A DNA stretch of 64,000 nucleotides. Origin: a virus. The notes beneath the pieces are model-generated. The model was given only the letters and a program-made list of their open reading frames with translations. It was not told the DNA's origin and ran no database searches. Location of the stretch: positions 3,868-67,867 of IMG/VR virus record IMGVR_UViG_3300045988_142996; one strand, 5' to 3'. The translations under genes and the position numbers were made by a program. Positions 1 through 64,000 of this stretch are shown one piece after another. Each line of letters begins with the position of its first letter. Positions within the stretch are counted from its first letter, which is position 1.

Positions 1-139
1 GCCTGCCGTTTCTCGTGGCCTCCCCAATCGGCAGCCATCCGGCAATGATACCAGCTCTCACCCATGCCGGATCACGTCCGTAGACCTTTGCTGCCACCCT
101 CACTGGAACAGCACCCAATTTTAACCTAGCTTTGTCCAT
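1..139 (-). CDS. Window-truncated second copy of the 5' part of the HTH/excisionase-like gene 62013..62261
   Basis: Identical to 62123..62261 (MDKARLKLGAVPVRVAAKVYG...). Divergent from the integrase. Confidence 0.5.
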   Translation of the reverse strand, partial: MDKARLKLGAVPVRVAAKVYGRDPAWVRAGIIAGWLPIGEATRNGR

Positions 140-258
140 ACTATCGTACTCCTTTTATGTTACTCTAAGCATATCCAGATACGTCTTAGGCATGAAAAGA
201 TAATAATGGTAAAACCGGTCGACTGCGTGCTGTATTTTATTTAGTTTGCGGCGCAGCA

Positions 259-287
259 TTGACAAGTCTGTGAGAATGGTTTAACCT
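259..287 (+). promoter_or_regulatory. Possible sigma-A-type promoter for the integrase
   Basis: TTGACA (259..264), 17-nt spacer, TAACCT (282..287), about 90 nt upstream of the int ATG. The -10 element is weak. Confidence 0.25.
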
Positions 288-375
288 AGAATAGCTTTTC
301 AAACAGAAAAAGCCCGGGTTGACCGAGCTTTTGAGTGAAAATGGCAAATTTATACAATGATTGAAGGAGGTTTAC

Positions 376-1605
376 ATGCTAAAACTCTGTCCAGAGTGTT
401 GTCTACAAGTGAGCGATAAGGCAGCAACTTGTCCTCATTGTGGTTACCCGCTCGACCAAACACCCGTTCCAGTCCTGCAGCGCCCCGTTCCACAAAAGCG
501 GCGAATGCATCTTCCGAACGGTTTCGGCAGCATCACTGAAGTCCGAACGAAAAATCTTCGTAACCCGTTTTATGTCACTGTTCCTGCCGGAAAAACTCCA
601 GAAGGCCGTCCCATTCGTAAGCCGCTCAAGCCCAAATCATCTTTTAAGACATATAACGAGGCTTATCAAGCACTGGTGGAATATCACCGAAATCCTTATG
701 ACCCAGAAACGATCATCAGCTTTCAGGAGCTATATGATCTCTGGTATCAAGAGCGGGAAAAAGCTAATCCCGATAAGACAACGCTTTGCCGCTATCGGAG
801 CCTTTGGCGGTATTCCGCGCCAATCAAAGATATTCCAGTACGCAATCTTCGTGTCCACCATTTAAAAGAATGCGTACTTCATGGAACCGCGGTGAATAAT
901 GGAGCAACCGTCGAAATTTCGCCAATCACTGGTTCAAAGCTAAAATTCATGTACAACCAGCTGTTTGATTATGCTGTTGAAAATGAATACGTAGATAAGA
1001 ACATCGCCCGCATGTTTAATGTCAACTGCGAATTTGAAACGCAGCATGAGCACTTCCCTTATACTGATGAAGAGATCAATATTCTCTGGAAAAATGTAGG
1101 AATCTGCGACGTTGCTGACCTGATCCTCATTCAGTGCTATTCTGGCTGGCGGCCGCAGGAGTTAGTCAAGTTAAAAATAGCAGACGTTCATCTTGACAAG
1201 CGTTGGATTCAGGGTGGTATGAAAACAAAAAATGGCAAAAATCGCCAGGTGCCTATTCATATGAAAATTATGCCGCTCATTCAGCATCGCTATAAGGAAG
1301 CGCAGAGTATCGGTAGCGAATATCTTTTTAATCATCATTACAAGCGCTGGCCCGACAGGTGGACTAAATACTCCTATGATTACCTTTCCGATTCGTTTAT
1401 CGAAACGCTCCCCTTGTTGGGCATCAGCCCAGAGCATCGTGGACATGATGGCCGCGTGCATTTTGTCACGTTGGCCAAGAAAGCGGAGATGGACGAATAT
1501 GCTCTCAAGCGAATCGTTGGTCATAAAATCGATGACCTTACCGAGCGTGTTTACACTAGGCGTACCGTTGAATGGCTCATCAGCGAGCTTGATAAGATTC
1601 CCTGA
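376..1605 (+). CDS. int: Tyrosine recombinase (phage integrase) with an N-terminal zinc ribbon and an arm-type DNA-binding domain
   Basis: CPECC...CPHCG zinc ribbon; GWRPQEL (box I Arg); HDGRVHF (HxxR); GHKIDDLTERVYT (His and Tyr nucleophile). GGAGG lies 5 nt before the ATG at 376; the ORF-track start at 361 is a TTG. Confidence 0.9.
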   Translation: MLKLCPECCLQVSDKAATCPHCGYPLDQTPVPVLQRPVPQKRRMHLPNGFGSITEVRTKNLRNPFYVTVPAGKTPEGRPIRKPLKPKSSFKTYNEAYQALVEYHRNPYDPETIISFQELYDLWYQEREKANPDKTTLCRYRSLWRYSAPIKDIPVRNLRVHHLKECVLHGTAVNNGATVEISPITGSKLKFMYNQLFDYAVENEYVDKNIARMFNVNCEFETQHEHFPYTDEEINILWKNVGICDVADLILIQCYSGWRPQELVKLKIADVHLDKRWIQGGMKTKNGKNRQVPIHMKIMPLIQHRYKEAQSIGSEYLFNHHYKRWPDRWTKYSYDYLSDSFIETLPLLGISPEHRGHDGRVHFVTLAKKAEMDEYALKRIVGHKIDDLTERVYTRRTVEWLISELDKIP

Positions 1606-1763
1606 TGTTCTAGCACCAATCCAGCACCGGGTCAAAATATTACAATTCGAGCTACGTTTTCTTCCATATATTTCCATTTATAGTTATGCACTTTTCATTC
1701 ACGATTTTTCTTTTTTAAAATGCAGAAAGTTCCAGTCGGTTCGTGCATTTTTGCGTCAAAACG

Positions 1764-1804
1764 TAAAAAAGAGCCGTCCTCCCGATTCCTCGAGAGAACA
1801 GCTC
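1764..1804 (-). terminator. Rho-independent terminator (minus strand)
   Basis: Minus strand reads GAGCTGTTCTCTCG-AGGAAT-CGGGAGGACGGCTC followed by TTTTTTAC. It lies in the noncoding gap between the lysis genes and int. Confidence 0.5.
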
Positions 1805-2265
1805 CATGGTATTGGCTTTATAAAAATCAGATAGAAATGGTGTTGCAGACGTCGATCAGGACGGGGTCGAGGGTCTTGGTCAAAAATCGCCTGTCGTAAA
1901 ATATCGCAGCAGTTCGTCATATTTTGCACATCTATCTATCACCACTCCATTTCCGTTCTATATTTTTATACGTCGATACGCGTTTGCCTGCTTTTCTGCA
2001 AAAAAGTTTCTTTTTAATCACCAATGGAGAAATGCTGCGGCTCAAAAAATAAAAGTCCCTGCAACTTTCGCTCACAGCTCCCACTCAGAGCCATAAACGA
2101 TCGCTGCAGGGGCTTTCTTCATATTACCGGTCACTCCATTTTGAATTATATAGACAGTTCCTGCCTTCGGTGAGTGCCAGATGAAACTTTTTCAGGCGGC
2201 TTTGGAGAAACATTCAGGTTGGATTCGTATACGCATCCATTCTCCTTTCCCGCCCGGAATCTCAA

Positions 2266-2517
2266 TCAGTTCTTCTCCAGGGCCTTCAGGCGATCGTATT
2301 CCTTGTCCGCAGCGATGGCCGCCTTGCTGAAGGAGTTGTTCTTCCACCAGGCGATCAGCGCCGCAACAACGGTGATGCCGCTGGTCACGAGCTGATTGAC
2401 CGTCTCGCTCTCGATGGGCAGCGGACTCTTGCCAAGGGCGCACAGCACCTGATTCAGCAGAGCCAGCAGCAGACAGAGGGTGCGGGCAATGGTTCCTGCA
2501 GAGATGTTAAAATTCAT
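2266..2517 (-). CDS. Holin (phage_holin_1 / LL-H, phi LC3-like)
   Basis: 83 aa with two hydrophobic segments and ...AALIAWWKNNSFSKAA..., typical of this holin family. It lies in the lysis cassette 239 nt downstream of the endolysin, with one small membrane-protein gene between them. Confidence 0.8.
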   Translation of the reverse strand: MNFNISAGTIARTLCLLLALLNQVLCALGKSPLPIESETVNQLVTSGITVVAALIAWWKNNSFSKAAIAADKEYDRLKALEKN

Positions 2518-2521
2518 AGTA

Positions 2522-2749
2522 TTAGCTCCTTTCGTGTTCGTATGTTTCGATATCTGACACCCGATGGTTCAGCACCTGAATGTCTCTCTGGATCACAGGG
2601 ATTTTTTCGGCAAAGCCGTTGTGCTTGCGTACTTCGCGTGTCAGTTCTTCGATTTTGTATTCCATGACCGCATTCGATCTCGAATTTGCGATCAGGACGC
2701 CGATTAGGGTCACTACGCCGCTCAGGACTGCGGCGATAATCGTTTCCAT
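2522..2749 (-). CDS. Small membrane protein of the lysis cassette (N-terminal TM plus coiled coil)
   Basis: 75 aa; METIIAAVLSGVVTLIGVLIA is a TM segment followed by a charged helix. It sits between the endolysin and the holin. Confidence 0.65.
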   Translation of the reverse strand: METIIAAVLSGVVTLIGVLIANSRSNAVMEYKIEELTREVRKHNGFAEKIPVIQRDIQVLNHRVSDIETYEHERS

Positions 2750-2755
2750 CGGCGC

Positions 2756-3184
2756 TCACCCCTTCCAACGGCTCTTGTCTTTGCGCACATCCACGTGCAC
2801 CCAGCCGTTCGCACGGCCAAGACCAGCCGGATAGAGCCCGATGCCGCCACGGTTCACCAGCAGCGTCTCCGCATAGGCCGCCACGTTTTCCGGGCTGATG
2901 CCGGTCACGCGGATGTCCGCCGCTTTGCCGTAACAGTGCTGGCTGTAGGTCGCACCGCCAACGGCCTTGTTGTGGTTTGCCGTACGGAAGCCGCTCGTAA
3001 TGGTCAGCGGCTTGTCAAAATGGACCCGGATCTGCTCCAGAATATCCACCAGTTCCGTGTCGATGAACATAGGGTCGCTTCCATCCTGACACCGGAATTC
3101 CCGCACCTTAAAGTGTTCCGAGAGCTTCCGGTTTCCGTTCTTCAAAACGGAAAATGCTTCAATGCTCATTTTGATTCCTTTCAT
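2756..3184 (-). CDS. Endolysin, peptidase M15 family (zinc D-Ala-D-Ala carboxypeptidase-like)
   Basis: FKVREFRC, SGFRTANHNKAVGGATYSQHCYGKAADI and WVHVD match the M15 zinc-peptidase pattern. ATGA overlap with the upstream gene. Confidence 0.85.
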   Translation of the reverse strand: MKGIKMSIEAFSVLKNGNRKLSEHFKVREFRCQDGSDPMFIDTELVDILEQIRVHFDKPLTITSGFRTANHNKAVGGATYSQHCYGKAADIRVTGISPENVAAYAETLLVNRGGIGLYPAGLGRANGWVHVDVRKDKSRWKG

Positions 3185-5064
3185 ACGCCGAAACAGACTG
3201 CAAAGGCGAGGGTGTTCCGTCCGTTATAGTTTCCGCGTCCCGTATCTTCGTTGGTACGGCAGAAATATCCATCGTTGCTCGACGCTTTCGAGCGCATCCA
3301 CTGCGTACAATTGTTGTCGGGGCTATTGGGGTTAGCGCAATACTTCGAGCCGCCGTTTGCAAAGTATGCGTACTGTCTCTGGTAGCTTGCCTCGTCCGAG
3401 TACGAATATCTGGTCGAGCCGTGCATCTCGTACTCGCTCAACAGCCACAGATAGTCCGTCGTCTTGTCGATGCCGAAGGTGTTGCGGGTGTACTTCACAC
3501 AGGGCTTCATCACAGCACGCAGGTCGGCCGGCAGCGTACCAAGCTGGCTTCTTGCCAGAGGCTCCAGTGGAGTTCCATTGTTGCCGAGGATGGTGCCGCG
3601 CATATAGCTCATGTCCCATCCGCCGTCCGTCGCGTTGTTCATCGGGCCGCCGCTCAGGGTCGCCAGCTTGCCGTTCGGACACTTCAGGATGAAGTGGATG
3701 CCTGCCCCGCTCTCGTACCTTGTGTTGTGCTCAATGCCGAGGATCGTAGCATTCAGGTCCGTTGAATAATGCGCATCGTCGTAGCAATTCCCCTCCACAT
3801 GGATCGTCTTGGAATCTCCTGCCTTGAACATCGACGCCGCCAGCTTGTTCGAGCTGATGAAGTCAATGGCTTTCCAGCTGAAGTCATTCAGAGTTGGATC
3901 GACTTTGGCATCCATTTTGATGGAAATCGTCCCCTTCACGGTCACTTCTACCTTCACTTCCGAAAGGCTCGTGTATGACGTTCCGGCAGCCGAAACATCC
4001 TCCGTCCGGTTCGTTACGACCGCATTGTAGATGCTCATGCCACTCGTTGCCGTGCCGGTTATCGTCAGAATATCATTTGCCCTTGCACGCTTTGGTGCGC
4101 TGTCCAGTGTCACATTGCTAAGCGAATAGATCACATCGTACCATTTGCCCTGCACTGCAGATGCCGTTATTTTGATTTTTCCGGTCACAGTCTCCACATG
4201 GATGGAAGCCGACAGCTTATCGTCTGCGATGGCCACGGCGCTTTTCGTAATGTCCACGCCGCCCATCATCACCGTCACGGTCGAAATATCATACTCGTTG
4301 TCGGGTATGATTTTCGCCGTATACGAGGACTCCTCCAGAACCGCTTCATCCAGATTCTCGTTCCGGCAGTTCGCCAGCTCATTCTCCACCTTGCACAAGC
4401 CATAATTCTGCACTCGCACAGCGCATTCTGCAACCGTGCCGCCGAGTTCTGCCCGTATCGTACAGGCTCCATTTTTCAGCGCCGTGATCCGTCCGTCGTC
4501 GCCGATGCTCACAATGCCTCGCTGGGAAGTCGTCACCTGAAGCTTGCGGTAGAACGTATCGGCCGGCACAATGCCAACCAGCAGCGAGAAGCTCATGCCC
4601 TTCTCCAGTGTTACACTCGTCCGGTTCAGAACCAGCTGCTTCACGGGGCGGTCGATGCGATCCGGCTGCAGGTTGTACTCCAGCGTGATGGTGGAGTTGC
4701 CTTTCTGGCTCTTCCAGGTGTTCACCCAGAGCAGACCCTTGTAGCAGTGCGCAGGGTTGTCCTCCAGCGCCAGCTCTACACGTTTGCCCTGCAGAGCATC
4801 CAGAATCGTCGTATAGGCCGTTTCCCAGTTGTCCCACCAGTCGTTTTCAACGTAGAACTCAATCTTGCCGGTCCGGTTGTCAAAGATGGGCTTGTGGGTC
4901 AGGCTCTGGCTGTAGTCCAGACTGCCGCTCCGGCCGCCCACGGTCACGAACTTTGTGCGCTCGATCGGCGGCGCGATCACCGGACGGCTGGACGGGATCA
5001 GGTGCCAGTCGTCGTAGGTGTTGATAAACCGATCATCCACGCGGATGACCACACTGTGATACAT
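3181..5064 (-). CDS. Tail/receptor-binding protein with a Dit-like N-terminus, a Big_2-like Ig domain and a C-terminal DUF6273-like module
   Basis: MYHSVVIRVDDRFINTYDDWHLIPSSRPVIAPP...GGRSGSLDYS resembles the siphovirus distal-tail domain. LVLNRTSVTLEKG...ACTIRAEL is Ig-like. The C-terminus carries YLWLLSEYE...TQWMRS. Confidence 0.7.
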   Translation of the reverse strand: MYHSVVIRVDDRFINTYDDWHLIPSSRPVIAPPIERTKFVTVGGRSGSLDYSQSLTHKPIFDNRTGKIEFYVENDWWDNWETAYTTILDALQGKRVELALEDNPAHCYKGLLWVNTWKSQKGNSTITLEYNLQPDRIDRPVKQLVLNRTSVTLEKGMSFSLLVGIVPADTFYRKLQVTTSQRGIVSIGDDGRITALKNGACTIRAELGGTVAECAVRVQNYGLCKVENELANCRNENLDEAVLEESSYTAKIIPDNEYDISTVTVMMGGVDITKSAVAIADDKLSASIHVETVTGKIKITASAVQGKWYDVIYSLSNVTLDSAPKRARANDILTITGTATSGMSIYNAVVTNRTEDVSAAGTSYTSLSEVKVEVTVKGTISIKMDAKVDPTLNDFSWKAIDFISSNKLAASMFKAGDSKTIHVEGNCYDDAHYSTDLNATILGIEHNTRYESGAGIHFILKCPNGKLATLSGGPMNNATDGGWDMSYMRGTILGNNGTPLEPLARSQLGTLPADLRAVMKPCVKYTRNTFGIDKTTDYLWLLSEYEMHGSTRYSYSDEASYQRQYAYFANGGSKYCANPNSPDNNCTQWMRSKASSNDGYFCRTNEDTGRGNYNGRNTLAFAVCFGV

Positions 5065-5067
5065 GTC

Positions 5068-7191
5068 TCATCCTCCGTTCTTGATGTAACCGATGGCCGA
5101 TTGGACCGCATTCCAGGCTTTTCCAGCCGTGGTAGCACCCGCAGCCAGACTGGCCGTGATGTTCTCTGCCGTGTCGCCGAAGGTGAACTTCTTCTGGTCC
5201 AGCGCATCCAGCGGGATCTCTTCCTTTGTGCACAGCACCCAGTCGTCGATGCCGTGCGGCACACTCCGGATGCGGGTCTTGCGAAGGAATCCCAGCCGGT
5301 CCACGTCCACACCGGCGTCCACAAGGTCACCTGCGTTGATCTTGATGCCACCGGAAAGGCCGCTGTCCTGCTTGTTCAGCTCGGTCTGTGCCGCCTTTTT
5401 CAGTGAGTTCGTGTCCGACTTCTTGCCATCTACAATGATGCAGCGCTGGCTCAGGCCATACAGCTCAATGGACTTTTCGTTGTTCACGGTCACTTCGATG
5501 GGCTTCGTTTTCTCAAATATCCACCAGCCGGTGGTCGTGTAGCCGTATGCCTTCACCGAATTCACGATGGAATACGCCTTCATGTAGTACGAAAGGTCCA
5601 GCAGGTTCGAGCCGAACTCGATGGTCTGCTCCGTAATATCCGGCACATCGCTCAGATAGTCCAGATAGCGGTAATATACCTTCAGGCCGTTTTCCATTTT
5701 GAAAATCTTGCGCAGACGTAAGATCCCGTTGAACTTCTCGACCAGACAGGTATTCAGAGCATCCCAGCAGGTGGTATAGCTCGTCTCATCCTTGTCGTCC
5801 TTCTTGTCGTCCGGCTTCGTCACGGTCACATTTCCCTTCAGGAAAACACGTCCTTCCGTGCGGAAACGGCTGTCCGGACAGGTCGTGGCCAGCGTTACCA
5901 GCTCATCCACCGTGTACACCTTGTTTTCCACCTTGCACGGCATGTCTCCCAGGTACGAGAGTTCTCCGTCGCAGTAGATTTCAAGGTTCAGGTCGTAGTC
6001 CGGCGTCATCTCGGTCACATACCCGCACCAGATCTCCTGTCCGTCCTCTTCCACAGACACGATCGCTTTCTTCAGCTGAAACAGCTTCCGTGCAGGGTTT
6101 GTGACGGGCACTTTGAATGAGAAGCTCCCAGGATCGTTCTTTTCCAGAATCAGGTCGGGTTCCAGTACGAACCGGTCTTCCGTGTCGGCGGCATCGTGCA
6201 GCAGCTCACGCTTGCTCCAGTAATATCCGTTCCCTTTTCCGGTAATGGTACCAACGAATACACGGTAGCCGGAACTTACACTCTTATAAAAGGTATAAGT
6301 CCCAGTCACTTCCGAGCATCCGTCGGTCACTGTAACGGTCACGGTATGGTTTGCTTCGCCTTCCAGCTGGTCAAAGGCTTCCTTTGTCAGTTCAAAGGTG
6401 TACTTCTCGCCGGAATATCCTTCAAAGGTCCGCCATACGTTCCCATCCACACTCTCGGTCACGGTCATCACATCGCCGTACTTGTCTCGGATGCTGTATG
6501 GCAGCTTGAACGGACTCCGCTTTGCGATCACGCTCTTCATCTCGAAGTAGCTGCTGGTCAACTCAGGCACGCACTTGTCCCGCAGAATACCTTCCACGTC
6601 CAGTGTGCAGTCAGCTGAAATGCACAAACATGCCATGACGCCGCAGCTGTCGCGCATCGAACGGTTATCCAGACTGACATTTCCCTTGGTGTCGAGCGAA
6701 AAGTAATAGGCATAGCACTGGTGCGATTCACCATCGCTGTCCTCGTACATTGCTTCGACACGTGTCCAGTAAGTGCTTCCCATCCAGTTTTTCCAGATGG
6801 CGTAGCGTACCGTCGGTTCAAGGAGCGGCCCGGAATAACTGCTGCTGTCAGTATTTAGTTTGAAACCAAATTCCCGATAATGCAGCGCAAACACTTTGTG
6901 TGCTCCTGCATCTCCGAGATCCGTCGATTCCACAAGGTCACGCTGTTCAAGGCTTTGGAGATAGGTACCTTCCAGATAATCCGACAGAGCGCTGCCTGTG
7001 TATGTGTAGTCGCCATAGTAACCGGAATCATTTATGAACTGTCTTGCAGGAAGTCCACTTTGACGGACCAGCAAGGTTTTTCCGGCACTGCGATAGTTGT
7101 GCATCGCCACGATGAAGTTCACTGCCACGCCGCTTTCCCGCAGCTGGATGATGCTCCCGGGCTCCATATCGCCCACACGTCTCAATGTCAT
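5068..7191 (-). CDS. Tail-associated (Tal-like, prophage-tail N-terminal region) protein with an extra N-terminal DUF6273-like module
   Basis: Residues from about 330 onward (LEPDLILEKNDPGSFSFKVPV...IVSVEEDGQEIWCGYVTEM...LEIYCDGELSYLGD) look like a phage minor structural / Tal N-terminal domain. ATG at 7191 lies 4 nt after the TMP stop. Confidence 0.65.
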   Translation of the reverse strand: MTLRRVGDMEPGSIIQLRESGVAVNFIVAMHNYRSAGKTLLVRQSGLPARQFINDSGYYGDYTYTGSALSDYLEGTYLQSLEQRDLVESTDLGDAGAHKVFALHYREFGFKLNTDSSSYSGPLLEPTVRYAIWKNWMGSTYWTRVEAMYEDSDGESHQCYAYYFSLDTKGNVSLDNRSMRDSCGVMACLCISADCTLDVEGILRDKCVPELTSSYFEMKSVIAKRSPFKLPYSIRDKYGDVMTVTESVDGNVWRTFEGYSGEKYTFELTKEAFDQLEGEANHTVTVTVTDGCSEVTGTYTFYKSVSSGYRVFVGTITGKGNGYYWSKRELLHDAADTEDRFVLEPDLILEKNDPGSFSFKVPVTNPARKLFQLKKAIVSVEEDGQEIWCGYVTEMTPDYDLNLEIYCDGELSYLGDMPCKVENKVYTVDELVTLATTCPDSRFRTEGRVFLKGNVTVTKPDDKKDDKDETSYTTCWDALNTCLVEKFNGILRLRKIFKMENGLKVYYRYLDYLSDVPDITEQTIEFGSNLLDLSYYMKAYSIVNSVKAYGYTTTGWWIFEKTKPIEVTVNNEKSIELYGLSQRCIIVDGKKSDTNSLKKAAQTELNKQDSGLSGGIKINAGDLVDAGVDVDRLGFLRKTRIRSVPHGIDDWVLCTKEEIPLDALDQKKFTFGDTAENITASLAAGATTAGKAWNAVQSAIGYIKNGG

Positions 7192-7195
7192 GGTA

Positions 7196-10100
7196 TCACC
7201 TTGCCCTTCTTGCGGCTCTTGCGCCGAGCCCTGCATCAATCCACCCGATGGTGGTTTTGCCGTCCACTACCACGCTCATGCCGTGGATACTGTCCGCCAC
7301 GCCGTCCATCCGTCCGCCCAGTGCGTTCACCGCGTTCAACAGGTCGGCATTGGACTGGGCTTTCACTCCATTTTGAAGTTCTGCCGCAGCATCCACCTGA
7401 GCCGCCAGACGTTTCGTTGTGCCGCCGTCCAGACTGACATTGTCAAAGGCCCGGTTGATGATATCGGTGCTCTCGTCCACGTCGGTCAGGTCCACTACCG
7501 GGCTGATGGTGGGCGTGTACTCGTATTCATCATCTGTCACCCGCTTGATGGCACCAACCGCAGCGATCGCAATATTCGTAGCATCGTCGGTCATGTCCTT
7601 GATGGCGTCGTCCACGGTGTCCTTGCCGTCGGTAATGCCGTCCGCAAAGTCCTTGTCAAGGTCAGAACCGGCGTCCTTTGCCGCGTCGGACTGCTTTTTA
7701 TCCTTTGCATGCTTGATGGCAATGGCCGCAATGCCGCCCAGCAGCGCCAAAATGATGCCTCCCGCCAGAATAAAGGGCCAGATTTCCGGCAGCAGCCCGA
7801 TCAGACTGCTGAATGCCCCGCCAATGGTTCCAACCACGCCGGTTGCCACTTCAGAGATTCCGCCTGCTCCAGCCAGTAATCCGGTGATCTCGCCGCCTGC
7901 GTTCTGCACGATGCCTACGATCTGCCCAAAGCCCTGTTCCAATGCAGGCAGTGCTTTGTCAAAGAGCTGCCCGACGCCTTCCAGCATCTTCTTGCCCTCG
8001 TTGGTGCCCATAAAGTCCAGCGCCGCCGTCACAGCGGACACTGCCGCACCGGCCCAGTCTCCCTGCAGGGCCGAGACGATAGCTGAGGTGAACTCAGTTC
8101 CGATCTCAATGCCCTCGTCGCTGAAGGCCGCGCCAAATGCATTGGACAGGCCGGTCTTCACGTTTTCCGGCAGGTTCTGCGATGCCTTGTTCCATGCCTT
8201 GGTCAGACCCTCGCTCAGGGGTTTCCAGTTCTTCTGCACGGCATAGGCAAGTTTCACCACCATGGATTTGCCTTCATCTTCCAGATTAAAGGCCTCGGCC
8301 AGGTTGGATGCAAAGCCCAGGAAGGCGCTCTGGGAGGAGAGCAGGTTGTCCTGTGCGGCTTCTTTCTCCTCCCGGGTTGCATTCTCTGAGTTGAGGATCT
8401 CCTGATACTTCGCCGTCTCCTTGAGCTGGAAGTTCATGTTCTTCAGGGCCGTCACCACGCCCAGAATGGACGTCGTCGTGCCCTGGAACTGCGCCTTCTT
8501 TGCCTGCTCGCTGTCTTTGCCGTATTCCTCCACGGCAGACTTGTAGGCATCCTCCCGCTGAGAGAGGTCGCCGTCGCTGTACACCGTGTTCAGGATGTCC
8601 ATGCGGCTCTGCATCCGGCTCTGGGCAGTCGAAATGGCATCGATCTGTGCGTCGATCAGGTTCAGTTCCTGCTGTGCCAGATCATTTTGAAGTTCCTGTG
8701 CCTCGGTGCGGGCGTCCAGCAGATCGTTCCAGGCTTCCATGGTGCGCATGTCTTCTTCGCCATACTGAGCCTTCAGGGCGTCATACTGCTCCTGCGCTTT
8801 GGCCAGCTTTTTCTCCTTGATGGCCAGTTCCGCCGTCATGTACTCGGTTTCCCGGTTGATCTTGTCGGTTTGGGTGGCTGTTTTGTCGTTCTGTGCCGTC
8901 CACAGGCCATATTCCTTTTCCAGCGTGTCGAGGTCGGTGTCGTAGCGCTTCGTCACGTCGTCAAAGAGGCCCACATACTGCTCTGCCTTCAGGTCGGCCA
9001 GACTGGTCTTTTCCTCCAGCAGGTCGAGGTAGGCCTCTTTGGTCTCGGTCTTATCCTTGCCCCAGCGCTTGGCCAGCTCGTCGTACTTCGCCTGTGCAAT
9101 GGCCACCCGGTCGGTCTGGTGCTGGATGTCCGCTGCGGCATTCTCGGTCTTCTTGGCCAGCAGCTCGTCCACCGAGGCACTGTACTGGTTTTCCTTCAGC
9201 CACAGGTCGTACTCTTCGTCTACCGTGTCCTTCAGGGTCTTGTTGGCCGCCAGCTGGGTCTTGTACTTTTCCGTGATCTGTTCGGCTACGGTCTTCTGCT
9301 TGGTGGAAGATTTGGTTTTCTTCTTGCCCGTACCGGTTCCGCCGGAGCCATCAGTGTTTCCAGAATCCGCATCAGGATTTTCCCGGTTTCCGTACAGCGA
9401 CGTCCAGTCGAAGCCATCTGCTTTCTTTTTTGCAGGAATTGCGTTCAAACCGGAATCGCGAAGGTCCATCTGTAACTGGCGTCGTTCCTGCGGAGTCAGA
9501 GACGGATCATTTAGTGCATTGCTTAGCTCCTCCTGGAGACCTTCTTTATAGGCAGCACCAGTTCTCCTGCCAACATCTCTTGCTTCATCCTCAACATCTG
9601 ATGCCTTATTTTCAAGTCCTTCGATTACGCCACCATCGTAATACTCACCATTTTCGATTCCGTCATCTGCATTAGAATGGATACCAACTTCATCTCGGAA
9701 AGCATTGTCCATACTCCGAGCGAGAATGGACATCGCCGTTTCTGCGGCAGGGGTTCCATTTTGAATTCCCTCAACAAGACCGCTGACAATGTAACCTGCA
9801 TTTTCGATGGCAAGTCTAGCGGGAGAAGCAATCCCCCAATAGTCATTGAATGCATCATTTTGGGAATCAGCCAGCTCCTCAACAGCATCGACTGCTTTAT
9901 CTCCTTCTTTTTCGATGCCTTTGGCGTAGCCTTCAGCGACATACTCGCCACTGCTTTGAGGATCAACACCATGTTCACTCTTGAATGCACTCTGAATCTT
10001 TTCGCCAATCCACTTGCCAAGCGCTCCGAATTTCGACCCGATATAATTGAATATTGAGCCAATAACAGAATCAATTGTTTCCAAAATCTTAGGAGTACAA

Positions 10101-13100
10101 TTGATTAGCACATCGCACAAAGCATAAATCAGCGTTTCCAATGTAGTCTCGATTTTGGGCAAGCATGCAATGAGAACATCGCAAAGAGCTGTAATAACGG
10201 CAATAAGGACATTTCCAATTGCAGGTATAGCTTTAACAATGGCATTGCATACTGCCACAATAATTTCTGCAATACCAGTTGCAATACCACCGATAGCACT
10301 GCCAAGACCAGCAATAACTCCCGCAATGAAAACGCCAACAGCCGCACCAAGTGATGCAAGCGCGCCAATGAGTGCACTTATCTTTACCGGCATGAGACTT
10401 ACAGCGGCCATCGTTCCAAGTAGCAATGCAAAACTTCCAGCCAGCAGGCCAAGCGCAACAGATACTGCAACCACGATAGGACCCGCAAGTGAGAGCGCGC
10501 CAATTGCGATTGCAAAGGTTCCAAGTGCTCCACCAAGCGCCAACAAGCCATGACCAATTTCAGTAAGCGACATCTCACCGAGTGCTTTTATCGGAGGAAC
10601 CAAAGCGTTTAACACCACCGCCATAACCAGGAAGGATGCAGCGCTGCCCAACGAACCTTTTACGAAAGTCAAAGCGAGACCCATTTCAATCAGGCCGCCT
10701 GCCAATGCAGCTAATGCCAAACCGATTTGATCAATCGTCATGCTGCCAAGATTAGTCATTGCATTAGACAGTATCAGAATTCCACCTGATAATATTGTCA
10801 GTGCGACTGCCGTTGAGAGCATGTGCTCGGCAAGAGACGATATCACACCAAACACAGCAATCTCTGCCAACAATCCCCCGATGGCGGCAAGGCCCTTTTT
10901 GAGATTATCGACTGGCATTTCGCTAAATTTGGAAACCGATTTTTCCAAGACTGCTAAAGCTGTGGCGAGAATCAGAATTCCAGCCGCCTTCCCAAGCGAC
11001 AATCCGTTAAACTTGCTTAAAGCAGAAAATGTGACAATTTCTGCAAGTAATCCACCAGCCGCAGTGAGTCCTTTCCCTATTTGATCCCACTTGAGATTGC
11101 CAAGTTGCTCAACCGCTCCTGCTAAAACACGTACCGATGCGGCCATAATCAGCATACTGGTTGCGTGCTTGGTGCCATCTTTTGCCCACCTTGAAATTGC
11201 AATTTGAACTGTGACAAGTTCAGCCATCACAGCGCCAAGCACTATTACTGAACCGAGAAGTTTATCCGAATCAACAGCTGCAATCTTTTTCAACGCAACC
11301 GAAAGAATAAGAACCCCTGCGGCCATAGCGACCATCGCTGTAGTTCCTTTTCCAACCTTCTTCGTTTTTTTCGTTATTTCATCAAATATCGCAAGCGAAG
11401 TCAGAAGTTCCGCAAAAAGTGCTGTCATCGCAGCCACAGATGCTGCCAATCGCTCCGGTTTCACCAGAGATAGTACAACAAGAGATCCTGCCAAAATGGC
11501 CACCGCGGTTGAGATGGTCTTCAGTGTCTCGGCATTCTTATTATTTTTCCATGCAGATACAGCATCTCCGAGCTTGTTAAGAAGCTCTGCCACACTGCCA
11601 ATGGTGTCCTTTATTGTTGAACCGATATCCTTAAATGCGTTGAAGAATCCCTTGATCCCCGCAATAAGACCAACAATCATCCCTGTATTTGCGAATCCCC
11701 AGATGGTATTTCCATCCAGATTTTTAAATGCACCCGCCGCGCCACTTCCCAACTCTTTAAAAATTTCTCCGAGCTGGTCGGTCAGCCATTTTAACTTAGG
11801 TATCACGAAATCAATAAATCTTTTTATCCAGTCGCCCACAGTCTTAATCGGATCGAACACAATACTCGTCTTGGCGCCAAGCTCAGCAATCCATTCAATA
11901 ACCGATTTAATAGCGCCAGATATTGTTTCAAGAACCGGGGTGATAGCGCTTGCAATATTCCCAAATGTTTCCGTGATATGAGACGATTTTTCAAGTTCTA
12001 CGAAATAGTCTCCGAGACCAGCAGCGACTTTCATAACACTCTTGGCAACCGGTTCAAATGCTGACAGCACCGTCCAAAGGGTATTTCCTGCTCCTTTGAT
12101 CACAGTCAGACCCATTTTCAGAACTGCAAATACGCCGGAAAATGCACGTTGCAAATACTCCGAGGTACTTTTACTGATGCTCATTTTCTTCGTCAGCTGG
12201 TCAAACGATTTTAATGTATCGTAGATGCCACTGCCCGTCGGTGCCAAAATTCCATTAAAAGCCTCTTTTATTGGAGAAAGAACCGATCCGATTCCCTTTA
12301 AAATATTTAGAATTCCCCGAAAGAAATATTCGCGGCCAGAAGTCTGTGCCATCTGATTTGCAAATTCTTCGATTGAAGATTCACCGTCGTCAATTTTCTT
12401 CACATAATTGGCGAAGGCTTCATGGTTCTTTTCGACTTCGTCCCTGGTGTATCCGAGTTTTTTCAGTTCTGCATCACTTTTATCAAGAAGGATTTCATAT
12501 CCATCAGCAGCACCTCGAATAGCCTGCTCCAAGTTATCCGCATCAATCTTTCCCGTCCGTAATGCGACACTAAGCGCTTCCTGAAAAGATCCAGCTTTTT
12601 CGATATCGTCATCCGTAATGATTCCAGCCTTATTAAAGCCTTCCTGCAATCCTGATTCCAGAATATCTCCAACATCACCGAGGCCGCTTCTCAGCAGTTT
12701 CGTCCAGCCGCTATCAAATCCCTCATGGAGAATGCTATTTCTAAGATCCTTACCTTCAGCAAACAAGTCATAGAGTTCGTCTGCAAGGTCGCTCCAAAAG
12801 CCTTTTGCCTCTTCATAGTCACCAAATATAATTTCAAAGGTCTGCAGCCAACCCGTGCTCACCGCATCTTTTGTTGCATCGATAGCCTCACCGAAGCTCT
12901 TTGCTTCCTGTGCGGCTTTAAACGCTTTTACGGTGACGTCATCGTACTTATCGGCTAATTCGTCGATAGCCTTCGATGCCGTAGTATACTTATCAGGCTC
13001 ACGATCCATCAGATCTTTGACTGCCTGCGTGAATTCAGCCATCTTGCCAAAGGCCTGCTCCATGACTTCCTTATCCGCCCACTTCTTTGCAAGAGTGGTC

Positions 13101-13855
13101 TGAAAGGTGCCGACCGTCACTTCGCCTTCTTTAATTTTGCCTAGCTCCACACCAGTTGCAATGATCTGTCGCTTCAATTCTGCAGTAGCAACACCCGCCA
13201 GCTCAACCGATTTCCAGTCCATCAGGTTCAGATACCCCTGACTGTAGCTCTGGTTCAGATTGTAAATCACTCGGCTGAACTCACTGGCCCCTTTGCCGGC
13301 ATAGGCTGTGGCATTGGCAATGCCCATGATCATCGGAATCAGTTTGTCAACATCGCCGCCTGCTGCGGTAAGTTGTCCTAAAGATGCCGTCATGTCAGTG
13401 AAGCCATAGCTTGTCTCATCCGAGTACCACATCAGCTTATCGAGGTAAGAGTTCACTTTAGTAATCGACTTACCCGTTGCATTCATGATGGTCTGAACAC
13501 TTGCTGTCTTTTGCGCGTATTTATCCCAACCTGCGGATACCTGGTCAATCGACAGGTTTTTTACCAGCCGTTCACCCGCATCTACCACTTGGTTTGTAAT
13601 TTTGGTTAAGGCGGCTATTCCAGCAATTTCCAAAGCTGAGAATTTAGAATTTAGGGTCTCAAGTGCCGATGTCATCTGCCCAAAATCAACTTTTTCGGAG
13701 GCATTTTCAATCTTGTTGAAACCTTTTTCGGCTCCGTCGAAACGTAAGCTCTTATTCAGATTTGCCAAACTGGCAAGGGTTTTTTGCACGTTTTGCTCAA
13801 ATCGCGCATTGTTGAATTGCATTTCCACAACGCGCTGGTCCACTTCCTGGCTCAC
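7196..13855 (-). CDS. Tail tape measure protein (TP901-type core), about 2,219 aa
   Basis: N-terminal region ...SLGQLTAAGGDVDKLIPMIMGIANATAYAGKGASEFSRVIYNLNQ... matches the TMP core. A huge Ala/Gly/Leu-rich hydrophobic centre and coiled-coil Lys/Glu repeats follow. GTG at 13855 overlaps the upstream TGA (GTGA), with GGAGG 7 nt upstream. Confidence 0.9.
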   Translation of the reverse strand: MSQEVDQRVVEMQFNNARFEQNVQKTLASLANLNKSLRFDGAEKGFNKIENASEKVDFGQMTSALETLNSKFSALEIAGIAALTKITNQVVDAGERLVKNLSIDQVSAGWDKYAQKTASVQTIMNATGKSITKVNSYLDKLMWYSDETSYGFTDMTASLGQLTAAGGDVDKLIPMIMGIANATAYAGKGASEFSRVIYNLNQSYSQGYLNLMDWKSVELAGVATAELKRQIIATGVELGKIKEGEVTVGTFQTTLAKKWADKEVMEQAFGKMAEFTQAVKDLMDREPDKYTTASKAIDELADKYDDVTVKAFKAAQEAKSFGEAIDATKDAVSTGWLQTFEIIFGDYEEAKGFWSDLADELYDLFAEGKDLRNSILHEGFDSGWTKLLRSGLGDVGDILESGLQEGFNKAGIITDDDIEKAGSFQEALSVALRTGKIDADNLEQAIRGAADGYEILLDKSDAELKKLGYTRDEVEKNHEAFANYVKKIDDGESSIEEFANQMAQTSGREYFFRGILNILKGIGSVLSPIKEAFNGILAPTGSGIYDTLKSFDQLTKKMSISKSTSEYLQRAFSGVFAVLKMGLTVIKGAGNTLWTVLSAFEPVAKSVMKVAAGLGDYFVELEKSSHITETFGNIASAITPVLETISGAIKSVIEWIAELGAKTSIVFDPIKTVGDWIKRFIDFVIPKLKWLTDQLGEIFKELGSGAAGAFKNLDGNTIWGFANTGMIVGLIAGIKGFFNAFKDIGSTIKDTIGSVAELLNKLGDAVSAWKNNKNAETLKTISTAVAILAGSLVVLSLVKPERLAASVAAMTALFAELLTSLAIFDEITKKTKKVGKGTTAMVAMAAGVLILSVALKKIAAVDSDKLLGSVIVLGAVMAELVTVQIAISRWAKDGTKHATSMLIMAASVRVLAGAVEQLGNLKWDQIGKGLTAAGGLLAEIVTFSALSKFNGLSLGKAAGILILATALAVLEKSVSKFSEMPVDNLKKGLAAIGGLLAEIAVFGVISSLAEHMLSTAVALTILSGGILILSNAMTNLGSMTIDQIGLALAALAGGLIEMGLALTFVKGSLGSAASFLVMAVVLNALVPPIKALGEMSLTEIGHGLLALGGALGTFAIAIGALSLAGPIVVAVSVALGLLAGSFALLLGTMAAVSLMPVKISALIGALASLGAAVGVFIAGVIAGLGSAIGGIATGIAEIIVAVCNAIVKAIPAIGNVLIAVITALCDVLIACLPKIETTLETLIYALCDVLINCTPKILETIDSVIGSIFNYIGSKFGALGKWIGEKIQSAFKSEHGVDPQSSGEYVAEGYAKGIEKEGDKAVDAVEELADSQNDAFNDYWGIASPARLAIENAGYIVSGLVEGIQNGTPAAETAMSILARSMDNAFRDEVGIHSNADDGIENGEYYDGGVIEGLENKASDVEDEARDVGRRTGAAYKEGLQEELSNALNDPSLTPQERRQLQMDLRDSGLNAIPAKKKADGFDWTSLYGNRENPDADSGNTDGSGGTGTGKKKTKSSTKQKTVAEQITEKYKTQLAANKTLKDTVDEEYDLWLKENQYSASVDELLAKKTENAAADIQHQTDRVAIAQAKYDELAKRWGKDKTETKEAYLDLLEEKTSLADLKAEQYVGLFDDVTKRYDTDLDTLEKEYGLWTAQNDKTATQTDKINRETEYMTAELAIKEKKLAKAQEQYDALKAQYGEEDMRTMEAWNDLLDARTEAQELQNDLAQQELNLIDAQIDAISTAQSRMQSRMDILNTVYSDGDLSQREDAYKSAVEEYGKDSEQAKKAQFQGTTTSILGVVTALKNMNFQLKETAKYQEILNSENATREEKEAAQDNLLSSQSAFLGFASNLAEAFNLEDEGKSMVVKLAYAVQKNWKPLSEGLTKAWNKASQNLPENVKTGLSNAFGAAFSDEGIEIGTEFTSAIVSALQGDWAGAAVSAVTAALDFMGTNEGKKMLEGVGQLFDKALPALEQGFGQIVGIVQNAGGEITGLLAGAGGISEVATGVVGTIGGAFSSLIGLLPEIWPFILAGGIILALLGGIAAIAIKHAKDKKQSDAAKDAGSDLDKDFADGITDGKDTVDDAIKDMTDDATNIAIAAVGAIKRVTDDEYEYTPTISPVVDLTDVDESTDIINRAFDNVSLDGGTTKRLAAQVDAAAELQNGVKAQSNADLLNAVNALGGRMDGVADSIHGMSVVVDGKTTIGWIDAGLGARAARRAR

Positions 13856-14235
13856 TTCGTTACCTCCTTCCACAGTTCATCCCGGATGGCATCAAACACC
13901 GGTTTCATCGCTGGGTTGATGTAATCCACGCCCTGCACATACCCGCCGTTTCGGGTGCCGTGTCCGTATTGCAAAATCACCGCAATGGGCACGCCGTCCA
14001 CGATGTTTGCGTTTTTCCAGCAAAGGGTCGCCCCGGTTTTCTCCATTTTGATTTCGTAGCCCCAGCTGGCGGCGGTCTTTCCCGTTGCCTTCGGGGTGGC
14101 TTCTGCCAGCGCTTCCACGCCCTTTTGGCCGTACTTTTCCAAGATGGGCCGGATGTTTCTCGTCCGCAGATGGGTCAGAAAGGTCAGGCTTTTCTTAAAG
14201 TCACCGCTCTGCCGCATTTCGATCACTCTGCTCAT
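13852..14235 (-). CDS. HK97 gp10-like neck/tail-completion protein
   Basis: 127 aa. ...AEATPKATGKTAASWGYEI...ILQYGHGTRNGGYVQGVDYINPAMKP resembles the HK97-gp10 family. It lies immediately upstream of the TMP. Confidence 0.55.
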   Translation of the reverse strand: MSRVIEMRQSGDFKKSLTFLTHLRTRNIRPILEKYGQKGVEALAEATPKATGKTAASWGYEIKMEKTGATLCWKNANIVDGVPIAVILQYGHGTRNGGYVQGVDYINPAMKPVFDAIRDELWKEVTK

Positions 14236-14239
14236 TCCG

Positions 14240-14785
14240 TCACCCCTTCGTGTGGTACTTCGCTTTCCGCATGGCGTTCAGCTCCCGCTGCCGGGCCATC
14301 TGTTCCTGCCGTCCCATCTTTTCCCGGGGCATGTTCTCTTCGCTGCAGGCCCGGATCAGAGTCAAAAGCCGGTTCAAATGCCACTTTTCGCAGCTGAACG
14401 GGATGCCGTACTCGCACATCGAGGCGTAGATCGTCTCTGCGGTCTGGAATCGTGACCGCCGCTTTGCTCCTCTTCGTTCCTTGAAGGTGGTTGCGGTCAT
14501 CGGGTCGTTCATATATGTCTGAATGGCTGCCAGGTTCTCCTTCGTCAGCCGCCGGTAAACGTTCGGGTCCACGCCCTGCGTCACGGTCATACACCGGATG
14601 TAGTCGTAGAGCTCCGCCTGTGTCTTCGGCTTCGACGGGTCGAGCCACGGCTTATGCCACTTGCATTCCCATTTGGACAGGGCAAGCAGGCTGTGCTCCA
14701 ATCGCAGCACCGTAGGTTTTGTGTGCACGAACTCATTGGTTCGTTCATCCCAGTCTTCCAGGCCGGGTACTGTGATTTCCAGCAT
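14240..14785 (-). CDS. Putative tail assembly chaperone-like protein (Gp15-like)
   Basis: 181 aa in the slot between the tail tube / chaperone genes and the TMP. Basic C-terminal tail. Family assignment is from memory only. Confidence 0.45.
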   Translation of the reverse strand: MLEITVPGLEDWDERTNEFVHTKPTVLRLEHSLLALSKWECKWHKPWLDPSKPKTQAELYDYIRCMTVTQGVDPNVYRRLTKENLAAIQTYMNDPMTATTFKERRGAKRRSRFQTAETIYASMCEYGIPFSCEKWHLNRLLTLIRACSEENMPREKMGRQEQMARQRELNAMRKAKYHTKG

Positions 14786-14840
14786 CGCGCTGCCTCCCTG
14801 TTTTGTTCAAATGTGGCCCGGTCACCCGGGCAAATGATAG

Positions 14841-14876
14841 AAAAATAAAAAGATGCCCGTTTTTTACGCGGGCATC
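14841..14876 (-). terminator. Rho-independent terminator (minus strand)
   Basis: Minus strand reads GATGCCCG-CGTAAAAAA-CGGGCATC followed by TTTTTATTTTT, downstream of 14909..15340. Confidence 0.6.
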
Positions 14877-14908
14877 CTCGCCGCCAGAGCGGCAAAATCA
14901 AGTTTTTA

Positions 14909-15340
14909 TCAGCCCCGGGTCAGAGCAGGGGCTGCGCTGCCGGTTGCGGCCATCTCCAGAGCAGGGTTTGCGTTCTGGCGCAGGCTTGCAGGGATCACGC
15001 CGTTCATAAACTCGGCGCAATACTTCTCGTCGGTGAACATCTTCATGTAGATCTCGTCGTACACAGGGCTTGCCTCAAAGTCGGCGCGGATGGCATCGTT
15101 CTTGTAGAACTTGCGGCCGTCCGGGCTCTTCTCGCCATAGCTCTTCAGCAGGATCTCCTTGATGAGCTTCTCCAGCTCCTTCTGGCTCTTGGCCCTGATG
15201 ATGCCGTTGATCTTGTCATCCATGCCGCCGTCGGTGGTCAGATGCATCTCCATCAGCTCGGCGCGGGTCAGGTTGAAGTAGAAATCCTCGGTACGCTCCA
15301 CACCGTTGTAATCGGTGTAGGTAATGGTCTTCTTAAGCAT
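14909..15340 (-). CDS. Tail assembly chaperone (gpG-like)
   Basis: 143 aa directly after the major tail protein. MLKKTITYTDYNGVERTEDFYFNLTRAELMEM... is typical of Gram-positive siphophage tail chaperones. Confidence 0.6.
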   Translation of the reverse strand: MLKKTITYTDYNGVERTEDFYFNLTRAELMEMHLTTDGGMDDKINGIIRAKSQKELEKLIKEILLKSYGEKSPDGRKFYKNDAIRADFEASPVYDEIYMKMFTDEKYCAEFMNGVIPASLRQNANPALEMAATGSAAPALTRG

Positions 15341-15373
15341 AATGGGTTCTCCTTTGCTCCATTTTGATTTTCA

Positions 15374-16033
15374 TCAGGCGGCTTCCTTCGCCAAAGCGAT
15401 CAGCTCGTCCGGGGTGGGCAGAGTGGCCTCTGCGCTTGCGGAGCCGTACAGCTTCTCTTCGATCTTGGCCATCTTCTTGGCATCCAGAACGGTGCTGTCA
15501 AAGCTCATGCAGGCCACGGGCTTGTAGCCGGTCACAGTCACAGGCACAGTGCCGCACTCCCAGCTGAAGGTCTCAGCATCGGGGCTGTCATTCACGGTCT
15601 CGTGGGTGCGCTCGCTGGGCTGTGCAGTGGCGTTCCATACCACATGGATCACATAGCCGGCGTCGGGGTTCTGGTCGTTGCCCACCTTGGTCTGCCAGCT
15701 GAAGCCAAAGGCCTTGCGGGTCTGCTGACCCAGAGTCACGCCGGGCACCGGGCTGGCGGAGCCGTCGCAGGCTTCCCACTCATCGGGGTAGGTATAAGCC
15801 TCCACGGTAAAACCGTAGTCCTCGCCGGAGATCAGGCGGGCATACTTCTGGTTGTCGGCCCACAGGTCGGTGGGCTCTGCGCCGCTGGGGCTCTCGGTCA
15901 CGCCAGTCAGGCCATTCCAGGCAACGCCGTTGTCATAGCCGGAGCCGCCGTCGGCCTTGGGGTACAGCACGCCCTTTTCCACGCCCATGGAGAACTTCCG
16001 CGCACCATCAGCATCCCAAATCAGTTTAGGCAT
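15374..16033 (-). CDS. Major tail (tube) protein
   Basis: MPKLIWDADGARKFSMGVEKGVLYP...VAWNGLTGVTESPSGAEPTDLWADNQKYA...VEAYTYPDEWEACDG matches the major-tail-protein pattern. GGAGG 8 nt before the ATG at 16033. Confidence 0.8.
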   Translation of the reverse strand: MPKLIWDADGARKFSMGVEKGVLYPKADGGSGYDNGVAWNGLTGVTESPSGAEPTDLWADNQKYARLISGEDYGFTVEAYTYPDEWEACDGSASPVPGVTLGQQTRKAFGFSWQTKVGNDQNPDAGYVIHVVWNATAQPSERTHETVNDSPDAETFSWECGTVPVTVTGYKPVACMSFDSTVLDAKKMAKIEEKLYGSASAEATLPTPDELIALAKEAA

Positions 16034-16059
16034 AGTCATTTCCTCCTTTGAAAATGATG

Positions 16060-16392
16060 TCAGTACCACACGCTGAATACGTCGTGGTATAAGTTGTCCG
16101 AAACAAAATGGCGGTCGTGGGTGCTCTTCTCAAGCAAACTCACGGCCGCCGTCATTTCACTGTCCGGTTTCGGGTCGATCACGGTAATGGTGTAGTGGAC
16201 TGTCTGCCGGTACACCTTGTCATTTGCATGCAGGTTGCGCAGCTTGTTCAGCTCGTACCGGATGCAGGGATACTTCATCTGCAGGTTTGCCGGGGGCTGG
16301 TAGTACACATTCTCGCTGCCGCACCGCTGTTTCACGATGCTGCGCAGGTACTTGTCCAGCTCGGAGCGTCTCTCACTCAGCTTCACTGCCAT
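16060..16392 (-). CDS. Head-tail joining / tail terminator-like protein
   Basis: 110 aa in the neck-gene position between the capsid and tail tube genes. No firm family recognised. Confidence 0.55.
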   Translation of the reverse strand: MAVKLSERRSELDKYLRSIVKQRCGSENVYYQPPANLQMKYPCIRYELNKLRNLHANDKVYRQTVHYTITVIDPKPDSEMTAAVSLLEKSTHDRHFVSDNLYHDVFSVWY

Positions 16393-16699
16393 GATAAAGC
16401 CCTCCCAGCGTCAGCACGACACGCGGGTATTCCACCGCCGCATCGGTCACCTTCCACTTGCCGCCGTAAAGCGTCACATACCGGATATCGCAAAAGTGCT
16501 CGGTGATGTAAGGGTCTGCGATGACGCTCAGCGTGTTCGCAAGGCTGATATCATCGTTCACCTTGTCGCCGGACTGTAACCTGCGCGTGTTCCGTGTCAG
16601 GTCGCCGTAACAGTCACGCTCTGTTACGATCTCCGAGTAGACGCTCGGCTCTGTCTCCTGGGTCGTTACGAATCCCAGCTTCCCAAACCACTTGCTCAT
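16373..16699 (-). CDS. Head-tail adaptor / head-closure-like protein
   Basis: 108 aa. Neck-gene position; overlaps the next gene by 20 nt. Confidence 0.55.
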   Translation of the reverse strand: MSKWFGKLGFVTTQETEPSVYSEIVTERDCYGDLTRNTRRLQSGDKVNDDISLANTLSVIADPYITEHFCDIRYVTLYGGKWKVTDAAVEYPRVVLTLGGLYHGSEAE

Positions 16700-16786
16700 C
16701 TTGCACTTTCACTCCATTTTGAATTTTCTGCGGCGCTTATGCCAGTTCATCCTTGTTCAGGATAAATTGGTCAAGCACAGCGCCGC

Positions 16787-17062
16787 TCAGGTAGGGTCGC
16801 TTGCGGTCCAGGTCACAGCCTTCAGGGTCGAAGCGGTGTCCATGGTCACCACACCGGCGGTGCCAAAGGCCACGGGCACCAGGTAGTTTGCACCCTCCAC
16901 GATCACCAGACGGCCCTTCTTGAAGGCGTCCTCGATTTCAGCGGCAATCACGGTCTCCTTCAGAGCCTTGTCCGCGTACAGCTTGTGGTCAGCGGTCTTG
17001 CCGTAGACCATGTAAGTCGCAACGTGCAGATCCTTGCCATGCTCATAGAACTTCTTCAGCAT
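16787..17062 (-). CDS. Hypothetical structural protein downstream of the capsid gene
   Basis: 91 aa ORF co-directional with and immediately after the capsid gene. Confidence 0.55.
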   Translation of the reverse strand: MLKKFYEHGKDLHVATYMVYGKTADHKLYADKALKETVIAAEIEDAFKKGRLVIVEGANYLVPVAFGTAGVVTMDTASTLKAVTWTASDPT

Positions 17063-17079
17063 ATGGTTCTTCCTCCTTC

Positions 17080-18843
17080 TCAGGCAACCTTGTACTCGAT
17101 GGCCATTGCGCTGAAGGGCACAGTCAGTGCGCCGGAGCAGCGGGTCTCGATCAGATACTTCTGCTGGTTGTAGTCGATGTCAAAGTCATCGAACATGTTC
17201 ACGGCACCGCCCTTGTCAGCACCCACGGTGTAGTCGGTCAGGTTGACCACAATGCCAAACAGCTCGCCGCCCTTGGCACCCTTCAGGCCGGCCATCTGGG
17301 GCACGGTCACGATCTCCTTCACACGCATGGCCTGTGCAACCTCTGCCTCGTTCTTGTACAGGCGGTGGCCGATTTTGTCCTCCAGCAGGAGCATGTCGGT
17401 CAGGTTGTCCTCAGTGGTGAACAGGGTCGGGTTGCCGCTGCCCTTGTAGTCCTTGCGGGCCTTCAGGGAAGCATTCATGGCAGCCTTGATCTTGGTCTCG
17501 GTGTCTGCGCCGGAAGCGACCTGGGCCTCCACCTTGATGGTGTAGAAGTCGTCATCGCTCACAATGGGGCGGATGTTGCCCTCGTTGATCTTGTCATCGG
17601 AAGCAGCGTTGCGGCCATCGCCGATCAGGTAGGCACGAGCCAGCTCCTCGTTCAGCTTGGTGCGCATCTCCTGCTTCAGCCAGGCGATCACGTCAAAGCC
17701 GGTGATGTCTGCAATGTCATCGCGGTCCATCTTCTGCTTCTTGTAAACGGTGGTGGGGCTGGTGGAGCGCTTCAGCAGGCCGAACACCTGTTCCTTCTTG
17801 AAGTTGCCCTTGATGTAGCCCTTGGCGCGTGCGTCCTCCTCGGTCAGGTCAGCGGCCATGCTCTTGACGCGGCTGAAGGGAATATGGTGCACACCGCCCA
17901 TGACCTTTGCGACCCAGCTCTGGTCGTTGTCAATGATGCGGGGCGGGTTGTCCAGCAGGTGATCCTCCGGGAACAGCCATTCCACATCCTCGATGCCGTG
18001 GGCGATAAAGGCATCCTTCATACTGCCGCAGCGCTTGCCGTCTGCCATGGCAGCGTTGACCTCATCCATACTGTGCTTCAGCACGCCCTTCTCGTTGTCA
18101 TTGTCGAAAACATTACGCTTCACGGTTTCTTCCTCCTTGTCTGTTTCTGCTGCATCGTCAGTGTCAGAGCCCTTGTTCTTCTTGGTTGCACCGATGATAG
18201 CGTAAACCACATTCTTCTGTTCATCAGTCATACTGTCGAAGACTTCCTTAACGGTCTTCTCATTACCCTGATTTTCAGTAGCATCTGCCATTTTTTCTTC
18301 CTCCTTTTCGTCAGAATGAGTGATCTTTTCTCCCTCATCCAAAGGGTTGTCGTCCGGGTCCAGGCCATGGGTCAGGCTCAGACCACTGTCGGTATAGATC
18401 ATGGCTTCGTAGCCATCATCTTCGTTGTAGTCGGCGCTGTGCTCCACGATCTCGTCGATCAGAGCACCCGGGTTGCATCCGGTCAGCACCAGACTCAGCT
18501 CCCGGATTACGCCATGCATCACCGTATTGCCGGCTTTCTTCAGGCCGTTTGCAAAGATGCTCATGGCATCAATGTCGCCGCAGCGCACCGCTTCCAGGGC
18601 CGTCTTGCCGCTTTTGGTGTCGTTCAGCTTCACATAGGCGTACACGCCATCCTTGCCGCGGTTCTGCAAAAGGGCATGGCCGAGTACATATTCCGGGCCG
18701 GAGTGATTGTGGTTCCACACCACGGGCACCTTCTTGCCGTTGTCGCCTGCAAAGGCGTTCGGCGCAATGGTCAGCCCGTCGTAGCACTTGGTGTTCGCCC
18801 TGGTCGCCCAGCCGGAAAAGTCATAGTCGAACGTCATATTCAT
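17080..18843 (-). CDS. Fusion of HK97-type prohead serine protease (S78) and HK97-fold major capsid protein
   Basis: N-terminus (VPVVWNHNHSGPEYVLGHA...DAMSIFANG...RELSLVLTGCNPGA) is protease-like. An acidic linker follows. The C-terminus (KGYIKGNFKKEQVF...LNEELARAYLIGDGR...TVPFSAMAIEYKVA) is capsid-like. Confidence 0.8.
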   Translation of the reverse strand: MNMTFDYDFSGWATRANTKCYDGLTIAPNAFAGDNGKKVPVVWNHNHSGPEYVLGHALLQNRGKDGVYAYVKLNDTKSGKTALEAVRCGDIDAMSIFANGLKKAGNTVMHGVIRELSLVLTGCNPGALIDEIVEHSADYNEDDGYEAMIYTDSGLSLTHGLDPDDNPLDEGEKITHSDEKEEEKMADATENQGNEKTVKEVFDSMTDEQKNVVYAIIGATKKNKGSDTDDAAETDKEEETVKRNVFDNDNEKGVLKHSMDEVNAAMADGKRCGSMKDAFIAHGIEDVEWLFPEDHLLDNPPRIIDNDQSWVAKVMGGVHHIPFSRVKSMAADLTEEDARAKGYIKGNFKKEQVFGLLKRSTSPTTVYKKQKMDRDDIADITGFDVIAWLKQEMRTKLNEELARAYLIGDGRNAASDDKINEGNIRPIVSDDDFYTIKVEAQVASGADTETKIKAAMNASLKARKDYKGSGNPTLFTTEDNLTDMLLLEDKIGHRLYKNEAEVAQAMRVKEIVTVPQMAGLKGAKGGELFGIVVNLTDYTVGADKGGAVNMFDDFDIDYNQQKYLIETRCSGALTVPFSAMAIEYKVA

Positions 18844-18894
18844 TCCTTTCTGTGGAGCACGGGTTGCGGCTCCCAGCGTCTATCTCGCTTCCGC

Positions 18895-20163
18895 TCATAT
18901 CCTGCTGGCCGCGGCCCGAGCCAGAAGCCGGTCCACCGTTTCCTTGCCGCCTGCCATGGCGGTATTCTGCGCCTCTTCCGGGCTCTGGTTCAGGTTCTTG
19001 TTGCTCAACTCATCCGCACGCGGGTCTTTCGAGGGCTTCAGCCCGATCACCTGCCGGAACTCGTTGGAGCTCATGATCTCGTTGCGGGTAAACTTGTCCG
19101 CCATCTCGGCCACCGTACCAATGGGTGCCAGCTTGAACGGGTCACGGAAGAACAGGATGCTCTGGCCTTGACTTCTTGCGGTCTTGGTCAGGAACTTCCG
19201 CTTCATCTCGTCCACGATCGCGCTGATGATAGGCTCCACGATGCGGTTGTAGTAGTTGGTCATCGCCGCCTCGTCCGCTGTCCCGTTCATGATCTCGATG
19301 GTAATACCCAATTGACTGTAAAACATGTTCGTCAGGTATTCGATCTGCTTCAGAAGGTTGTTTTCGAGGCTGCGATTCAACTGCGTCACCCGCTCGGTGC
19401 CGTCCGTCCACGCAATGCCGTATTTCGAGTCCCGGAGCTGCTCTTCGATCTCCCGCCGGCGCTTGTTTGCCTGCTCTCTGCGGGCTTCACTCTTCACCAC
19501 ATAGGGCAGCTGAATGATCAGGTCCAGCTTTCCGGCACCGGCCTGCTCGTCTACCACGTCCAGAAGGCTCAGCTTCCGGATCAGGCGCTGCATCGTGCTG
19601 TTCGGCTCGTTCATAATGGCGTAGAACGGGTTCTCGATCAGCGCCACGGTCTTTTTCGGCAGAACCAGTTCTTCCTTCTGGCCGGTCCGGTCGTTGTAAA
19701 GCCGCACCCGTACGTGTTCGGGGTACCATTCCAGCACCTTACCCACCCGCATGGAGTAGATCTTGTAGCCACTGCTCTTGCTGGGGTCGTAGTCCGCTTC
19801 CACCGGCACCACGGCCACCACACCCTCGTCCAGCATGCTCATCACAATGTCCTGAATGAGCCCCCGCCCGGTCTGGTCGATGTTGGCTTCTAAATTCAGG
19901 CAAGAATTAAGGCCCGAATCGATGACCGAATCAAACCGGCCATTGTCATCGAGCCTTACATGCTGTATCGTGATGGCGCTGCAGTCCATCGAAATGCGGT
20001 TGTATACGCTGGTCACAAAAGTGCGTTCGTTGCCACGCGTCAGCCGCACCCGGTCAGGCCGGTAGCTGTACCCGCCTGCATATCCTCCAAAGTTCGGGGG
20101 AGGGTCCCGGTTCAGAAAAGCGTTCCAGGCGTGCTTCAGCCGGGAACCAAGATTCATTTCCAT
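18895..20163 (-). CDS. Portal protein
   Basis: About 422 aa, between the terminase region and the protease-capsid gene. ATG at 20163 (MEMNLGSRLKHAWNAF...). Portal family not determined. Confidence 0.7.
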   Translation of the reverse strand: MEMNLGSRLKHAWNAFLNRDPPPNFGGYAGGYSYRPDRVRLTRGNERTFVTSVYNRISMDCSAITIQHVRLDDNGRFDSVIDSGLNSCLNLEANIDQTGRGLIQDIVMSMLDEGVVAVVPVEADYDPSKSSGYKIYSMRVGKVLEWYPEHVRVRLYNDRTGQKEELVLPKKTVALIENPFYAIMNEPNSTMQRLIRKLSLLDVVDEQAGAGKLDLIIQLPYVVKSEARREQANKRRREIEEQLRDSKYGIAWTDGTERVTQLNRSLENNLLKQIEYLTNMFYSQLGITIEIMNGTADEAAMTNYYNRIVEPIISAIVDEMKRKFLTKTARSQGQSILFFRDPFKLAPIGTVAEMADKFTRNEIMSSNEFRQVIGLKPSKDPRADELSNKNLNQSPEEAQNTAMAGGKETVDRLLARAAASRI

Positions 20164-20198
20164 TTTGAATTTTCCCTTCCTCAAAAGCGCAGGAGTGG

Positions 20199-20657
20199 TT
20201 AAACCAGCATGCTACGATCATAGCGTTCGCTGGTTACTTTCATAACTGCCGAGATTGCTGTAGCGGCCATTCCTTTTTGAATCACTTGAGAATCAACAAT
20301 GTTTTTTCCAATTTTTGTCACGGCTCCATAGTTATTGTAGAGCGTATTGATGGTTCCAAGTGCCGTTGCTGCTGTTCCTGCAATCCCGATTGCCTGCTTA
20401 ATCCTATCTGGTTTTGCAATCAAGGATTCATACTGTTTTTCTTTTTGCAAACGGTTGATTTTTGCATTAAGCTCCGAATCGCTCAATTCTCTGACGCTCT
20501 TTTTCTCGTGTGCGTGGGTATAGTCAGGGTGGTCATTCTGCTGATATCTCTTTTTGCCTTCTGCTGTTAAGCTGCCATCCTTATTCTGATAGCGTCGGGC
20601 ACCCCACTTCTGACCTTTGATGCCCCAATGATAAAGTTCATCATTATATATGGTCAT
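20199..20657 (-). CDS. Small protein with an N-terminal ELYHWGIKGQKWGARR motif and a C-terminal glycine-zipper hydrophobic segment
   Basis: AAAGGAGG lies 6 nt before the ATG at 20657. Motif at residues 6-22; LSDSELNAKINRLQKEKQYESL helix; IGIAGTAATALGTINTL hydrophobic stretch. Confidence 0.7.
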   Translation of the reverse strand: MTIYNDELYHWGIKGQKWGARRYQNKDGSLTAEGKKRYQQNDHPDYTHAHEKKSVRELSDSELNAKINRLQKEKQYESLIAKPDRIKQAIGIAGTAATALGTINTLYNNYGAVTKIGKNIVDSQVIQKGMAATAISAVMKVTSERYDRSMLV

Positions 20658-20726
20658 ATTCCACCTCCTTTGCCGATAAACAAAAAGCGCACCAGCAATG
20701 AAGCTGATGCGCTCTGTCAAAAGTAT

Positions 20727-20933
20727 TTACGGGATAATATCCAAAATGGACTCGCACATTTTTCCGATTTCGTTCGGGAAATAATTGTCATCCAGACCTC
20801 GGTATTCAAGTTCGTCGCCGACCCGCTCTTCGATATCCGCCCATTCATCAGAAAAATCATTGATTTTAGTATAATCGTAGTTGAGCCCCAAACTTCTTAA
20901 AAACTCAATCTGTTTCTCGGTAAGCATACTCAA
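20727..20933 (-). CDS. Small acidic protein, candidate immunity/antitoxin for the upstream toxin-like gene
   Basis: 68 aa with about 17 D/E versus 6 K/R by my count. Its start abuts the stop of 20934..21422. Confidence 0.55.
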   Translation of the reverse strand: MSMLTEKQIEFLRSLGLNYDYTKINDFSDEWADIEERVGDELEYRGLDDNYFPNEIGKMCESILDIIP

Positions 20934-21422
20934 TCACCTTTTCGTGTATTTTCGGATTGCGTCATGCCCTGTTTTCCAAACAGTTGTGATGCACCCGTTC
21001 TCTGGATTTACATTTACCGTTGCGTACTGTCCAATGAATCGCTGGCTTGGCTGGCCTTTTTCATTGTAGCGTACTTTTATTTTATCAGCATTTAATGGCT
21101 TTTGCAATGCATCCAGCATACCGTCAAGAGTAACCTGTCGTGTTTTATCCTGTGTGCGAGCCAAGGCATGAATCGAGAGTCCTTTTACAAGTACACCATT
21201 TGATGTATAGAACGGTTTTCGGAATTTCCGTGCCGCTCGAGCCTCAATTGAATACCGATCATGCTCAAGCTGCTCTTTCGTTCTCCGCACACCCCACTTC
21301 ATACCCTTAATGCCGTAGTGCCACAGCTCTTGAGTACCATCAGTCCATCTCCACATTTGGTGGCATCCTCTTTCTATCTGTTCTATTGCGTTTGTAACCA
21401 TCCACGTGTTATACTTATTCAA
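20934..21422 (-). CDS. Toxin-like protein: N-terminal ELWHYGIKGMKWGVRR motif plus a C-terminal DUF4258/RelE-like (BECR-fold) domain
   Basis: C-terminus LSIHALARTQDKTRQVTLDGMLDALQKP...GQPSQRFIGQYATVNVNPENGCITTVWKT follows the H-x3-R-x3-R ... G-x-(I/V)-T-(V/W) pattern of DUF4258-type RNase toxins. The start codon is uncertain (TTG at 21422 or ATG at 21401). Confidence 0.55.
   Translation of the reverse strand: MNKYNTWMVTNAIEQIERGCHQMWRWTDGTQELWHYGIKGMKWGVRRTKEQLEHDRYSIEARAARKFRKPFYTSNGVLVKGLSIHALARTQDKTRQVTLDGMLDALQKPLNADKIKVRYNEKGQPSQRFIGQYATVNVNPENGCITTVWKTGHDAIRKYTKR
21386..21415 (+). promoter_or_regulatory. Sigma-A-type promoter for the plus-strand two-gene cassette
   Basis: TTGCGT (21386..21391), 18-nt spacer, TATACT (21410..21415), about 45 nt upstream of the ATG at 21463, which has a GAGGAGG RBS. 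Confidence 0.45.
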
Positions 21423-21462
21423 ACCACTTTTTGCGATTATTTAACTCGAGGAGGTTCAGATC

Positions 21463-22518
21463 ATGTCCGATTCCGAAATGCTTTCCACTCAGTCTTCCAG
21501 CTGCGAGATCACATTATGTGATATTCCACTGGACTTCGGCGATGCAATGCGATTCCATAAAATTGAATTTCCTGAGCAAGCCGGACTTGCGGCCAACTTG
21601 CTTCTTCGGCTTGTTCCTGCTGAACTCGCAGTGGGGGCAGCATCGAGCACCTATGTTCTTCGGTTTCCAAAAGGTATTCAGGGTTCTCTTATGAACTTGC
21701 ATCAGGGTGGACAGTCTACCGTTATGAAGGATGCTACCGGACATTTTGTAGGAACTGCATCGTTATATCGCACTGATCCGGTATCACTGGCAACTTTCCA
21801 GGTGTTTAGCATTGCATCTTTTGCGACAGGACAGTATTTTCTTGCAGACATCAGCTCAAAACTCACCGAAGTCAATAAGAAGCTAGATGACCTTCTTGCA
21901 TTTCTGCAGACCTCAAAGCGCACAGAACTTCTCTCCGAGCTGACGTTTGTGAAATATGCATTGGCAAATTATTCAACGATTATGCTTAATGATGCTCAGT
22001 GCATTGCAACGATTGGAAATCTTCAGCGTGCAAAAACCAAAGCGATTGCTGATATAGAGTTTTATACCGAGCAGCTCGAGAGTGCAGTCGCTGGCAAGTC
22101 GAATGAGAGCCAAGCTCAAATTGTTTTGCAGAATAAGCAGGGGGTTGATCTCGCCTCTCAACTTTATGCTATCAGCGGAATTATGGAAACCTACTATTCA
22201 CAAAATTGGAACGAGTCCTATCTTGCAAATATCAAAGCGGATGCCAAACCTCTTTTCGCTCTTACGCAAAACCGCATGATTGGTGCTTTGAGAACATTCT
22301 CTGATAAGGTGACCAAAGAGCTTGAGGCCCGGAAGAAAAATCCTCTTACTAAAAACGAGGTTTCCAAAAAAGAGTGCGAAGTTCTGCGAGTATGTGACGC
22401 TCTAAATTCTCAAGCTGAATCTCCGCTTCTTATTTTGATGACGGATGCTCTGAATAAGCCTTCAAGGGAAACAGAGCTTTATCTTCGTCCAGACGGTAGT
22501 GTCTACCAAAAGATTTAA
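21463..22518 (+). CDS. Hypothetical 351-aa protein, gene A of the plus-strand moron (helical, one hydrophobic helix)
   Basis: Strong RBS. It runs opposite to the whole structural operon. N-terminal LVPAELAVGAASSTYVLRFPKGIQGSLMNL...; hydrophobic FQVFSIASFATGQYFL; long helical remainder. No family recognised. Confidence 0.75.
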   Translation: MSDSEMLSTQSSSCEITLCDIPLDFGDAMRFHKIEFPEQAGLAANLLLRLVPAELAVGAASSTYVLRFPKGIQGSLMNLHQGGQSTVMKDATGHFVGTASLYRTDPVSLATFQVFSIASFATGQYFLADISSKLTEVNKKLDDLLAFLQTSKRTELLSELTFVKYALANYSTIMLNDAQCIATIGNLQRAKTKAIADIEFYTEQLESAVAGKSNESQAQIVLQNKQGVDLASQLYAISGIMETYYSQNWNESYLANIKADAKPLFALTQNRMIGALRTFSDKVTKELEARKKNPLTKNEVSKKECEVLRVCDALNSQAESPLLILMTDALNKPSRETELYLRPDGSVYQKI

Positions 22519-22550
22519 TCATCGTGAGGAAAAATAGAAAGGAGCATTTC

Positions 22551-23084
22551 ATGACTGTCGTTTGTCCCAGCTGCGGAAAGAAACTTCAAGTTCTCGATGA
22601 CAAACCAACGAATGGAAAATGCGGAAGTTGCGGTGTCTCTTTCACCGTTGAGTACACGGCTGACGAAACCGCCATTGTTTCAGTCAAGACAGAAAAGACA
22701 TTTTGGGAAAAACATCCTAAAATAGCTAAGGGCTTCGCAGCTGTATTGGGAGTTGGCTTTTTAGCCGGTGTGACTTGGCTTGCCGTCAAACCTAAAATCG
22801 ACGAGTTCGCCAATGATTCTCCCATAGTAGAAGACAATCAGTCTGATACAGCCCCCACTGCCACTTGCGTTGAAGTTAATAATGACAAGGCGCAGGATGA
22901 TGCCACTTATGAGCAAAAAGAAATTCCTGTAAGCGGTGGCAAAGTGAAACTATCCGGAAATCGTCATGCATCTCAAAAGAAACGTGAAACAGCTGCTGAA
23001 AATGGTTATGCAGATTTAGCACCCGATGAAACCTGGCGTGTTCCGTCAACGAGGGTTATTGAAACCCCAGTCAAAGAATCTTGA
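22551..23084 (+). CDS. Zinc-ribbon plus single-TM membrane protein, gene B of the plus-strand moron
   Basis: CPSCGKK...CGSCG zinc ribbon; TM segment GFAAVLGVGFLAGVTWLAV; low-complexity C-terminal tail. AAAGGAG 7 nt before the ATG at 22551. Its stop abuts the TerL stop. Confidence 0.7.
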   Translation: MTVVCPSCGKKLQVLDDKPTNGKCGSCGVSFTVEYTADETAIVSVKTEKTFWEKHPKIAKGFAAVLGVGFLAGVTWLAVKPKIDEFANDSPIVEDNQSDTAPTATCVEVNNDKAQDDATYEQKEIPVSGGKVKLSGNRHASQKKRETAAENGYADLAPDETWRVPSTRVIETPVKES

Positions 23085-24830
23085 TCACTCAAACGCATCC
23101 CGGTTATTCTTATAAGCTACATACGCATCCATCATAGCGGCAACCGCATCGATCTTCTGATCATACCTCTGTTTCAGAAGCTTGCGGTTGCCGTTTGTGT
23201 CTTCCAGGGTAATGCAGTTGCCCATAGCAAATTGCATCAGTTGCTCGTCAAACAGCAGTTTTCGCTGTTCGCTCAGCTTCTTCAGCTCGCCCAGCGGCAC
23301 GCTCTCTGTCTTTGCGCCCTGGATCACCTTCTCGATGGCATACTCGCCGTTCTCTCTGGCCCATCGTTCCACAAAGTCCTTTGCGTTATAGGGGTCGTAG
23401 CCGAAAGACCGTACGTCGTACCCGCTGTTCTCGATAAAGTGGTCAAGGTCGTCGTACACTTCCATCATGTCCAGCACGGTGCCTTCCAGCACCACAAGTG
23501 TTCCCTCCCGCATGAACTCGTCATACTTCTGCCGCATTGCAATGGGCAGCTTCGAGAGGGTGTAGCTCGTAATGTAGTCCCTCGTCTTCACGCCGAAATA
23601 TCCGTGCTCCATCGGGAACAGGAAGGTAAACGCGCAAAAGTCGTCGCCCTGGCTGAGGTCTGCGCCCATGCTGCACGCCATCTGCCAGAAGTCCCGGTGC
23701 CGGTGCGGCAGGGTCTCCTCGTAGGGGAAGAAGTAGGTGTAACCCTCCATCGGGATGCCGAAGCGCTTTGCCAGGATGTCATTCCGGCTGGCAGGAGCCT
23801 TCTCGGCGCGTTCAACGTCCAGCTGGTAGGCTTCGTAGCTCACTGTGGCTCCCAGGTTCGGGTTCGCCTTCACCCACATGCTGGGGTCATTTACCTCGTC
23901 GATGCTGTCCAGCTTGTAGTACCAGATGGACACATGCGGGTTCACATAGTCGCCCTTCAGGATGCTCATCAATTCCATTTTGATGTCGTCACCGCAGCCG
24001 TTGCGCACCGTGCCCTCGCTGCTGGTGGCTACGATCAGGTAATCCTCCACCTTGCAGCTACCCTGCTCGATAGCGCCAATGGGGTCTTCCCGGATGGGGC
24101 ACGAGAGCCATTCATCCACTGTGGCCACCTTGTCTCTCCGTCCCTGCAGCTTGTCGATGCTCATGGGGCGGATTTCCAAAAGGCTGTTGGTCAGGAAGTT
24201 CTCGATGCCCTTCTTCGTGCTGGCCAGCTTCACCCGCGCCGACTGGGAGCCGGTAGTGTTCTGCATGCTGCCTTCGGTCATAAAACGGTACAGCGGACCG
24301 CGGCTCCGCGCCAGTGCCGTGCGGATGGGGCTCAGCACCTCTTCCGCCTGCTTCATGGTGGGAGCCGTCGTGATCTGTTGCGTCGTGTGTCCGTCCACTG
24401 CAAGGAAGTATTGCTGGATGCAGCTGTCGTAGATGCTCTTTGCCGCGCCTCGTGCCACGATCAGATACTGCTTGCGGACAAGGCGGTGCTTGATGCGCTT
24501 CTGGATGTACCTGCCGCCATGGCCGTCGGGGTTGGGCTTGTAGATGGTGCGTTCTTCAAAGTAGTACCATCCGAAGATTTCCTCCGCCCATAGCTTGAAG
24601 GTGTCCAGCAACTTCATGTCACTGCCGTCGGTCAGGGTCAGTTCCCGTTCACAGAACTTCACAAAGCCATCCATGGCCTTGTCGTCGTAGTAGATACCCG
24701 GATTTGCGATAAGATCATCGATCCGGTTCATCTCCATGGAGATTTCCCTGCAGACAGGAATTTCGCCTCGCAGCACGGCCTCCCGGAAACGGCCGTAATA
24801 TTTTGGCGTAGCCGTGTTCGAGAGTGCCAT
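23085..24830 (-). CDS. terL: Terminase large subunit (Terminase_1-like)
   Basis: 581 aa. ...RKQYLIVARGAAKS (Walker A-like)... and a C-terminal nuclease-like half. Typical size and position. Confidence 0.85.
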   Translation of the reverse strand: MALSNTATPKYYGRFREAVLRGEIPVCREISMEMNRIDDLIANPGIYYDDKAMDGFVKFCERELTLTDGSDMKLLDTFKLWAEEIFGWYYFEERTIYKPNPDGHGGRYIQKRIKHRLVRKQYLIVARGAAKSIYDSCIQQYFLAVDGHTTQQITTAPTMKQAEEVLSPIRTALARSRGPLYRFMTEGSMQNTTGSQSARVKLASTKKGIENFLTNSLLEIRPMSIDKLQGRRDKVATVDEWLSCPIREDPIGAIEQGSCKVEDYLIVATSSEGTVRNGCGDDIKMELMSILKGDYVNPHVSIWYYKLDSIDEVNDPSMWVKANPNLGATVSYEAYQLDVERAEKAPASRNDILAKRFGIPMEGYTYFFPYEETLPHRHRDFWQMACSMGADLSQGDDFCAFTFLFPMEHGYFGVKTRDYITSYTLSKLPIAMRQKYDEFMREGTLVVLEGTVLDMMEVYDDLDHFIENSGYDVRSFGYDPYNAKDFVERWARENGEYAIEKVIQGAKTESVPLGELKKLSEQRKLLFDEQLMQFAMGNCITLEDTNGNRKLLKQRYDQKIDAVAAMMDAYVAYKNNRDAFE

Positions 24831-24918
24831 GGTTTATGCTCCTATCAGATTTTCCCGATCATCCACCAATGCCGATTAAGATACACCGGCTTTAGTCCGT
24901 CATGCTTAGCCTCCTAGC

Positions 24919-26046
24919 TTACCGCTTGTCCTGCTGGGCCAGCAGCTGGGTCTCGGTCAGCAGTTCGGCAAGGGTGGGGTAGTGGTAGCCGGTGAGCCAG
25001 ATCTCTACGGTGTAGCCGCCGGTCGACGTTTCTGTTGCAAAGTGCAGGGTCCCGTTTGTCTGGAAAGTCGTGTTGGATGCGAAAATTCCAGTGCCATTTC
25101 CGTAGTTATGATTGGCGGTGCAGCCTTTTGCAATGTCTACTTCCTCGCCGTACCCGCCGGTACTGCTGTTATATTTCGTCTTGACGTGCACGTAGTCCAG
25201 GCCGTCTGGCATTTTGATATCGTAGGTCTTCCACCTTTTTCCGGTTTCTTCGTAGTGGTTCCACACCAGCCGGGGCTCCGACTTTACCGCCACGGCGGCA
25301 GCGATCTTATCATTGAGGGTCTTGCCGCTGAGGGTGCCGTCCGGGGCAATGTCCAGATAGTCGCCCACCTTGACGCCGCCCAGCTGGGCCGCCGTGGCGG
25401 CAGGCAGGGCGCACTGCTCTGCTGCAGACAGCGTGCCGTCAGGGGCAATATTCAAGCCAGTTCCTACTTTAACGCCGCCCAGCGTGGTTGCCGTGGCGGC
25501 AGGCAGGGCGTACTGCTCTGCTGCAGACAGCGTGCCGTCAGGGGCAATATTCAAGCCAGTTCCTACTTTAACGCCGCCAAGCGTGGTTGCCGTGGCCGGC
25601 GGCAAGGTGTAGGGCGTAGTACCCACGGCCAATGGTCCAAATGCCATTAAAAGGTCCTCCCTTATGATGTAATAGTATGCAGCCAACGCCGCCGTGGGGA
25701 TATGCTTTGCTCGCAAACGGAGCACGCCGGGCAGACTTTCAGAGCTAGAGAGAAAACATGCTGTCTCTGCGACATTTTGACCTGCCGGAGTAATTTCGAC
25801 TGCCACCACATCGTTCTCCGTCAGACCAGAGACAGGGATGTCCACATAATATGGATAACCATAATCCCCGTCTTGCTGCCAGCCTGTGGTCGGGATGGTG
25901 AAAGCAGTAAGTGCAACCTTATCTGCCTTGGCCTTGTCCAATGCTGAAACTGCACCAGACACAGTGACCGTCAGCGTGCTCAACTCCTGCAGCACTCGCT
26001 CCGAAACATCTCGCAGGCCGGCCAGAATGGTCTGAAAGCTACTCAT
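24919..26046 (-). CDS. Fibre protein with three LGGVKVG-x-GL-x-IAPDGTLS repeats
   Basis: 375 aa. The tandem 33-aa repeats (LPAATATTLGGVKVGTGLNIAPDGTLSAAEQ) are typical of phage fibre proteins. Confidence 0.75.
   Translation of the reverse strand: MSSFQTILAGLRDVSERVLQELSTLTVTVSGAVSALDKAKADKVALTAFTIPTTGWQQDGDYGYPYYVDIPVSGLTENDVVAVEITPAGQNVAETACFLSSSESLPGVLRLRAKHIPTAALAAYYYIIREDLLMAFGPLAVGTTPYTLPPATATTLGGVKVGTGLNIAPDGTLSAAEQYALPAATATTLGGVKVGTGLNIAPDGTLSAAEQCALPAATAAQLGGVKVGDYLDIAPDGTLSGKTLNDKIAAAVAVKSEPRLVWNHYEETGKRWKTYDIKMPDGLDYVHVKTKYNSSTGGYGEEVDIAKGCTANHNYGNGTGIFASNTTFQTNGTLHFATETSTGGYTVEIWLTGYHYPTLAELLTETQLLAQQDKR
25327..25611. repeat. Tandem 99-bp repeat, about 3 copies (two nearly identical), inside the fibre gene
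   Basis: ctgctctgctgcagacagcgtgccgtcaggggcaatattcaagccagttcctactttaacgccgcc recurs at 25414 and 25513 (period 99). Confidence 0.9.
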
Positions 26047-26049
26047 TGA

Positions 26050-26994
26050 TTATGCCTCCGCAAATACCTCGTCCAGCATGGCCTTCACCTCGGCGGAAGT
26101 TGCCAGGACCAGGCCATCGAGCTTGGTCTTATCGGCGGCAGACATCAGACCTGCATTGGTAGCAGTAGCCTCGCCATAGGAAACGAGAGGCTGCCAGGTG
26201 CCATCGCCACGCAGGAACTTACCCTGTGCCCCGGCAGGAGGTGCGGGTACCAGACCGTTTGTGCCAGCAGCAGAAGACGTTGCACCGCTCATGGGAGAAT
26301 AGGTAGTATTGGTGCCAGGAATGCCCAGACCTGTAATATCCTCCTTCGTCACCGGCGCAACTTCGGTAACATGACCGTAGGCATCCACCGTCACCTTGTA
26401 CAGGCCGCTGCTTCGTGCCGTATAAGTCGGATGGGTGTACTTGTTTGCACCCTCGGCAATCCCGGCCAGCTTGGCACTCTCAGCATCGGTCATCAGACGC
26501 TTGCCGTTTTCTTTCTGCACATAACCGCTCAGGTCAACGGTGGTGTCGTCCAGCTGCTCCATGGTGTAGCTACCGTTTGTGCCCTTGATCTTGGCGTAGA
26601 TGTCGTAGTGCTTGGTCTTGGGGTTCAGCACCAGGTACATCACGTTTTCGGTGGCACTGTCCACACCGGGTACGGTATCAACCTTCTGGAAGCTGGCATG
26701 GCCAGTCTTGGCGATGGCCGTCTGAATAGCAGATGCCACCTGTGCGCTGGTCTGCCAAGAGCTATCATTGGTCAGCTGACTGGTCTTGGTGGGCACGGTA
26801 ATATCCACAGCCTTGGCGTTGACTGCCTGTGCCTGACCATTGACCTTGATGGTCTCGATGACGTTTGCCTGACCACCTTTGTTTTCCAGAGCCTTCACGC
26901 GTGCCTTCAGTGCTTCGTCTCTTGCTTTCTGGCGATTTGCCAGGTCCTGAAGGTCACGCAGTTCAGGAATATGCGATAAATCGTAAGTTGCCAT
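26050..26994 (-). CDS. Fibre / head-fibre-like structural protein
   Basis: 314 aa. N-terminal coiled coil, SQLTNDSSW motif, GLVPAPP...KFLRGDGTWQ, NAGLMSAADKTKLD. C-terminal ATSAEVKAMLDEVFAEA tail. Confidence 0.7.
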   Translation of the reverse strand: MATYDLSHIPELRDLQDLANRQKARDEALKARVKALENKGGQANVIETIKVNGQAQAVNAKAVDITVPTKTSQLTNDSSWQTSAQVASAIQTAIAKTGHASFQKVDTVPGVDSATENVMYLVLNPKTKHYDIYAKIKGTNGSYTMEQLDDTTVDLSGYVQKENGKRLMTDAESAKLAGIAEGANKYTHPTYTARSSGLYKVTVDAYGHVTEVAPVTKEDITGLGIPGTNTTYSPMSGATSSAAGTNGLVPAPPAGAQGKFLRGDGTWQPLVSYGEATATNAGLMSAADKTKLDGLVLATSAEVKAMLDEVFAEA

Positions 26995-27470
26995 TAGTCT
27001 TCCTCCTTAAAAATCTCATCCAACATTTCTTTTACTTCTTCGGCACTTGCAACCCGGATGTTGATTCCGGCCACTTCTCTCACAAATGCCTCCCACGCCG
27101 GTGTTCCGGGCCGAGGAAGCTGTCCATCTTCTGTTCCACTATTTGCAGCAACAATATACATGAGGTCCGCACTGGTGATCGTCACACCGTCACCATCGGT
27201 CCCCTCGAAAGTGCATACGCCCTTTCCTGCATTTTGTGTCACGATATCCGGAACGTCAACGAACCCATCCTTTACCAGGGATGTCCCCAGCGTTTTCCCA
27301 CATGCAGTATGCCAACAGACCCGCACAGTAAGGTTCTCCCATTCACCACGAGGGTCTATGGCAAGACGGTAAACTCCACGATTTCCGGCGTATCCGAGTG
27401 CCAAAGCAATCGTATTGCCGGGCGGTTGGGCCGTCCCATTTGAGCGCAGCGTGACAGCAAGATCTATCAT
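26994..27470 (-). CDS. Hypothetical structural protein sharing the C-terminal SAEEVKxMLDExF tail
   Basis: The ATG at 27470 follows the upstream TGA by 4 nt. Ends ...RVASAEEVKEMLDEIFKEED. The longer ORF-track start (27707) overlaps the upstream gene. Confidence 0.6.
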   Translation of the reverse strand: MIDLAVTLRSNGTAQPPGNTIALALGYAGNRGVYRLAIDPRGEWENLTVRVCWHTACGKTLGTSLVKDGFVDVPDIVTQNAGKGVCTFEGTDGDGVTITSADLMYIVAANSGTEDGQLPRPGTPAWEAFVREVAGINIRVASAEEVKEMLDEIFKEED

Positions 27471-27474
27471 GTCG

Positions 27475-28791
27475 TCACCCCTTTTGCTTAATATCCGGTT
27501 CCAACAAGACAACGGCGATCGTAAGCTCCTTTGTCGGTTTTGTTTTCGACCAGAACTTAAGTGCGCCATCCAACGCCTGACAGGTCCCATATAGGCCTGC
27601 TGCGATCGCAGATGGGACATCGTCCGGCTCGACAGTTGCGATCGGAACCAGAAACGCCGTGCATTCCGCTTTTTCGAGCGTACAGGAATATGCGGCATCC
27701 GAATCACTTTTGCTCCACCTCGTCACGGGGATCTTCACAAGTTGTGAACCGATAACCCCTCCGTTATAGGAGGTTGTGATGCTGTCCAGCAGTTTGACTA
27801 CGTTCGTTTCGCTGGTCTTTGCAGCATTTGCGCTGGTGGCGGCTCCCGACTCACTCGCCTTTGCGGCGGTTGCGCTAGATGCAGCCTCGGCGGCACTGCT
27901 CTGAGATGCCGTGGCACTGGAATTTGCTTTTGTCGCACTGCCAGCGGCATTTGTCTCGCTGACTTTAGCCGCATCGGCACTGGTAGCCGACTCTGTTGCC
28001 GAGTTCTTTGCGTTCTTCTCTGACGACTCCGCAGCGGTTGCGGCTTCGGTAGCAGCATTGGCGCTGGTAGCAGCATTTGACTCGCTAACTTTAGCGGCTT
28101 GCTCACTACTCGAAGCGGCAGTTTGACTGACCTTTGCCGCACGGGCACTGGTTGCCGCTGCTTCTGCGCTTGTGCCGGACGAATCTGCGTAGGATTTTGC
28201 GTTCCGCTCGGCATTGGCGGCTTCGGCAGCACTTCGTGAAGCAGCCGCTGCTGCATCTTCTGCCCCGGTCACCAGCGTACCGGAATAGATCATCAGGTCG
28301 TTCTTCAGATGCGTCAGATAATCCACAATCTCCGGTATATCCCCACCTTCGTAGGGTTCCAAACCTTCAAGCACAGTTCCTGCGCCGAGGGTGGTGTGGT
28401 AAGCCTTCTGGACGACCCCGTCGACATCCGTCATAAAGCAGTTCACCACGAACAGAACGGTTCCTTTAACCATCGTAGCATCTGCGGCCACGGTCCAGAT
28501 AAAGCAGAAGCTGTCAGTCTCCACGGTCTTTTCCGTTACCGTAAAATAATTGATGTCGCCGTCCGCATTCTGGTAGTTGATCCTGATGCAAAATTCGGAC
28601 AAGTCAGACCCATGATAAAAGCGATTCATCCGGAACCGCACGCGGTTCACATCCTTGTCTCCTTCTACGCCCAGAACAACGCCTCGTTCAGGAACGGTGA
28701 TGATACGCAAATGCTCGTCAATGATGAACGAAAGCTCGTCATCGCATCCTGCCTGATTTGCTGATTCCAGCAGCTCGTCAATACTCGCCAT
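27475..28791 (-). CDS. Fibre/baseplate protein: BppU-N-like N-domain plus a long Ala/Ser-rich coiled coil
   Basis: N-terminus LRIITVPERGVVLGVEGDKDVNRVRFRMNRFY.... About 150 aa of (A/S)xxAxxSxxxA repeats follow. ATG at 28791. Confidence 0.7.
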   Translation of the reverse strand: MASIDELLESANQAGCDDELSFIIDEHLRIITVPERGVVLGVEGDKDVNRVRFRMNRFYHGSDLSEFCIRINYQNADGDINYFTVTEKTVETDSFCFIWTVAADATMVKGTVLFVVNCFMTDVDGVVQKAYHTTLGAGTVLEGLEPYEGGDIPEIVDYLTHLKNDLMIYSGTLVTGAEDAAAAASRSAAEAANAERNAKSYADSSGTSAEAAATSARAAKVSQTAASSSEQAAKVSESNAATSANAATEAATAAESSEKNAKNSATESATSADAAKVSETNAAGSATKANSSATASQSSAAEAASSATAAKASESGAATSANAAKTSETNVVKLLDSITTSYNGGVIGSQLVKIPVTRWSKSDSDAAYSCTLEKAECTAFLVPIATVEPDDVPSAIAAGLYGTCQALDGALKFWSKTKPTKELTIAVVLLEPDIKQKG

Positions 28792-28805
28792 TCGTTCACT
28801 TCCTT

Positions 28806-29258
28806 TCAAAGATTATCGTTTACAAGCCCTTCCAGACTCACACCATTTCCGATAGTGGTCCCAAATGCCTGTTCGATTTTTCCGTTTGCTCCTCTTTTCA
28901 CGCAATAGACAGTGAATTGCACAGTGCCTTTGTAGGAGACCACGTCTTTCCCCACGATCCACGTGAAGCTGATTGCATCATCAGTGACCGTTTTGTCCAC
29001 CGCATCAAAGCCGCCACGCTCATTCTCGGCATTATCGTAAAGAACTTGGATCTCAAAGTCCGAAAGATCGGTTCCACGATAATACCGTGACATCCGGAAC
29101 CGGACGAGATTCACGTCTTTGTCTCCCTCTACGCCCAGAACAACGCCTCGTTCGGGAACTGAGATCAGTCGAAGGTCTTTGTCGATCACAAAGCACAGTT
29201 CTTCTTCATCCCGATTCGGCTCGACCATGGCTGCCAGAACTTCTTCCACACTCGCCAT
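28806..29258 (-). CDS. Paralogue of the N-terminal domain of 27475..28791 (BppU-N-like)
   Basis: LRLISVPERGVVLGVEGDKDVNLVRFRMSRYYRGTDLSDFEIQV aligns closely with the neighbouring gene's N-terminus. Confidence 0.7.
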   Translation of the reverse strand: MASVEEVLAAMVEPNRDEEELCFVIDKDLRLISVPERGVVLGVEGDKDVNLVRFRMSRYYRGTDLSDFEIQVLYDNAENERGGFDAVDKTVTDDAISFTWIVGKDVVSYKGTVQFTVYCVKRGANGKIEQAFGTTIGNGVSLEGLVNDNL

Positions 29259-29560
29259 CACGCCACCTGCTCAACCAACACCGGATTTGTCTTCATCCGG
29301 GTCTTGCCGGTCTGACCGATCAGTTGTACTTTAAAGCTTCTGCCGTCGGTCACATCATCGGGCACAGTGCACTCAAAGTCGGCATTCAGCGCAACAGCGT
29401 ATTCGTCATTGAACACCATGACTTTCTTTGCATAGAGCCAATCATTGTCTCTCAATTGCACATGGCAGCACAGATACCCTTTGCTTCCGGCCATGATGCC
29501 GGAAAAATCGCCCTGCTTGGAAAGTTTCTGTCCTTCCACTGCAAACATCAGTTTCCGCAT
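29258..29560 (-). CDS. Hypothetical structural-module protein
   Basis: 100-aa ORF, translationally coupled on both sides (overlaps). Confidence 0.55.
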   Translation of the reverse strand: MRKLMFAVEGQKLSKQGDFSGIMAGSKGYLCCHVQLRDNDWLYAKKVMVFNDEYAVALNADFECTVPDDVTDGRSFKVQLIGQTGKTRMKTNPVLVEQVA

Positions 29561-29901
29561 CTAACTTCCTCCTTATCGCATTCGGTGTACAGCCGCCATT
29601 CCAGCTCGCTGATCATGCTCTTGGTCGCATCCATCACGCTGCTGGACTGAGGAGGATCGAACAGCAGACGAACTTTCATTGCCACGTAGCTTTTCACAGC
29701 TTCGATGTCAGCTTTGTTCTTACAGAAATCACTCCAGGTCGCCGTGGCGTCAACGATACCAAAACCCTCCTGCGGTCCTACGCCCATTTGACGAAGGATC
29801 ATCAGCACGCTGTTGATGTGCATGATAAGGTCGGTATCAAAGGCCGTGTACTCCTCGGTCAGCCCGAGCAGCTTCTTCACTGAGGTCAGGATACTGTCCA
29901 T
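29548..29901 (-). CDS. gp6-like head-tail connector protein
   Basis: MDSILTSVKKLLGLTEEYTAFDTDLIMHINSVLMILRQMG... resembles Phage_connect_1 (DNA-packaging / head-tail connector). Confidence 0.5.
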   Translation of the reverse strand: MDSILTSVKKLLGLTEEYTAFDTDLIMHINSVLMILRQMGVGPQEGFGIVDATATWSDFCKNKADIEAVKSYVAMKVRLLFDPPQSSSVMDATKSMISELEWRLYTECDKEEVRCGN

Positions 29902-29916
29902 TTTGATTTATCTCCT

Positions 29917-30180
29917 TTAGTCTGCGATGCGCTGGTTGTCCCACTTCTTGTAGGCATCCAGATAGGTCTCACACTTGTCGCCGTTGTGCGTGACCTCGTA
30001 ATACATCCCGTCGGATACAGTGGTGCTCACAAGCGCCTTCCAGTTCTGCAGGGTTTTGCTGAACCATACGATGAACACGTCCTCCATCGTCAGCTTCTTG
30101 CCGTCGGTCACGTCCACATGGGCGTTAAAGTAGTCCACCACCAGCTGCTTTGCGCGGTTCATCATAGCTTCGTTGTTCAT
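29917..30180 (-). CDS. Hypothetical protein
   Basis: 87-aa ORF in the co-directional array. Confidence 0.55.
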   Translation of the reverse strand: MNNEAMMNRAKQLVVDYFNAHVDVTDGKKLTMEDVFIVWFSKTLQNWKALVSTTVSDGMYYEVTHNGDKCETYLDAYKKWDNQRIAD

Positions 30181-30198
30181 TTTGTTTTCCTCCTTTTA

Positions 30199-30399
30199 TC
30201 ATTCCTCATGGTCCATTACACCTTCGGATGCAATGGCTGCATTTGCCCAGAACAATGCCTCATCCAACTTCGTCAGCGCCAGACTGCGCTCACGGCTCGG
30301 TGCAATACACTGCACCATGTGTTCTGCCTCCTGCATCTTCAGCCGCAGGTTCGTGCTGTATGCTGCTTCCGCAACATTAAACTTTCGTACCGGATACAT
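30199..30399 (-). CDS. Small helical protein with an SRERSLALTKLDEALFWANAAI motif (possibly Acb2/Tad1-hairpin-like)
   Basis: GGAGG 7 nt before the ATG at 30399; 66 aa. The motif resembles the conserved R-x-x-SLA-x-TKLEEA-x-(M/F)WA helix I recall from that family. Unverified. Confidence 0.5.
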   Translation of the reverse strand: MYPVRKFNVAEAAYSTNLRLKMQEAEHMVQCIAPSRERSLALTKLDEALFWANAAIASEGVMDHEE

Positions 30400-30400
30400 C

Positions 30401-30853
30401 TCATTTCCTCCAAGGACAGGTATCGCCCGGGCGTCTCTCTGCAAATGCAGGCTTTAAGATCGTGTCATCTCCGTAGTGGATGGCTTTGTGAGTGCGGTCG
30501 CTCACGCAGATCACATTCTCCGGATCGAGCAGCGCATCTGTATGACCAATCACGTCTTCTTTCGTCAGCGGGTTCAGATGGTGGATAATAATGCGCGGCC
30601 GGACGGGTTTGCCGTTTTGTATCACCCAATCTGTGATCTCGCGGTCAGGACAGCCAAGGTCACATCCCGCATCCCGTACAATGATCTTGTCCCGGAACTG
30701 CCGCCATTCTCTCGACTGGTAAAAGCTCTGGTTCAGATATCGGTCAAAGCCGAATGTGTCATAGCCCACCGTTCCATGCAACTGCAGGTAATGGAACCGA
30801 TCATCAAATGTCTGTAAGCGGATGAGCTCTGAGTATCTTTTAAGTGTACTCAT
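30401..30853 (-). CDS. HNH endonuclease (packaging-associated)
   Basis: ...RIIIHHLNPLTKEDV...DRTHKAIH... is an H-N-H pattern. It sits next to the putative small terminase gene. ATG at 30853. Confidence 0.75.
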   Translation of the reverse strand: MSTLKRYSELIRLQTFDDRFHYLQLHGTVGYDTFGFDRYLNQSFYQSREWRQFRDKIIVRDAGCDLGCPDREITDWVIQNGKPVRPRIIIHHLNPLTKEDVIGHTDALLDPENVICVSDRTHKAIHYGDDTILKPAFAERRPGDTCPWRK

Positions 30854-31181
30854 CGGGTTCTTCCTCATCCTGCCCGTTGTAGATACGCATTGCCCGGATG
30901 GCCTCTGCATACATTTCTTCGGTATTCTTGGCTGCCTGCAGCGCTTCGGTCTTTGCACGCAGGAGCTTGTTTTCTTCTTCCAGTTTTTCTTTTTCCAGCT
31001 CGGACTTGAACGTAGCCAGTTTCAGAAAATGTGTCGTCTCTGCTGAAGATGCAGTGCCTTCCCGCAGCCGCTTCTCCACCAGATCCATCGCCAGAGATAT
31101 CATCTGGTTTTCTCGTGCTTCTGGAGACAACGCCGGCCGCATTCCGACATCCTCGCCAGATGAGACCTTTCTTGTCTTCAT
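30840..31181 (-). CDS. Putative terminase small subunit / DNA-binding coiled-coil protein
   Basis: 113 aa. ...REGTASSAETTHFLKLATFKSELEKEKLEEENKLLRAKTEAL.... It is the first gene after a 410-bp noncoding region and is adjacent to the HNH. Function inferred from position. Confidence 0.35.
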   Translation of the reverse strand: MKTRKVSSGEDVGMRPALSPEARENQMISLAMDLVEKRLREGTASSAETTHFLKLATFKSELEKEKLEEENKLLRAKTEALQAAKNTEEMYAEAIRAMRIYNGQDEEEPDEYT

Positions 31182-31265
31182 GGGTTTTCATTCCTTTCGC
31201 AAGGGTTTTGGGCCGAACTGCCCTTGATTCTGTTTTGTTATGGCGGCTTCTACAGCACTTATAGA

Positions 31266-31422
31266 GCTTTTGTAAGGGCTTATGAGAGCTGCTTGAGAAA
31301 ATCTGTGAAAACGATGCCTGCAAAGCATTGAAAGGAGAAATTTTGTTAAGCAAAAGGAGGTTAAAGTCTGAGAACCCATCATAGGAGGTTGTGTCCACTA
31401 TCTCATAAGCCCTTACAAAAGC
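31266..31422. repeat. Perfect 22-bp inverted repeat flanking a 113-bp segment
   Basis: gcttttgtaagggcttatgaga (31266..31287) is the reverse complement of tctcataagcccttacaaaagc (31401..31422). Confidence 0.95.
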
Positions 31423-31543
31423 CCTGATTGCTCAGCAATCAAAGCCTTTTATCCCCGGAGATTGATGCTGAGCCTTGGTCTACACCCCAAAGCCCAAATA
31501 TCAATTTTACCCCCGGGGAAATATTAAAGACCGGCGCGATTTA

Positions 31544-31575
31544 GGGAGGGGGTGTGTTTTTCGGGACCCCCTCCC
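31544..31575 (-). terminator. GC-rich 10-bp stem-loop downstream of 31593..31862 (possible terminator or packaging-site element)
   Basis: gggagggggt-12 nt-accccctccc. No clear U-tract follows on either strand. Confidence 0.35.
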
Positions 31576-31592
31576 CTGTCTAATGGATAGAT

Positions 31593-31862
31593 TTACGCCG
31601 CAGTCGTGTCATTTTCTGCATCGGGGAGGGTCTTTTTGACCTTCCGGTACAGGTTTAAAGGATCATCACGAATGATCTGATCGATTGTACGCTCAATTTC
31701 ATAGGCGTTTTCGTTATCCGTGAGCTGATCCGAGGTATAAGAGAGCCGTGCGAGGAGTCCACAGGAGTTATAACCGTGGTCGCAGTCAAAACGATACCAC
31801 TGATCGAACTGGTCGTGCGGATCGTAAGGATTATCGACCGTGGTAATGAAACAACGAACCAT
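31593..31862 (-). CDS. Hypothetical protein
   Basis: 89-aa ORF (MVRCFITTVDNPYDPHDQFDQWYRFDCDHGYN...) directly after the polymerase-like gene. Confidence 0.6.
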   Translation of the reverse strand: MVRCFITTVDNPYDPHDQFDQWYRFDCDHGYNSCGLLARLSYTSDQLTDNENAYEIERTIDQIIRDDPLNLYRKVKKTLPDAENDTTAA

Positions 31863-31883
31863 AATTTTCGCTTCCTTTCGACC

Positions 31884-34646
31884 TTATTTCTTCAGTGCAT
31901 CATAAATCGTGGATTTCGGAACATTACAGGCTTCAGCAACTTCGGCATAGCTGTAACCCATGTCAAGCATTGCTCGTGCTTTGCTCAATTTGGCATTAGA
32001 AAGCGTTGTCGATGCTTTCGGCATTGCGCGTTTGATGATTTCAGAAGAATCAGAACTGTTCAGAAACTTCGTCAACATCGAATCCGAAATTGCATGATTC
32101 TGAACAGCTTCCCATTCCTTGTCCGTAAAGACGATCTTGGAGTTCCGACCGCTTGCACCAACAGAATCTCGTGCACGCTGCATCTCAACAGCAGAGATCT
32201 TCTTGATCTCTTTCTTGTCGGCTTTGCGATCAAGGCCTTGTGCTTCGATTTTTGCATTGATGTTGGCGTTTGCAATAATCATGGCACGCCGTTCTTTTGG
32301 CTTGTTGGTCAGAACTGCCTGATACTTTGCTTTCAAGGACTCAACCTCTGCCGCATACTTCTTGGCCGCTGCCGGATCACGCCGGATGCCCTTCATATTG
32401 ACGGCTTCCTTGCGTGCCTGATTAGTCAGAGCCTTCAGGCCATTGGCAAAGTCTGCGTACAACTCCTCCTGCTTTGTGCCAGAGGACAAGGTATGGACAT
32501 CTTTGATCATAGAGATGCGACTTACCTCATCTTCAGCCACATGCACATTACCCTTCTCGTCCTTGTAGGTACGGCCACTCTCCTTGTAGATGAGTTCGCC
32601 GGTCTCCTTGTCGATACGTGTGCTGCCACGACGCTCAGGAACACGGACGGTCTGCTTGCGACGGGACAGCAGCGTGGATGCACCACCGTACTTCGTATTG
32701 CCGTCTTCATCCACCCGGATCTGGTACTTCTGCTTCAGCTCCTGGATGCCGTTTTCACGCTCAGACCTCTTGTAGTCCAGGCCATGCTTCTCAGCATCAA
32801 TGACAACCATAGAGTGGCGCACTGCTCGCTCCAGATCTTCTGGCGTTGCACCACGCAAGGTCATGTCCGTAATCAGGTTCGAGATAATTCCCATCTCTTT
32901 CTGCTTCTCATCCTTCTTCATGAGACGAACATTGTTGGGGTTGCCTTCCGGAACAGAGTAGGCAGTCTTGGGGTCGAAGTTCTTCAGACCAGGAAGCGGA
33001 TTCGTTGAGTTGATACGAACCTTATCGCTCATCGGGATAGCCATAACGGTATCGCCATCAAAGTCTGCACCAGACAGCCGCTCTGCGACCTTCGCGTTGA
33101 TGCCGATGGCGTCCTGAATCGCGCCCAAATTGCGCTTACCACTGAGGTTCTTGTTGTTGACAGTCACAACGGGAATCTCAAATGTGCCTGCATGCGGATA
33201 ACGAATCAGTGCAAGCTGTGTTCCGTTCTCGTATGTAGGGCAATAGGCTTCTTTCTCACTGATGTTATTCAGCGGAAGGATGACCTTCGTTGACTGACCG
33301 GGAAATGCAGACGCTTTCAGGGTCATGGACGTGCCTTCACACTGGTCAGCAAAGTCCATCAGCATTTTTTTCTTGACAGTCGGGTTCGTGTAATGCATGA
33401 TCTCATCGTACTCGGCCTTATAGTCAGCCATAGTGAGGTCAAGCTGGCGTTTGATGAGCGGAACGGGCTGCTTGGACAGGAACTGCGAAGAAACATTCTT
33501 CGACATCGTGTCCCAGTCGCCTTCTTCTTTCAGCTTATTGATGGGAGAAAGATGCTCTTTGCCGTCGGCACCAATATAAGTGCTCTGGCCGTTCGCTTTG
33601 ATGGCTGCACCGAACGGGTTATCCGGATCATCCTTGATGGGCTTGAAGACCTTCATCTTGGGTGTACCAGAAGGCTTATTGGTATTAAAGACAATATCAA
33701 CACCCTTCGGCAGGTCATCAGAATATACGGCCATGCCCTTCAGGTAGTGGCTGTCATCCACCATGATACGAACCTGCGCATAATGGGAATTGCCCAAATC
33801 CAAATCAGGAACGCCGCGGCGAATCTCCATAACACCGTCTTTTGCAAGGCCGCCTTCGTCGCCATAGCGCACCGCCACACGATCAGAGCTCATGCTCACA
33901 GGACGCTGTAGTTTTTTGAAGCTGTCTCCACCATCGTCGGAATGATAGTCGCCAAGGGACTGAATCTCACTCTGATGCTTGTAGGCATAGCTCTGATCGA
34001 ACTCAGGCTTGCCCAGAACGGTGATATTTGTCTGCTGACGAGGATTGGTCGGCTGCTTGATGCCGACACCATAGCGCTTATAGCCGTATTCCGCTTCCAG
34101 AATATAAACAGCCTCATCCAGCTTGCCTTCCGAGACGCCAAGCGTAAGGTTGGAACCTTCGGAAATATCAATCATGCCTTTCTTGTCAACTTCCTTCTTC
34201 AGGACGTCAGCAATCTTTTCAGCCTGATCTTTCTTGGTTCCAACGCCATTCTGGTACATGGAGCGGACCGTCGATTCGGACAGGTTCAACTTCTGGCCGA
34301 TTTCAGTCCAGCCTTTGCCATCTTCTTTCAGTGCACGAATCTGATCCCACTGCAGCGCTTTACGGTCATGGCCGGCTTTGGCTCTTGCCACACGAAACTC
34401 GCTGGCACCCAGCTTGTACTCATCGGGCAGAGTCGCATTGATGGCCTCAAGGATCTCATTTTCACTCATGCCCTGAGTCTTCAGCTTATCGATTCGAGAA
34501 ATAAAATCGCCCGAATGCTGGTAAGGCGTCTCGCCACTACCCCAGGGATAACGGCCAGAATGACGCTTGGTGCCGTAATGCTCCAGCGTATCGCCGCCGT
34601 ATTCAATACCAAAATAGCTCGAAATATCTTTTTCAACTGGATTCAT
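31884..34646 (-). CDS. YonO-like single-subunit two-barrel RNA polymerase candidate with HTH modules
   Basis: LIRYPHAGTFEIPVV...ERLSGADFDGDTVMAIPM is an RxP strand followed about 45 aa later by the DxDGD metal loop (compare beta-prime NADFDGDQMAVH). HTH-like GKGWTEIGQKLNLSESTVRSMY and C-terminal GYSYAEVAEACNVPKSTIYDALKK. Confidence 0.6.
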   Translation of the reverse strand: MNPVEKDISSYFGIEYGGDTLEHYGTKRHSGRYPWGSGETPYQHSGDFISRIDKLKTQGMSENEILEAINATLPDEYKLGASEFRVARAKAGHDRKALQWDQIRALKEDGKGWTEIGQKLNLSESTVRSMYQNGVGTKKDQAEKIADVLKKEVDKKGMIDISEGSNLTLGVSEGKLDEAVYILEAEYGYKRYGVGIKQPTNPRQQTNITVLGKPEFDQSYAYKHQSEIQSLGDYHSDDGGDSFKKLQRPVSMSSDRVAVRYGDEGGLAKDGVMEIRRGVPDLDLGNSHYAQVRIMVDDSHYLKGMAVYSDDLPKGVDIVFNTNKPSGTPKMKVFKPIKDDPDNPFGAAIKANGQSTYIGADGKEHLSPINKLKEEGDWDTMSKNVSSQFLSKQPVPLIKRQLDLTMADYKAEYDEIMHYTNPTVKKKMLMDFADQCEGTSMTLKASAFPGQSTKVILPLNNISEKEAYCPTYENGTQLALIRYPHAGTFEIPVVTVNNKNLSGKRNLGAIQDAIGINAKVAERLSGADFDGDTVMAIPMSDKVRINSTNPLPGLKNFDPKTAYSVPEGNPNNVRLMKKDEKQKEMGIISNLITDMTLRGATPEDLERAVRHSMVVIDAEKHGLDYKRSERENGIQELKQKYQIRVDEDGNTKYGGASTLLSRRKQTVRVPERRGSTRIDKETGELIYKESGRTYKDEKGNVHVAEDEVSRISMIKDVHTLSSGTKQEELYADFANGLKALTNQARKEAVNMKGIRRDPAAAKKYAAEVESLKAKYQAVLTNKPKERRAMIIANANINAKIEAQGLDRKADKKEIKKISAVEMQRARDSVGASGRNSKIVFTDKEWEAVQNHAISDSMLTKFLNSSDSSEIIKRAMPKASTTLSNAKLSKARAMLDMGYSYAEVAEACNVPKSTIYDALKK

Positions 34647-34647
34647 G

Positions 34648-35202
34648 TCAGCACCCCATCTTCAGCTTTGCAATAATCGGATCAAACTCACGGATCTTCT
34701 CCATCACAACGTTGACATCATCCGCCTCAGGTGTGGCGATAATAATATCATCAGACTGATAGATGCGATTCTCGATCTGAATTTTCTCCGGCTTCACACG
34801 ATATTCCAGACAGAACAGAGCATCGTAAATCAGCAGCTGTTCCATATGCGCCGGAATCACCCCCGTTTTAAGGTCGTGGATCCGAAGAATATCATCGCGG
34901 AAACAAATCGAGTCTGCTGTCCCAAAGCAATTCTCAGAATAATAGAGCACCTGCTCAGGGGTCATGCGGAATCCAATGGCGTCGTTGACATAACTGTTCA
35001 ACGTCTTCTTCGAGCGCGGCAGCTTCTGGCCAAGAGAAATGCACTTTGCTGCAAACTCGTGCAGTTCGGTGCCTTTCTGCGCAGCCATGAAGCTGGTATA
35101 GGCCGCTGCAATTTTCTCGGGATCGTAATTGATCCAATGATACTTACTAGCGCCGAGAAATGCGTGTTGGCCTGTCAGACGCGAATGATCGTTGAAGGTC
35201 AT
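34648..35202 (-). CDS. PD-(D/E)XK nuclease (Cas4/RecB-like exonuclease)
   Basis: GTADSICF...ILRIHDLKTG gives a D...D-x-K motif. 184 aa, in the replication/recombination block. Confidence 0.6.
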   Translation of the reverse strand: MTFNDHSRLTGQHAFLGASKYHWINYDPEKIAAAYTSFMAAQKGTELHEFAAKCISLGQKLPRSKKTLNSYVNDAIGFRMTPEQVLYYSENCFGTADSICFRDDILRIHDLKTGVIPAHMEQLLIYDALFCLEYRVKPEKIQIENRIYQSDDIIIATPEADDVNVVMEKIREFDPIIAKLKMGC

Positions 35203-35464
35203 CCAAAATCTCCTCCTTATTTTCCGGGTAAATGAACGCAGCGTAGCTCATCCGGTTCATGAGATCAACGTAGTAATCTTGATTCGGACGATGCGGTGCA
35301 TTTGCAGAGCGTTTGCCTTCAAGCGCTGCCCACTTGTCTCCGCACAAAACCAAGAGATCAGGCATTCCCTGAATCTCGTTTGGATCAATGTGCAGAACAA
35401 TGCAGCCCGGAAAGCGCTCTTTGAGTTCTCTTACCAGGTTTGTTTTGAATCGGTTCTCCAGCAT
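35147..35464 (-). CDS. VRR-NUC / Holliday-junction-resolvase-like nuclease
   Basis: GMPDLLVLCGDKWAALEGKR gives a D...E-x-K motif. GGAGGAG RBS before the ATG at 35464. Confidence 0.55.
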   Translation of the reverse strand: MLENRFKTNLVRELKERFPGCIVLHIDPNEIQGMPDLLVLCGDKWAALEGKRSANAPHRPNQDYYVDLMNRMSYAAFIYPENKEEILDDLQRSFASDRPTRISRR

Positions 35465-35516
35465 AAAATCTCCTCCAAAAAGAAAAAGAGCAGCGTGCAA
35501 AGACACACTCTCTCCT

Positions 35517-35545
35517 CTTCATAAAAGAGCATGTATTTTACGCGT
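35517..35545 (-). promoter_or_regulatory. Copy 1 (variant) of the conserved 29-nt motif
   Basis: Minus strand reads ACGCGTAAAATACATGCTCTTTTATGAAG. 21 nt from the A of ACGCG to TTATG. Upstream of 35147..35464. Confidence 0.5.
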
Positions 35546-35588
35546 TTGTTTTTGTCGGTAGATGTCGGTTTTTGTCGGAAAACTTGCA

Positions 35589-35617
35589 AAAGAAAAAGAC
35601 GCAGATTGCTCTGCGTC
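35589..35617 (-). terminator. Rho-independent terminator (minus strand)
   Basis: Minus strand reads GACGCAGAGCAATCTGCGTC followed by TTTTTCTTTT, downstream of 35641..36003. Confidence 0.7.
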
Positions 35618-35640
35618 TTCGTCGTGTTTATTTGAGAATA

Positions 35641-36003
35641 TCAATCCTCATGGGTATGTTCTGCATAGAAATAGTACCAATCCGGAACACCAGCCAGAAG
35701 CCGTCTTCCATCATCGTACTCAAACTTACCGTAGTCTTCGTTCAGTTCAAGGTTAGCGGACTCGTATTCATCAAGCTCGATGACCTGATCGATTTCGTCC
35801 TCCGTTTTCGTGATGTTGCAGGGCGGACAAGCCCAATATCCGGGAACTTCTTCTATCATGTTTCGTCCGCAGGTGCACACCGGAACCTTTGTGTGAATCT
35901 CGCGGTACCGGTTCGCATAACAGTGGACAACATTCCCTGCTGCATCAGTGGTGGTCCATTCTTCAAAGCCATTGTCATTGATAAAGCGGTCCATGTAAGC
36001 CAT
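35641..36003 (-). CDS. Cys-rich hypothetical protein (putative zinc-binding)
   Basis: 120 aa. ...VPVCTCGRNMIEEVPGYWACPPCN... followed by an acidic C-terminal half. Confidence 0.6.
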   Translation of the reverse strand: MAYMDRFINDNGFEEWTTTDAAGNVVHCYANRYREIHTKVPVCTCGRNMIEEVPGYWACPPCNITKTEDEIDQVIELDEYESANLELNEDYGKFEYDDGRRLLAGVPDWYYFYAEHTHED

Positions 36004-36051
36004 CTTTACTACCTCATAAGCATCTAATCGGTGTGTGCATCATTTAAATCA

Positions 36052-36080
36052 AGTATACAACGCTGGTTGGGTTCTTACAA
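36052..36080 (-). promoter_or_regulatory. Sigma-A-type promoter (minus strand)
   Basis: Minus strand reads TTGTAA (36080..36075), 17-nt spacer, TATACT (36057..36052), about 45 nt upstream of the ATG at 36003. Confidence 0.45.
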
Positions 36081-36135
36081 GATTTTCGCCTTGAACTTTT
36101 CGTTAATTTGGGTCGTTTTTCGTCTCTGCCCAAAA

Positions 36136-36433
36136 GCCCACTTTTATTTTCTACTTATATATATTTTTTTCATTTTTAATAAATAAATAAGAAAAAAAGT
36201 GGGCAAGTGGGCAAAATGGCTTTTTCTTCCAAAAATATAACGTATTTACGCAATATTTTATCCAAAATTCGTGCCCACTTTTGGTTTTAAAAGTGGGCAG
36301 AAAGTGGGCTTTTGGCCAGAAATTGTGAATATTTTGTGAACAAACGGTCATTTTCGTCTATTCTAGAATAGAATTTCACGTCTCTGACACACAAAACCCA
36401 AAACAAAAGTGGGCACGAATTTCAAAAGTGGGC
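36136..36433. repeat. Cluster of eight AAGTGGGC repeats (six direct, two inverted) next to an AT-rich tract: iteron/operator array
   Basis: Copies at 36197, 36205, 36291, 36302, 36407 and 36426 (direct) and 36136 and 36273 (complement), mostly in the context AAAAGTGGGCA. AT-rich 36141..36196. No credible ORF. Confidence 0.85.
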
Positions 36434-36470
36434 AAAAGAAAAAGGCCCTGAATTTTACTCCAGAGCCTTT
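36434..36470 (-). terminator. Rho-independent terminator (minus strand)
   Basis: Minus strand reads AAAGGCTCTG-GAGTAAAATT-CAGGGCCTTT followed by TTCTTTT, downstream of 36476..36823. Confidence 0.65.
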
Positions 36471-36475
36471 ATTAT

Positions 36476-36823
36476 TTATTCGCCGCGCCATTCCATGATG
36501 ATATTGGATGGGTGACTATAATAGCCTTTATTTTTCCCTTCCGTTTGAAAGGTAATACTAGCATATCCCTTTGCTGGATAGTAGCGGTAGGAGTCGACAT
36601 AGCCCTCCATGATAAGGTTTCCCCCGGGAGTATAAAGCCAGGCATAATATGGAGATTGTTTTCCAGAATCGCAGAAGAACCCATTGTCCTCCAGCATTCC
36701 CCAGGATGTTATTGTTCCGTTTGTCGCTTCATCCAAAACGTCCACGGTTTCCGCATAACAAGGAACTGTCACGGAAAACATTAGGAGCGCTGCGATTACG
36801 GCCACCATAATATTCTTTTTCAT
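36476..36823 (-). CDS. Secreted protein (signal peptide)
   Basis: MKKNIMVAVIAALLMFSVTVPCYA-ETVD signal-peptide pattern. GGAGGG RBS before the ATG at 36823. Confidence 0.7.
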   Translation of the reverse strand: MKKNIMVAVIAALLMFSVTVPCYAETVDVLDEATNGTITSWGMLEDNGFFCDSGKQSPYYAWLYTPGGNLIMEGYVDSYRYYPAKGYASITFQTEGKNKGYYSHPSNIIMEWRGE

Positions 36824-36891
36824 TAAACGTCCCTCCTTTTTGTCTAAAAATAACATAAATTCTAACTGCTGTCAATGCCAATTTTCATCAG

Positions 36892-37230
36892 TTATTTCTC
36901 CAAACCCATCAAATATTCCGCACTCCGATAGACAAAATATCGCGGTGCAGGCGGTCGAACAAGTGCTTTTCTCGTGACATCTTCCATGCCAGATTGCTTT
37001 GTCCGCCACCCAATCGAGATGCAATGCCGGATATTCCGCTCCATTCTTTCCGGATTTGCCGCGTATTTTTGCCCGAGTTGTTCGTAATAAATGTACATGT
37101 GCGCCGGCTGTTCATCCTCCAGCAAAGCATCCGTGACCATGTCGATCAGCTCACCAAGCGGATTAAATCCCATCAACCATGGTTCAATGCCGACGCTTTT
37201 CAGATAATCATAGGTTCGAGGTCGCATCAA
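36892..37230 (-). CDS. Spo0A C-terminal-domain-like DNA-binding protein
   Basis: ...YEQLGQKYAANPERMERNIRHCISIGWRT... parallels the Spo0A_C signature (...tt.s.VERAIRHAIEvAW...). There is no receiver domain. Confidence 0.6.
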   Translation of the reverse strand: MMRPRTYDYLKSVGIEPWLMGFNPLGELIDMVTDALLEDEQPAHMYIYYEQLGQKYAANPERMERNIRHCISIGWRTKQSGMEDVTRKALVRPPAPRYFVYRSAEYLMGLEK

Positions 37231-37239
37231 ATCACCACC

Positions 37240-37431
37240 TCACAGATGAATCACACAGGCCGTCAGAGCCGAGCAGCCAAGCATGACAATGATCCAGAAA
37301 ATATCTTTCGGATGCACAATGATATGTACTTCTCCATCGATTTTCCTGAGATGAGTGCCGATTTTAAATCCCATACTGAGTCCATGCCAGTAGAGACAGC
37401 ACATCAAAGCAAAGAGTAGAAATCTCATCAT
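37240..37431 (-). CDS. Small two-TM membrane protein
   Basis: 63 aa with hydrophobic N- and C-terminal segments. Confidence 0.55.
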   Translation of the reverse strand: MMRFLLFALMCCLYWHGLSMGFKIGTHLRKIDGEVHIIVHPKDIFWIIVMLGCSALTACVIHL

Positions 37432-37637
37432 GTGGGCATCTCCAATCCTTCTCGGATGTCGTTTTTGATATACTCAGTCTCGCCAAGGGTCTTACGCCAC
37501 TGAATAATTGCCCTATCCAAAGCAGCTTTTGATACACCGTCATTCCTTGCAAAGATTAGTGACTGAGAATATGACCAACTCCCATCGACATAACGTCCTG
37601 CCAAAATATTAGCAGCATCGGCCTCGTCAATCTTCAT
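37428..37637 (-). CDS. Hypothetical protein
   Basis: 69-aa ORF overlapping both neighbours by 4 nt (coupled). Confidence 0.55.
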   Translation of the reverse strand: MKIDEADAANILAGRYVDGSWSYSQSLIFARNDGVSKAALDRAIIQWRKTLGETEYIKNDIREGLEMPT

Positions 37638-38020
37638 GAACGAACCTCCACGTCCGGCAGAATATCCGTATGGAAATAGAGCTTGTAGTGGTACGGATCA
37701 GTATGGGTGCCGGTAATATCCTCAACAACATACATCGTGTATTCATTCAAATACACATAGTTCTTCTTGTATTCGTTCGGGCCGGTCTTCACGGTGCAAA
37801 CCAATTCGCTGTGGCCGTTGTTTGAGATGGACATAGCACCTTCCATCTCAAGAACAACTTTGTCCGTACGCGCGTTATAGACCGTGATTCGGCGCTCCGC
37901 TTCAAAGTAGTCAGCCTGTTTCGAGAGGTTCTGGTTCACCTTGTCGGCTTCAGAGCACCCGCACAGGCACCCCACCAGCATCATCAGACATACAAAGACA
38001 CAAATAATACGGTTTTTCAT
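37634..38020 (-). CDS. Lipoprotein
   Basis: MKNRIICVFVCLMMLVGCLCGCS is a signal peptide with lipobox-like Cys residues. The rest is a beta-rich domain. Confidence 0.7.
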   Translation of the reverse strand: MKNRIICVFVCLMMLVGCLCGCSEADKVNQNLSKQADYFEAERRITVYNARTDKVVLEMEGAMSISNNGHSELVCTVKTGPNEYKKNYVYLNEYTMYVVEDITGTHTDPYHYKLYFHTDILPDVEVRS

Positions 38021-38027
38021 TGTTACT

Positions 38028-38171
38028 TCACCTCAATATCAAATAAACCAGAAGCAAGAGCCATCCGATATATATGATGGTTCTCTGCTTTTCTTCGCTA
38101 ATGTTCTCAGCGAAAGACATTCCAATGGCAATGGCCTGCCAAATAATGCTTATAAGCAGCACAGTTCGCAT
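38028..38171 (-). CDS. Small two-TM peptide (47 aa, below the ORF-track cutoff)
   Basis: MRTVLLISIIWQAIAIGMSFAENISEEKQRTIIYIGWLLLLVYLILR. Its ATG overlaps the ThyX stop (TGATG) and it fills an otherwise empty 150-nt gap. Confidence 0.5.
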   Translation of the reverse strand: MRTVLLISIIWQAIAIGMSFAENISEEKQRTIIYIGWLLLLVYLILR

Positions 38172-38887
38172 CACTTCACTGCACTGCCTTTCCGTGTCTG
38201 TTCATCCTCGGGCCAGTACGTGTAAATATCATCGAAGACCACCGGGATCTTCTTCTGTACCTCTTTCAGCAGCGGGCACATAAGCTCCCGCATCTGAGGA
38301 TGGGCCGCCACAAGAGTACGCAGTTTGAAGATGTTGCGCCACTCACGGTAGTTGGCAGTCACCACAATCTCAGTTTTCAGGCACAGCGGCAGCACGCAGC
38401 GGGCCTGTTCGGGACGCATACCGAGTGCAATCATATCCTTATAAAGGATTTCCGCAGATTCGCAGGAATCAAGCCAAGTGCTGCCAGGCGTATATTCTGC
38501 GCTTTCACAGTTCTTGTCAGTGTCGGTCACATCAATATAAAACGGCCGAATAAAGCTCAGCTCCCCGCCAAACTTTTCCTTCGAGTAGTTGCAGTACCGG
38601 GTGCTCTCCTGTGCAAAGCTCGCAATGCGATGCCGCACCAGCTCATTCGCCACACCACGGTCGCACGTAAACAGCACGCTCAGCTGAGAATGCTCCAGCA
38701 TAGCCTCATGCCCCTGCTTCACCAGAAAGCCCACCAGCTTCTTTGCCGACTCACCGTCCGGCGTGATCTTGTCCTCGCTCTTGTAGCAGACCCGCGCCAC
38801 TCGCTCGATCTGCTGCAGCTCCTTGATGCCGCCCTCAGAAATATCAGTGAGGATTTCGTACTTAGGTTCAACGATTTTCATAATCAA
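38171..38887 (-). CDS. thyX: FAD-dependent thymidylate synthase ThyX
   Basis: RHRIASFAQESTRY matches the ThyX signature RHR-x7-S-x-RY. 238 aa. Confidence 0.9.
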   Translation of the reverse strand: MIMKIVEPKYEILTDISEGGIKELQQIERVARVCYKSEDKITPDGESAKKLVGFLVKQGHEAMLEHSQLSVLFTCDRGVANELVRHRIASFAQESTRYCNYSKEKFGGELSFIRPFYIDVTDTDKNCESAEYTPGSTWLDSCESAEILYKDMIALGMRPEQARCVLPLCLKTEIVVTANYREWRNIFKLRTLVAAHPQMRELMCPLLKEVQKKIPVVFDDIYTYWPEDEQTRKGSAVK

Positions 38888-39243
38888 TTCTTCTCCTTTT
38901 TTGTCAAATAATCAAATGCTTCAGCCTCAAGGCCGTGCAACCAGCTTTTTTCCTCTGTAAGCCAGCCCAGTACGCCTTTTGCGAGAACCTCAGGCTTCCG
39001 TTCGCACAAGCGGCAGGGCCCCATGCACCAGGGTTCCCCGCAACCGCTTTTCTTGTGCTTTCGGTCAGGCGAAATCGCCCAAGTTTCGCCGTTCCAATAA
39101 TTTATGATGCCCCCGTAAAATACGGGATCGTTGACGGTTGGGTCTGCAGGCACAAAAGCCGACGTGAACCCAGGGATCTTATCAGCCTTGTCAAGACCGA
39201 GCAATTCGATTCGCCGAAGGTATTCTTCCTTAGAAATTCTCAC
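38884..39243 (-). CDS. Hypothetical Cys-containing protein
   Basis: 119-aa ORF coupled to thyX (4-nt overlap). Confidence 0.6.
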   Translation of the reverse strand: MRISKEEYLRRIELLGLDKADKIPGFTSAFVPADPTVNDPVFYGGIINYWNGETWAISPDRKHKKSGCGEPWCMGPCRLCERKPEVLAKGVLGWLTEEKSWLHGLEAEAFDYLTKKEKN

Positions 39244-39294
39244 AGTAAATTTTCCTTTCTTACGTCCAAACTTCTTCTGTAGGATTCCAGCACT

Positions 39295-39438
39295 TCACAC
39301 CAAAATCCTGAACATCGTAAACCAAATCACCTTCAGCGTAACCGTAACGATGATCAGCCACGCGCAGATAACTATGGTCATAGCCAGCATATGGCCGAGG
39401 AACACTCCGAGCTTCGTCCAAATATCATTCATTTCCAT
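39295..39438 (-). CDS. Small membrane peptide (start uncertain)
   Basis: ...WTKLGVFLGHMLAMTIVICAWLIIVTVTLKVIWFTMF is hydrophobic. The ATG at 39438 or 39432 lies near the upstream stop. Confidence 0.4.
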   Translation of the reverse strand: MEMNDIWTKLGVFLGHMLAMTIVICAWLIIVTVTLKVIWFTMFRILV

Positions 39439-39625
39439 CAACCCTTTCAAAGCCCGCAAAGTCTCCAAAGCCGATATTCCCATGTTCGCAGTGATGAACC
39501 GGTTTATATTTTTCCAATTCAGGTACATGATTTAGGGCATCTCCTAACCCCACATAGCATAAACCATCATTGAATTTTTCCCCACACAAACTGCATTTGT
39601 AGGCTGAAAAATAGAATGTTGTCAC
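39425..39625 (-). CDS. Small Cys/His-rich protein
   Basis: The GTG at 39625 overlaps the upstream TGA (GTGA), with GAGGAGG upstream. ...YKCSLCGEKF...HHCEHG. Confidence 0.5.
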   Translation of the reverse strand: MTTFYFSAYKCSLCGEKFNDGLCYVGLGDALNHVPELEKYKPVHHCEHGNIGFGDFAGFERVDGNE

Positions 39626-39831
39626 CCAACACGCCTCCTCACAGCATCCACCCGGCACTCCGCCGCGTTCAGCTCAAAGATGGCTGCCGTGACGAATTCC
39701 GGGTCGCAGTTTTCAAAGTGATTCCGCGCCACCTCCAGGTCACGCAAAGCCTCTCGCAGCGTGTTAACCGTTGCCGGAATCGGCTCCATGCGGAATATCT
39801 TTTTGACATACTCAGCGATTTTTCGCAGCAT
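39622..39831 (-). CDS. DUF2508 (YaaL)-like small protein
   Basis: ...LREALRDLEVARNHFENCDPEFVTAAIFELNAAECRVD follows the W/A-x-x-x-F-E-x-x-x-DP-x-x-(I/V)-x-x-AI-(Y/F)-E-L pattern. GGAGG before the ATG at 39831. Confidence 0.5.
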   Translation of the reverse strand: MLRKIAEYVKKIFRMEPIPATVNTLREALRDLEVARNHFENCDPEFVTAAIFELNAAECRVDAVRRRVG

Positions 39832-40189
39832 TTCTACACCTCCACATCTTTGTGACTTGACGAGCCGTGAGCCAGCCCTCAACATCATCATGACCAAGCA
39901 GCTGCGCACCCATCACCTCGATAAGCCCCTGCTCAAAGCCATAGGAACCCCAACCCCAAACACCATCCCAGATACGATTTCCCGAAGCATCATATGCAAC
40001 AATTTGCTCACCACCATCGTGCCGTCCGCCCGGAAGAAACTCCTGATTGTCCGGTCTATCCATCTCAGGCCAACGACGTCCATAAGTATGCAGAACCTTA
40101 GCGTGCTTCAGCAGAATATCCAGTTTCTGCATCTCGGTCATGTGGTTCCAAACCCGGAGTTTCCAGGTTTTCTTAGACATGTTTCTCAT
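39812..40189 (-). CDS. Hypothetical protein
   Basis: About 125 aa from the ATG at 40189 (MRNMSKKTWKLRVWNH...WGWGSYGFEQGLIEVMG...). Confidence 0.55.
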   Translation of the reverse strand: MRNMSKKTWKLRVWNHMTEMQKLDILLKHAKVLHTYGRRWPEMDRPDNQEFLPGGRHDGGEQIVAYDASGNRIWDGVWGWGSYGFEQGLIEVMGAQLLGHDDVEGWLTARQVTKMWRCRNAAKNR

Positions 40190-40344
40190 TTCTGCATTTC
40201 CTTTCGTCAGCCTCCATGGTCTTTGCGATTTTATGCTGAATATAAAGCACGCAGCCAGCCTGGCTATCACACCCGAATGAAGCCAACAGTCCAGCAATAG
40301 CATTCAGAGAGTTCAAATCCTCTTCAGTAAATATCATTTAGCGT

Positions 40345-40572
40345 TCACTGTTCCTCCTGATACTCTATGATTTTGGTCACTTCACTCTGAACCTGGCGTA
40401 AGAAATCACACGCAACCGAACAACCACATTCCCCCAATGCCTCAGCGATATTGCCCAAACTATCCATATCGGTTCTTGTGAGATTAACTTTAGGAATAAC
40501 TTCGATGTTCTCTTCTGTGATGAACGGTGTATAGTCTCCACAATGGCAACATTTAATGTTCATGCGTTGCAT
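40345..40572 (-). CDS. Cys-rich hypothetical protein
   Basis: MQRMNIKCCHCGDYTPF...GECGCSVACDF. AGGGAG RBS before the ATG at 40572. Confidence 0.55.
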   Translation of the reverse strand: MQRMNIKCCHCGDYTPFITEENIEVIPKVNLTRTDMDSLGNIAEALGECGCSVACDFLRQVQSEVTKIIEYQEEQ

Positions 40573-40879
40573 ACAAACATCTCCCTTCAATGGTAAAAAC
40601 AAAGAGCCGCATATTTCTCCACGGCTCGATACCTTTAGATTTTTTCACCAACTCATCATGTTCCTTTCTTGTGATATACCCATTAAAATAAGCTGAGGTC
40701 AGTCCATCCCAACGGCCCTGACGGTGTCCGCTTTTGTATCCGGCATCCCAAGTGGCCTTCCATTTCTTGTATCCCATCGTGTTAATCTTCAACTTGATGT
40801 AATCCACTTCAGCCAGCACCAAGCCAATAGCGGCACACATACCGACCATTTTGACAACAACTTTAAATGCTTTTTTCAT
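40553..40879 (-). CDS. Membrane-anchored hypothetical protein whose ORF reads through a terminator-like hairpin
   Basis: N-terminal TM segment (VGMCAAIGLVLA). The last ~20 codons (IEPWRNMRLFVF...) are the translation of the hairpin at 40604..40627 plus its T-run. Confidence 0.6.
   Translation of the reverse strand: MKKAFKVVVKMVGMCAAIGLVLAEVDYIKLKINTMGYKKWKATWDAGYKSGHRQGRWDGLTSAYFNGYITRKEHDELVKKSKGIEPWRNMRLFVFTIEGRCLYATHEH
40595..40627 (-). terminator. Member of the GAGCCG..CGGCTC hairpin family, located inside the 3' end of ORF 40553..40879
   Basis: Minus strand reads GAGCCGTGGAGAAATATGCGGCTC followed by TTTGTTTTT, one mismatch from the copies at 44004, 53736 and 61198. Confidence 0.4.
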
Positions 40880-40909
40880 AGTAAATATCTCCTTTCAAAT
40901 ATGAGTTCA

Positions 40910-40938
40910 CCTCATAAAGGAGACTGTTATTTTCGCGT
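40910..40938 (-). promoter_or_regulatory. Copy 2 of the conserved 29-nt motif
   Basis: Minus strand reads ACGCGAAAATAACAGTCTCCTTTATGAGG. It overlaps the last codons (TRK*) of 40927..41088. 32 nt upstream of the ATG at 40879. Confidence 0.55.
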
Positions 40939-41088
40939 TTTCTCCTCAAACTTCACGGGCTTTACCGTACCCTCCCGTGCATACTCCGTCAGGCACTCGT
41001 TGCAAGGCTCGTCCGTCTCCAGCACCTTGAAGTTCTTGCACTTCGGGCAGTAGGACGCATAATTTACTTCGCGCATCCAGTCATTCAT
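40927..41088 (-). CDS. Small zinc-ribbon protein (53 aa, below the ORF-track cutoff)
   Basis: MNDWMREVNYASYCPKCKNFKVLETDEPCNECLTEYAREGTVKPVKFEEKTRK. Its ATG overlaps the upstream TGA (ATGA). Confidence 0.55.
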   Translation of the reverse strand: MNDWMREVNYASYCPKCKNFKVLETDEPCNECLTEYAREGTVKPVKFEEKTRK

Positions 41089-41798
41089 TTTTTCGCCTCC
41101 TCAATCGCAAAATGTGCAGTCTTTTCACGGCAGCAAGGGCACATCGCGATTTTAACGTCGCTTTCATAAAGGTACGGTATATCATCCCATGCCTGCTTGT
41201 AAAACTTATGTACGTCGCCGCACTTCAGGCATCTGGTGCGTACAGCGAGCTTGTCCAACGACTCTTGCTTAACTTCTGTCGAAAACCTATAATCCTCCTC
41301 CGGTACCATAGAATATTCACGGCAGTTTGGACATTGAATTAAGGCTGTCGGGCATTCGCGCATCAGGTCGTCATATGCACGCTTAGGGTGTGTCTCCCGT
41401 GCGCCACAAATTTTGCAAATAAGCGTAACTTTAGGCTTCACATTTTTATCTTTCCGGGCCTCTTCCACCTTCACCGCAAACCTATCATCCAACTCCGGGT
41501 GAGTCTCCCGCTGGTTCAATGCCCAGAGCAGGTTCCAGCAGGCAGCGCGCAGGTGGTCCTCATCGTTCATACCGACCATGTACTTTGCCAGATGCCGAGA
41601 AGCACTGTCCAGAAGCGAATGCAGCGGGATACCCTTATCCACGTTGTGCTCGCCGTACTTCAGCGCACCTTCCTCGCAGTGCTTGCTGACCTCCATGATG
41701 CCATACCAAGGTAAGAGATCCATTCTGCCCTTCCCTGCATGCATATCACGCTTGGCACCGGTTTCAAATTCGGTGCGGTCTCCAGAATCCTTAATCAT
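41085..41798 (-). CDS. MazZ-like dATP/dGTP pyrophosphohydrolase N-domain (DUF5664) fused to multiple zinc ribbons
   Basis: KDSGDRTEFETGAKRDMHAGKGRMDLLP...GALKYGEHNVDKGIP...DSASRHLAKYMVG.NDEDHLRAACWNLLWAL matches the DUF5664 pattern. The C-terminal half has four CxxC pairs. Confidence 0.65.
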   Translation of the reverse strand: MIKDSGDRTEFETGAKRDMHAGKGRMDLLPWYGIMEVSKHCEEGALKYGEHNVDKGIPLHSLLDSASRHLAKYMVGMNDEDHLRAACWNLLWALNQRETHPELDDRFAVKVEEARKDKNVKPKVTLICKICGARETHPKRAYDDLMRECPTALIQCPNCREYSMVPEEDYRFSTEVKQESLDKLAVRTRCLKCGDVHKFYKQAWDDIPYLYESDVKIAMCPCCREKTAHFAIEEAKK

Positions 41799-42138
41799 TT
41801 TTTAACCCTCCAAAGTTTTTCACAAATTCGTCGATGCTTGACGTGGCATCCAAAAGCGCAGCTCCTAAATCTGCGAGTCCTGCGTTTAGGAAATAACCGC
41901 TCTTAACAAGGCCTTCGTATCTCAGAGCTACTTTTTTACCCCGTTTAATTTTTTCTCCCGGAATCATGTAGCGAACATTTGTGCACATGCTCCAGCGCCA
42001 GTCCATCATTTTATTGTAATCTGCCCGGTTGTTCGGAGCGGCACGAAAGAACTTGCTTAACATAACGGTAGTTCCGCCAAAGCCGTTCCTGCGCCTGTAA
42101 ATCTGCTTCAGATGCTTCTTAGACAGGTTTTTCATCAA
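41791..42138 (-). CDS. Hypothetical protein
   Basis: 115-aa basic ORF, coupled to its neighbours. Confidence 0.55.
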   Translation of the reverse strand: MMKNLSKKHLKQIYRRRNGFGGTTVMLSKFFRAAPNNRADYNKMMDWRWSMCTNVRYMIPGEKIKRGKKVALRYEGLVKSGYFLNAGLADLGAALLDATSSIDEFVKNFGGLKND

Positions 42139-42380
42139 GTAACCTCCAATACCTGCTCCGGCGAATAAATGCCGAAGAAATTATACGCACCAAGCTCCTC
42201 CAGTGAGACTCCGATAAAATATCCATCCTTACCGCAGAATGTCACATAGTCTAAGCCAATTTCCGTTGGATTGCGAAAAATGTACATTTTTAGTGCATTT
42301 CCAAATGTTCTATATTCCTTGCACCTGCTTTTCAGCATCCGGTCGATTCGCTTGATTGTTTTCTTCGATGGGTTGCACAT
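42135..42380 (-). CDS. Hypothetical protein
   Basis: 81-aa ORF with overlapping stop/start codons on both sides. Confidence 0.55.
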   Translation of the reverse strand: MCNPSKKTIKRIDRMLKSRCKEYRTFGNALKMYIFRNPTEIGLDYVTFCGKDGYFIGVSLEELGAYNFFGIYSPEQVLEVT

Positions 42381-42595
42381 TACTTGACACGCCCCTTCAA
42401 AATATCCATCACCTTCATAATCAGATCGCAGTATTCGGTGCCATAGATCTTTGCGTCATTTCCTTCATGATGGCGCTCTTCTTCCTCGAAGTGATCCGCG
42501 CAAGGGATTTCGATGTTCTTTTCATCAAGCAAATCCTCGAAAGCGTCCACAACTGCATAGGCGAGTTCTCTTTCGATGTCCATTTTAAATTCCAT
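42380..42595 (-). CDS. Small acidic protein
   Basis: 71 aa, rich in D/E (…DAFEDLLDEKNIEIPCADHFEEEERHHEGND…). Confidence 0.55.
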   Translation of the reverse strand: MEFKMDIERELAYAVVDAFEDLLDEKNIEIPCADHFEEEERHHEGNDAKIYGTEYCDLIMKVMDILKGRVK

Positions 42596-43802
42596 AAAAT
42601 TTCCTTTCGTTGAACTTTTTCTTTTCCATCAGGGCTCTGCCGATTGCAAGATCAATACCAGCCCTGCTCTTCAAGTGATAGAAATACAAATCGGTATACG
42701 GCGTGTTCAGCCTGTCAATACGCCCAGATGCTTGCTCCATCACCTTGTAGGAGTAATTTTGGCTGTAAAATATAATGGTGTCCGTCTTGATGCAGTTCCA
42801 GCCTTCTGCCCCGGCATTATACTGCACAAGATAGACCCACTTCTTACCATCCGGTATCGGCTGATGCTTGTGTCCATTCCACTGCGCCACCTCAACATCT
42901 TTGTCATATGCCAGATTCAGCAGAATATCCAGCTCATAGTCAAAGTTGTAGAAGACGATAGCTCGCGGATGTGTCTTGCAAATATCCAGCATTGCATCTG
43001 CCCTGCTCGGATCGGTGTTCACAAGTTTGCGCAGCAGATAACAGAACTCGCTGGCAGTTTCGATTGGCCGGTTCTCATACGGGTTCCAGCGGGATTTGTG
43101 AATCTCCTTGTACTTCAGCCGGTCAAAGCCCACATACACTGTCTCATGGTGCTGCACGGTATGCCGCTTGAAGTCCATATCCACCAGAATTCGATCACGC
43201 AGCCTGACAAGCCGGGTTGTGTTGATGTATCGATCAATTTTCGGGAACTTCGAGAACCGCGAGTAGACGATATGCTCGTTTTTGAACTGTGTCCTATTCT
43301 TGTAGAATCCGTTTGCAACGAATACCGGAATATAATCTGTCCAGCAATCGCCTGGCGTAGCACTCAGAAGGATCCAGTCATTCTCTTTTGTGATCTTCAA
43401 GAATGACTTGACCCACTGTCCATCGCCAACCACACGCTGTTCATCAAATATAAAGAAGGCATCTTTTGCTCCGACATACTTATGAACATTGTTCCAGGAA
43501 TCGACTACAACTTTGTGCTTATACATCCGCGCGCTCTCGTCCGTAGTCATCATGAAAGGGATCATCTCTTCTTCCCATTCCAAGGTATCTCGCTTGCGGG
43601 CAGTCGTGATGATATACAAATCTTGCGGAGGATCATGCATTTTTACATACCGCTTGGTATTCACCCGACCGCCGTTCTTGATATAGTAGTAAGCCAGTCC
43701 AGTCCGGCTCTTTCCGCTGCCGACACCACCGCACAGAATGCAGCCATTTTTCATTCGGTTGACTGCATCCAGCTGGTAGTCGTAGAGATTTACTCCAGAC
43801 AA
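42585..43802 (-). CDS. SF2 (SNF2/DEAD-like) helicase
   Basis: YDYQLDAVNRM...LCGGVGSGKSRTGL (motif I), FFIFDEQRVVG (motif II, DEQR), a C-terminal helicase lobe ...AGAEGWN... and QASGRIDR (motif VI). Confidence 0.8.
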   Translation of the reverse strand: MSGVNLYDYQLDAVNRMKNGCILCGGVGSGKSRTGLAYYYIKNGGRVNTKRYVKMHDPPQDLYIITTARKRDTLEWEEEMIPFMMTTDESARMYKHKVVVDSWNNVHKYVGAKDAFFIFDEQRVVGDGQWVKSFLKITKENDWILLSATPGDCWTDYIPVFVANGFYKNRTQFKNEHIVYSRFSKFPKIDRYINTTRLVRLRDRILVDMDFKRHTVQHHETVYVGFDRLKYKEIHKSRWNPYENRPIETASEFCYLLRKLVNTDPSRADAMLDICKTHPRAIVFYNFDYELDILLNLAYDKDVEVAQWNGHKHQPIPDGKKWVYLVQYNAGAEGWNCIKTDTIIFYSQNYSYKVMEQASGRIDRLNTPYTDLYFYHLKSRAGIDLAIGRALMEKKKFNERKFYGI

Positions 43803-43809
43803 ATATCTT

Positions 43810-43980
43810 TCACCTCAGTTCCATATGCACATGAATGGAAGCCGGACTACAGCGATTCTCGTATGCCAGCAACGCAATTGTGGCTTCCTCTTCTTCCTCG
43901 CCCTCACCGAACAACGTATAGGCAAATAGTTCTTTTCCGTTATACTCAAAGACCTTCCAAGTGCACCATTTTTCTTTCAT
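43810..43980 (-). CDS. Small acidic hypothetical protein
   Basis: MKEKWCTWKVFEYNGKELFAYTLFGEGEEEEEATIALL.... The ATG at 43980 lies after the terminator and GGAGG. Confidence 0.5.
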   Translation of the reverse strand: MKEKWCTWKVFEYNGKELFAYTLFGEGEEEEEATIALLAYENRCSPASIHVHMELR

Positions 43981-43994
43981 TTCTGCGCCTCCAT

Positions 43995-44027
43995 AAAAAG
44001 AAAGAGCCGCAGATTTCTCCACAGCTC
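43995..44027 (-). terminator. Rho-independent terminator, GAGCCG..CGGCTC hairpin family
   Basis: Minus strand reads GAGCTGTGGAGAAATCTGCGGCTC followed by TTTCTTTTT. Confidence 0.65.
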
Positions 44028-44036
44028 AATGCCTTG

Positions 44037-44315
44037 TCAGTAAAGTTGAATGCCTTGTGTTTCCAGTATGTTCTTGAAAATAGCGCAGTTTTCGATTGTG
44101 CTCCGATACATACTCGCCTTAAAGTCATTACGCAGTCCGTGATAATTATCAATCGCGTACACCGTTTCCACGCTGGGATTTCTCATCTTCAGCATGGAAG
44201 CCTGATATACGATATTGGTAATCGTAATCTCTTCCTCAGTAATGAAATGGTAGGCAAGCACCTTGTACATCTTGTCTGCTCCACCAAGTCCATAAATATA
44301 AACCTGTCTGGTCAT
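44037..44315 (-). CDS. Hypothetical protein
   Basis: 92-aa ORF. AAAGGAG RBS immediately after motif copy 3. Confidence 0.6.
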   Translation of the reverse strand: MTRQVYIYGLGGADKMYKVLAYHFITEEEITITNIVYQASMLKMRNPSVETVYAIDNYHGLRNDFKASMYRSTIENCAIFKNILETQGIQLY

Positions 44316-44328
44316 TCAAACCATCTCC

Positions 44329-44357
44329 TTTCATAAAAGACTATGATTTTTTCGCGT
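44329..44357 (-). promoter_or_regulatory. Copy 3 of the conserved 29-nt motif
   Basis: Minus strand reads ACGCGAAAAAATCATAGTCTTTTATGAAA. It overlaps the last codons (DAKKS*) of 44341..44505. Confidence 0.55.
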
Positions 44358-44505
44358 CAGTAGGGCAATATTTCATCTTGAGCATTGACAGTTCAATGAT
44401 AGTGTCGATATCTTCCAGCTCGTCTTTCATTGAAAAAGACTTTCTCAACTTGCCGTTTTCGATCACAATGTTCTGCGCTGCAGTGAGCGCTTCGTAGATA
44501 GTCAT
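44341..44505 (-). CDS. Small hypothetical protein
   Basis: MTIYEALTAAQNIVIENGKLRKSF.... GAGGGG RBS before the ATG at 44505. Confidence 0.5.
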   Translation of the reverse strand: MTIYEALTAAQNIVIENGKLRKSFSMKDELEDIDTIIELSMLKMKYCPTDAKKS

Positions 44506-44509
44506 GTTT

Positions 44510-44791
44510 TCACCCCTCTTCATCATAGAGATTCGGGCAGAAGCTGGTGTAGAAGTAGATGCTGAAGAGATGCACGCCCTTCTCCATATCCTCATCCACA
44601 GCTGCAACCTCTTCGCGGCCAATGAGCTCGTCATAGATATCATTGTAGTGCTCCATCAGCCACTCATTGGGCATCTCCGAGAACGCGGCAAGATCATCCT
44701 CCACACCGAAAATCCAGTTGCCATAGTTGGTGCTCTCAGTGCCATGCTCAACCATATAATCCACGATTTCTTTCACTTTCAGTTCGTCCAT
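44510..44791 (-). CDS. Highly acidic small protein (candidate DNA mimic / anti-restriction)
   Basis: 93 aa, D/E-rich throughout (MDELKVKEIVDYMVEHGTES...EEVAAVDEDMEKG...). Function is inferred only from composition. Confidence 0.55.
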   Translation of the reverse strand: MDELKVKEIVDYMVEHGTESTNYGNWIFGVEDDLAAFSEMPNEWLMEHYNDIYDELIGREEVAAVDEDMEKGVHLFSIYFYTSFCPNLYDEEG

Positions 44792-44832
44792 AATGTTTTC
44801 TCCTTACATTATTATAATAGGGCTCTCGCCCA

Positions 44833-44911
44833 TGGTGGGTCAGGCAGGATTTGAACCCGCGATCAAGCAGTTATGAGCTGCCAGCTTTTAACCCGGCTAA
44901 GCTACTGACCC
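44833..44911 (-). tRNA. tRNA with a CAT anticodon (elongator Met or lysidine-type Ile2), CCA encoded
   Basis: Minus strand reads GGGTCAG-TAGCTTAGCCGGGTTAAAAGCT-GGCAG-CTCATAA-CTGCT-TGATC-GCGGG-TTCAAAT-CCTGC-CTGACCC-A-CCA. 7-bp acceptor stem, canonical T-loop, G1-C72, so not an initiator. Confidence 0.85.
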
Positions 44912-44948
44912 AAATAAAAAGAGAGCCTGCGCTACACCGCAAGCTCTC
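44912..44948 (-). terminator. Rho-independent terminator directly 5' of the tRNA
   Basis: Minus strand reads GAGAGCTTGCG-GTGTAG-CGCAGGCTCTC followed by TTTTTATTT, which runs straight into the tRNA 5' end. Confidence 0.6.
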
Positions 44949-45057
44949 TCGAAAATATAAAACCGAGCCGTCACCTCAGAGAACGCCATTTGCGACGTGG
45001 GCACTCACCGTCTGGAGCATTCAACCGAGGACCGACCCCGGCACTCGGAAATATCAA

Positions 45058-45420
45058 TTAGACAAAGCGCTTCATACGCTTCTTAACAACATCAGGCGCG
45101 ACATAGGCAATGTCAACCAGATACTGCGGAATGTTATAGGTCTTTGCCGTGTAGTTCTCGACGATGCAGCCATCGAACTCCTTGTCCTTATCATAGATAC
45201 CGATAAATGCATCCGCATCGGCCATCTTCTTGACGGACTCTCCCAGATACCACAGGCGCTGGCTTGCACATTCGGGAGCATCCTCTTCGATAAAAGTCGG
45301 GATAACCTCGAACTCCGTATCGAAAACAGCTTCCGCGATTCTGTGCATCTGCTCCATCGTTGCTTTGATTTCTGCATCCGAGCGACCGCGCATCGGGCAG
45401 CTGATAAACAGTTTTTCCAT
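45058..45420 (-). CDS. Nucleoside 2-deoxyribosyltransferase-like (DUF4406-type) protein
   Basis: MEKLFISCPMRGRSDAEI...ADAFIGIYD...FDGCIVENYTAKTYNIP fits the Rossmann-like NDT/DUF4406 pattern. Assignment is tentative. Confidence 0.4.
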   Translation of the reverse strand: MEKLFISCPMRGRSDAEIKATMEQMHRIAEAVFDTEFEVIPTFIEEDAPECASQRLWYLGESVKKMADADAFIGIYDKDKEFDGCIVENYTAKTYNIPQYLVDIAYVAPDVVKKRMKRFV

Positions 45421-45429
45421 GTATCCTCC

Positions 45430-45963
45430 TTAGAACGGCATATCGTTCGGGTCGTTGGGCTCGGCCATATCTGCGTCTGGTGCTGCATTCACATGTGCAT
45501 AACGCTCTGCGTAAGGATCCGGGTCGGCATCCTGCTCAACGTACATCACATCGGCGTACAGGGTGAACTCGCCAGGAGCGTTGCGTTTCTCAACAAGGTT
45601 TGCCTGACAGCAGACATTTTTGACACGAATGAAGTCCAGCTGACCGATAGTTTCAGGTGTGCACAGCAGACGCTTACCCTGCAGAGTGATCCAGTAGACG
45701 TGCGGCGGCCACTTGGAGTCCATGTTGACCGTGACGGGAACATAGTAGGTAGGCGTAAAGCCGTCGTCATAGGTACGTTCCGGATTCGGATGGGTCTCCT
45801 TGACGTTGATGCCCATCGCCCGCATATCCATGGCCTGCTCGACCGTGGGAATCACGATATTGACCCGGCGCTTGTCCGAGCCAAAGCGGTCCCGGGTGGG
45901 GTCACCGGAGAAGTTGGTATCGAAAATGAAACGGGTATCGTCAATGTTAACCTTCTGACGCAT
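45430..45963 (-). CDS. Phage single-stranded DNA-binding protein (DUF2815-like) with an acidic C-terminal tip
   Basis: Ends ...DADMAEPNDPNDMPF, resembling the SSB D-D-D-I-P-F protein-interaction tip. It lies next to the replicase. Confidence 0.6.
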   Translation of the reverse strand: MRQKVNIDDTRFIFDTNFSGDPTRDRFGSDKRRVNIVIPTVEQAMDMRAMGINVKETHPNPERTYDDGFTPTYYVPVTVNMDSKWPPHVYWITLQGKRLLCTPETIGQLDFIRVKNVCCQANLVEKRNAPGEFTLYADVMYVEQDADPDPYAERYAHVNAAPDADMAEPNDPNDMPF

Positions 45964-46006
45964 AAATATAAGTCTCCTTACTTATTTATAATGTGTGTTT
46001 TGCCTT

Positions 46007-46435
46007 TTACTCTCCGCGCTCAGCTTTGCTGGCGACAATATGGGCAAGCTCATGCACGGTCTTGGTCGCGATTGCTGCCTCCTTCTTTTTCTTCTTGGGG
46101 TACTGCTTGAAAACCTTATGGAAGTGGTTGTCATTGCCCGCCATCTTCTTCACGATGGCCATGGCGAGACCTTTCTCCATATCGTAGCTGTCTTCCGGGC
46201 CGCACTTCACAACGGTCTTGGTGCCATCTGACCACAGAACAATGGTTGCTGGGTCATTGAAGATGACCTTGCGGATGCTGACACGGCACATGCCGAACAG
46301 CACGATATCATTCTTCTTGGCCAGTTCCGTGGACTGGCGGCCATAGTCAACCGCCATTGCGATTGTTCTGTCATTTACAAACATCGCCGTGGACAGATCA
46401 TTGCACATATTCCAATTCCAGTAATTCTTTCTCAT
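46007..46435 (-). CDS. Hypothetical protein
   Basis: 142 aa (…TIVLWSDGTKTVVKCGPEDSYDMEKGLAMAIVKKMAGN…), directly after the replicase gene. Confidence 0.6.
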   Translation of the reverse strand: MRKNYWNWNMCNDLSTAMFVNDRTIAMAVDYGRQSTELAKKNDIVLFGMCRVSIRKVIFNDPATIVLWSDGTKTVVKCGPEDSYDMEKGLAMAIVKKMAGNDNHFHKVFKQYPKKKKKEAAIATKTVHELAHIVASKAERGE

Positions 46436-49400
46436 TTATCTCACCTCGAAATTTCTTGCTGCTTCGTCCTGAATATCAGTCCAGGGCATATCGGGTTTCT
46501 GCCAAGGCGGCTCACCAGCGTCATCTGCTACGAACCACTCGAAGTTCCCATGTTTAGCGATGGCATCCGCAGCATCATCCGCCATCTTGTCAAAGTAGGA
46601 ACGATCCACCATGTCCTCCATCTGGAGTTCATGAACCATCTCACTTTCCAGCCAGCGATAGCCTTTCGTCCCCGTCACCGCTGCATATGTCTTCTCTCCA
46701 GCATCATTGACACCAGATTCCCGGACAAGTAAAGCGCCACCAGAGCCAGGCTTTACAGGGCAGAACGAGCCAACACGGCCAACGAAAATATAATTGTGCT
46801 CGCCTTCCGGGAGGTCTTCGTTTTTGTCCAGATAGATTGCGCCTTTGGAAACAGTTTTCGTCTGGCACAAATCTGCAAACACAATCGGCTCATGCGAGAA
46901 GAGCGTCTTGAACACATACGGAATCTGGAACTGCGTGCCGGTCGCCGTCCATTCCTTGCTGTGCTCTCCGTTCTTCTCGGGAGTATAGCCATACTGACTC
47001 TGACACTGATCCGCATCCAGATACCGGGCAATGTACACTGCGTCGTTCACCAGGCACATCTTTTCGTAGGTGGCCTCATGCTCGAAGGTGTAGCCGTATT
47101 TCTCGGCAAACTTCGTGCAGAAATCAATGATTTCCGGTGTTGCATCAGGGATCTTGATAGAATCCGTCTTGATGTGCGCCACCGTGAAGCCACGCTGCTG
47201 GACCTCATCCTGCAAAGTGCGCATGAACAAAGCACCGCGCAGCGCAACGATGTTGTTGGCGTTCTTGCGATTCCGGAACGGATTCTCAAAGGTTGCCGAC
47301 GTTAAGCCGTACACCGAGTTGATGGCGATTTTCAGCGCCTGCGACAATGCTTTTGCCTGCTTCGGGTCGTCCAGATACTTTGCCAGCTTTCCATTGAAGA
47401 GCTTCTTTGCCTTGTCGTACTCCTTGTGCTTAACGTAGATACGAACATCCATCAGGTCGTTGAAGTTTTTGGTGTACTCACCGAAGTAATTCAGAGCGAC
47501 AGCAGAATGCGGGTGCAGGGACGCAACATCCAGCAGCGCAACATTCCAGTACATACCGGGTTCAGCATAGACATAGCCACCCAAACCCAAGTCCGTACCA
47601 CGGAACATGTTGTGCATCCGACCATCCTCACCGCGCACCCACTCATAGCCCGGAAAGGCATTGAGATAGGGATTCTTGGTGAGAATATCAGGTTCCACTT
47701 CGACCAGGTCATCCGATTCGCCAGTGGCCAGATCCGTATACACCAGCCGAGGATTCTTCTCCTTTCCAAAGATGATACGGGTGGTCAGACTGTTGGTGGT
47801 GTCATTGACCGTCATACCAGCCACGTCTGCCAGAATCTCACGAGCGATGAAATCTGCATGGCGCGCATTGAAGACAGCTTCCGTCGCCAGAACGTCATTG
47901 TCGCAATACCGTGCAACCTCTTCCCATTTTTCTTCCGGCACAGGCTGATCCCAAGGAAGTCCAAGTTCCTGATGGTGAATGCCAAGCTCGATCTCGAACT
48001 TCTTCAGGCTCTGCTTCTTGGCACTGAAATCATAAATATCAGTGTAGGAGAAGTTATACGCCTCGCCAAAGAAGCCCGTATGCTGGTTGATGATCTGCTG
48101 AGACAAGTCATAAATTGCCTCGACGGACCACCCAATCATACGGGCATAGAGAATATGGTTGTCGTACTTGCGGTTGTTGAAGCCAATCAGACGATACTGC
48201 GAGAGTTTTGCAATATCATCCGCACTGGGATTGATCATGCGATAGACCGTAGTGTTTTCTTTTTCCGGTGTACTCTGGAACTTCCAGTTGACCAGAAGCA
48301 GGTTTGGGAACACTTCACAGTCAAAGAAGACGATCGGTGCTTCGCATGTAACAGTTTCTGTCGGCTCCTTGGATTTGAAATGCATCTTAGACACGATTTT
48401 CAGGCACGCATCCGCCTGATTCGAGCTGGATGCCGCAAAGCCCAGGATCGCATTGCGCATATCGTCCACATCATAGGTAAGGTCGCTGTTATAAGCATCC
48501 TCCAGAATTTTGTAGATGAAGTCGATGGACGGCTTGGTATAGGGATGAATTTCTTTGTTGAGATTGCGCATGATGAGGATTCGCAGCGCTTTCTCACTCT
48601 GGACACGATCGGTGCTAACCATTTTTTCTCCCTTCACTGGTAATCCGGAGCTGATGGGTGCTACCGGAATATCATTGCATTTTGAGAGCTTTCTCCGCAG
48701 TGAGCTCTTGCCCGTGAACACTTTGACCTCGATGTGCTCGTCGTAGATCCGGCTGAGTTTGGATGCGTCACCGGAGTAAATATAATGCAGGTGAATGCCC
48801 GCACCCGATTTGCTCAGCTCAGCATAGGTTCTCGGCCATTTGCTGGCGGCTTCGAGATTCCGCTCAAAGGACTTCTTGCCATCCTCTCCCGGAATATCAA
48901 AGTCAATGACGATGTGGTTCTCTGGTACTTTCACATAGTGCAGTCGGCTGGTGTCTAAATCCGACAGCTTTGTACGAACCTTCTCCCAGTAGTCCGTCGG
49001 AGTGCCGTTTTCCTTGGCATACTGAGCCGGGCAGTCCTTGCAAATATCATCCAAAACTGAATGCTGTATCTTGAAATTGATCCAAGATGCCTGCTTCTCG
49101 GGCTCGACCGTTCCAAAAGCAGACTTCTTCTCGAACTTTTCCGTCTTGAATCCGCTGTAGTAGCTTCGGATGCGCTCGCCACTGTCAGTATTGACACGCT
49201 CCTTATACTCACGGAAGTAGTTCATAAGTTCTTCCTTGAACACCCGCCGAGAGCTCATATACGGAACGTTCGTGCTGGTACAGAAGTTCTTGTACATCTC
49301 CCATGCCACCTGCAGGGATACGCCATCTTCCTTTTTGAAGACGTAGTAGCTGTCCTCCACAAAGTTGTACATGTCGTTGGAAGCACTCAGCATGCGAATT

Positions 49401-50431
49401 GGAATATAATCGTCATAGGCATGCTTATTGTTCTCGTAGACATTCCGACAGTACCAAGCGATGGCACCCAGTTCAAAGTCGATTTGAGAGACCAGTTCCT
49501 CATACTTTTTGGCAGGCACTTTATTGCCGGTAGGCTCTACGTCGATCAGGCGTCGAACAATACCCGACTTCGCATTGGTGATTTTCACAGGACTGTTCGT
49601 ACCAAGAATCAGGAAGCATTTGAATCGGTTCTCATAGGCGGACTTGAACTTCTCGTTGACCGTCATAGATTCGTGAGAAACCAACGAGTTGATGCGGGTG
49701 TTGTCTTCAATGCGGCTCAGATCACCATCGTGCTGGATTGCAATCAGCGGGTTCGAGCGAAAGGCTTCCAGCGCAAATGCGTTTGAGGATGAACCCAGGA
49801 CTTTCGCATCGAAGGGCGCAAAATATCCAGCGAACAGCTTCTGAATGACATTGATGACGGTAGATTTACCTGTACCCGGAGCACCATACATGACAAGGAA
49901 CTTCTGAATCTTCTTAGAGTCACCATTTACGATTGCTCCGATGGCCCATTCGATCTTCATCCGCTCCGTCGGTGCATACAGTACGCTCAACAGCTCGTCC
50001 CAGGCTTTGATACTCCCCTGCTCCAGTGGATAAGGAAGCCGCTTGGATGCGTAATCTTCCTTTCGCACTTCAGTGTTGGAGAATATCAATTTCTCGTCGA
50101 GCATGGTAAAAGAGTCCCGCATCTGACGCTGACAGTATTTGTGCCAGAGATCGATCATTCCGGACTCTGCATCCCACATGTGAAGCACCCGGTAATTATC
50201 AAAGTCACACTTGTGCTCTTCCGCATAGTTGTCCAGCTCCCGGTCAATCAGCTGGAGCGCGTCCTGCTCATCCGTAGACCACAAGCCACGCTCCTCCAGC
50301 CAAATCGCATAGAAGTCCCCGCCTCGAATCATCAAGTCCTTAGAATGCTTGATGATCAGTTTGGGATAGATTTCAATCACCCCGTGTTTGCCCGTTCTGC
50401 GAGCAATGAAAAGGAAATCAATCATTGGCAA
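46436..50431 (-). CDS. Replicase fusion: SF3/D5-like helicase + AEP primase-polymerase + family-B DNA polymerase (1331 aa)
   Basis: Walker A MYGAPGTGKST. AEP motifs HIVIDFDIP and SGAGIHLHYIY. PolB ExoI FFDCEVFPN, ExoII GFNNRKYDNHIL, ExoIII YCDNDVLATEAVF, motif A DVASLHPHS, motif B KIAINSVYGLT, motif C HIKTDSIKI. Confidence 0.85.
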   Translation of the reverse strand: MPMIDFLFIARRTGKHGVIEIYPKLIIKHSKDLMIRGGDFYAIWLEERGLWSTDEQDALQLIDRELDNYAEEHKCDFDNYRVLHMWDAESGMIDLWHKYCQRQMRDSFTMLDEKLIFSNTEVRKEDYASKRLPYPLEQGSIKAWDELLSVLYAPTERMKIEWAIGAIVNGDSKKIQKFLVMYGAPGTGKSTVINVIQKLFAGYFAPFDAKVLGSSSNAFALEAFRSNPLIAIQHDGDLSRIEDNTRINSLVSHESMTVNEKFKSAYENRFKCFLILGTNSPVKITNAKSGIVRRLIDVEPTGNKVPAKKYEELVSQIDFELGAIAWYCRNVYENNKHAYDDYIPIRMLSASNDMYNFVEDSYYVFKKEDGVSLQVAWEMYKNFCTSTNVPYMSSRRVFKEELMNYFREYKERVNTDSGERIRSYYSGFKTEKFEKKSAFGTVEPEKQASWINFKIQHSVLDDICKDCPAQYAKENGTPTDYWEKVRTKLSDLDTSRLHYVKVPENHIVIDFDIPGEDGKKSFERNLEAASKWPRTYAELSKSGAGIHLHYIYSGDASKLSRIYDEHIEVKVFTGKSSLRRKLSKCNDIPVAPISSGLPVKGEKMVSTDRVQSEKALRILIMRNLNKEIHPYTKPSIDFIYKILEDAYNSDLTYDVDDMRNAILGFAASSSNQADACLKIVSKMHFKSKEPTETVTCEAPIVFFDCEVFPNLLLVNWKFQSTPEKENTTVYRMINPSADDIAKLSQYRLIGFNNRKYDNHILYARMIGWSVEAIYDLSQQIINQHTGFFGEAYNFSYTDIYDFSAKKQSLKKFEIELGIHHQELGLPWDQPVPEEKWEEVARYCDNDVLATEAVFNARHADFIAREILADVAGMTVNDTTNSLTTRIIFGKEKNPRLVYTDLATGESDDLVEVEPDILTKNPYLNAFPGYEWVRGEDGRMHNMFRGTDLGLGGYVYAEPGMYWNVALLDVASLHPHSAVALNYFGEYTKNFNDLMDVRIYVKHKEYDKAKKLFNGKLAKYLDDPKQAKALSQALKIAINSVYGLTSATFENPFRNRKNANNIVALRGALFMRTLQDEVQQRGFTVAHIKTDSIKIPDATPEIIDFCTKFAEKYGYTFEHEATYEKMCLVNDAVYIARYLDADQCQSQYGYTPEKNGEHSKEWTATGTQFQIPYVFKTLFSHEPIVFADLCQTKTVSKGAIYLDKNEDLPEGEHNYIFVGRVGSFCPVKPGSGGALLVRESGVNDAGEKTYAAVTGTKGYRWLESEMVHELQMEDMVDRSYFDKMADDAADAIAKHGNFEWFVADDAGEPPWQKPDMPWTDIQDEAARNFEVR

Positions 50432-50460
50432 TCAATTTCCTCCTTTCTTCGAGGCAAATA

Positions 50461-50760
50461 TCAATCGTTGGGCTTCTCGTTGGACAGCTTCGCATGGCCA
50501 TCGCAATGGACGGTCTTCTCAGCCTCCGCCTGCTTCATCTTGTTTAGTTCGGCAAGCGTGGCGTCATGTTTCTCAGCCAGGTCATCACGATCCTTCTTTG
50601 CTTCAACGCACTTCTTGCACTCCATGCCCAGTGTCTTCACCAGCAGGTAGACAATGCCTGCCATACCGAGGAGAGCCAGGTTCTTCTTGAAGAGCTTAGC
50701 CTTGTAACGGTCGAGTGCGCATTCGGTCTGAGCCAGCTGATAGTAGATGTTGCTTTCCAT
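50461..50760 (-). CDS. Single-TM membrane protein with a coiled coil
   Basis: ALLGMAGIVYLLV is a TM segment. GAGGAGG RBS before the ATG at 50760. Confidence 0.55.
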   Translation of the reverse strand: MESNIYYQLAQTECALDRYKAKLFKKNLALLGMAGIVYLLVKTLGMECKKCVEAKKDRDDLAEKHDATLAELNKMKQAEAEKTVHCDGHAKLSNEKPND

Positions 50761-50773
50761 AATAAAGTCCTCC

Positions 50774-51340
50774 TCAAATATCATTTTCATTGATGTACGC
50801 CATCATCTGATACCAGATGTCCAGCGTACGCATATCTTCTTTCGGGTTTTGCAGGGTGAACAGACCGCCTGCACCGTTGGGCTGGTAGTCTCTGCGACGG
50901 AAACGTTCCATCACAAACTCTGCACGGCTGCGATGAAAACGGTTATCATCCATAGCGGCAAGACCAAGGCTCACCACCATATTCCAGAACCACTGCCCAG
51001 CACGATAGCCGGCGTTCGGGTCTTCCATGATCTGCTCCTCGCAACGAAGTGCCAGAGCAACCATCATTTCGAGCATACTGCACTCTTTACCCCGAAGTGC
51101 AATATTGACGTTGTTACCCGGAATATCAGGGTGCTCGTCCATAAAGCGACCACGCAGGTTTGTTCCGTCTACTGCACGGTTTTCGTCCATCTCGTTGTCC
51201 GGGAGGAAGTCCGTGTCGTAGAGAAATTGGAGCAAATATCGAAACGAAAGGTTGCGGGGCTCCCATTTCCCGCAAACCAGTTCATAGAGCCAGTCGAAAT
51301 ATCTCTTTTCGACGTCGGCTCGCAGTTCATCAATCGTCAT
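50774..51340 (-). CDS. Hypothetical protein
   Basis: 188-aa ORF (MTIDELRADVEKRYFDWLYELVCGKWE...). No family recognised. Confidence 0.6.
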   Translation of the reverse strand: MTIDELRADVEKRYFDWLYELVCGKWEPRNLSFRYLLQFLYDTDFLPDNEMDENRAVDGTNLRGRFMDEHPDIPGNNVNIALRGKECSMLEMMVALALRCEEQIMEDPNAGYRAGQWFWNMVVSLGLAAMDDNRFHRSRAEFVMERFRRRDYQPNGAGGLFTLQNPKEDMRTLDIWYQMMAYINENDI

Positions 51341-51878
51341 AGTCCTCCTCTTCCCGCTCCGGATATACGTCTGCGTAATTCTGGAGCGCCTTCACTACTT
51401 CAAAGTCCTTGTGATAGGTGTGGTTGCGCACATGAATCCCGTCCGGCATGAACTTACCCATAGAATCCAGCGCCTTCTGACCGACAACAGCTTCGATATT
51501 GTCCACCTTGGTGCCGTCACTGTCGTAAGCCAGCACCCCATCTGCAAAAAGGGTCAGGAAGCTGCTTTCGTAGTCGTCATCCGCACCGAACTCATCCGGC
51601 TCGATAATCTCGATTGGCTCCAGCGGCGGCTTATCTGGCTTTTCCGGGTCATCCACCTGGCGATACGGCCCGGAAATCAGCTCAACAGCCTTTTTCTGAG
51701 CCTCCTCCTTCACACGCTCGTCCATGGTCTGCTCCCTCTTTTTGTAGTGCTCGCGAACATCGGCGATCTGCTCATCTGCAAACGCCTGATACTTCTTGCG
51801 CATCGCACAATGCATGAAAAAAGCACCAGCCGCAAAGCCAGTGCTAACCAGAAAAATATCACGAATCCAGCTTTTCAT
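51330..51878 (-). CDS. N-terminally membrane-anchored hypothetical protein
   Basis: IFLVSTGFAAGAFFM is a TM segment, followed by a charged linker and an acidic globular domain. Confidence 0.6.
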   Translation of the reverse strand: MKSWIRDIFLVSTGFAAGAFFMHCAMRKKYQAFADEQIADVREHYKKREQTMDERVKEEAQKKAVELISGPYRQVDDPEKPDKPPLEPIEIIEPDEFGADDDYESSFLTLFADGVLAYDSDGTKVDNIEAVVGQKALDSMGKFMPDGIHVRNHTYHKDFEVVKALQNYADVYPEREEEDYDD

Positions 51879-52029
51879 TGGAATCTCCTTCTTTGACGGT
51901 CATCATAGTGAACGCAAGTCCTCCGAAAAAGAGAGACACGCTCATCAGAACGCCGCCAATAATGTGTCTTTTGCGTTGGGTATCGGTCAGGTAGTCCAGA
52001 AACAGGAACATGTTTTCCAAACTGCTCAT
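51859..52029 (-). CDS. Small membrane protein
   Basis: MSSLENMFLFLDYLTDTQRKRHIIGGVLMSVSLFFGGLAFTMM.... GAGGA RBS before the ATG at 52029. Confidence 0.5.
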   Translation of the reverse strand: MSSLENMFLFLDYLTDTQRKRHIIGGVLMSVSLFFGGLAFTMMTVKEGDSNEKLDS

Positions 52030-52039
52030 ACAAATATCC

Positions 52040-52129
52040 TCAATTAGAAAGGACGGCCAGACCAGATAAGAAGCATACTCCGGCCATGGCTGCGAACACA
52101 TAAGACAAAGTCCTTACAACTCTGGTCAT
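52040..52129 (-). CDS. 29-aa hydrophobic peptide (below the ORF-track cutoff)
   Basis: MTRVVRTLSYVFAAMAGVCFLSGLAVLSN. AAAGGAGG RBS 7 nt upstream of the ATG at 52129. Confidence 0.45.
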   Translation of the reverse strand: MTRVVRTLSYVFAAMAGVCFLSGLAVLSN

Positions 52130-52153
52130 AGCGAATCCTCCTTTAAATATCCA

Positions 52154-53077
52154 TCAGATCTTATTGACAATTGGGCCATCAACATTGAAATGCAGCACGA
52201 CCGAGCGGTCACCCTGCATCTTGTCCAGACCGAACTTCACACAGTTGGACAGTTCTTCATTGTTGGGATCATAGACCCAGCCAACGAGCTGACCGTTGGG
52301 CTTATAGATCTGCTGGCCATTGTTGTAGCGACCGATCATGCGGTAAACTTCGTTCAGGAAAAGATAACCGCGCATCCGAAGCTGGTTGTTTGCATGCGTC
52401 TCCACCATGCTCAGAAATGCTTTGTTCAGCTGCGCGTCCGGTTCCCAGGTATCGACCATCTCATCAAAAATCAGGTCGTACGGCGAGTGTTCGCCATCGG
52501 TTTCATCAATGTAGGACTTGACAACCTCCTCGGTGCCATCTTCGTTGATGACCTTAGACTCAACTTCAACTGCCTTAACGCCATGCTCGATCTCGTGCTG
52601 GACACGCTCACCAAAGCGCTCCGACACACGACCCTTGTACTCGTTGAATGCCTTGTCCAGCGTAACATAAGCTGCGGTCAGAGCAGCATTGCGCTTCTGC
52701 AGGATATGATTCGAGCCAACCATGCAGCCGAGAGACAGAGTACCCAGGATGACTGCCGGCGCATAGAGCTTTACCAGCTTCACGCCGGTCTGCACATAAA
52801 CCGTGGTCAGATCCTTCTTGGCGTCCTCTTCAGTGTACTCGGCACCTTCCTTGACCTCAACCTTGCCATCCTTCACATCGTGGATGGTTGCAACGCTGGA
52901 CTGGTGCGCAGACATAATATCATTGACCTTCAGAGTTGCCTTGCAGGCCATGACAGCGCTGGTCACAGCACCAACGGCACCGCAGACCATCAGAATCTCA
53001 GGGCTATGCTTGCCCAGCTTGAACTTTGCTTTTGCTGCAAAACGGCTTGCTTTGACCATAATATCGTTCATTTTCAT
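52154..53077 (-). CDS. Membrane-hairpin protein, paralogue 1 of 3 (DUF6353-like)
   Basis: KHSPEILMVCGAVGAVTSAVMACKAT...ILGTLSLGCMVGSNHILQKRNAALTAAYVTL is shared with 54186..54941 and 55540..56289. Confidence 0.7.
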   Translation of the reverse strand: MKMNDIMVKASRFAAKAKFKLGKHSPEILMVCGAVGAVTSAVMACKATLKVNDIMSAHQSSVATIHDVKDGKVEVKEGAEYTEEDAKKDLTTVYVQTGVKLVKLYAPAVILGTLSLGCMVGSNHILQKRNAALTAAYVTLDKAFNEYKGRVSERFGERVQHEIEHGVKAVEVESKVINEDGTEEVVKSYIDETDGEHSPYDLIFDEMVDTWEPDAQLNKAFLSMVETHANNQLRMRGYLFLNEVYRMIGRYNNGQQIYKPNGQLVGWVYDPNNEELSNCVKFGLDKMQGDRSVVLHFNVDGPIVNKI

Positions 53078-53093
53078 AAATATCTTTCCTTTC

Positions 53094-53705
53094 TCAGTTG
53101 TTAAAAGCGACGGGCTTCGGCAGCCGGATAATATAACCGCCGCTCACGGGCTGCACATAGGCACGGCCCTGAATCTCGTACCAGCCGTACTTATTATCCG
53201 TATAGTTCGAGGTCATGCCGACCAGATCATAGAAGTCAGCGACCGACACGCTTCCGTACGTAGCGACCGCATCGGCCATCTGACTCAGGACTTCCTCCGC
53301 ATCGCCCCGTGAGGAGAAAATCACATCCTGATAGTTGATGGGCGTGGCAACAGCCGGCCGTGCAGTGTTGTTCCGGTTGGAATACTGGTTATAAGAAACC
53401 CGGCTGGGGGTTGCATAGCTCGTGCCAGAAGGTGCTCTGGGATGGTCATCACCGAACATCACCATATTGATCGTCTTCCAGACCAGATCTACAATGACAT
53501 TTTTCAGCGAAGGAATCGCAACATCTTTGACGATATGATCCCGAACGGTCTTCAGGTCCTCCGCGATGAACATACCTGCGACCTTCTGAATATCATTTTT
53601 CTCCTTGGTCACAACTTTGCCAGTGGTTACCTTCTCGAACTTTTTCTCATGCTTTTCGGCATTTCCGGTCGTAATGGAGTTCTTCGGCAATTCAATATTT
53701 GCCAT
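53094..53705 (-). CDS. Hypothetical protein
   Basis: About 203 aa from the ATG at 53705. The C-terminus ...SVSVADFYDLVGMTSNYTDNKYGWYEIQGRAYVQPVSGGYIIRLPKP looks like a conserved phage domain of unknown function. Confidence 0.6.
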   Translation of the reverse strand: MANIELPKNSITTGNAEKHEKKFEKVTTGKVVTKEKNDIQKVAGMFIAEDLKTVRDHIVKDVAIPSLKNVIVDLVWKTINMVMFGDDHPRAPSGTSYATPSRVSYNQYSNRNNTARPAVATPINYQDVIFSSRGDAEEVLSQMADAVATYGSVSVADFYDLVGMTSNYTDNKYGWYEIQGRAYVQPVSGGYIIRLPKPVAFNN

Positions 53706-53719
53706 TGGATTCACCTCTC

Positions 53720-53759
53720 AAAAATAAAAAGGTAAGAGCCGCAGATTTCTCCACGGCTC
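53720..53759 (-). terminator. Rho-independent terminator, GAGCCG..CGGCTC hairpin family
   Basis: Minus strand reads GAGCCGTGGAGAAATCTGCGGCTC followed by TTACCTTTTTATTTTT. Confidence 0.65.
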
Positions 53760-53777
53760 TCGCCCGAACCATTCACA

Positions 53778-54110
53778 TTAGTTTTCTTCTTCAGTCTCTT
53801 CGACCTCGTTGAAGTCAGCATCCTCGATCTCTTCCGGTTCGTCCTTCACGATCTTCACCGGGCACTGGAACTTGATGTGCTTCTTCGGCTTCTTCTCCTT
53901 CTCAACCTTCTTCTCGCCCTTGCGATTCTTCAGTTTGTTTGCAGCCCATACAACGCCGCCAACAACTGCCGCACCGCCAAGAACGAACAAGGGGTTGATG
54001 CCAGAGTTCTCAACCTCTGCCTGCACCTCATTGTTCTCTGTAACCACGGGAGTCACTTCGTTAGAAGTTTCCTCGGTAGTAACCTCGTTCATGTTGTTCA
54101 TTTCGTCCAT
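53778..54110 (-). CDS. Bitopic membrane protein (acidic N-terminus, TM, basic/acidic C-terminus)
   Basis: INPLFVLGGAAVVGGVVWAA is a TM segment flanked by Glu-rich and Lys-rich tracts. Confidence 0.6.
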   Translation of the reverse strand: MDEMNNMNEVTTEETSNEVTPVVTENNEVQAEVENSGINPLFVLGGAAVVGGVVWAANKLKNRKGEKKVEKEKKPKKHIKFQCPVKIVKDEPEEIEDADFNEVEETEEEN

Positions 54111-54155
54111 AGTAATAATCTCCTTTCAAGATTTGTCCAATGTAAACCTTATTGG

Positions 54156-54184
54156 TTCCATAAAGCAGGGTGAATTTTTCGCGT
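54156..54184 (-). promoter_or_regulatory. Copy 4 of the conserved 29-nt motif
   Basis: Minus strand reads ACGCGAAAAATTCACCCTGCTTTATGGAA, 1 nt after the stop of 54186..54941 and 45 nt upstream of the ATG at 54110. Confidence 0.6.
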
Positions 54185-54185
54185 C

Positions 54186-54941
54186 TCACACGCCAAAATA
54201 GTGCGGCATTTCAACGTAATTGACAACCAGGCAGGGCTGCCCTTCTTCGTCCAGGCGAGAAGCATAGCAGGTTTCGATGTAACCGCGATCAATGTCCCAG
54301 CCCATCGTATCGCCGAGCTTCATCTCATCGAGGCCGATCAGGTCATACCACTCATTCAGACTCATACGCATATCATCCCGCAGTTGACGGTTGAAGTCAT
54401 TGACCGCCTTGTCGATCTGGTTCTTCGTGGCAACAAAATATCTGCTGCTCAGCGAGTCAAAGCACTTGATCTGACCGGCAGCATTGTTCACAACCAGTGA
54501 CTTCGGCTCCGGCACCTTCTGCTGCTGTTCGATGGCCACCGACTGTCGAATCTCGCGCTCCTTATCCTCGCCAATGGTCTCCAGAACTTTATCGCGGTAG
54601 GAACGCATCGTGCTCTCGCTCAGAGTATAAGCTGCAGTCAAAGCAGCATTGCGACGTGCATTCACACCGCTGGCACCGATGATGCAGGCAGTCGATACGG
54701 CGAAGCTGACCACCGTCGGAATATAAACCGGCGCTGCCGTCTTGATGATCTCCTTTGCTTCCAGCTTTTCAACACCCAGTTCCTGCTTCTTATCCTCCAG
54801 CAGGATTATGGCTTTCGGCGTCGCCTTGATGGCAAAAATCACGGAGGATGCTGCCCCCGCGATGCCTAGGCCCACAAGAATCTCCGGGCTGTGCTGTTTT
54901 GCGCCCTTCCAGAGTGCGTTTGCAAATGCTTTGAGTTTCAT
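54186..54941 (-). CDS. Membrane-hairpin protein, paralogue 2 of 3 (DUF6353-like)
   Basis: KQHSPEILVGLGIAGAASSVIFAIKATPKA...STACIIGASGVNARRNAALTAAYTLS. ATG at 54941 after GGAGG. Confidence 0.7.
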   Translation of the reverse strand: MKLKAFANALWKGAKQHSPEILVGLGIAGAASSVIFAIKATPKAIILLEDKKQELGVEKLEAKEIIKTAAPVYIPTVVSFAVSTACIIGASGVNARRNAALTAAYTLSESTMRSYRDKVLETIGEDKEREIRQSVAIEQQQKVPEPKSLVVNNAAGQIKCFDSLSSRYFVATKNQIDKAVNDFNRQLRDDMRMSLNEWYDLIGLDEMKLGDTMGWDIDRGYIETCYASRLDEEGQPCLVVNYVEMPHYFGV

Positions 54942-54963
54942 TGTTGTTCTTACCTCCTGAAAA

Positions 54964-54999
54964 TATAAAAGAAAAGAGCCGCAGCTTTCGCCACGACTC
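54964..54999 (-). terminator. Rho-independent terminator (hairpin subfamily shared with 60198)
   Basis: Minus strand reads GAGTCGTGGCGAAAGCTGCGGCTC followed by TTTTCTTTTATATTTT. Confidence 0.6.
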
Positions 55000-55010
55000 T
55001 CGTCTTGCAC

Positions 55011-55253
55011 TTAAATGTGCCCGGTCTCCACCATATTCTTGAACCGGATCTCGCTTTCCTGTTCGATCATGATTTCATCCTTGTGAAGGATGTCCCAACG
55101 ATACCGAACATACTCATACAGTCGAACCGGCTGTAAAGCAATCGTAATCGCCAACCCCATCAGGGTATAGATCACCTGCTTTGCACACCGCTTCAACTGA
55201 TTCCATGTCAGTTTGTCGATTTCCTTCCAGAACTCGTAATCATAATTGTGCAT
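55011..55253 (-). CDS. Small membrane protein
   Basis: MHNYDYEFWKEIDKLTWNQLKRCAKQVIYTLMGLAITIALQPV.... AAAGGAG RBS before the ATG at 55253. Confidence 0.55.
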   Translation of the reverse strand: MHNYDYEFWKEIDKLTWNQLKRCAKQVIYTLMGLAITIALQPVRLYEYVRYRWDILHKDEIMIEQESEIRFKNMVETGHI

Positions 55254-55282
55254 AATAAAATCTCCTTTCAATTTGTGGATTC

Positions 55283-55311
55283 TTCCATAATGCAGAGAGA
55301 TTTTTTCGCGT
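55283..55311 (-). promoter_or_regulatory. Copy 5 of the conserved 29-nt motif
   Basis: Minus strand reads ACGCGAAAAAATCTCTCTGCATTATGGAA, directly after terminator 55317..55346. Confidence 0.6.
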
Positions 55312-55316
55312 CTTGA

Positions 55317-55346
55317 CGAAAAGAAAGAGAGGCATCACTGCCCCTC
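55317..55346 (-). terminator. Rho-independent terminator overlapping the stop of 55335..55499
   Basis: Minus strand reads GAGGGGCA-GTGA-TGCCTCTC followed by TTTCTTTTC. Confidence 0.55.
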
Positions 55347-55499
55347 AGACTTTTTGCTCTCGGCGAGCTTCTTATCGACTGCTTCGTCGATTCGTGCATC
55401 CAGGTCTTTGTCCTCGGCATAATCCTGCAGTATCGTGCCGATAAAGCCTACGACCATGCCTGCCATGCCCAGAATTCTCCAAATGTTCGTCTTATTCAC
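55335..55499 (-). CDS. Small membrane protein (start uncertain: GTG 55499 with GGAGG, or the ATG at 55517 inside the motif)
   Basis: ...NKTNIWRILGMAGMVVGFIGTILQDYAEDKD.... GGAGG 7 nt before the GTG. Confidence 0.5.
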   Translation of the reverse strand: MNKTNIWRILGMAGMVVGFIGTILQDYAEDKDLDARIDEAVDKKLAESKKSEGQ

Positions 55500-55511
55500 A
55501 AGTCTCACCTC

Positions 55512-55540
55512 CTTCATAATGGCCCTGGTATTTTTCGCGT
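55512..55540 (-). promoter_or_regulatory. Copy 6 of the conserved 29-nt motif
   Basis: Minus strand reads ACGCGAAAAATACCAGGGCCATTATGAAG. The preceding TGA is the stop of 55540..56289, and the SD follows TTATG directly. Confidence 0.6.
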
Positions 55541-56289
55541 CAGAACGGCTGTCCCGGCTCATAATTTTCCCAATCCTTCACAGGATCGGCCCAAGGGCTG
55601 AAGTAATATACTGTCAGGCCATCGTCTGTTTTCTGTTCATCGCATTCCACATCCAGCCAGAAGTATTCCCATTCATCCACCATCTGGTCGATGCACCAGC
55701 CACGCGATTCCGGATCTGGCTGATAATCAAGACCCAGCAATTCGCACCATGCTTCAAGCGAAACACCACCGTCCAGAGCCAACTTCTTGTTCAACATATA
55801 GGCAGCTTCATAAACTTGAGCCATCGTTGCATTGAAATATCTTTTCGTGTACGGCTCGTAAAAGAGCTTTATCGCATCGCCATTTTTGTCAAGAGGCATT
55901 TCTTCGACTTTTCGATGAATATCATGCTCCATCTCTTCGCCGACCTGCTCTGCTACCTTTTTGCGATAGGCACTGTAGGTCTGCTGAACCGCAATGTATG
56001 CCGCCATGAGCTCTTTCTGGGTCTTTTTGTTCAGGCAGTTCGAGCCCATAATGCAGGCAATCGTGCCAACGCCCACGACAGCGGCCAGAATATAATAACG
56101 CCAGCATGTCTCGACCGTTTCCTTCCTGGTCATGGGTTCATTTTGGTTCAGGTCGATCAGGCTTTGTGCCTTCGTAGTAGCTTTTGCCGTCTCAACAGCC
56201 GTCACCACCACGCCTGCAGCAGCGACCACAGACAGGATCGTTGCGCCGTGCTTGCTGATGTACGAGACAATCTTTTTGCTCAGTTTCAT
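55540..56289 (-). CDS. Membrane-hairpin protein, paralogue 3 of 3 (DUF6353-like)
   Basis: SKHGATILSVVAAAGVVVTAVETAKATTKA...GTIACIMGSNCLNKKTQKELMAAYIAVQ. ATG at 56289. Confidence 0.7.
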   Translation of the reverse strand: MKLSKKIVSYISKHGATILSVVAAAGVVVTAVETAKATTKAQSLIDLNQNEPMTRKETVETCWRYYILAAVVGVGTIACIMGSNCLNKKTQKELMAAYIAVQQTYSAYRKKVAEQVGEEMEHDIHRKVEEMPLDKNGDAIKLFYEPYTKRYFNATMAQVYEAAYMLNKKLALDGGVSLEAWCELLGLDYQPDPESRGWCIDQMVDEWEYFWLDVECDEQKTDDGLTVYYFSPWADPVKDWENYEPGQPF

Positions 56290-56305
56290 TGTTGTTCTCC
56301 TTTTA

Positions 56306-56656
56306 TCAATGATGGGTTCTCCAACGGTTTCGGTTTGATGCATTCACAATGCCTCTCGGATATCCAACCATAAGACAGGCCGGCACAGCGTCATTGCGCA
56401 GAAATATCCGTCCCGCCCTCTCATGAACTCCGAGGGCGAGCTTGTTGGCATCAATAAAATCCCGGATGCCTGCAACGATCGCGCGGCTGTTGGGCCGATC
56501 CTGTTCATTCAGTACAACTTCCATAATGAACGCTCCACTGTAAACAAATTCGCTGACAATGCTGCGAACATCCACCTTGTCAACTTTTTGCTTTGGCTCA
56601 TAGGAAGCATTGTACATTGCCGTGAATTCTTCCGAGCTGATGCTTTTCAGTTCCAT
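56306..56656 (-). CDS. Hypothetical protein
   Basis: MELKSISSEEFTAMYNASYEPKQ.... AAAGGAG RBS before the ATG at 56656. Confidence 0.55.
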   Translation of the reverse strand: MELKSISSEEFTAMYNASYEPKQKVDKVDVRSIVSEFVYSGAFIMEVVLNEQDRPNSRAIVAGIRDFIDANKLALGVHERAGRIFLRNDAVPACLMVGYPRGIVNASNRNRWRTHH

Positions 56657-56667
56657 GATTGCTCCTT

Positions 56668-56892
56668 TCACAGCACACCGGCCTTCGACAAAATATCAAT
56701 CAGGGCTTCCTGGGTCATTTCGGCGTCGATATCCAAGTGTACTCTGACCATTTTAGTTTTGTCTGTGTAGTTTACCCGAAGGTCGTTCAGCTGAACGAGG
56801 GCGTCGATTCCCTGCTTTTTGATTGCTTTGCCTACTGCTGCCGAAACCAGCCGGCGCAAAAATCCAGATTGAATGTGCATAATGTCCTCCAT
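56668..56892 (-). CDS. Hypothetical protein
   Basis: 74-aa ORF with an AAAGGAG RBS. Confidence 0.55.
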   Translation of the reverse strand: MEDIMHIQSGFLRRLVSAAVGKAIKKQGIDALVQLNDLRVNYTDKTKMVRVHLDIDAEMTQEALIDILSKAGVL

Positions 56893-56943
56893 GATGGTTC
56901 TCCTTTCAAAGTTAAAAATAAAAAAGGCAGAGGGCGAATCTTT

Positions 56944-57129
56944 TTAGAATTCGTACTCTTCCTGATTTGCTTTCTGAATTTTCTTCAGTTCCTTGCGCTC
57001 CTTCCACTTCTCCCATGCCACAATGCCGCCGATGAGTGCGCAATACACTCCGGCGACAACGCCACACAGTTTGAAGTAAGTACCCCAAGTCCACTGCTTG
57101 TTCATAAAGTTCTTAATTGCTTTCATCAT
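56944..57129 (-). CDS. Small membrane protein
   Basis: MMKAIKNFMNKQWTWGTYFKLCGVVAGVYCALIGGIVAW.... AAAGGAG RBS. Confidence 0.55.
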   Translation of the reverse strand: MMKAIKNFMNKQWTWGTYFKLCGVVAGVYCALIGGIVAWEKWKERKELKKIQKANQEEYEF

Positions 57130-57162
57130 AGTAATTTCTCCTTTCAATGTAAGCCCTCTTAC

Positions 57163-57191
57163 CTTCATAAAGCATCGTGATTTTTTCGCGT
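57163..57191 (-). promoter_or_regulatory. Copy 7 of the conserved 29-nt motif
   Basis: Minus strand reads ACGCGAAAAAATCACGATGCTTTATGAAG, directly after terminator 57197..57230. Confidence 0.6.
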
Positions 57192-57196
57192 TTGGT

Positions 57197-57230
57197 AAAA
57201 AGAAAAGAGCCTACGATTTCTCGTAAGCTC
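57197..57230 (-). terminator. Rho-independent terminator
   Basis: Minus strand reads GAGCTTACGAGAAATCGTAGGCTC followed by TTTTCTTTTT. Confidence 0.65.
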
Positions 57231-57279
57231 TTTGAGATAAGGCTAAATATCAATTCGTGTACCGGTTTCCGTTAAATCC

Positions 57280-57411
57280 TTAGTTCTTCGACGGCCGGAA
57301 CAGTCCCACCAGAACCCAGATGACCAGACCAATTGTCAGTCCGATCACTGCGGTCACAATGACCTGCCCAACCGTTACGCTCGTATTCCAGATTTTCTTC
57401 AAAATATCCAT
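57280..57411 (-). CDS. 43-aa TM peptide (below the ORF-track cutoff; the listed ORF 57272..57508 is in another frame)
   Basis: MDILKKIWNTSVTVGQVIVTAVIGLTIGLVIWVLVGLFRPSKN. AAAGGAG RBS 8 nt before the ATG at 57411. Confidence 0.55.
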   Translation of the reverse strand: MDILKKIWNTSVTVGQVIVTAVIGLTIGLVIWVLVGLFRPSKN

Positions 57412-57438
57412 CGTACTTCTCCTTTTGCTTGGGCCTTA

Positions 57439-57467
57439 TCCCATAAGACGAGGAGAATTTTTCGCGT
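57439..57467 (-). promoter_or_regulatory. Copy 8 of the conserved 29-nt motif
   Basis: Minus strand reads ACGCGAAAAATTCTCCTCGTCTTATGGGA, directly after terminator 57468..57502. Confidence 0.6.
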
Positions 57468-57502
57468 AAAAGAAAAAAGAGCCTGTGATTCCTCACAAGC
57501 TC
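57468..57502 (-). terminator. Rho-independent terminator
   Basis: Minus strand reads GAGCTTGTGAGGAATCACAGGCTC followed by TTTTTTCTTTT. Confidence 0.65.
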
Positions 57503-57511
57503 TCTCAAATA

Positions 57512-57850
57512 TCAATTGTCCATTGCTGCTTTAAATTCCTCCACGGTCATTTCCACACGCGGTGCAGCATCTTCTGCTTTCAGGAGGCCATCCCGCACAA
57601 GACCAGTCAAAATATCAATCTCAACCTTGTGCTTGGCGATTTTCTCCTGCGCTTTCTTTTGCTCACGCTCAATCCAGTCTTTATCAACAGGGCACCATGA
57701 GCGACAATCGGGATATCTTTCGTTTCCACACTTGTTGCACATCATACGATGACGCCCCAAATCCGGGATCTCTTCCTGATATTCTTTAATATAAGTTGTC
57801 CACTTTCCGTTTTTCTTCACAGGAACGATCATGTGAGATGTCACTTGCAT
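57512..57850 (-). CDS. Cys-containing hypothetical protein
   Basis: MQVTSHMIVPVKKNGKWTTYIKEYQ...MMCNKCGNERYPDCRSWCPV.... GGGAGG RBS before the ATG at 57850. Confidence 0.55.
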   Translation of the reverse strand: MQVTSHMIVPVKKNGKWTTYIKEYQEEIPDLGRHRMMCNKCGNERYPDCRSWCPVDKDWIEREQKKAQEKIAKHKVEIDILTGLVRDGLLKAEDAAPRVEMTVEEFKAAMDN

Positions 57851-57939
57851 GTATTTCGCCTCCCTTTGTTTCATTATAGCATGACCGAAACAAAAGCAAA
57901 AGACCATGTTTCAGATCTTTTGCTCTTCCAGAGTTGAAA

Positions 57940-58134
57940 TTAGGAAATCAACGTCTGGTAACGTGCGTTCAGACGCTCCATGGTATCTGCATCAGTGTCA
58001 ACATAGATGTGGAACTCCATTCGGTTCTTGGCGTTTATCACGCTTTCAATAACCAACTTGTTGTATCCTTCATCATGCAACATTCTCATGCCAATGCCGA
58101 GTTGTCTGTCGCTCTTTGCCAGAAGGCATTCCAT
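57940..58134 (-). CDS. Hypothetical protein, separated from motif copy 9 by the IS element
   Basis: MECLLAKSDRQLGIGMRMLHDEGYNKLVIESV.... GGAGG 8 nt before the ATG at 58134. Confidence 0.55.
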   Translation of the reverse strand: MECLLAKSDRQLGIGMRMLHDEGYNKLVIESVINAKNRMEFHIYVDTDADTMERLNARYQTLIS

Positions 58135-58389
58135 AACTCTCACCTCCTCGTATTATAAAAGAGTAGTATTTATAGACCGCTCTCCAGCGGTATGCTACAC
58201 TGTATGGGATGCTGTGGATTGGTGAACACCTCCTACCGCAAAGACGGTTTGACGAAGGCTCCAACCACAGCTTCTTTGTTGAAATGTTAATCAGTTAGAT
58301 ACCGCCAGACGGTTTATTTAGAACGAGGTTACAAGAGCAAAGAAGTCTGTGGTCCTAAGCAGCATTGAATAATATAACGGAGGTATAAA

Positions 58390-59565
58390 ATGGTCTGTGT
58401 CGGAATTGATGTTGCCAAAGATAAGCATGACTGTTGCATTCTCGATTCGGAAGGAACGACCCTTGTCGATTGCTTTACCATTCCCAACAACATGGATGGT
58501 TTCAAAAGTCTGCTACAAACAATCCAAGACTGTTCTCAAAAATCAGACAAAATAAAAGTAGGGCTTGAGGCTACCGGACATTATAGCTACAACATCCTTG
58601 GGTTTCTTCTTGACAATGATCTGCCCGTCTATGTCATGAATCCCTTGCATACCAACCTGTATCGAAAGAGCCTCAGTCTTCGCAAAACTAAAACCGATCG
58701 TGTGGATGCAAAAACGATTGCAACTATGCTGTTGTCCGATGTAGACCTCAAGTCCTACACAGATACAGCATATCACAACGAAGAACTAAAGTCACTCACG
58801 AGATACCGATTTGATAAAGTTCAGGAACGCGCTAAACTAAAGCAGTCGGTGTCCAGATTGGTTACAATCCTGTTTCCGGAATTGGAACAGCTTGTTTCGT
58901 CTATCCACGGCACTTCAATCTACGCACTTCTCAGTGAGTATCCCGGTGCAAAGCAGATTTCAGAAGCTCATCTGACCAGATTAGCTAATATTCTCGTGAA
59001 AACATCCAGAGGCCATTACCGAAAAGATAAAGCTACTCATATCCGAGATGCAGCCAGAATATCCATTGGTTCTGTTATGCCTGCTAAGTCTTTGGAATTA
59101 AAGCACACCATTAAGCTCATTCAAGAACTTACCTCCGAAATCAATGAAATTGAAGATGCCATTCGGAAAATCATGGATGAATTGAAACCGCCGATCCTTT
59201 CGATTCCCGGAATGGGATTTCATTCTGCTGCGATGATTCTTGCAGAGGTAGGGGATTTTTCGAATTTTAACTCTCCTGACAAAGTTTTGGCTTATGCTGG
59301 ATGTTCTCCCTCCACATACCAGTCAGGAAAACTCACAAACTGCTATGCACACATGGAAAAGCGTGGCTCTCGTTATCTTCGATACGCTCTTTACACTGCA
59401 ACCAAATACGTCTGTTACTGGAATCCTGTTTTTACTGAATACCTTACCAAAAAGCAAGCTGAAGGCAAGCACTACAATGTTGCCCTATCTCATGCCACAA
59501 AGAAACTCGTACGACTGATTTACGCTTTGCAGAAGTCCGGTAAAGCATATCTTGCCGTCACTTGA
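58390..59565 (+). CDS. IS110-family (DEDD / RuvC-like) transposase
   Basis: MVCVGIDVAKDKHDCCILD... (DEDD_Tnp_IS110 N-terminus) and ...IPGMGFHSAAMILAEVGDFSNFNSPDKVLAYAGCSPSTYQSGK (Transposase_20 domain). Confidence 0.9.
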   Translation: MVCVGIDVAKDKHDCCILDSEGTTLVDCFTIPNNMDGFKSLLQTIQDCSQKSDKIKVGLEATGHYSYNILGFLLDNDLPVYVMNPLHTNLYRKSLSLRKTKTDRVDAKTIATMLLSDVDLKSYTDTAYHNEELKSLTRYRFDKVQERAKLKQSVSRLVTILFPELEQLVSSIHGTSIYALLSEYPGAKQISEAHLTRLANILVKTSRGHYRKDKATHIRDAARISIGSVMPAKSLELKHTIKLIQELTSEINEIEDAIRKIMDELKPPILSIPGMGFHSAAMILAEVGDFSNFNSPDKVLAYAGCSPSTYQSGKLTNCYAHMEKRGSRYLRYALYTATKYVCYWNPVFTEYLTKKQAEGKHYNVALSHATKKLVRLIYALQKSGKAYLAVT

Positions 59566-59617
59566 TTTTCTCCAGAGCCTGAGTTAAACCTAAGAACAAC
59601 TTAGCTGGCGCAGCGAA

Positions 59618-59742
59618 CCCTTGACAAACCGAAACATTCAAATGCTATTCTGTTTTTGCGAGGGTTGGCTGGGCTTGCTTTGCTGTTCTCTCCGTCACCC
59701 TCGCTACTCCAAGGCCAGCATTTGAATGATGTTTGTCAGGGG
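59618..59742 (+). ncRNA. Candidate IS110/IS1111-type guide (bridge/seek) RNA: nested long inverted repeats 3' of the transposase
   Basis: Outer arms cccttgacaaac..acattcaaatgct / agcatttgaatg..gtttgtcagggg. Inner stem gcgagggt (59658) / accctcgc (59697). Strand and extent are not established. Confidence 0.3.
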
Positions 59743-59797
59743 CAGCGGATGGTTGGCGGATTTTTTCATTTTAGGGCTTGACTTTTAATAGTTAGTC

Positions 59798-59826
59798 TTC
59801 CATAATAGAGCAAGGTATTTTCGCGT
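59798..59826 (-). promoter_or_regulatory. Copy 9 of the conserved 29-nt motif (now facing the IS element)
   Basis: Minus strand reads ACGCGAAAATACCTTGCTCTATTATGGAA. The preceding TAG is the stop of 59827..60189. Confidence 0.6.
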
Positions 59827-60189
59827 CTACACCTCTTTCCGATCAAACACCGTCTCCCACCTCTCTTTCTTCATCGGTTTCATCCTGATGGCCCACATCA
59901 GCTGCCGGACAGTCACCGTCGGATAAAATCCATTTTGATTTTTCTTTTTGGCGTGTTCGATAAAATACTCCCGGAATCCTTCGTGCATATAGATTTTGTC
60001 CGTCAGCCATGGGTCGATGGGGCCCCAGAAAGTCGCTCGGCTCTTCTCATTGAATCTTTGCTGGATGACACACAGGCCTTTCCCATGCTCTGCATACAGC
60101 GTACAAGTCTGGTACACCGGGTGATTGCATCGGTAGGTCACGCCGTAGTAATGCGTCCACTCTTCGGACGGCTCGGTATAATATCTCAT
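59827..60189 (-). CDS. Hypothetical protein (no SD; the ATG abuts the terminator T-run)
   Basis: 120-aa ORF (MRYYTEPSEEWTHYYGVTYRCNHPVYQTC...). The upstream sequence is ...GGCCTCTTTTTTTTATG. Confidence 0.55.
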   Translation of the reverse strand: MRYYTEPSEEWTHYYGVTYRCNHPVYQTCTLYAEHGKGLCVIQQRFNEKSRATFWGPIDPWLTDKIYMHEGFREYFIEHAKKKNQNGFYPTVTVRQLMWAIRMKPMKKERWETVFDRKEV

Positions 60190-60223
60190 AAAAAAAAGAG
60201 GCCGCAGCTTTCGCCACGACCTC
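60190..60223 (-). terminator. Terminator-like hairpin plus U-tract immediately 5' of a start codon
   Basis: Minus strand reads GAGGTCGTGGCGAAAGCTGCGGCCTC followed by TTTTTTTT, then the ATG of 59827..60189. Confidence 0.55.
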
Positions 60224-60235
60224 CACGGTTCCTCC

Positions 60236-60643
60236 TTACTTTGTCTTCGTCCAGGTTCCTCTCAGGATCTCACGGCCTTCTTTCCGTCTCTGACTCAGCG
60301 GCATAATACCACCAGCGTCATTCACGCCCTCGAACACATCGTTCCAGATATACAGCGCCATAGTTCCCACAACGCCTGCGATCGATGCGCCGACCTTCCA
60401 CCATTCAATCTTGCGAGCCTTCTCCGCATTCTCCACGTCCAATTCCACCTGCCGCTTCTTCAGCTGCAGCTCGTCCTCTTTCGCTTCCTTTGCTTCCCGG
60501 CTCTCACGATCCTTCAGACTGGTCTCCTGCATCTTCGCAATGCTGTTCACCGTTGCCGTATACTCCTCTGTGCCCGGCTTCATCGTTTTCAACGCATCAT
60601 ATGCCATCTCCAGAGCTTCATTTGCCATTTTTTCATTGTCCAT
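60236..60643 (-). CDS. Coiled-coil protein with a C-terminal TM segment
   Basis: Glu/Lys-rich helix followed by WWKVGASIAGVVGTMALYIW (TM). Confidence 0.6.
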   Translation of the reverse strand: MDNEKMANEALEMAYDALKTMKPGTEEYTATVNSIAKMQETSLKDRESREAKEAKEDELQLKKRQVELDVENAEKARKIEWWKVGASIAGVVGTMALYIWNDVFEGVNDAGGIMPLSQRRKEGREILRGTWTKTK

Positions 60644-60679
60644 TTTGATTTCTCCTTTGCAAAATAAATTCGGAGTTTC

Positions 60680-60708
60680 CTCCGTAAAGCAGCGAGTTAT
60701 TTTCGCGA
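60680..60708 (-). promoter_or_regulatory. Copy 10 (variant) of the conserved 29-nt motif
   Basis: Minus strand reads TCGCGAAAATAACTCGCTGCTTTACGGAG. It overlaps the last codons (SRK*) of 60697..60936. Confidence 0.5.
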
Positions 60709-60936
60709 TTTGACCTTCTGGACGCGGAGGATCACATAATCGTTCGTTTCCAAATTGTCCGGGGACTCGTCCAGATTCAGGAACAGGTGTGCACCATCGT
60801 CCTCTTCACCGGTATAGCCAACGATGATCGTCCCGACGGATTCTCGGCTCAGATCACGTCGGATGCCCAGTACAACACCAAGGCAGAACCCCAGCACCAC
60901 GGCAATTCCCGTAAGGATCCAGATCAGATAGCTCAT
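60697..60936 (-). CDS. N-terminally anchored small membrane protein
   Basis: MSYLIWILTGIAVVLGFCLGVVLGI is a TM segment followed by a short soluble domain. AAAGGAG RBS. Confidence 0.6.
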   Translation of the reverse strand: MSYLIWILTGIAVVLGFCLGVVLGIRRDLSRESVGTIIVGYTGEEDDGAHLFLNLDESPDNLETNDYVILRVQKVKSRK

Positions 60937-60989
60937 AAGACACAACTCCTTTTAAAAATATAAGTGAATGAATGGCTGACTGCGTGATG

Positions 60990-61020
60990 AAAAAATAAGA
61001 GCCGATGTTTCCATCAGCTC
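60990..61020 (-). terminator. Rho-independent terminator
   Basis: Minus strand reads GAGCTGATGGAAACATCGGCTC followed by TTATTTTTT. Confidence 0.65.
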
Positions 61021-61032
61021 CATTTTGAAATG

Positions 61033-61140
61033 TTATTTCTTTTTGTTTCTTTTGTGTTCTCCTTTCCGTTTCTCGATCAGGAGCTTTAAAACCTCCCATA
61101 AAATCAATAATACAAAAAGCTGCACTACAAAATTGTACAT
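61033..61140 (-). CDS. 35-aa TM peptide with a Lys-rich tail (below the ORF-track cutoff; listed ORF 60854..61216 is probably spurious)
   Basis: MYNFVVQLFVLLILWEVLKLLIEKRKGEHKRNKKK. AAGGTGG lies 9 nt before the ATG at 61140. It sits between a motif copy and a terminator. Confidence 0.45.
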   Translation of the reverse strand: MYNFVVQLFVLLILWEVLKLLIEKRKGEHKRNKKK

Positions 61141-61153
61141 CAGTCATACCACC

Positions 61154-61182
61154 TTTCATAAAGGTAGCTGAATTTTTCGCGT
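61154..61182 (-). promoter_or_regulatory. Copy 11 of the conserved 29-nt motif
   Basis: Minus strand reads ACGCGAAAAATTCAGCTACCTTTATGAAA, directly after terminator 61189..61221. Confidence 0.6.
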
Positions 61183-61188
61183 CAGCGC

Positions 61189-61221
61189 AAAAAGAAAGAG
61201 CCGCAGATTTCTCCACGGCTC
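61189..61221 (-). terminator. Rho-independent terminator, GAGCCG..CGGCTC hairpin family
   Basis: Minus strand reads GAGCCGTGGAGAAATCTGCGGCTC followed by TTTCTTTTT. The hairpin is identical to the one at 53736. Confidence 0.7.
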
Positions 61222-61228
61222 TTAGCCT

Positions 61229-61537
61229 TTAGTAAACGATATACTTCGTATACTGTTTCTTTTCCACTTGCTTGATTACACCTGCTTTCTTCAGCAGTTC
61301 AAAATCACGGATAATCCCGCCCATGTCAAACGCTTCAAATTCAACATTGAAGTCGCTGCGCTTCAGCTTTCCGTCCTCGTAGTCTCTGATTCGATAGATT
61401 CCCTGGCCAATCAGCCTCGGGTCCATCTTGCAGTTCCGACGAACGACTTCCATCATCAGCTCGCGCCCTTCAATGCCGTCATCTCTGACGCCCTTGACGA
61501 TAACGGTCATGTGATTCACTTTGTTGCTCTTAAACAT
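61229..61537 (-). CDS. Hypothetical protein
   Basis: 102-aa ORF with an AAAGGAG RBS, about 40 nt after motif copy 12. Confidence 0.6.
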   Translation of the reverse strand: MFKSNKVNHMTVIVKGVRDDGIEGRELMMEVVRRNCKMDPRLIGQGIYRIRDYEDGKLKRSDFNVEFEAFDMGGIIRDFELLKKAGVIKQVEKKQYTKYIVY

Positions 61538-61574
61538 ATTGTGTTCTCCTTTGCATTAAAACAGTGAATATTCG

Positions 61575-61603
61575 TTCCATAAAGGTATCTGAATTTTTCG
61601 CGT
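61575..61603 (-). promoter_or_regulatory. Copy 12 of the conserved 29-nt motif
   Basis: Minus strand reads ACGCGAAAAATTCAGATACCTTTATGGAA. The preceding TGA is the stop of 61603..62016. Confidence 0.6.
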
Positions 61604-62016
61604 CACTGTCGCTCTTTGCTCAGGAGCCAGAAGAAATATCGGTAGTGTTCGTAGTAAACTTCTCTGCAGCACGGGCAGCCTTTGTTCCTTAAAATATCAT
61701 ACCCGATTCCCTGTGTTACGCCTTCCAGTATGTAAGGAGCCAGCACGGTGTCCAGATCGGCAATGCATTTGTCCACAATATCAATGTGGCTGGAGTAGTA
61801 AACTCGTGCCAACGCCTGCCGTTCCGTCGGGCTTTCGGGTGGTACGCCTTTGATGACGCCCGAAATGTTATGCGGTGACGTCTGCCAACCGTCGATCAGG
61901 TTCAGAGCTTTATTCCACTCCGGGTACTGCATACAGAAGTGCTTCAGTTCATAGTAGCGTTGTTTCGGAATATGATAGGGGTTCTTTTTTGAAAGCTCAG
62001 GACGTTCTCTTTTCAT
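61603..62016 (-). CDS. Putative RinA/ArpU-like (sigma-70 region-4-like) transcriptional regulator
   Basis: MKRERPELSKKNPYHIPKQRYYELKHFCMQYPEW...PTERQALARV...ILEGVTQGIGYDIL... resembles phage late-activator / sigma-like proteins. ATGA overlap with the upstream gene. Tentative. Confidence 0.4.
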   Translation of the reverse strand: MKRERPELSKKNPYHIPKQRYYELKHFCMQYPEWNKALNLIDGWQTSPHNISGVIKGVPPESPTERQALARVYYSSHIDIVDKCIADLDTVLAPYILEGVTQGIGYDILRNKGCPCCREVYYEHYRYFFWLLSKERQ

Positions 62017-62261
62017 TCTTCGCCCCTCCATTCGTAGCCTGTCTGCTCGAAAAGAAGCTTCGGCGAAATATAATAATTGATTCTCCCGTATTTTGAGCTC
62101 ATTTCCTTGAGATCGGTCACGCGCCTGCCGTTTCTCGTGGCCTCCCCAATCGGCAGCCATCCGGCAATGATACCAGCTCTCACCCATGCCGGATCACGTC
62201 CGTAGACCTTTGCTGCCACCCTCACTGGAACAGCACCCAATTTTAACCTAGCTTTGTCCAT
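62013..62261 (-). CDS. HTH DNA-binding protein (excisionase/Xis-like or early regulator), first gene of the minus-strand array
   Basis: 82 aa. ...VPVRVAAKVYGRDPAWVRAGIIAGWLPIGEA... is an HTH_17/Xis-like pattern. Divergent from the integrase. Confidence 0.45.
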   Translation of the reverse strand: MDKARLKLGAVPVRVAAKVYGRDPAWVRAGIIAGWLPIGEATRNGRRVTDLKEMSSKYGRINYYISPKLLFEQTGYEWRGEE

Positions 62262-64000
62262 ACTATCGTACTCCTTTTATGTTACTCTAAGCATATCCAG
62301 ATACGTCTTAGGCATGAAAAGATAATAATGGTAAAACCGGTCGACTGCGTGCTGTATTTTATTTAGTTTGCGGCGCAGCATTGACAAGTCTGTGAGAATG
62401 GTTTAACCTAGAATAGCTTTTCAAACAGAAAAAGCCCGGGTTGACCGAGCTTTTGAGTGAAAATGGCAAATTTATACAATGATTGAAGGAGGTTTACATG
62501 CTAAAACTCTGTCCAGAGTGTTGTCTACAAGTGAGCGATAAGGCAGCAACTTGTCCTCATTGTGGTTACCCGCTCGACCAAACACCCGTTCCAGTCCTGC
62601 AGCGCCCCGTTCCACAAAAGCGGCGAATGCATCTTCCGAACGGTTTCGGCAGCATCACTGAAGTCCGAACGAAAAATCTTCGTAACCCGTTTTATGTCAC
62701 TGTTCCTGCCGGAAAAACTCCAGAAGGCCGTCCCATTCGTAAGCCGCTCAAGCCCAAATCATCTTTTAAGACATATAACGAGGCTTATCAAGCACTGGTG
62801 GAATATCACCGAAATCCTTATGACCCAGAAACGATCATCAGCTTTCAGGAGCTATATGATCTCTGGTATCAAGAGCGGGAAAAAGCTAATCCCGATAAGA
62901 CAACGCTTTGCCGCTATCGGAGCCTTTGGCGGTATTCCGCGCCAATCAAAGATATTCCAGTACGCAATCTTCGTGTCCACCATTTAAAAGAATGCGTACT
63001 TCATGGAACCGCGGTGAATAATGGAGCAACCGTCGAAATTTCGCCAATCACTGGTTCAAAGCTAAAATTCATGTACAACCAGCTGTTTGATTATGCTGTT
63101 GAAAATGAATACGTAGATAAGAACATCGCCCGCATGTTTAATGTCAACTGCGAATTTGAAACGCAGCATGAGCACTTCCCTTATACTGATGAAGAGATCA
63201 ATATTCTCTGGAAAAATGTAGGAATCTGCGACGTTGCTGACCTGATCCTCATTCAGTGCTATTCTGGCTGGCGGCCGCAGGAGTTAGTCAAGTTAAAAAT
63301 AGCAGACGTTCATCTTGACAAGCGTTGGATTCAGGGTGGTATGAAAACAAAAAATGGCAAAAATCGCCAGGTGCCTATTCATATGAAAATTATGCCGCTC
63401 ATTCAGCATCGCTATAAGGAAGCGCAGAGTATCGGTAGCGAATATCTTTTTAATCATCATTACAAGCGCTGGCCCGACAGGTGGACTAAATACTCCTATG
63501 ATTACCTTTCCGATTCGTTTATCGAAACGCTCCCCTTGTTGGGCATCAGCCCAGAGCATCGTGGACATGATGGCCGCGTGCATTTTGTCACGTTGGCCAA
63601 GAAAGCGGAGATGGACGAATATGCTCTCAAGCGAATCGTTGGTCATAAAATCGATGACCTTACCGAGCGTGTTTACACTAGGCGTACCGTTGAATGGCTC
63701 ATCAGCGAGCTTGATAAGATTCCCTGATGTTCTAGCACCAATCCAGCACCGGGTCAAAATATTACAATTCGAGCTACGTTTTCTTCCATATATTTCCATT
63801 TATAGTTATGCACTTTTCATTCACGATTTTTCTTTTTTAAAATGCAGAAAGTTCCAGTCGGTTCGTGCATTTTTGCGTCAAAACGTAAAAAAGAGCCGTC
63901 CTCCCGATTCCTCGAGAGAACAGCTCCATGGTATTGGCTTTATAAAAATCAGATAGAAATGGTGTTGCAGACGTCGATCAGGACGGGGTCGAGGGTCTTG
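62123..64000. repeat. Right copy of the 1,878-bp terminal direct repeat
   Basis: Identical to 1..1878. Confidence 0.97.
62498..63727 (+). CDS. int: Integrase (the same gene as 376..1605, seen again because of the wrap-around)
   Basis: Identical sequence at offset 62122. Confidence 0.9.
   Translation: MLKLCPECCLQVSDKAATCPHCGYPLDQTPVPVLQRPVPQKRRMHLPNGFGSITEVRTKNLRNPFYVTVPAGKTPEGRPIRKPLKPKSSFKTYNEAYQALVEYHRNPYDPETIISFQELYDLWYQEREKANPDKTTLCRYRSLWRYSAPIKDIPVRNLRVHHLKECVLHGTAVNNGATVEISPITGSKLKFMYNQLFDYAVENEYVDKNIARMFNVNCEFETQHEHFPYTDEEINILWKNVGICDVADLILIQCYSGWRPQELVKLKIADVHLDKRWIQGGMKTKNGKNRQVPIHMKIMPLIQHRYKEAQSIGSEYLFNHHYKRWPDRWTKYSYDYLSDSFIETLPLLGISPEHRGHDGRVHFVTLAKKAEMDEYALKRIVGHKIDDLTERVYTRRTVEWLISELDKIP

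Follow-up and report, generated by a model that had tools for sequence, protein, structure and literature searches.

The early half of this phage genome carries repeated copies of a two-box element, which raises the questions of whether the element is a promoter and, if so, which RNA polymerase would read it. The window, that is, the whole stretch of 64,000 nt analyzed here, is a wrapped circular genome of 62,122 bp from a gut phage related to the Faecalibacterium phage FP_oengus.

Copies of the element in the window

The original prediction listed twelve copies, and the minus strand carries 12 of 12 at those positions, whereas the dinucleotide-preserving shuffles that define the chance level give 0.03 on average and never more than 1. 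A search for ACGCGAAAAAT-N10-TTATGGAA with at most 3 mismatches recovers 10 sites, exclusively on the minus strand; the sites ending at 40938 (ACGCGAAAATAA..TTTATGAGG) and 60708 (TCGCGAAAATAA..TTTACGGAG) have 4-5 mismatches each. A 41-nt weight matrix scores 33-47 bits at the 12 sites and finds no further site of at least 10 bits on either strand of the window, a gap that is partly circular because the matrix was trained on the same sites. Thus, the structural (late) half is devoid of the motif, and the predicted restriction to the early half and the sense orientation is borne out, as it is in hundreds of relatives. The proposed both-strand scan with shuffled controls likewise brought up no antisense or extra copies in the window. 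The distance from the A of ACGCG to TTATG is exactly 21 nt in all 12 copies, as had been claimed. The N10 spacer, previously described as not conserved, does show conservation: motif position 13 is an invariant C, the next base is mostly A, and the last bases of the spacer are pyrimidine-rich, so that the fuller form reads ACGCGAAAAwwwCA-N3-tcyTTTATGRA.

The copies, all on the minus strand, are tightly packed among genes and terminators. The first bases of copy 1 (61575..61603) overlap the stop codon of a gene for a 137-aa protein. Copy 2 (61154..61182) lies 13 nt past an intrinsic-terminator hairpin (61196..61223, minus strand), copy 3 (60680..60708) is degenerate (TCGCG...TTTACGGAG), and copy 4 (59798..59826) has a plus-strand transposase insertion just downstream. 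Similar hairpins at 57475-57506, 57204-57233, 55327-55346, and 35595-35620 precede copy 5 (57439..57467) by 7 nt, copy 6 (57163..57191) by 12 nt, copy 8 (55283..55311) by 15 nt, and copy 12 (35517..35545) by 49 nt, so that 5 of the 12 copies are preceded by a strong intrinsic terminator at 7-49 nt. The first base of copy 7 (55512..55540) is part of a stop codon, copy 9 (54156..54184) matches perfectly, and the upstream genes end inside copies 10 (44329..44357) and 11 (40910..40938); stop codons within or abutting the motif, as originally noted, are present at 61603, 59826, 55540, 44357, and 40938. Ribosome-binding sites directly behind the TTATG box were also correctly predicted, being found immediately 3' of TTATGAAA at copy 2 and of TTATGAAG at copy 7. 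Copy 12 belongs to a distinct, conserved subclass (..ACATnCyCTTTTATGAAGAGrAGAG) and, judged from its position, is a candidate promoter of an operon that comprises endonuclease and Cas4/RecB-type exonuclease genes (34648..35506, minus strand) and the gene of a 920-aa single-chain RNA polymerase candidate (31884..34646, minus strand; GADFDGD).

The same element in related phages

Among 240 related loci there are more than 1,100 sense copies in early regions versus 2 in antisense. In relatives, the 616 kb upstream of the polymerase gene contain 167 copies, whereas the gene itself, the 638 kb downstream of it, and the antisense strand have none; downstream of the 137-aa gene, 810 sense copies stand against 0 antisense copies. 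Prophages of diverse Clostridia have 141 copies upstream, 26 downstream, and 2 in antisense. The same element is found in the same register in phages of Arthrobacter, Gordonia, Streptomyces, Lactococcus, and many Clostridia, with CGC(G/A) at positions 1-4, an A/T tract, C12 A13, C18, a TATAAT or TTTAT box ending at 24, and G at 25; the CGC box is missing in Lactococcus phage P092. On the basis of these comparisons, the putative promoter family spans a siphovirus supercluster that includes actinophage clusters (Arthrobacter, Gordonia, Streptomyces, and related ones) as well as Oengus-like phages of Clostridia and 1706/P092-like phages of Lactococcus.

Within each lineage all copies are alike, sharing TATAAT, TTTATG, or TATAGT in one box and CGCG, CGCA, or nothing in the other. 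The Oengus group has aCGCGAAAAattCa...tcctTTATGga, MT835485 has tCGCGaaAaatACAt..ccttTtATgaAA, Mudcat has tCGCGtAAAtTACA.GGGCTATAATg, Kenosha has TCGCA...ATTACACG.CcTATAATGAGA, Scap1 has CTCGCAAgTTtTaCAtgC.tTATAGTGAGA, the oral phage D_HF4_2 has cgCAaaaat.AC..gtcCTATAATGAGA, and P092 has TTTTACATACCCTATAATGA. Such concerted change suggests coevolution with a phage-encoded reader. Furthermore, a copy precedes the polymerase operon in every lineage examined. Of 69 distant Clostridial prophages, 67 have it at a distance of 880-1500 nt upstream of where the polymerase gene starts, and most of these copies form one near-invariant subclass, cGCGAAAAAAACATnCCCTTTTATGAAGAGAGAGG.

Putative promoter context and start site

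Several lines of evidence suggest that the element acts in initiation of transcription. In relatives, a strong intrinsic terminator is found upstream of 245 of 556 unique motif sites, and D_HF4_2 likewise has terminator-motif modules. In these relatives, start codons lie 11-26 or 31-50 nt after the first T of TTATG, which corrects the 10-45 nt originally given. At 117 of 513 unique sites the core of a ribosome-binding site begins no later than index 31, ahead of an open reading frame of at least 30 codons, and 49 of these 117 also have a terminator just upstream. In addition, a tRNA-like gene (Rfam, 47.9 bits) starts 0-2 nt after G25 in 44 of 44 carrier loci. Because ribosome-binding sites and the tRNA-like gene abut TTATG, RNA would begin about 1-2 nt after TAT, and we infer that the start site is G25 or the next purine. 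The original prediction had placed the start at or just before TTATG; the box was right, but the start appears to lie just after TAT rather than before it. Such a start does not fit the geometry of sigma-70 promoters, in which a -10 box would place it about 7 nt further downstream.

This geometry bears on the simplest alternative, namely that the host sigma-A holoenzyme alone uses the motif as a conventional strong early promoter, with a -10 box but no -35 box and an upstream part that is spacer or UP-like. The 3' box is indeed TATAAT in the actinophage and Lactococcus lineages, and Actinobacterial promoters often lack a -35 box. In the window and 546 related sites, however, the box reads yTTTAT, and its key second base (equivalent to -11) is A in only 17% of Oengus-group sites; no TTGACA-like hexamer is present 16-18 bp upstream of the 3' box. 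Host sigma-A also leaves unexplained why CGCG, the A-tract, and CA are kept across host phyla while the motif changes in concert within lineages. We regard recognition by sigma-A alone as extremely improbable.

It is also conceivable that the motif is no promoter but an RNA-level element (a processing, stability, or translation signal in read-through RNA) or the operator of a regulator. It is strand-specific and sits in 5' leaders, and the tRNA-like gene has its mature 5' end at the border of the motif, resembling an RNase site. Yet many copies directly follow strong terminators, so that little read-through RNA would include them; the spacer and downstream bases have no covarying structure, and the motif has no Rfam family match. 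The start-associated sequences of Cluster K mycobacteriophages are also multi-copy, sense-strand, and intergenic, and lie upstream of many genes; they include the ribosome-binding site and keep a fixed distance to the start codon, whereas the distance here is variable and bimodal and the motif often follows a terminator. Finally, in contrast to lysogeny operators, the motif is non-palindromic and is present in phages that are strictly lytic, and its two boxes, one of the TATAAT type, have the layout of a DNA promoter. An RNA-level element or operator thus seems very unlikely, and we are highly confident that the motif represents a promoter family. The earlier reading as a phage-specific, non-sigma-A promoter is supported by the strand and region restriction in hundreds of relatives, the terminator-motif-gene modules, the abutting ribosome-binding sites and tRNA-like gene, and conservation together with the polymerase across host phyla.

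Candidate readers

Two readers had been named, the polymerase and the 137-aa protein (61603..62016, minus strand, all-helical). We favor, with some reserve, the hypothesis that the motif is read by the phage's own 920-aa DFDGD polymerase and not by a sigma-70-type holoenzyme; if so, it is a so far undescribed promoter, and the searchable literature yielded no description of it. Co-distribution is one argument: full-length homologs with 36-45% identity are encoded by all motif phages compared, each with both helix-turn-helix domains of the 920-aa protein, in which a sigma-region-4-like one lies at aa 109-133 and an ECF-sigma-region-4-like one at aa 867-920. Across the supercluster, the conserved set comprises structural and replication proteins, a helix-turn-helix/DxDGD protein, and one small hypothetical protein (bioRxiv 10.1101/842583). 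As annotated, the polymerase is the only conserved protein with DNA-binding domains that could serve as specificity factor. Its N-terminal recognition helix reads ES(S/T)(V/I)R in CGC-box lineages, SSTVR in D_HF4_2 with its degenerate box, and PGSVT in the box-less P092, a pattern that weakly hints at covariation of helix and CGC box. The AlphaFold2 model of this predicted polymerase has a pLDDT of 54.

As the main alternative, the host multisubunit polymerase could be redirected by a phage specificity factor, with the 137-aa protein (in Oengus-like phages, and analogues elsewhere) serving either as a sigma-like factor or as an activator in place of -35 recognition; the phage polymerase would then be made from copy 12 and transcribe late genes, as YonO does in SPbeta. 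This would give a simple cascade. A sigma-A-like promoter (TTGTCA-16-TAAATA, 62387-62360) precedes an 82-aa gene (62013..62261, minus strand), the first in the rightward operon, and this gene and the 137-aa gene are the only ones upstream of copy 1 and thus of every copy. In the window as well as in FP_oengus and MT835485, the 137-aa stop codon overlaps copy 1, and this placement directly before the first copy counts against reading by the polymerase. The fold model of the 137-aa protein (pLDDT 86) has weak BFVD matches to phage proteins of 130-165 aa named "transcriptional activator," "sigma-70 region 4," and "ECF sigma." Hairpin/T-run terminators fill the early region and bound its units, as is typical of bacterial polymerase; YonO-type enzymes lack a flap domain, and the TATAAT box of most lineages would be usable by host sigma-A.

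Nevertheless, Mudcat and P092 retain the motif in unchanged register although a profile search of their complete genomes, run with every filter disabled, brings up no homolog of the 137-aa protein. When 50,697 phage records were searched by tblastn, the protein turned up in two FP_oengus records and two gut scaffolds and nowhere else; the 137-aa protein thus appears dispensable for the motif. The protein is 50-79% identical among relatives while the motif is unchanged. Searches of Pfam, NCBIfam, and the PDB (by sequence and by fold) gave it no sigma match, so it is not detectably a sigma factor, and its earlier description as sigma-like is backed only by the weak BFVD matches. The start geometry and the rarity of A at the -11 equivalent in the Oengus lineage also fit a sigma-70-family factor poorly. 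We therefore consider host polymerase plus a phage factor rather unlikely.

Reading by the phage polymerase has its own difficulties. The polymerase gene is downstream of every motif copy, in its own operon behind a terminator and copy 12; were it the sole reader, its first molecules would have to be brought in with the virion or made through read-through or weak recognition by the host. This bootstrapping counts against it, as do the TATAAT box, the bacterial-type terminators, and the analogy with YonO, which transcribes the late operon of SPbeta from a single promoter upstream of yonK, with sequence requirements still undefined (PMC5467207). By that analogy the 920-aa enzyme would be late too. 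The two, likened by description, are single-chain enzymes of about 100 kDa of the two-barrel class from temperate siphoviruses of Firmicutes, and only in this loose sense does the original label "YonO-like" hold. Unlike the single late promoter of YonO, the motif here has 12 copies in the early half, and the helix-turn-helix domains of the 920-aa enzyme are absent from the published description of YonO (PMC5467207).

A precedent for reading by the polymerase is gp64 of Thermus phage P23-45, a nonvirion two-barrel polymerase, like the single-subunit QDE-1 and gp66, responsible for transcription of early genes and some of the middle ones; a GC-rich motif present in multiple copies upstream of start sites is its proposed promoter and matches its ChIP-seq distribution (PMC10770324). 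That motif differs from the one here and is less conserved, and the enzymes are likened by description. P23-45 starts up with a virion polymerase fused to the tape measure protein, to which we see nothing comparable here, but its relatives without a virion polymerase share the start-up question (PMC10770324). The nonvirion multisubunit polymerases of AR9/phiKZ, also noncanonical two-barrel enzymes working without a sigma factor, use late promoters with an ACA box from A-11, six bases, U, and A/G at +1 (PMC5449584). Both there and here a short ACA box stands at a fixed distance before a T-purine start, but the A of ACA is at -12 here versus -8 in AR9, whose five-subunit enzyme reads the template strand, needs uracil, and has a dedicated promoter-recognition subunit. 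The promoters of T7, T3, and SP6 resemble the motif in being multi-copy, coding-strand-only, phage-specific consensus sequences of 20-30 bp with a T/A-rich box immediately before the initiating G, purines after it, distinct subclasses, and a consensus that drifts in step among relatives. In contrast to T7, the polymerase here is unrelated, with the DFDGD motif of the two-barrel class, recognition would be through fused helix-turn-helix domains, the motif has two boxes with a partly free spacer, and all copies are in the early region upstream of the polymerase gene, whereas nearly all T7 promoters follow gene 1.

We propose that the motif serves as promoter of the phage's early transcription units. 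The polymerase would be anchored by its fused helix-turn-helix domains to the upstream box, as double-stranded DNA; this box consists of CGCG and the A-tract (about -24 to -12) and contains the invariant C (-13) and A (-12). Melting would occur at -6 to -1 in the T/A-rich box, which is TTTAT in the window and TATAAT in most relatives, such that RNA begins directly after TAT with the conserved G or the next purine. An intrinsic terminator would close each unit just before the next promoter, and the specially conserved variant would drive the endonuclease-exonuclease-polymerase operon, creating positive feedback. A conserved 89-aa protein (31593..31862, minus strand), whose gene the polymerase gene always precedes, is a possible cofactor. 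Beyond it, a conserved cos region (31488..31577, minus strand; a hairpin and AAATCGCGCCGGTCT|TTAATATTTCCCCGGGGG) forms the border at which the early/polymerase arm ends and the late arm starts.

The motif in the window and across lineages

A pattern search allowing up to three mismatches recovered 10 of the 12 sites, all on the minus strand, and the remaining two were found in a degenerate form; the shuffle-controlled scan that the original prediction had called for sets 12 observed copies against 0.03 sites expected. Scored with a 41-nt weight matrix, the 12 sites reach 33–47 bits and any other site on either strand stays below 10 bits, a gap that is partly circular because the matrix was made from the same 12 sites. 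The exact spacing that had been claimed was borne out in every copy. From copy 1 (61575–61603) to copy 12 (35517–35545), all copies lie between the gene for a 137-aa protein (61603–62016) and the operon whose last gene encodes a 920-aa protein (31884–34646, minus strand), and a simple gene map places them at gene junctions, several overlapping or abutting stop codons, as originally described. The 10-nt spacer, by contrast, had been described as unconserved and is not: the C at position 13 of the motif, counted from the A of ACGCG, is invariant and usually followed by A, and the 3′ end of the spacer is pyrimidine-rich. In the indices used below, the C of CGCG is position 1 and TTATG occupies positions 21–25.

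Window bases 1–1878 are identical to 62123–64000, which indicates a circularly wrapped genome of 62,122 bp, and features at the window ends therefore appear twice. A relative is Faecalibacterium phage FP_oengus, with ~79% identity over 29% of the 24-kb early region searched (window 40000–64000) and the same gene order; its ~15 motif copies are all on the coding strand and all in the early half. Among 80 viral contigs found via the 920-aa polymerase candidate (74–99% identical), we counted 167 sense copies in 616 kb upstream of the polymerase gene and none in 638 kb downstream, within the gene or in antisense. A further 80 contigs found via the 137-aa protein (50–79% identical) carry 810 sense copies, about ten per 10 kb, and no antisense copies, with a consensus unchanged across identity classes. 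In 80 prophage loci of bacterial genomes (polymerase 48–81% identical) there are 141 copies upstream, 26 downstream and two in antisense, and the hosts include Faecalibacterium, Oscillospiraceae, Lachnospiraceae, Ruminococcus, Hungatella, Enterocloster and Blautia. Equal density on the antisense strand, originally named as an outcome that would speak against a promoter, is thus seen neither in these three sets nor in the window, where antisense sites score below 10 bits. Scanning viral contigs with a loose 14-base pattern gave single chance matches only, among the matches listed. Six of the relatives' loci (L295, L296, L299, L301, L319 and L358) come from bins labelled Oxalobacter, Bacteroides or Parabacteroides that hold contigs of this Clostridial phage group, some with a polymerase 75–80% identical to that of the window; these labels probably reflect binning error rather than true host range.

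Every genome examined carries the motif in multiple copies, on the sense strand only, in the early region only and in the same register as the window. This register is common to seven lineages with hosts from Actinomycetota and Bacillota, and a polymerase homologue is demonstrable in six of the seven, the seventh, MT835485, being a partial scaffold that lacks the polymerase region. The consensus is aCGCGAAAAattCa...tcctTTATGga in the Oengus group (FP_oengus-like phages of Clostridia), tCGCGaaAaatACAt..ccttTtATgaAA in MT835485, tCGCGtAAAtTACA.GGGCTATAATg in Mudcat, TCGCA...ATTACACG.CcTATAATGAGACCC in Kenosha, CTCGCAAgTTtTaCAtgC.tTATAGTGAGACCCCTAC in Scap1, cgCAaaaat.AC..gtcCTATAATGAGAAc in D_HF4_2 and TTTTACATACCCTATAATGAaA in P092. 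The variant specific to a lineage is present in all copies of that lineage, and such uniformity is a signature of coevolution with a phage-encoded reader. We considered MT835485 as a natural experiment, since the 137-aa gene and over 20 copies of the motif occur there without a polymerase, and rejected it: this partial genome also lacks the exonuclease and all structural genes; MT835495 is a fragment complementary to it.

Proposed transcription units and start site

We regard the motif as very probably a promoter. Strong intrinsic terminators, with 8–14 bp stems, mostly GAAA tetraloops and T-runs, lie 7–49 nt upstream of 5 of the 12 copies, and a terminator-like element precedes 245 of 556 unique sites in relatives; no strong terminator was found in the late half. 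A ribosome-binding-site core at index ≤31 plus an ORF of at least 30 codons accompanies 117 of 513 unique sites, 49 of which also have a terminator just upstream. A terminator before the motif and a ribosome-binding site and gene after it constitute the layout of independent transcription units. The fixed start-codon distance of a start-associated sequence was not found; in relatives start codons fall at index 32–47 or 52–71, and some are farther away. The terminators of the early region form a repeat family (e.g., GAGAGCCGTGGAGAAATCTGCGGCTCTT), with members on the minus strand at 61196–61223, 60197–60224, 54974–55001, 53734–53761, 57204–57233 and 57475–57506, and D_HF4_2 has a terminator family of its own, ACCTATAACCC..GGGTTATAGGCTTTT. 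Terminators and promoters seem to have spread as modules.

The position of the start is narrowed by a tRNA-like gene in FP_oengus (L001, 2936–3005) that begins at index 27 of a motif copy. Rfam scores this gene as a tRNA at 47.9 bits; its anticodon loop is shortened, and ARAGORN reports "tRNA-???" with a 2-nt anticodon. The 5′ end of the gene lies 0–2 nt past G25 in each of the 44 related loci (among L210–L264) where it occurs; these loci are orthologous and represent one event, in which the register is held while the spacer diverges. No gene of this type is present in the window. Because ribosome-binding sites and the tRNA-like gene abut TAT-G, the RNA would have to begin at G25 or the next purine, and we infer from this arrangement a start at G25 or R26, just past TAT. 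The original prediction had placed the start at or just before TTATG; the arrangement agrees with its proximity to TTATG and not with a start before it. A tRNA-like stretch that follows a motif in P092 received no confirmation from ARAGORN and is not counted as evidence. Elsewhere in the window, a tRNA-Met gene (44833–44911, minus strand) directly follows a strong terminator hairpin at 44919–44950 and has no motif copy; the orthologous tRNA-Met gene of FP_oengus has a degenerate copy (18 bits) 35 nt upstream.

This proposed geometry differs from that of a sigma-70 promoter. The −10 pattern, TAnnnT with a second-position A and 5–9 nt before the start, is not seen: the box reads yTTTAT, an A at its second position (the equivalent of the critical −11 A) occurs in 17% of 546 sites, and the proposed start falls 1–2 nt past the box. 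If the T/A box served a sigma-70-type holoenzyme as −10 element, the start would lie ~7 bases further downstream. No TTGACA-like −35 was found 16–18 bp upstream of the −10 box, where the bases are unconserved. Of the 12 copies, only those at 59826 and 61182 come up in a sigma consensus scan, both marginally at 9 of 12 matches, and promoter-like matches in the region are not enriched over shuffles (28 vs. 23.3 and 25 vs. 19.8). The motif is thus a poor sigma-A promoter, in agreement with the original assessment. T7-type promoters likewise have a T/A box at −6 to −1 and G as +1, and the proposed geometry resembles theirs.

An action at the RNA level was also considered. A hairpin masking the ribosome-binding site, suggested by frequent apparent complementarity between the spacer and the sequence past TTATG (CTCC TTTAT GGAG), was rejected, since the 546 sites show isolated weak excess pairing and no helix. 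No covarying hairpin was found within or across the motif, and the Rfam search of the window matched nothing except the tRNA-Met gene; a structured RNA element is thus not indicated.

Candidate readers of the motif

YonO-class single-chain two-barrel polymerases are regarded as similar to the enzyme from which all cellular RNA polymerases descend. Based on its DxDGD motif and family profile, the 920-aa protein is a candidate member of this class. In particular, it contains GADFDGD at residues 526–532, invariant across six lineages and matching the DxDGD metal-binding loop, and it has a full-length match to PHROG 4291, an RdRP/YonO-like profile annotated as "RNA-dependent RNA polymerase"; an HHpred match to PF05183 (95.7%) has been reported in the literature. 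Two helix-turn-helix domains are recognizable, one near the N-terminus that resembles sigma region 4 and one at the C-terminus that resembles ECF sigma region 4. The original designation as YonO-like finds its support in the catalytic loop and the family profile; Pfam models and a PDB profile search detect the helix-turn-helix domains only. The AlphaFold2 model has a pLDDT of 54, below 50 in the catalytic core, and was built on a shallow alignment (relatives ≥77% identical). The protein has more than 8,000 database relatives. Full-length homologues with both helix-turn-helix domains, 36–45% identical, occur in 251 phage records spanning Arthrobacter, Gordonia, Streptomyces, Microbacterium, Curtobacterium, Rhodococcus, Lactococcus and human-associated siphoviruses. 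In all genomes examined the gene order is endonuclease, Cas4/RecB exonuclease, polymerase, small conserved gene and genome end. Koert et al. described this supercluster and its "HTH protein with DxDGD" as part of a conserved core together with structural proteins, helicase, HNH endonuclease, RecB exonuclease and one hypothetical protein, and are silent on promoters (bioRxiv 10.1101/842583).

We favor, with some reservation, the view that the phage polymerase reads the motif. It is the only conserved protein with annotated DNA-binding domains, and in every lineage a motif copy precedes the endonuclease–exonuclease–polymerase operon. Of 69 distant Clostridial prophages, 67 have this copy 880–1500 nt upstream of the point where the polymerase gene starts. 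The majority of these copies belong to one near-invariant subclass, cGCGAAAAAAACATnCCCTTTTATGAAGAGAGAGG, which includes copy 12 of the window, and several of these lineages have a second copy of the cGCGAAAAAAACATnCCCTTTTATGAAGAGAGAGG subclass 1–4 kb downstream of the polymerase, where the late region begins. The N-terminal recognition helix reads ES(S/T)(V/I)R where the CGC box is present; a degenerate box goes with SSTVR, and P092, which has no box, has PGSVT. This covariation, essentially one phylogenetic contrast, hints weakly that the N-terminal helix-turn-helix may read the CGC box.

The serious rival is that host polymerase reads the motif with the help of a phage factor, which we judge improbable. 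The polymerase gene is the last of the motif-bearing arm, and a motif copy drives its own operon from behind an insulating terminator, so a start-up mechanism, of which we found no sign, is needed if the polymerase is the reader. Furthermore, SPβ YonO transcribes late genes from one promoter (PMC5467207), the 3′ box is a perfect host −10 hexamer in most lineages, and motif-driven units close with classical terminators. There is nevertheless a precedent for the polymerase as reader in P23-45 gp64, a phage two-barrel polymerase that transcribes early genes and for which a multi-copy motif has been proposed as its own promoter (PMC10770324). The 137-aa protein is a poor candidate for such a factor across the family: an unfiltered profile search found no homologue in the complete genomes of Mudcat or P092, both of which have the motif, and among 50,697 phage records the protein occurs in FP_oengus and two gut scaffolds only. 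It therefore cannot be the family-wide reader. No match of any kind, sigma regions 2 and 4 included, was found with Pfam (for the protein and 49 homologues), NCBIfam or PDB profiles. Its fold model (pLDDT 86) has no PDB match with an E-value below 2.8, and its BFVD matches, to small phage proteins that bear the names sigma-70 region 4, ECF sigma and transcriptional activator, are weak (E 0.02–1.7, TM 0.4–0.58); it is possibly a regulator. Of the two readers originally put forward, the polymerase is thus favored by its codistribution with the motif across lineages, and the 137-aa protein is not.

If the polymerase is the reader, a broader and more doubtful reading is that the 920-aa protein may be a self-sufficient machine that would recognize a bipartite ~30-bp dsDNA promoter through its fused terminal helix-turn-helix domains, start at the G after TATAAT/TTTAT and run most phage transcription without host sigma. 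Exceptions would be the integrase, the two leading rightward genes and those accessory genes that have host-type promoters. Were this true, the pair would be the first defined promoter for any YonO-class enzyme and a naturally host-independent, portable polymerase–promoter system, given that the same architecture works in Actinomycetota, Lactococcus and Clostridia. The sequence requirements of the SPβ YonO promoter are undefined (PMC5467207), and a well-defined, multi-copy, deeply conserved candidate with natural variants in at least seven lineages makes promoter recognition by this class directly testable. A pair functional in Clostridia, lactic acid bacteria and actinobacteria alike could provide orthogonal expression in hosts that are difficult to engineer. 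The motif also offers a means of annotating early transcription units in actinophage genomes, hundreds of which are deposited with the polymerase still labelled "helix-turn-helix DNA-binding protein". Oengus-like phages rank with the most prevalent phages of the human gut and were detected in up to 40% of virome samples (PMC5883640).

Promoters specific to phage polymerases are well known as a kind. The AR9 late promoter shares with the motif an ACA box set at a constant distance ahead of a T-purine start, but its spacing differs and its reader is a multisubunit two-barrel enzyme (PMC5449584). The full-text literature searched (on the motif and on promoters of YonO, phage 1706 and Arthrobacter/actinophage clusters) does not describe the present element. 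What is new is this particular element, its bipartite form, its cross-phylum conservation and its association with an uncharacterised polymerase to which helix-turn-helix domains are fused.

Genome arms, host-type promoters and other genes

A 90-nt conserved noncoding block after the small gene 3′ of the polymerase (31488–31577, minus strand) consists of a hairpin, GGGGAGGGGGT..ACCCCCTCCC, followed by AAATCGCGCCGGTCT|TTAATATTTCCCCGGGGGTAAAATTGATATTT, and is conserved from actinophages to Lactococcus phages. The block was considered as a late promoter and rejected: the physical ends of Mudcat, P092 and Scap1 fall within the homologous block, which identifies it as the cos region, with a predicted cut near 31528. 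This leaves the polymerase operon as the final one ahead of the genome end; only joining of the ends places the late genes after it. Beyond the block, TTTTGTAAGGGCTTATGAGATAG at about 31431–31398 (minus strand) and an inverted copy ~140 nt downstream, at 31288–31266, flank reverse-oriented short ORFs with ribosome-binding sites. All Oengus-like relatives have an equivalent, in which a hairpin is followed by TTTTTGCAAGGGCTyATGGGAG and then by the inverted copy, and Mudcat has one reverse gene at the equivalent place. The TTTTGTAAGGGCTTATGAGATAG pair could act as a regulatory switch or as two late promoters in convergent orientation.

The only rightward genes that lie upstream of motif copy 1 are those for the 82-aa and 137-aa proteins, and a sigma-A-like promoter, TTGTCA-16-TAAATA, is situated in front of them. 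At 36441–36875 (minus strand) there is a self-contained unit in which a good sigma-A-type promoter (TTGACA-17-TATTTT, preceded by TG) and a strong terminator enclose a 115-aa gene; the database matches of this gene are all nonsignificant and limited to the first ~35–70 residues. The unit has the appearance of an accessory gene that host polymerase expresses, unlike the motif-driven units that surround it.

Directly downstream of motif copy 4, the segment 58146–59801 carries a 391-aa transposase (PHROG 2199; ORF 58390–59565, plus strand). Its 85% DNA identity to a segment of the unrelated Faecalibacterium phage Roos indicates a mobile element moving between gut phages. A protein with a MazZ-like dATP/dGTP diphosphohydrolase N-terminal domain (PF18909) is encoded near a ThyX thymidylate synthase (41085–41798 and 38171–38887, minus strand). 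The nucleotide pool is likely manipulated to some degree; no PurZ was found among the ORFs scanned or in the FP_oengus annotation, which gives no indication of a 2-aminoadenine genome. A 1331-aa primase-polymerase-type replication protein (DUF5906; 46436–50431, minus strand) is conserved in the actinophage and Lactococcus relatives, and a 48-nt stretch of its gene has 92% DNA identity to Streptomyces phages. Finally, the early region contains three paralogous DUF6353 genes on the minus strand (52154–53077, 54186–55010 and 55540–56343), and three copies are likewise present in FP_oengus and MT835485.
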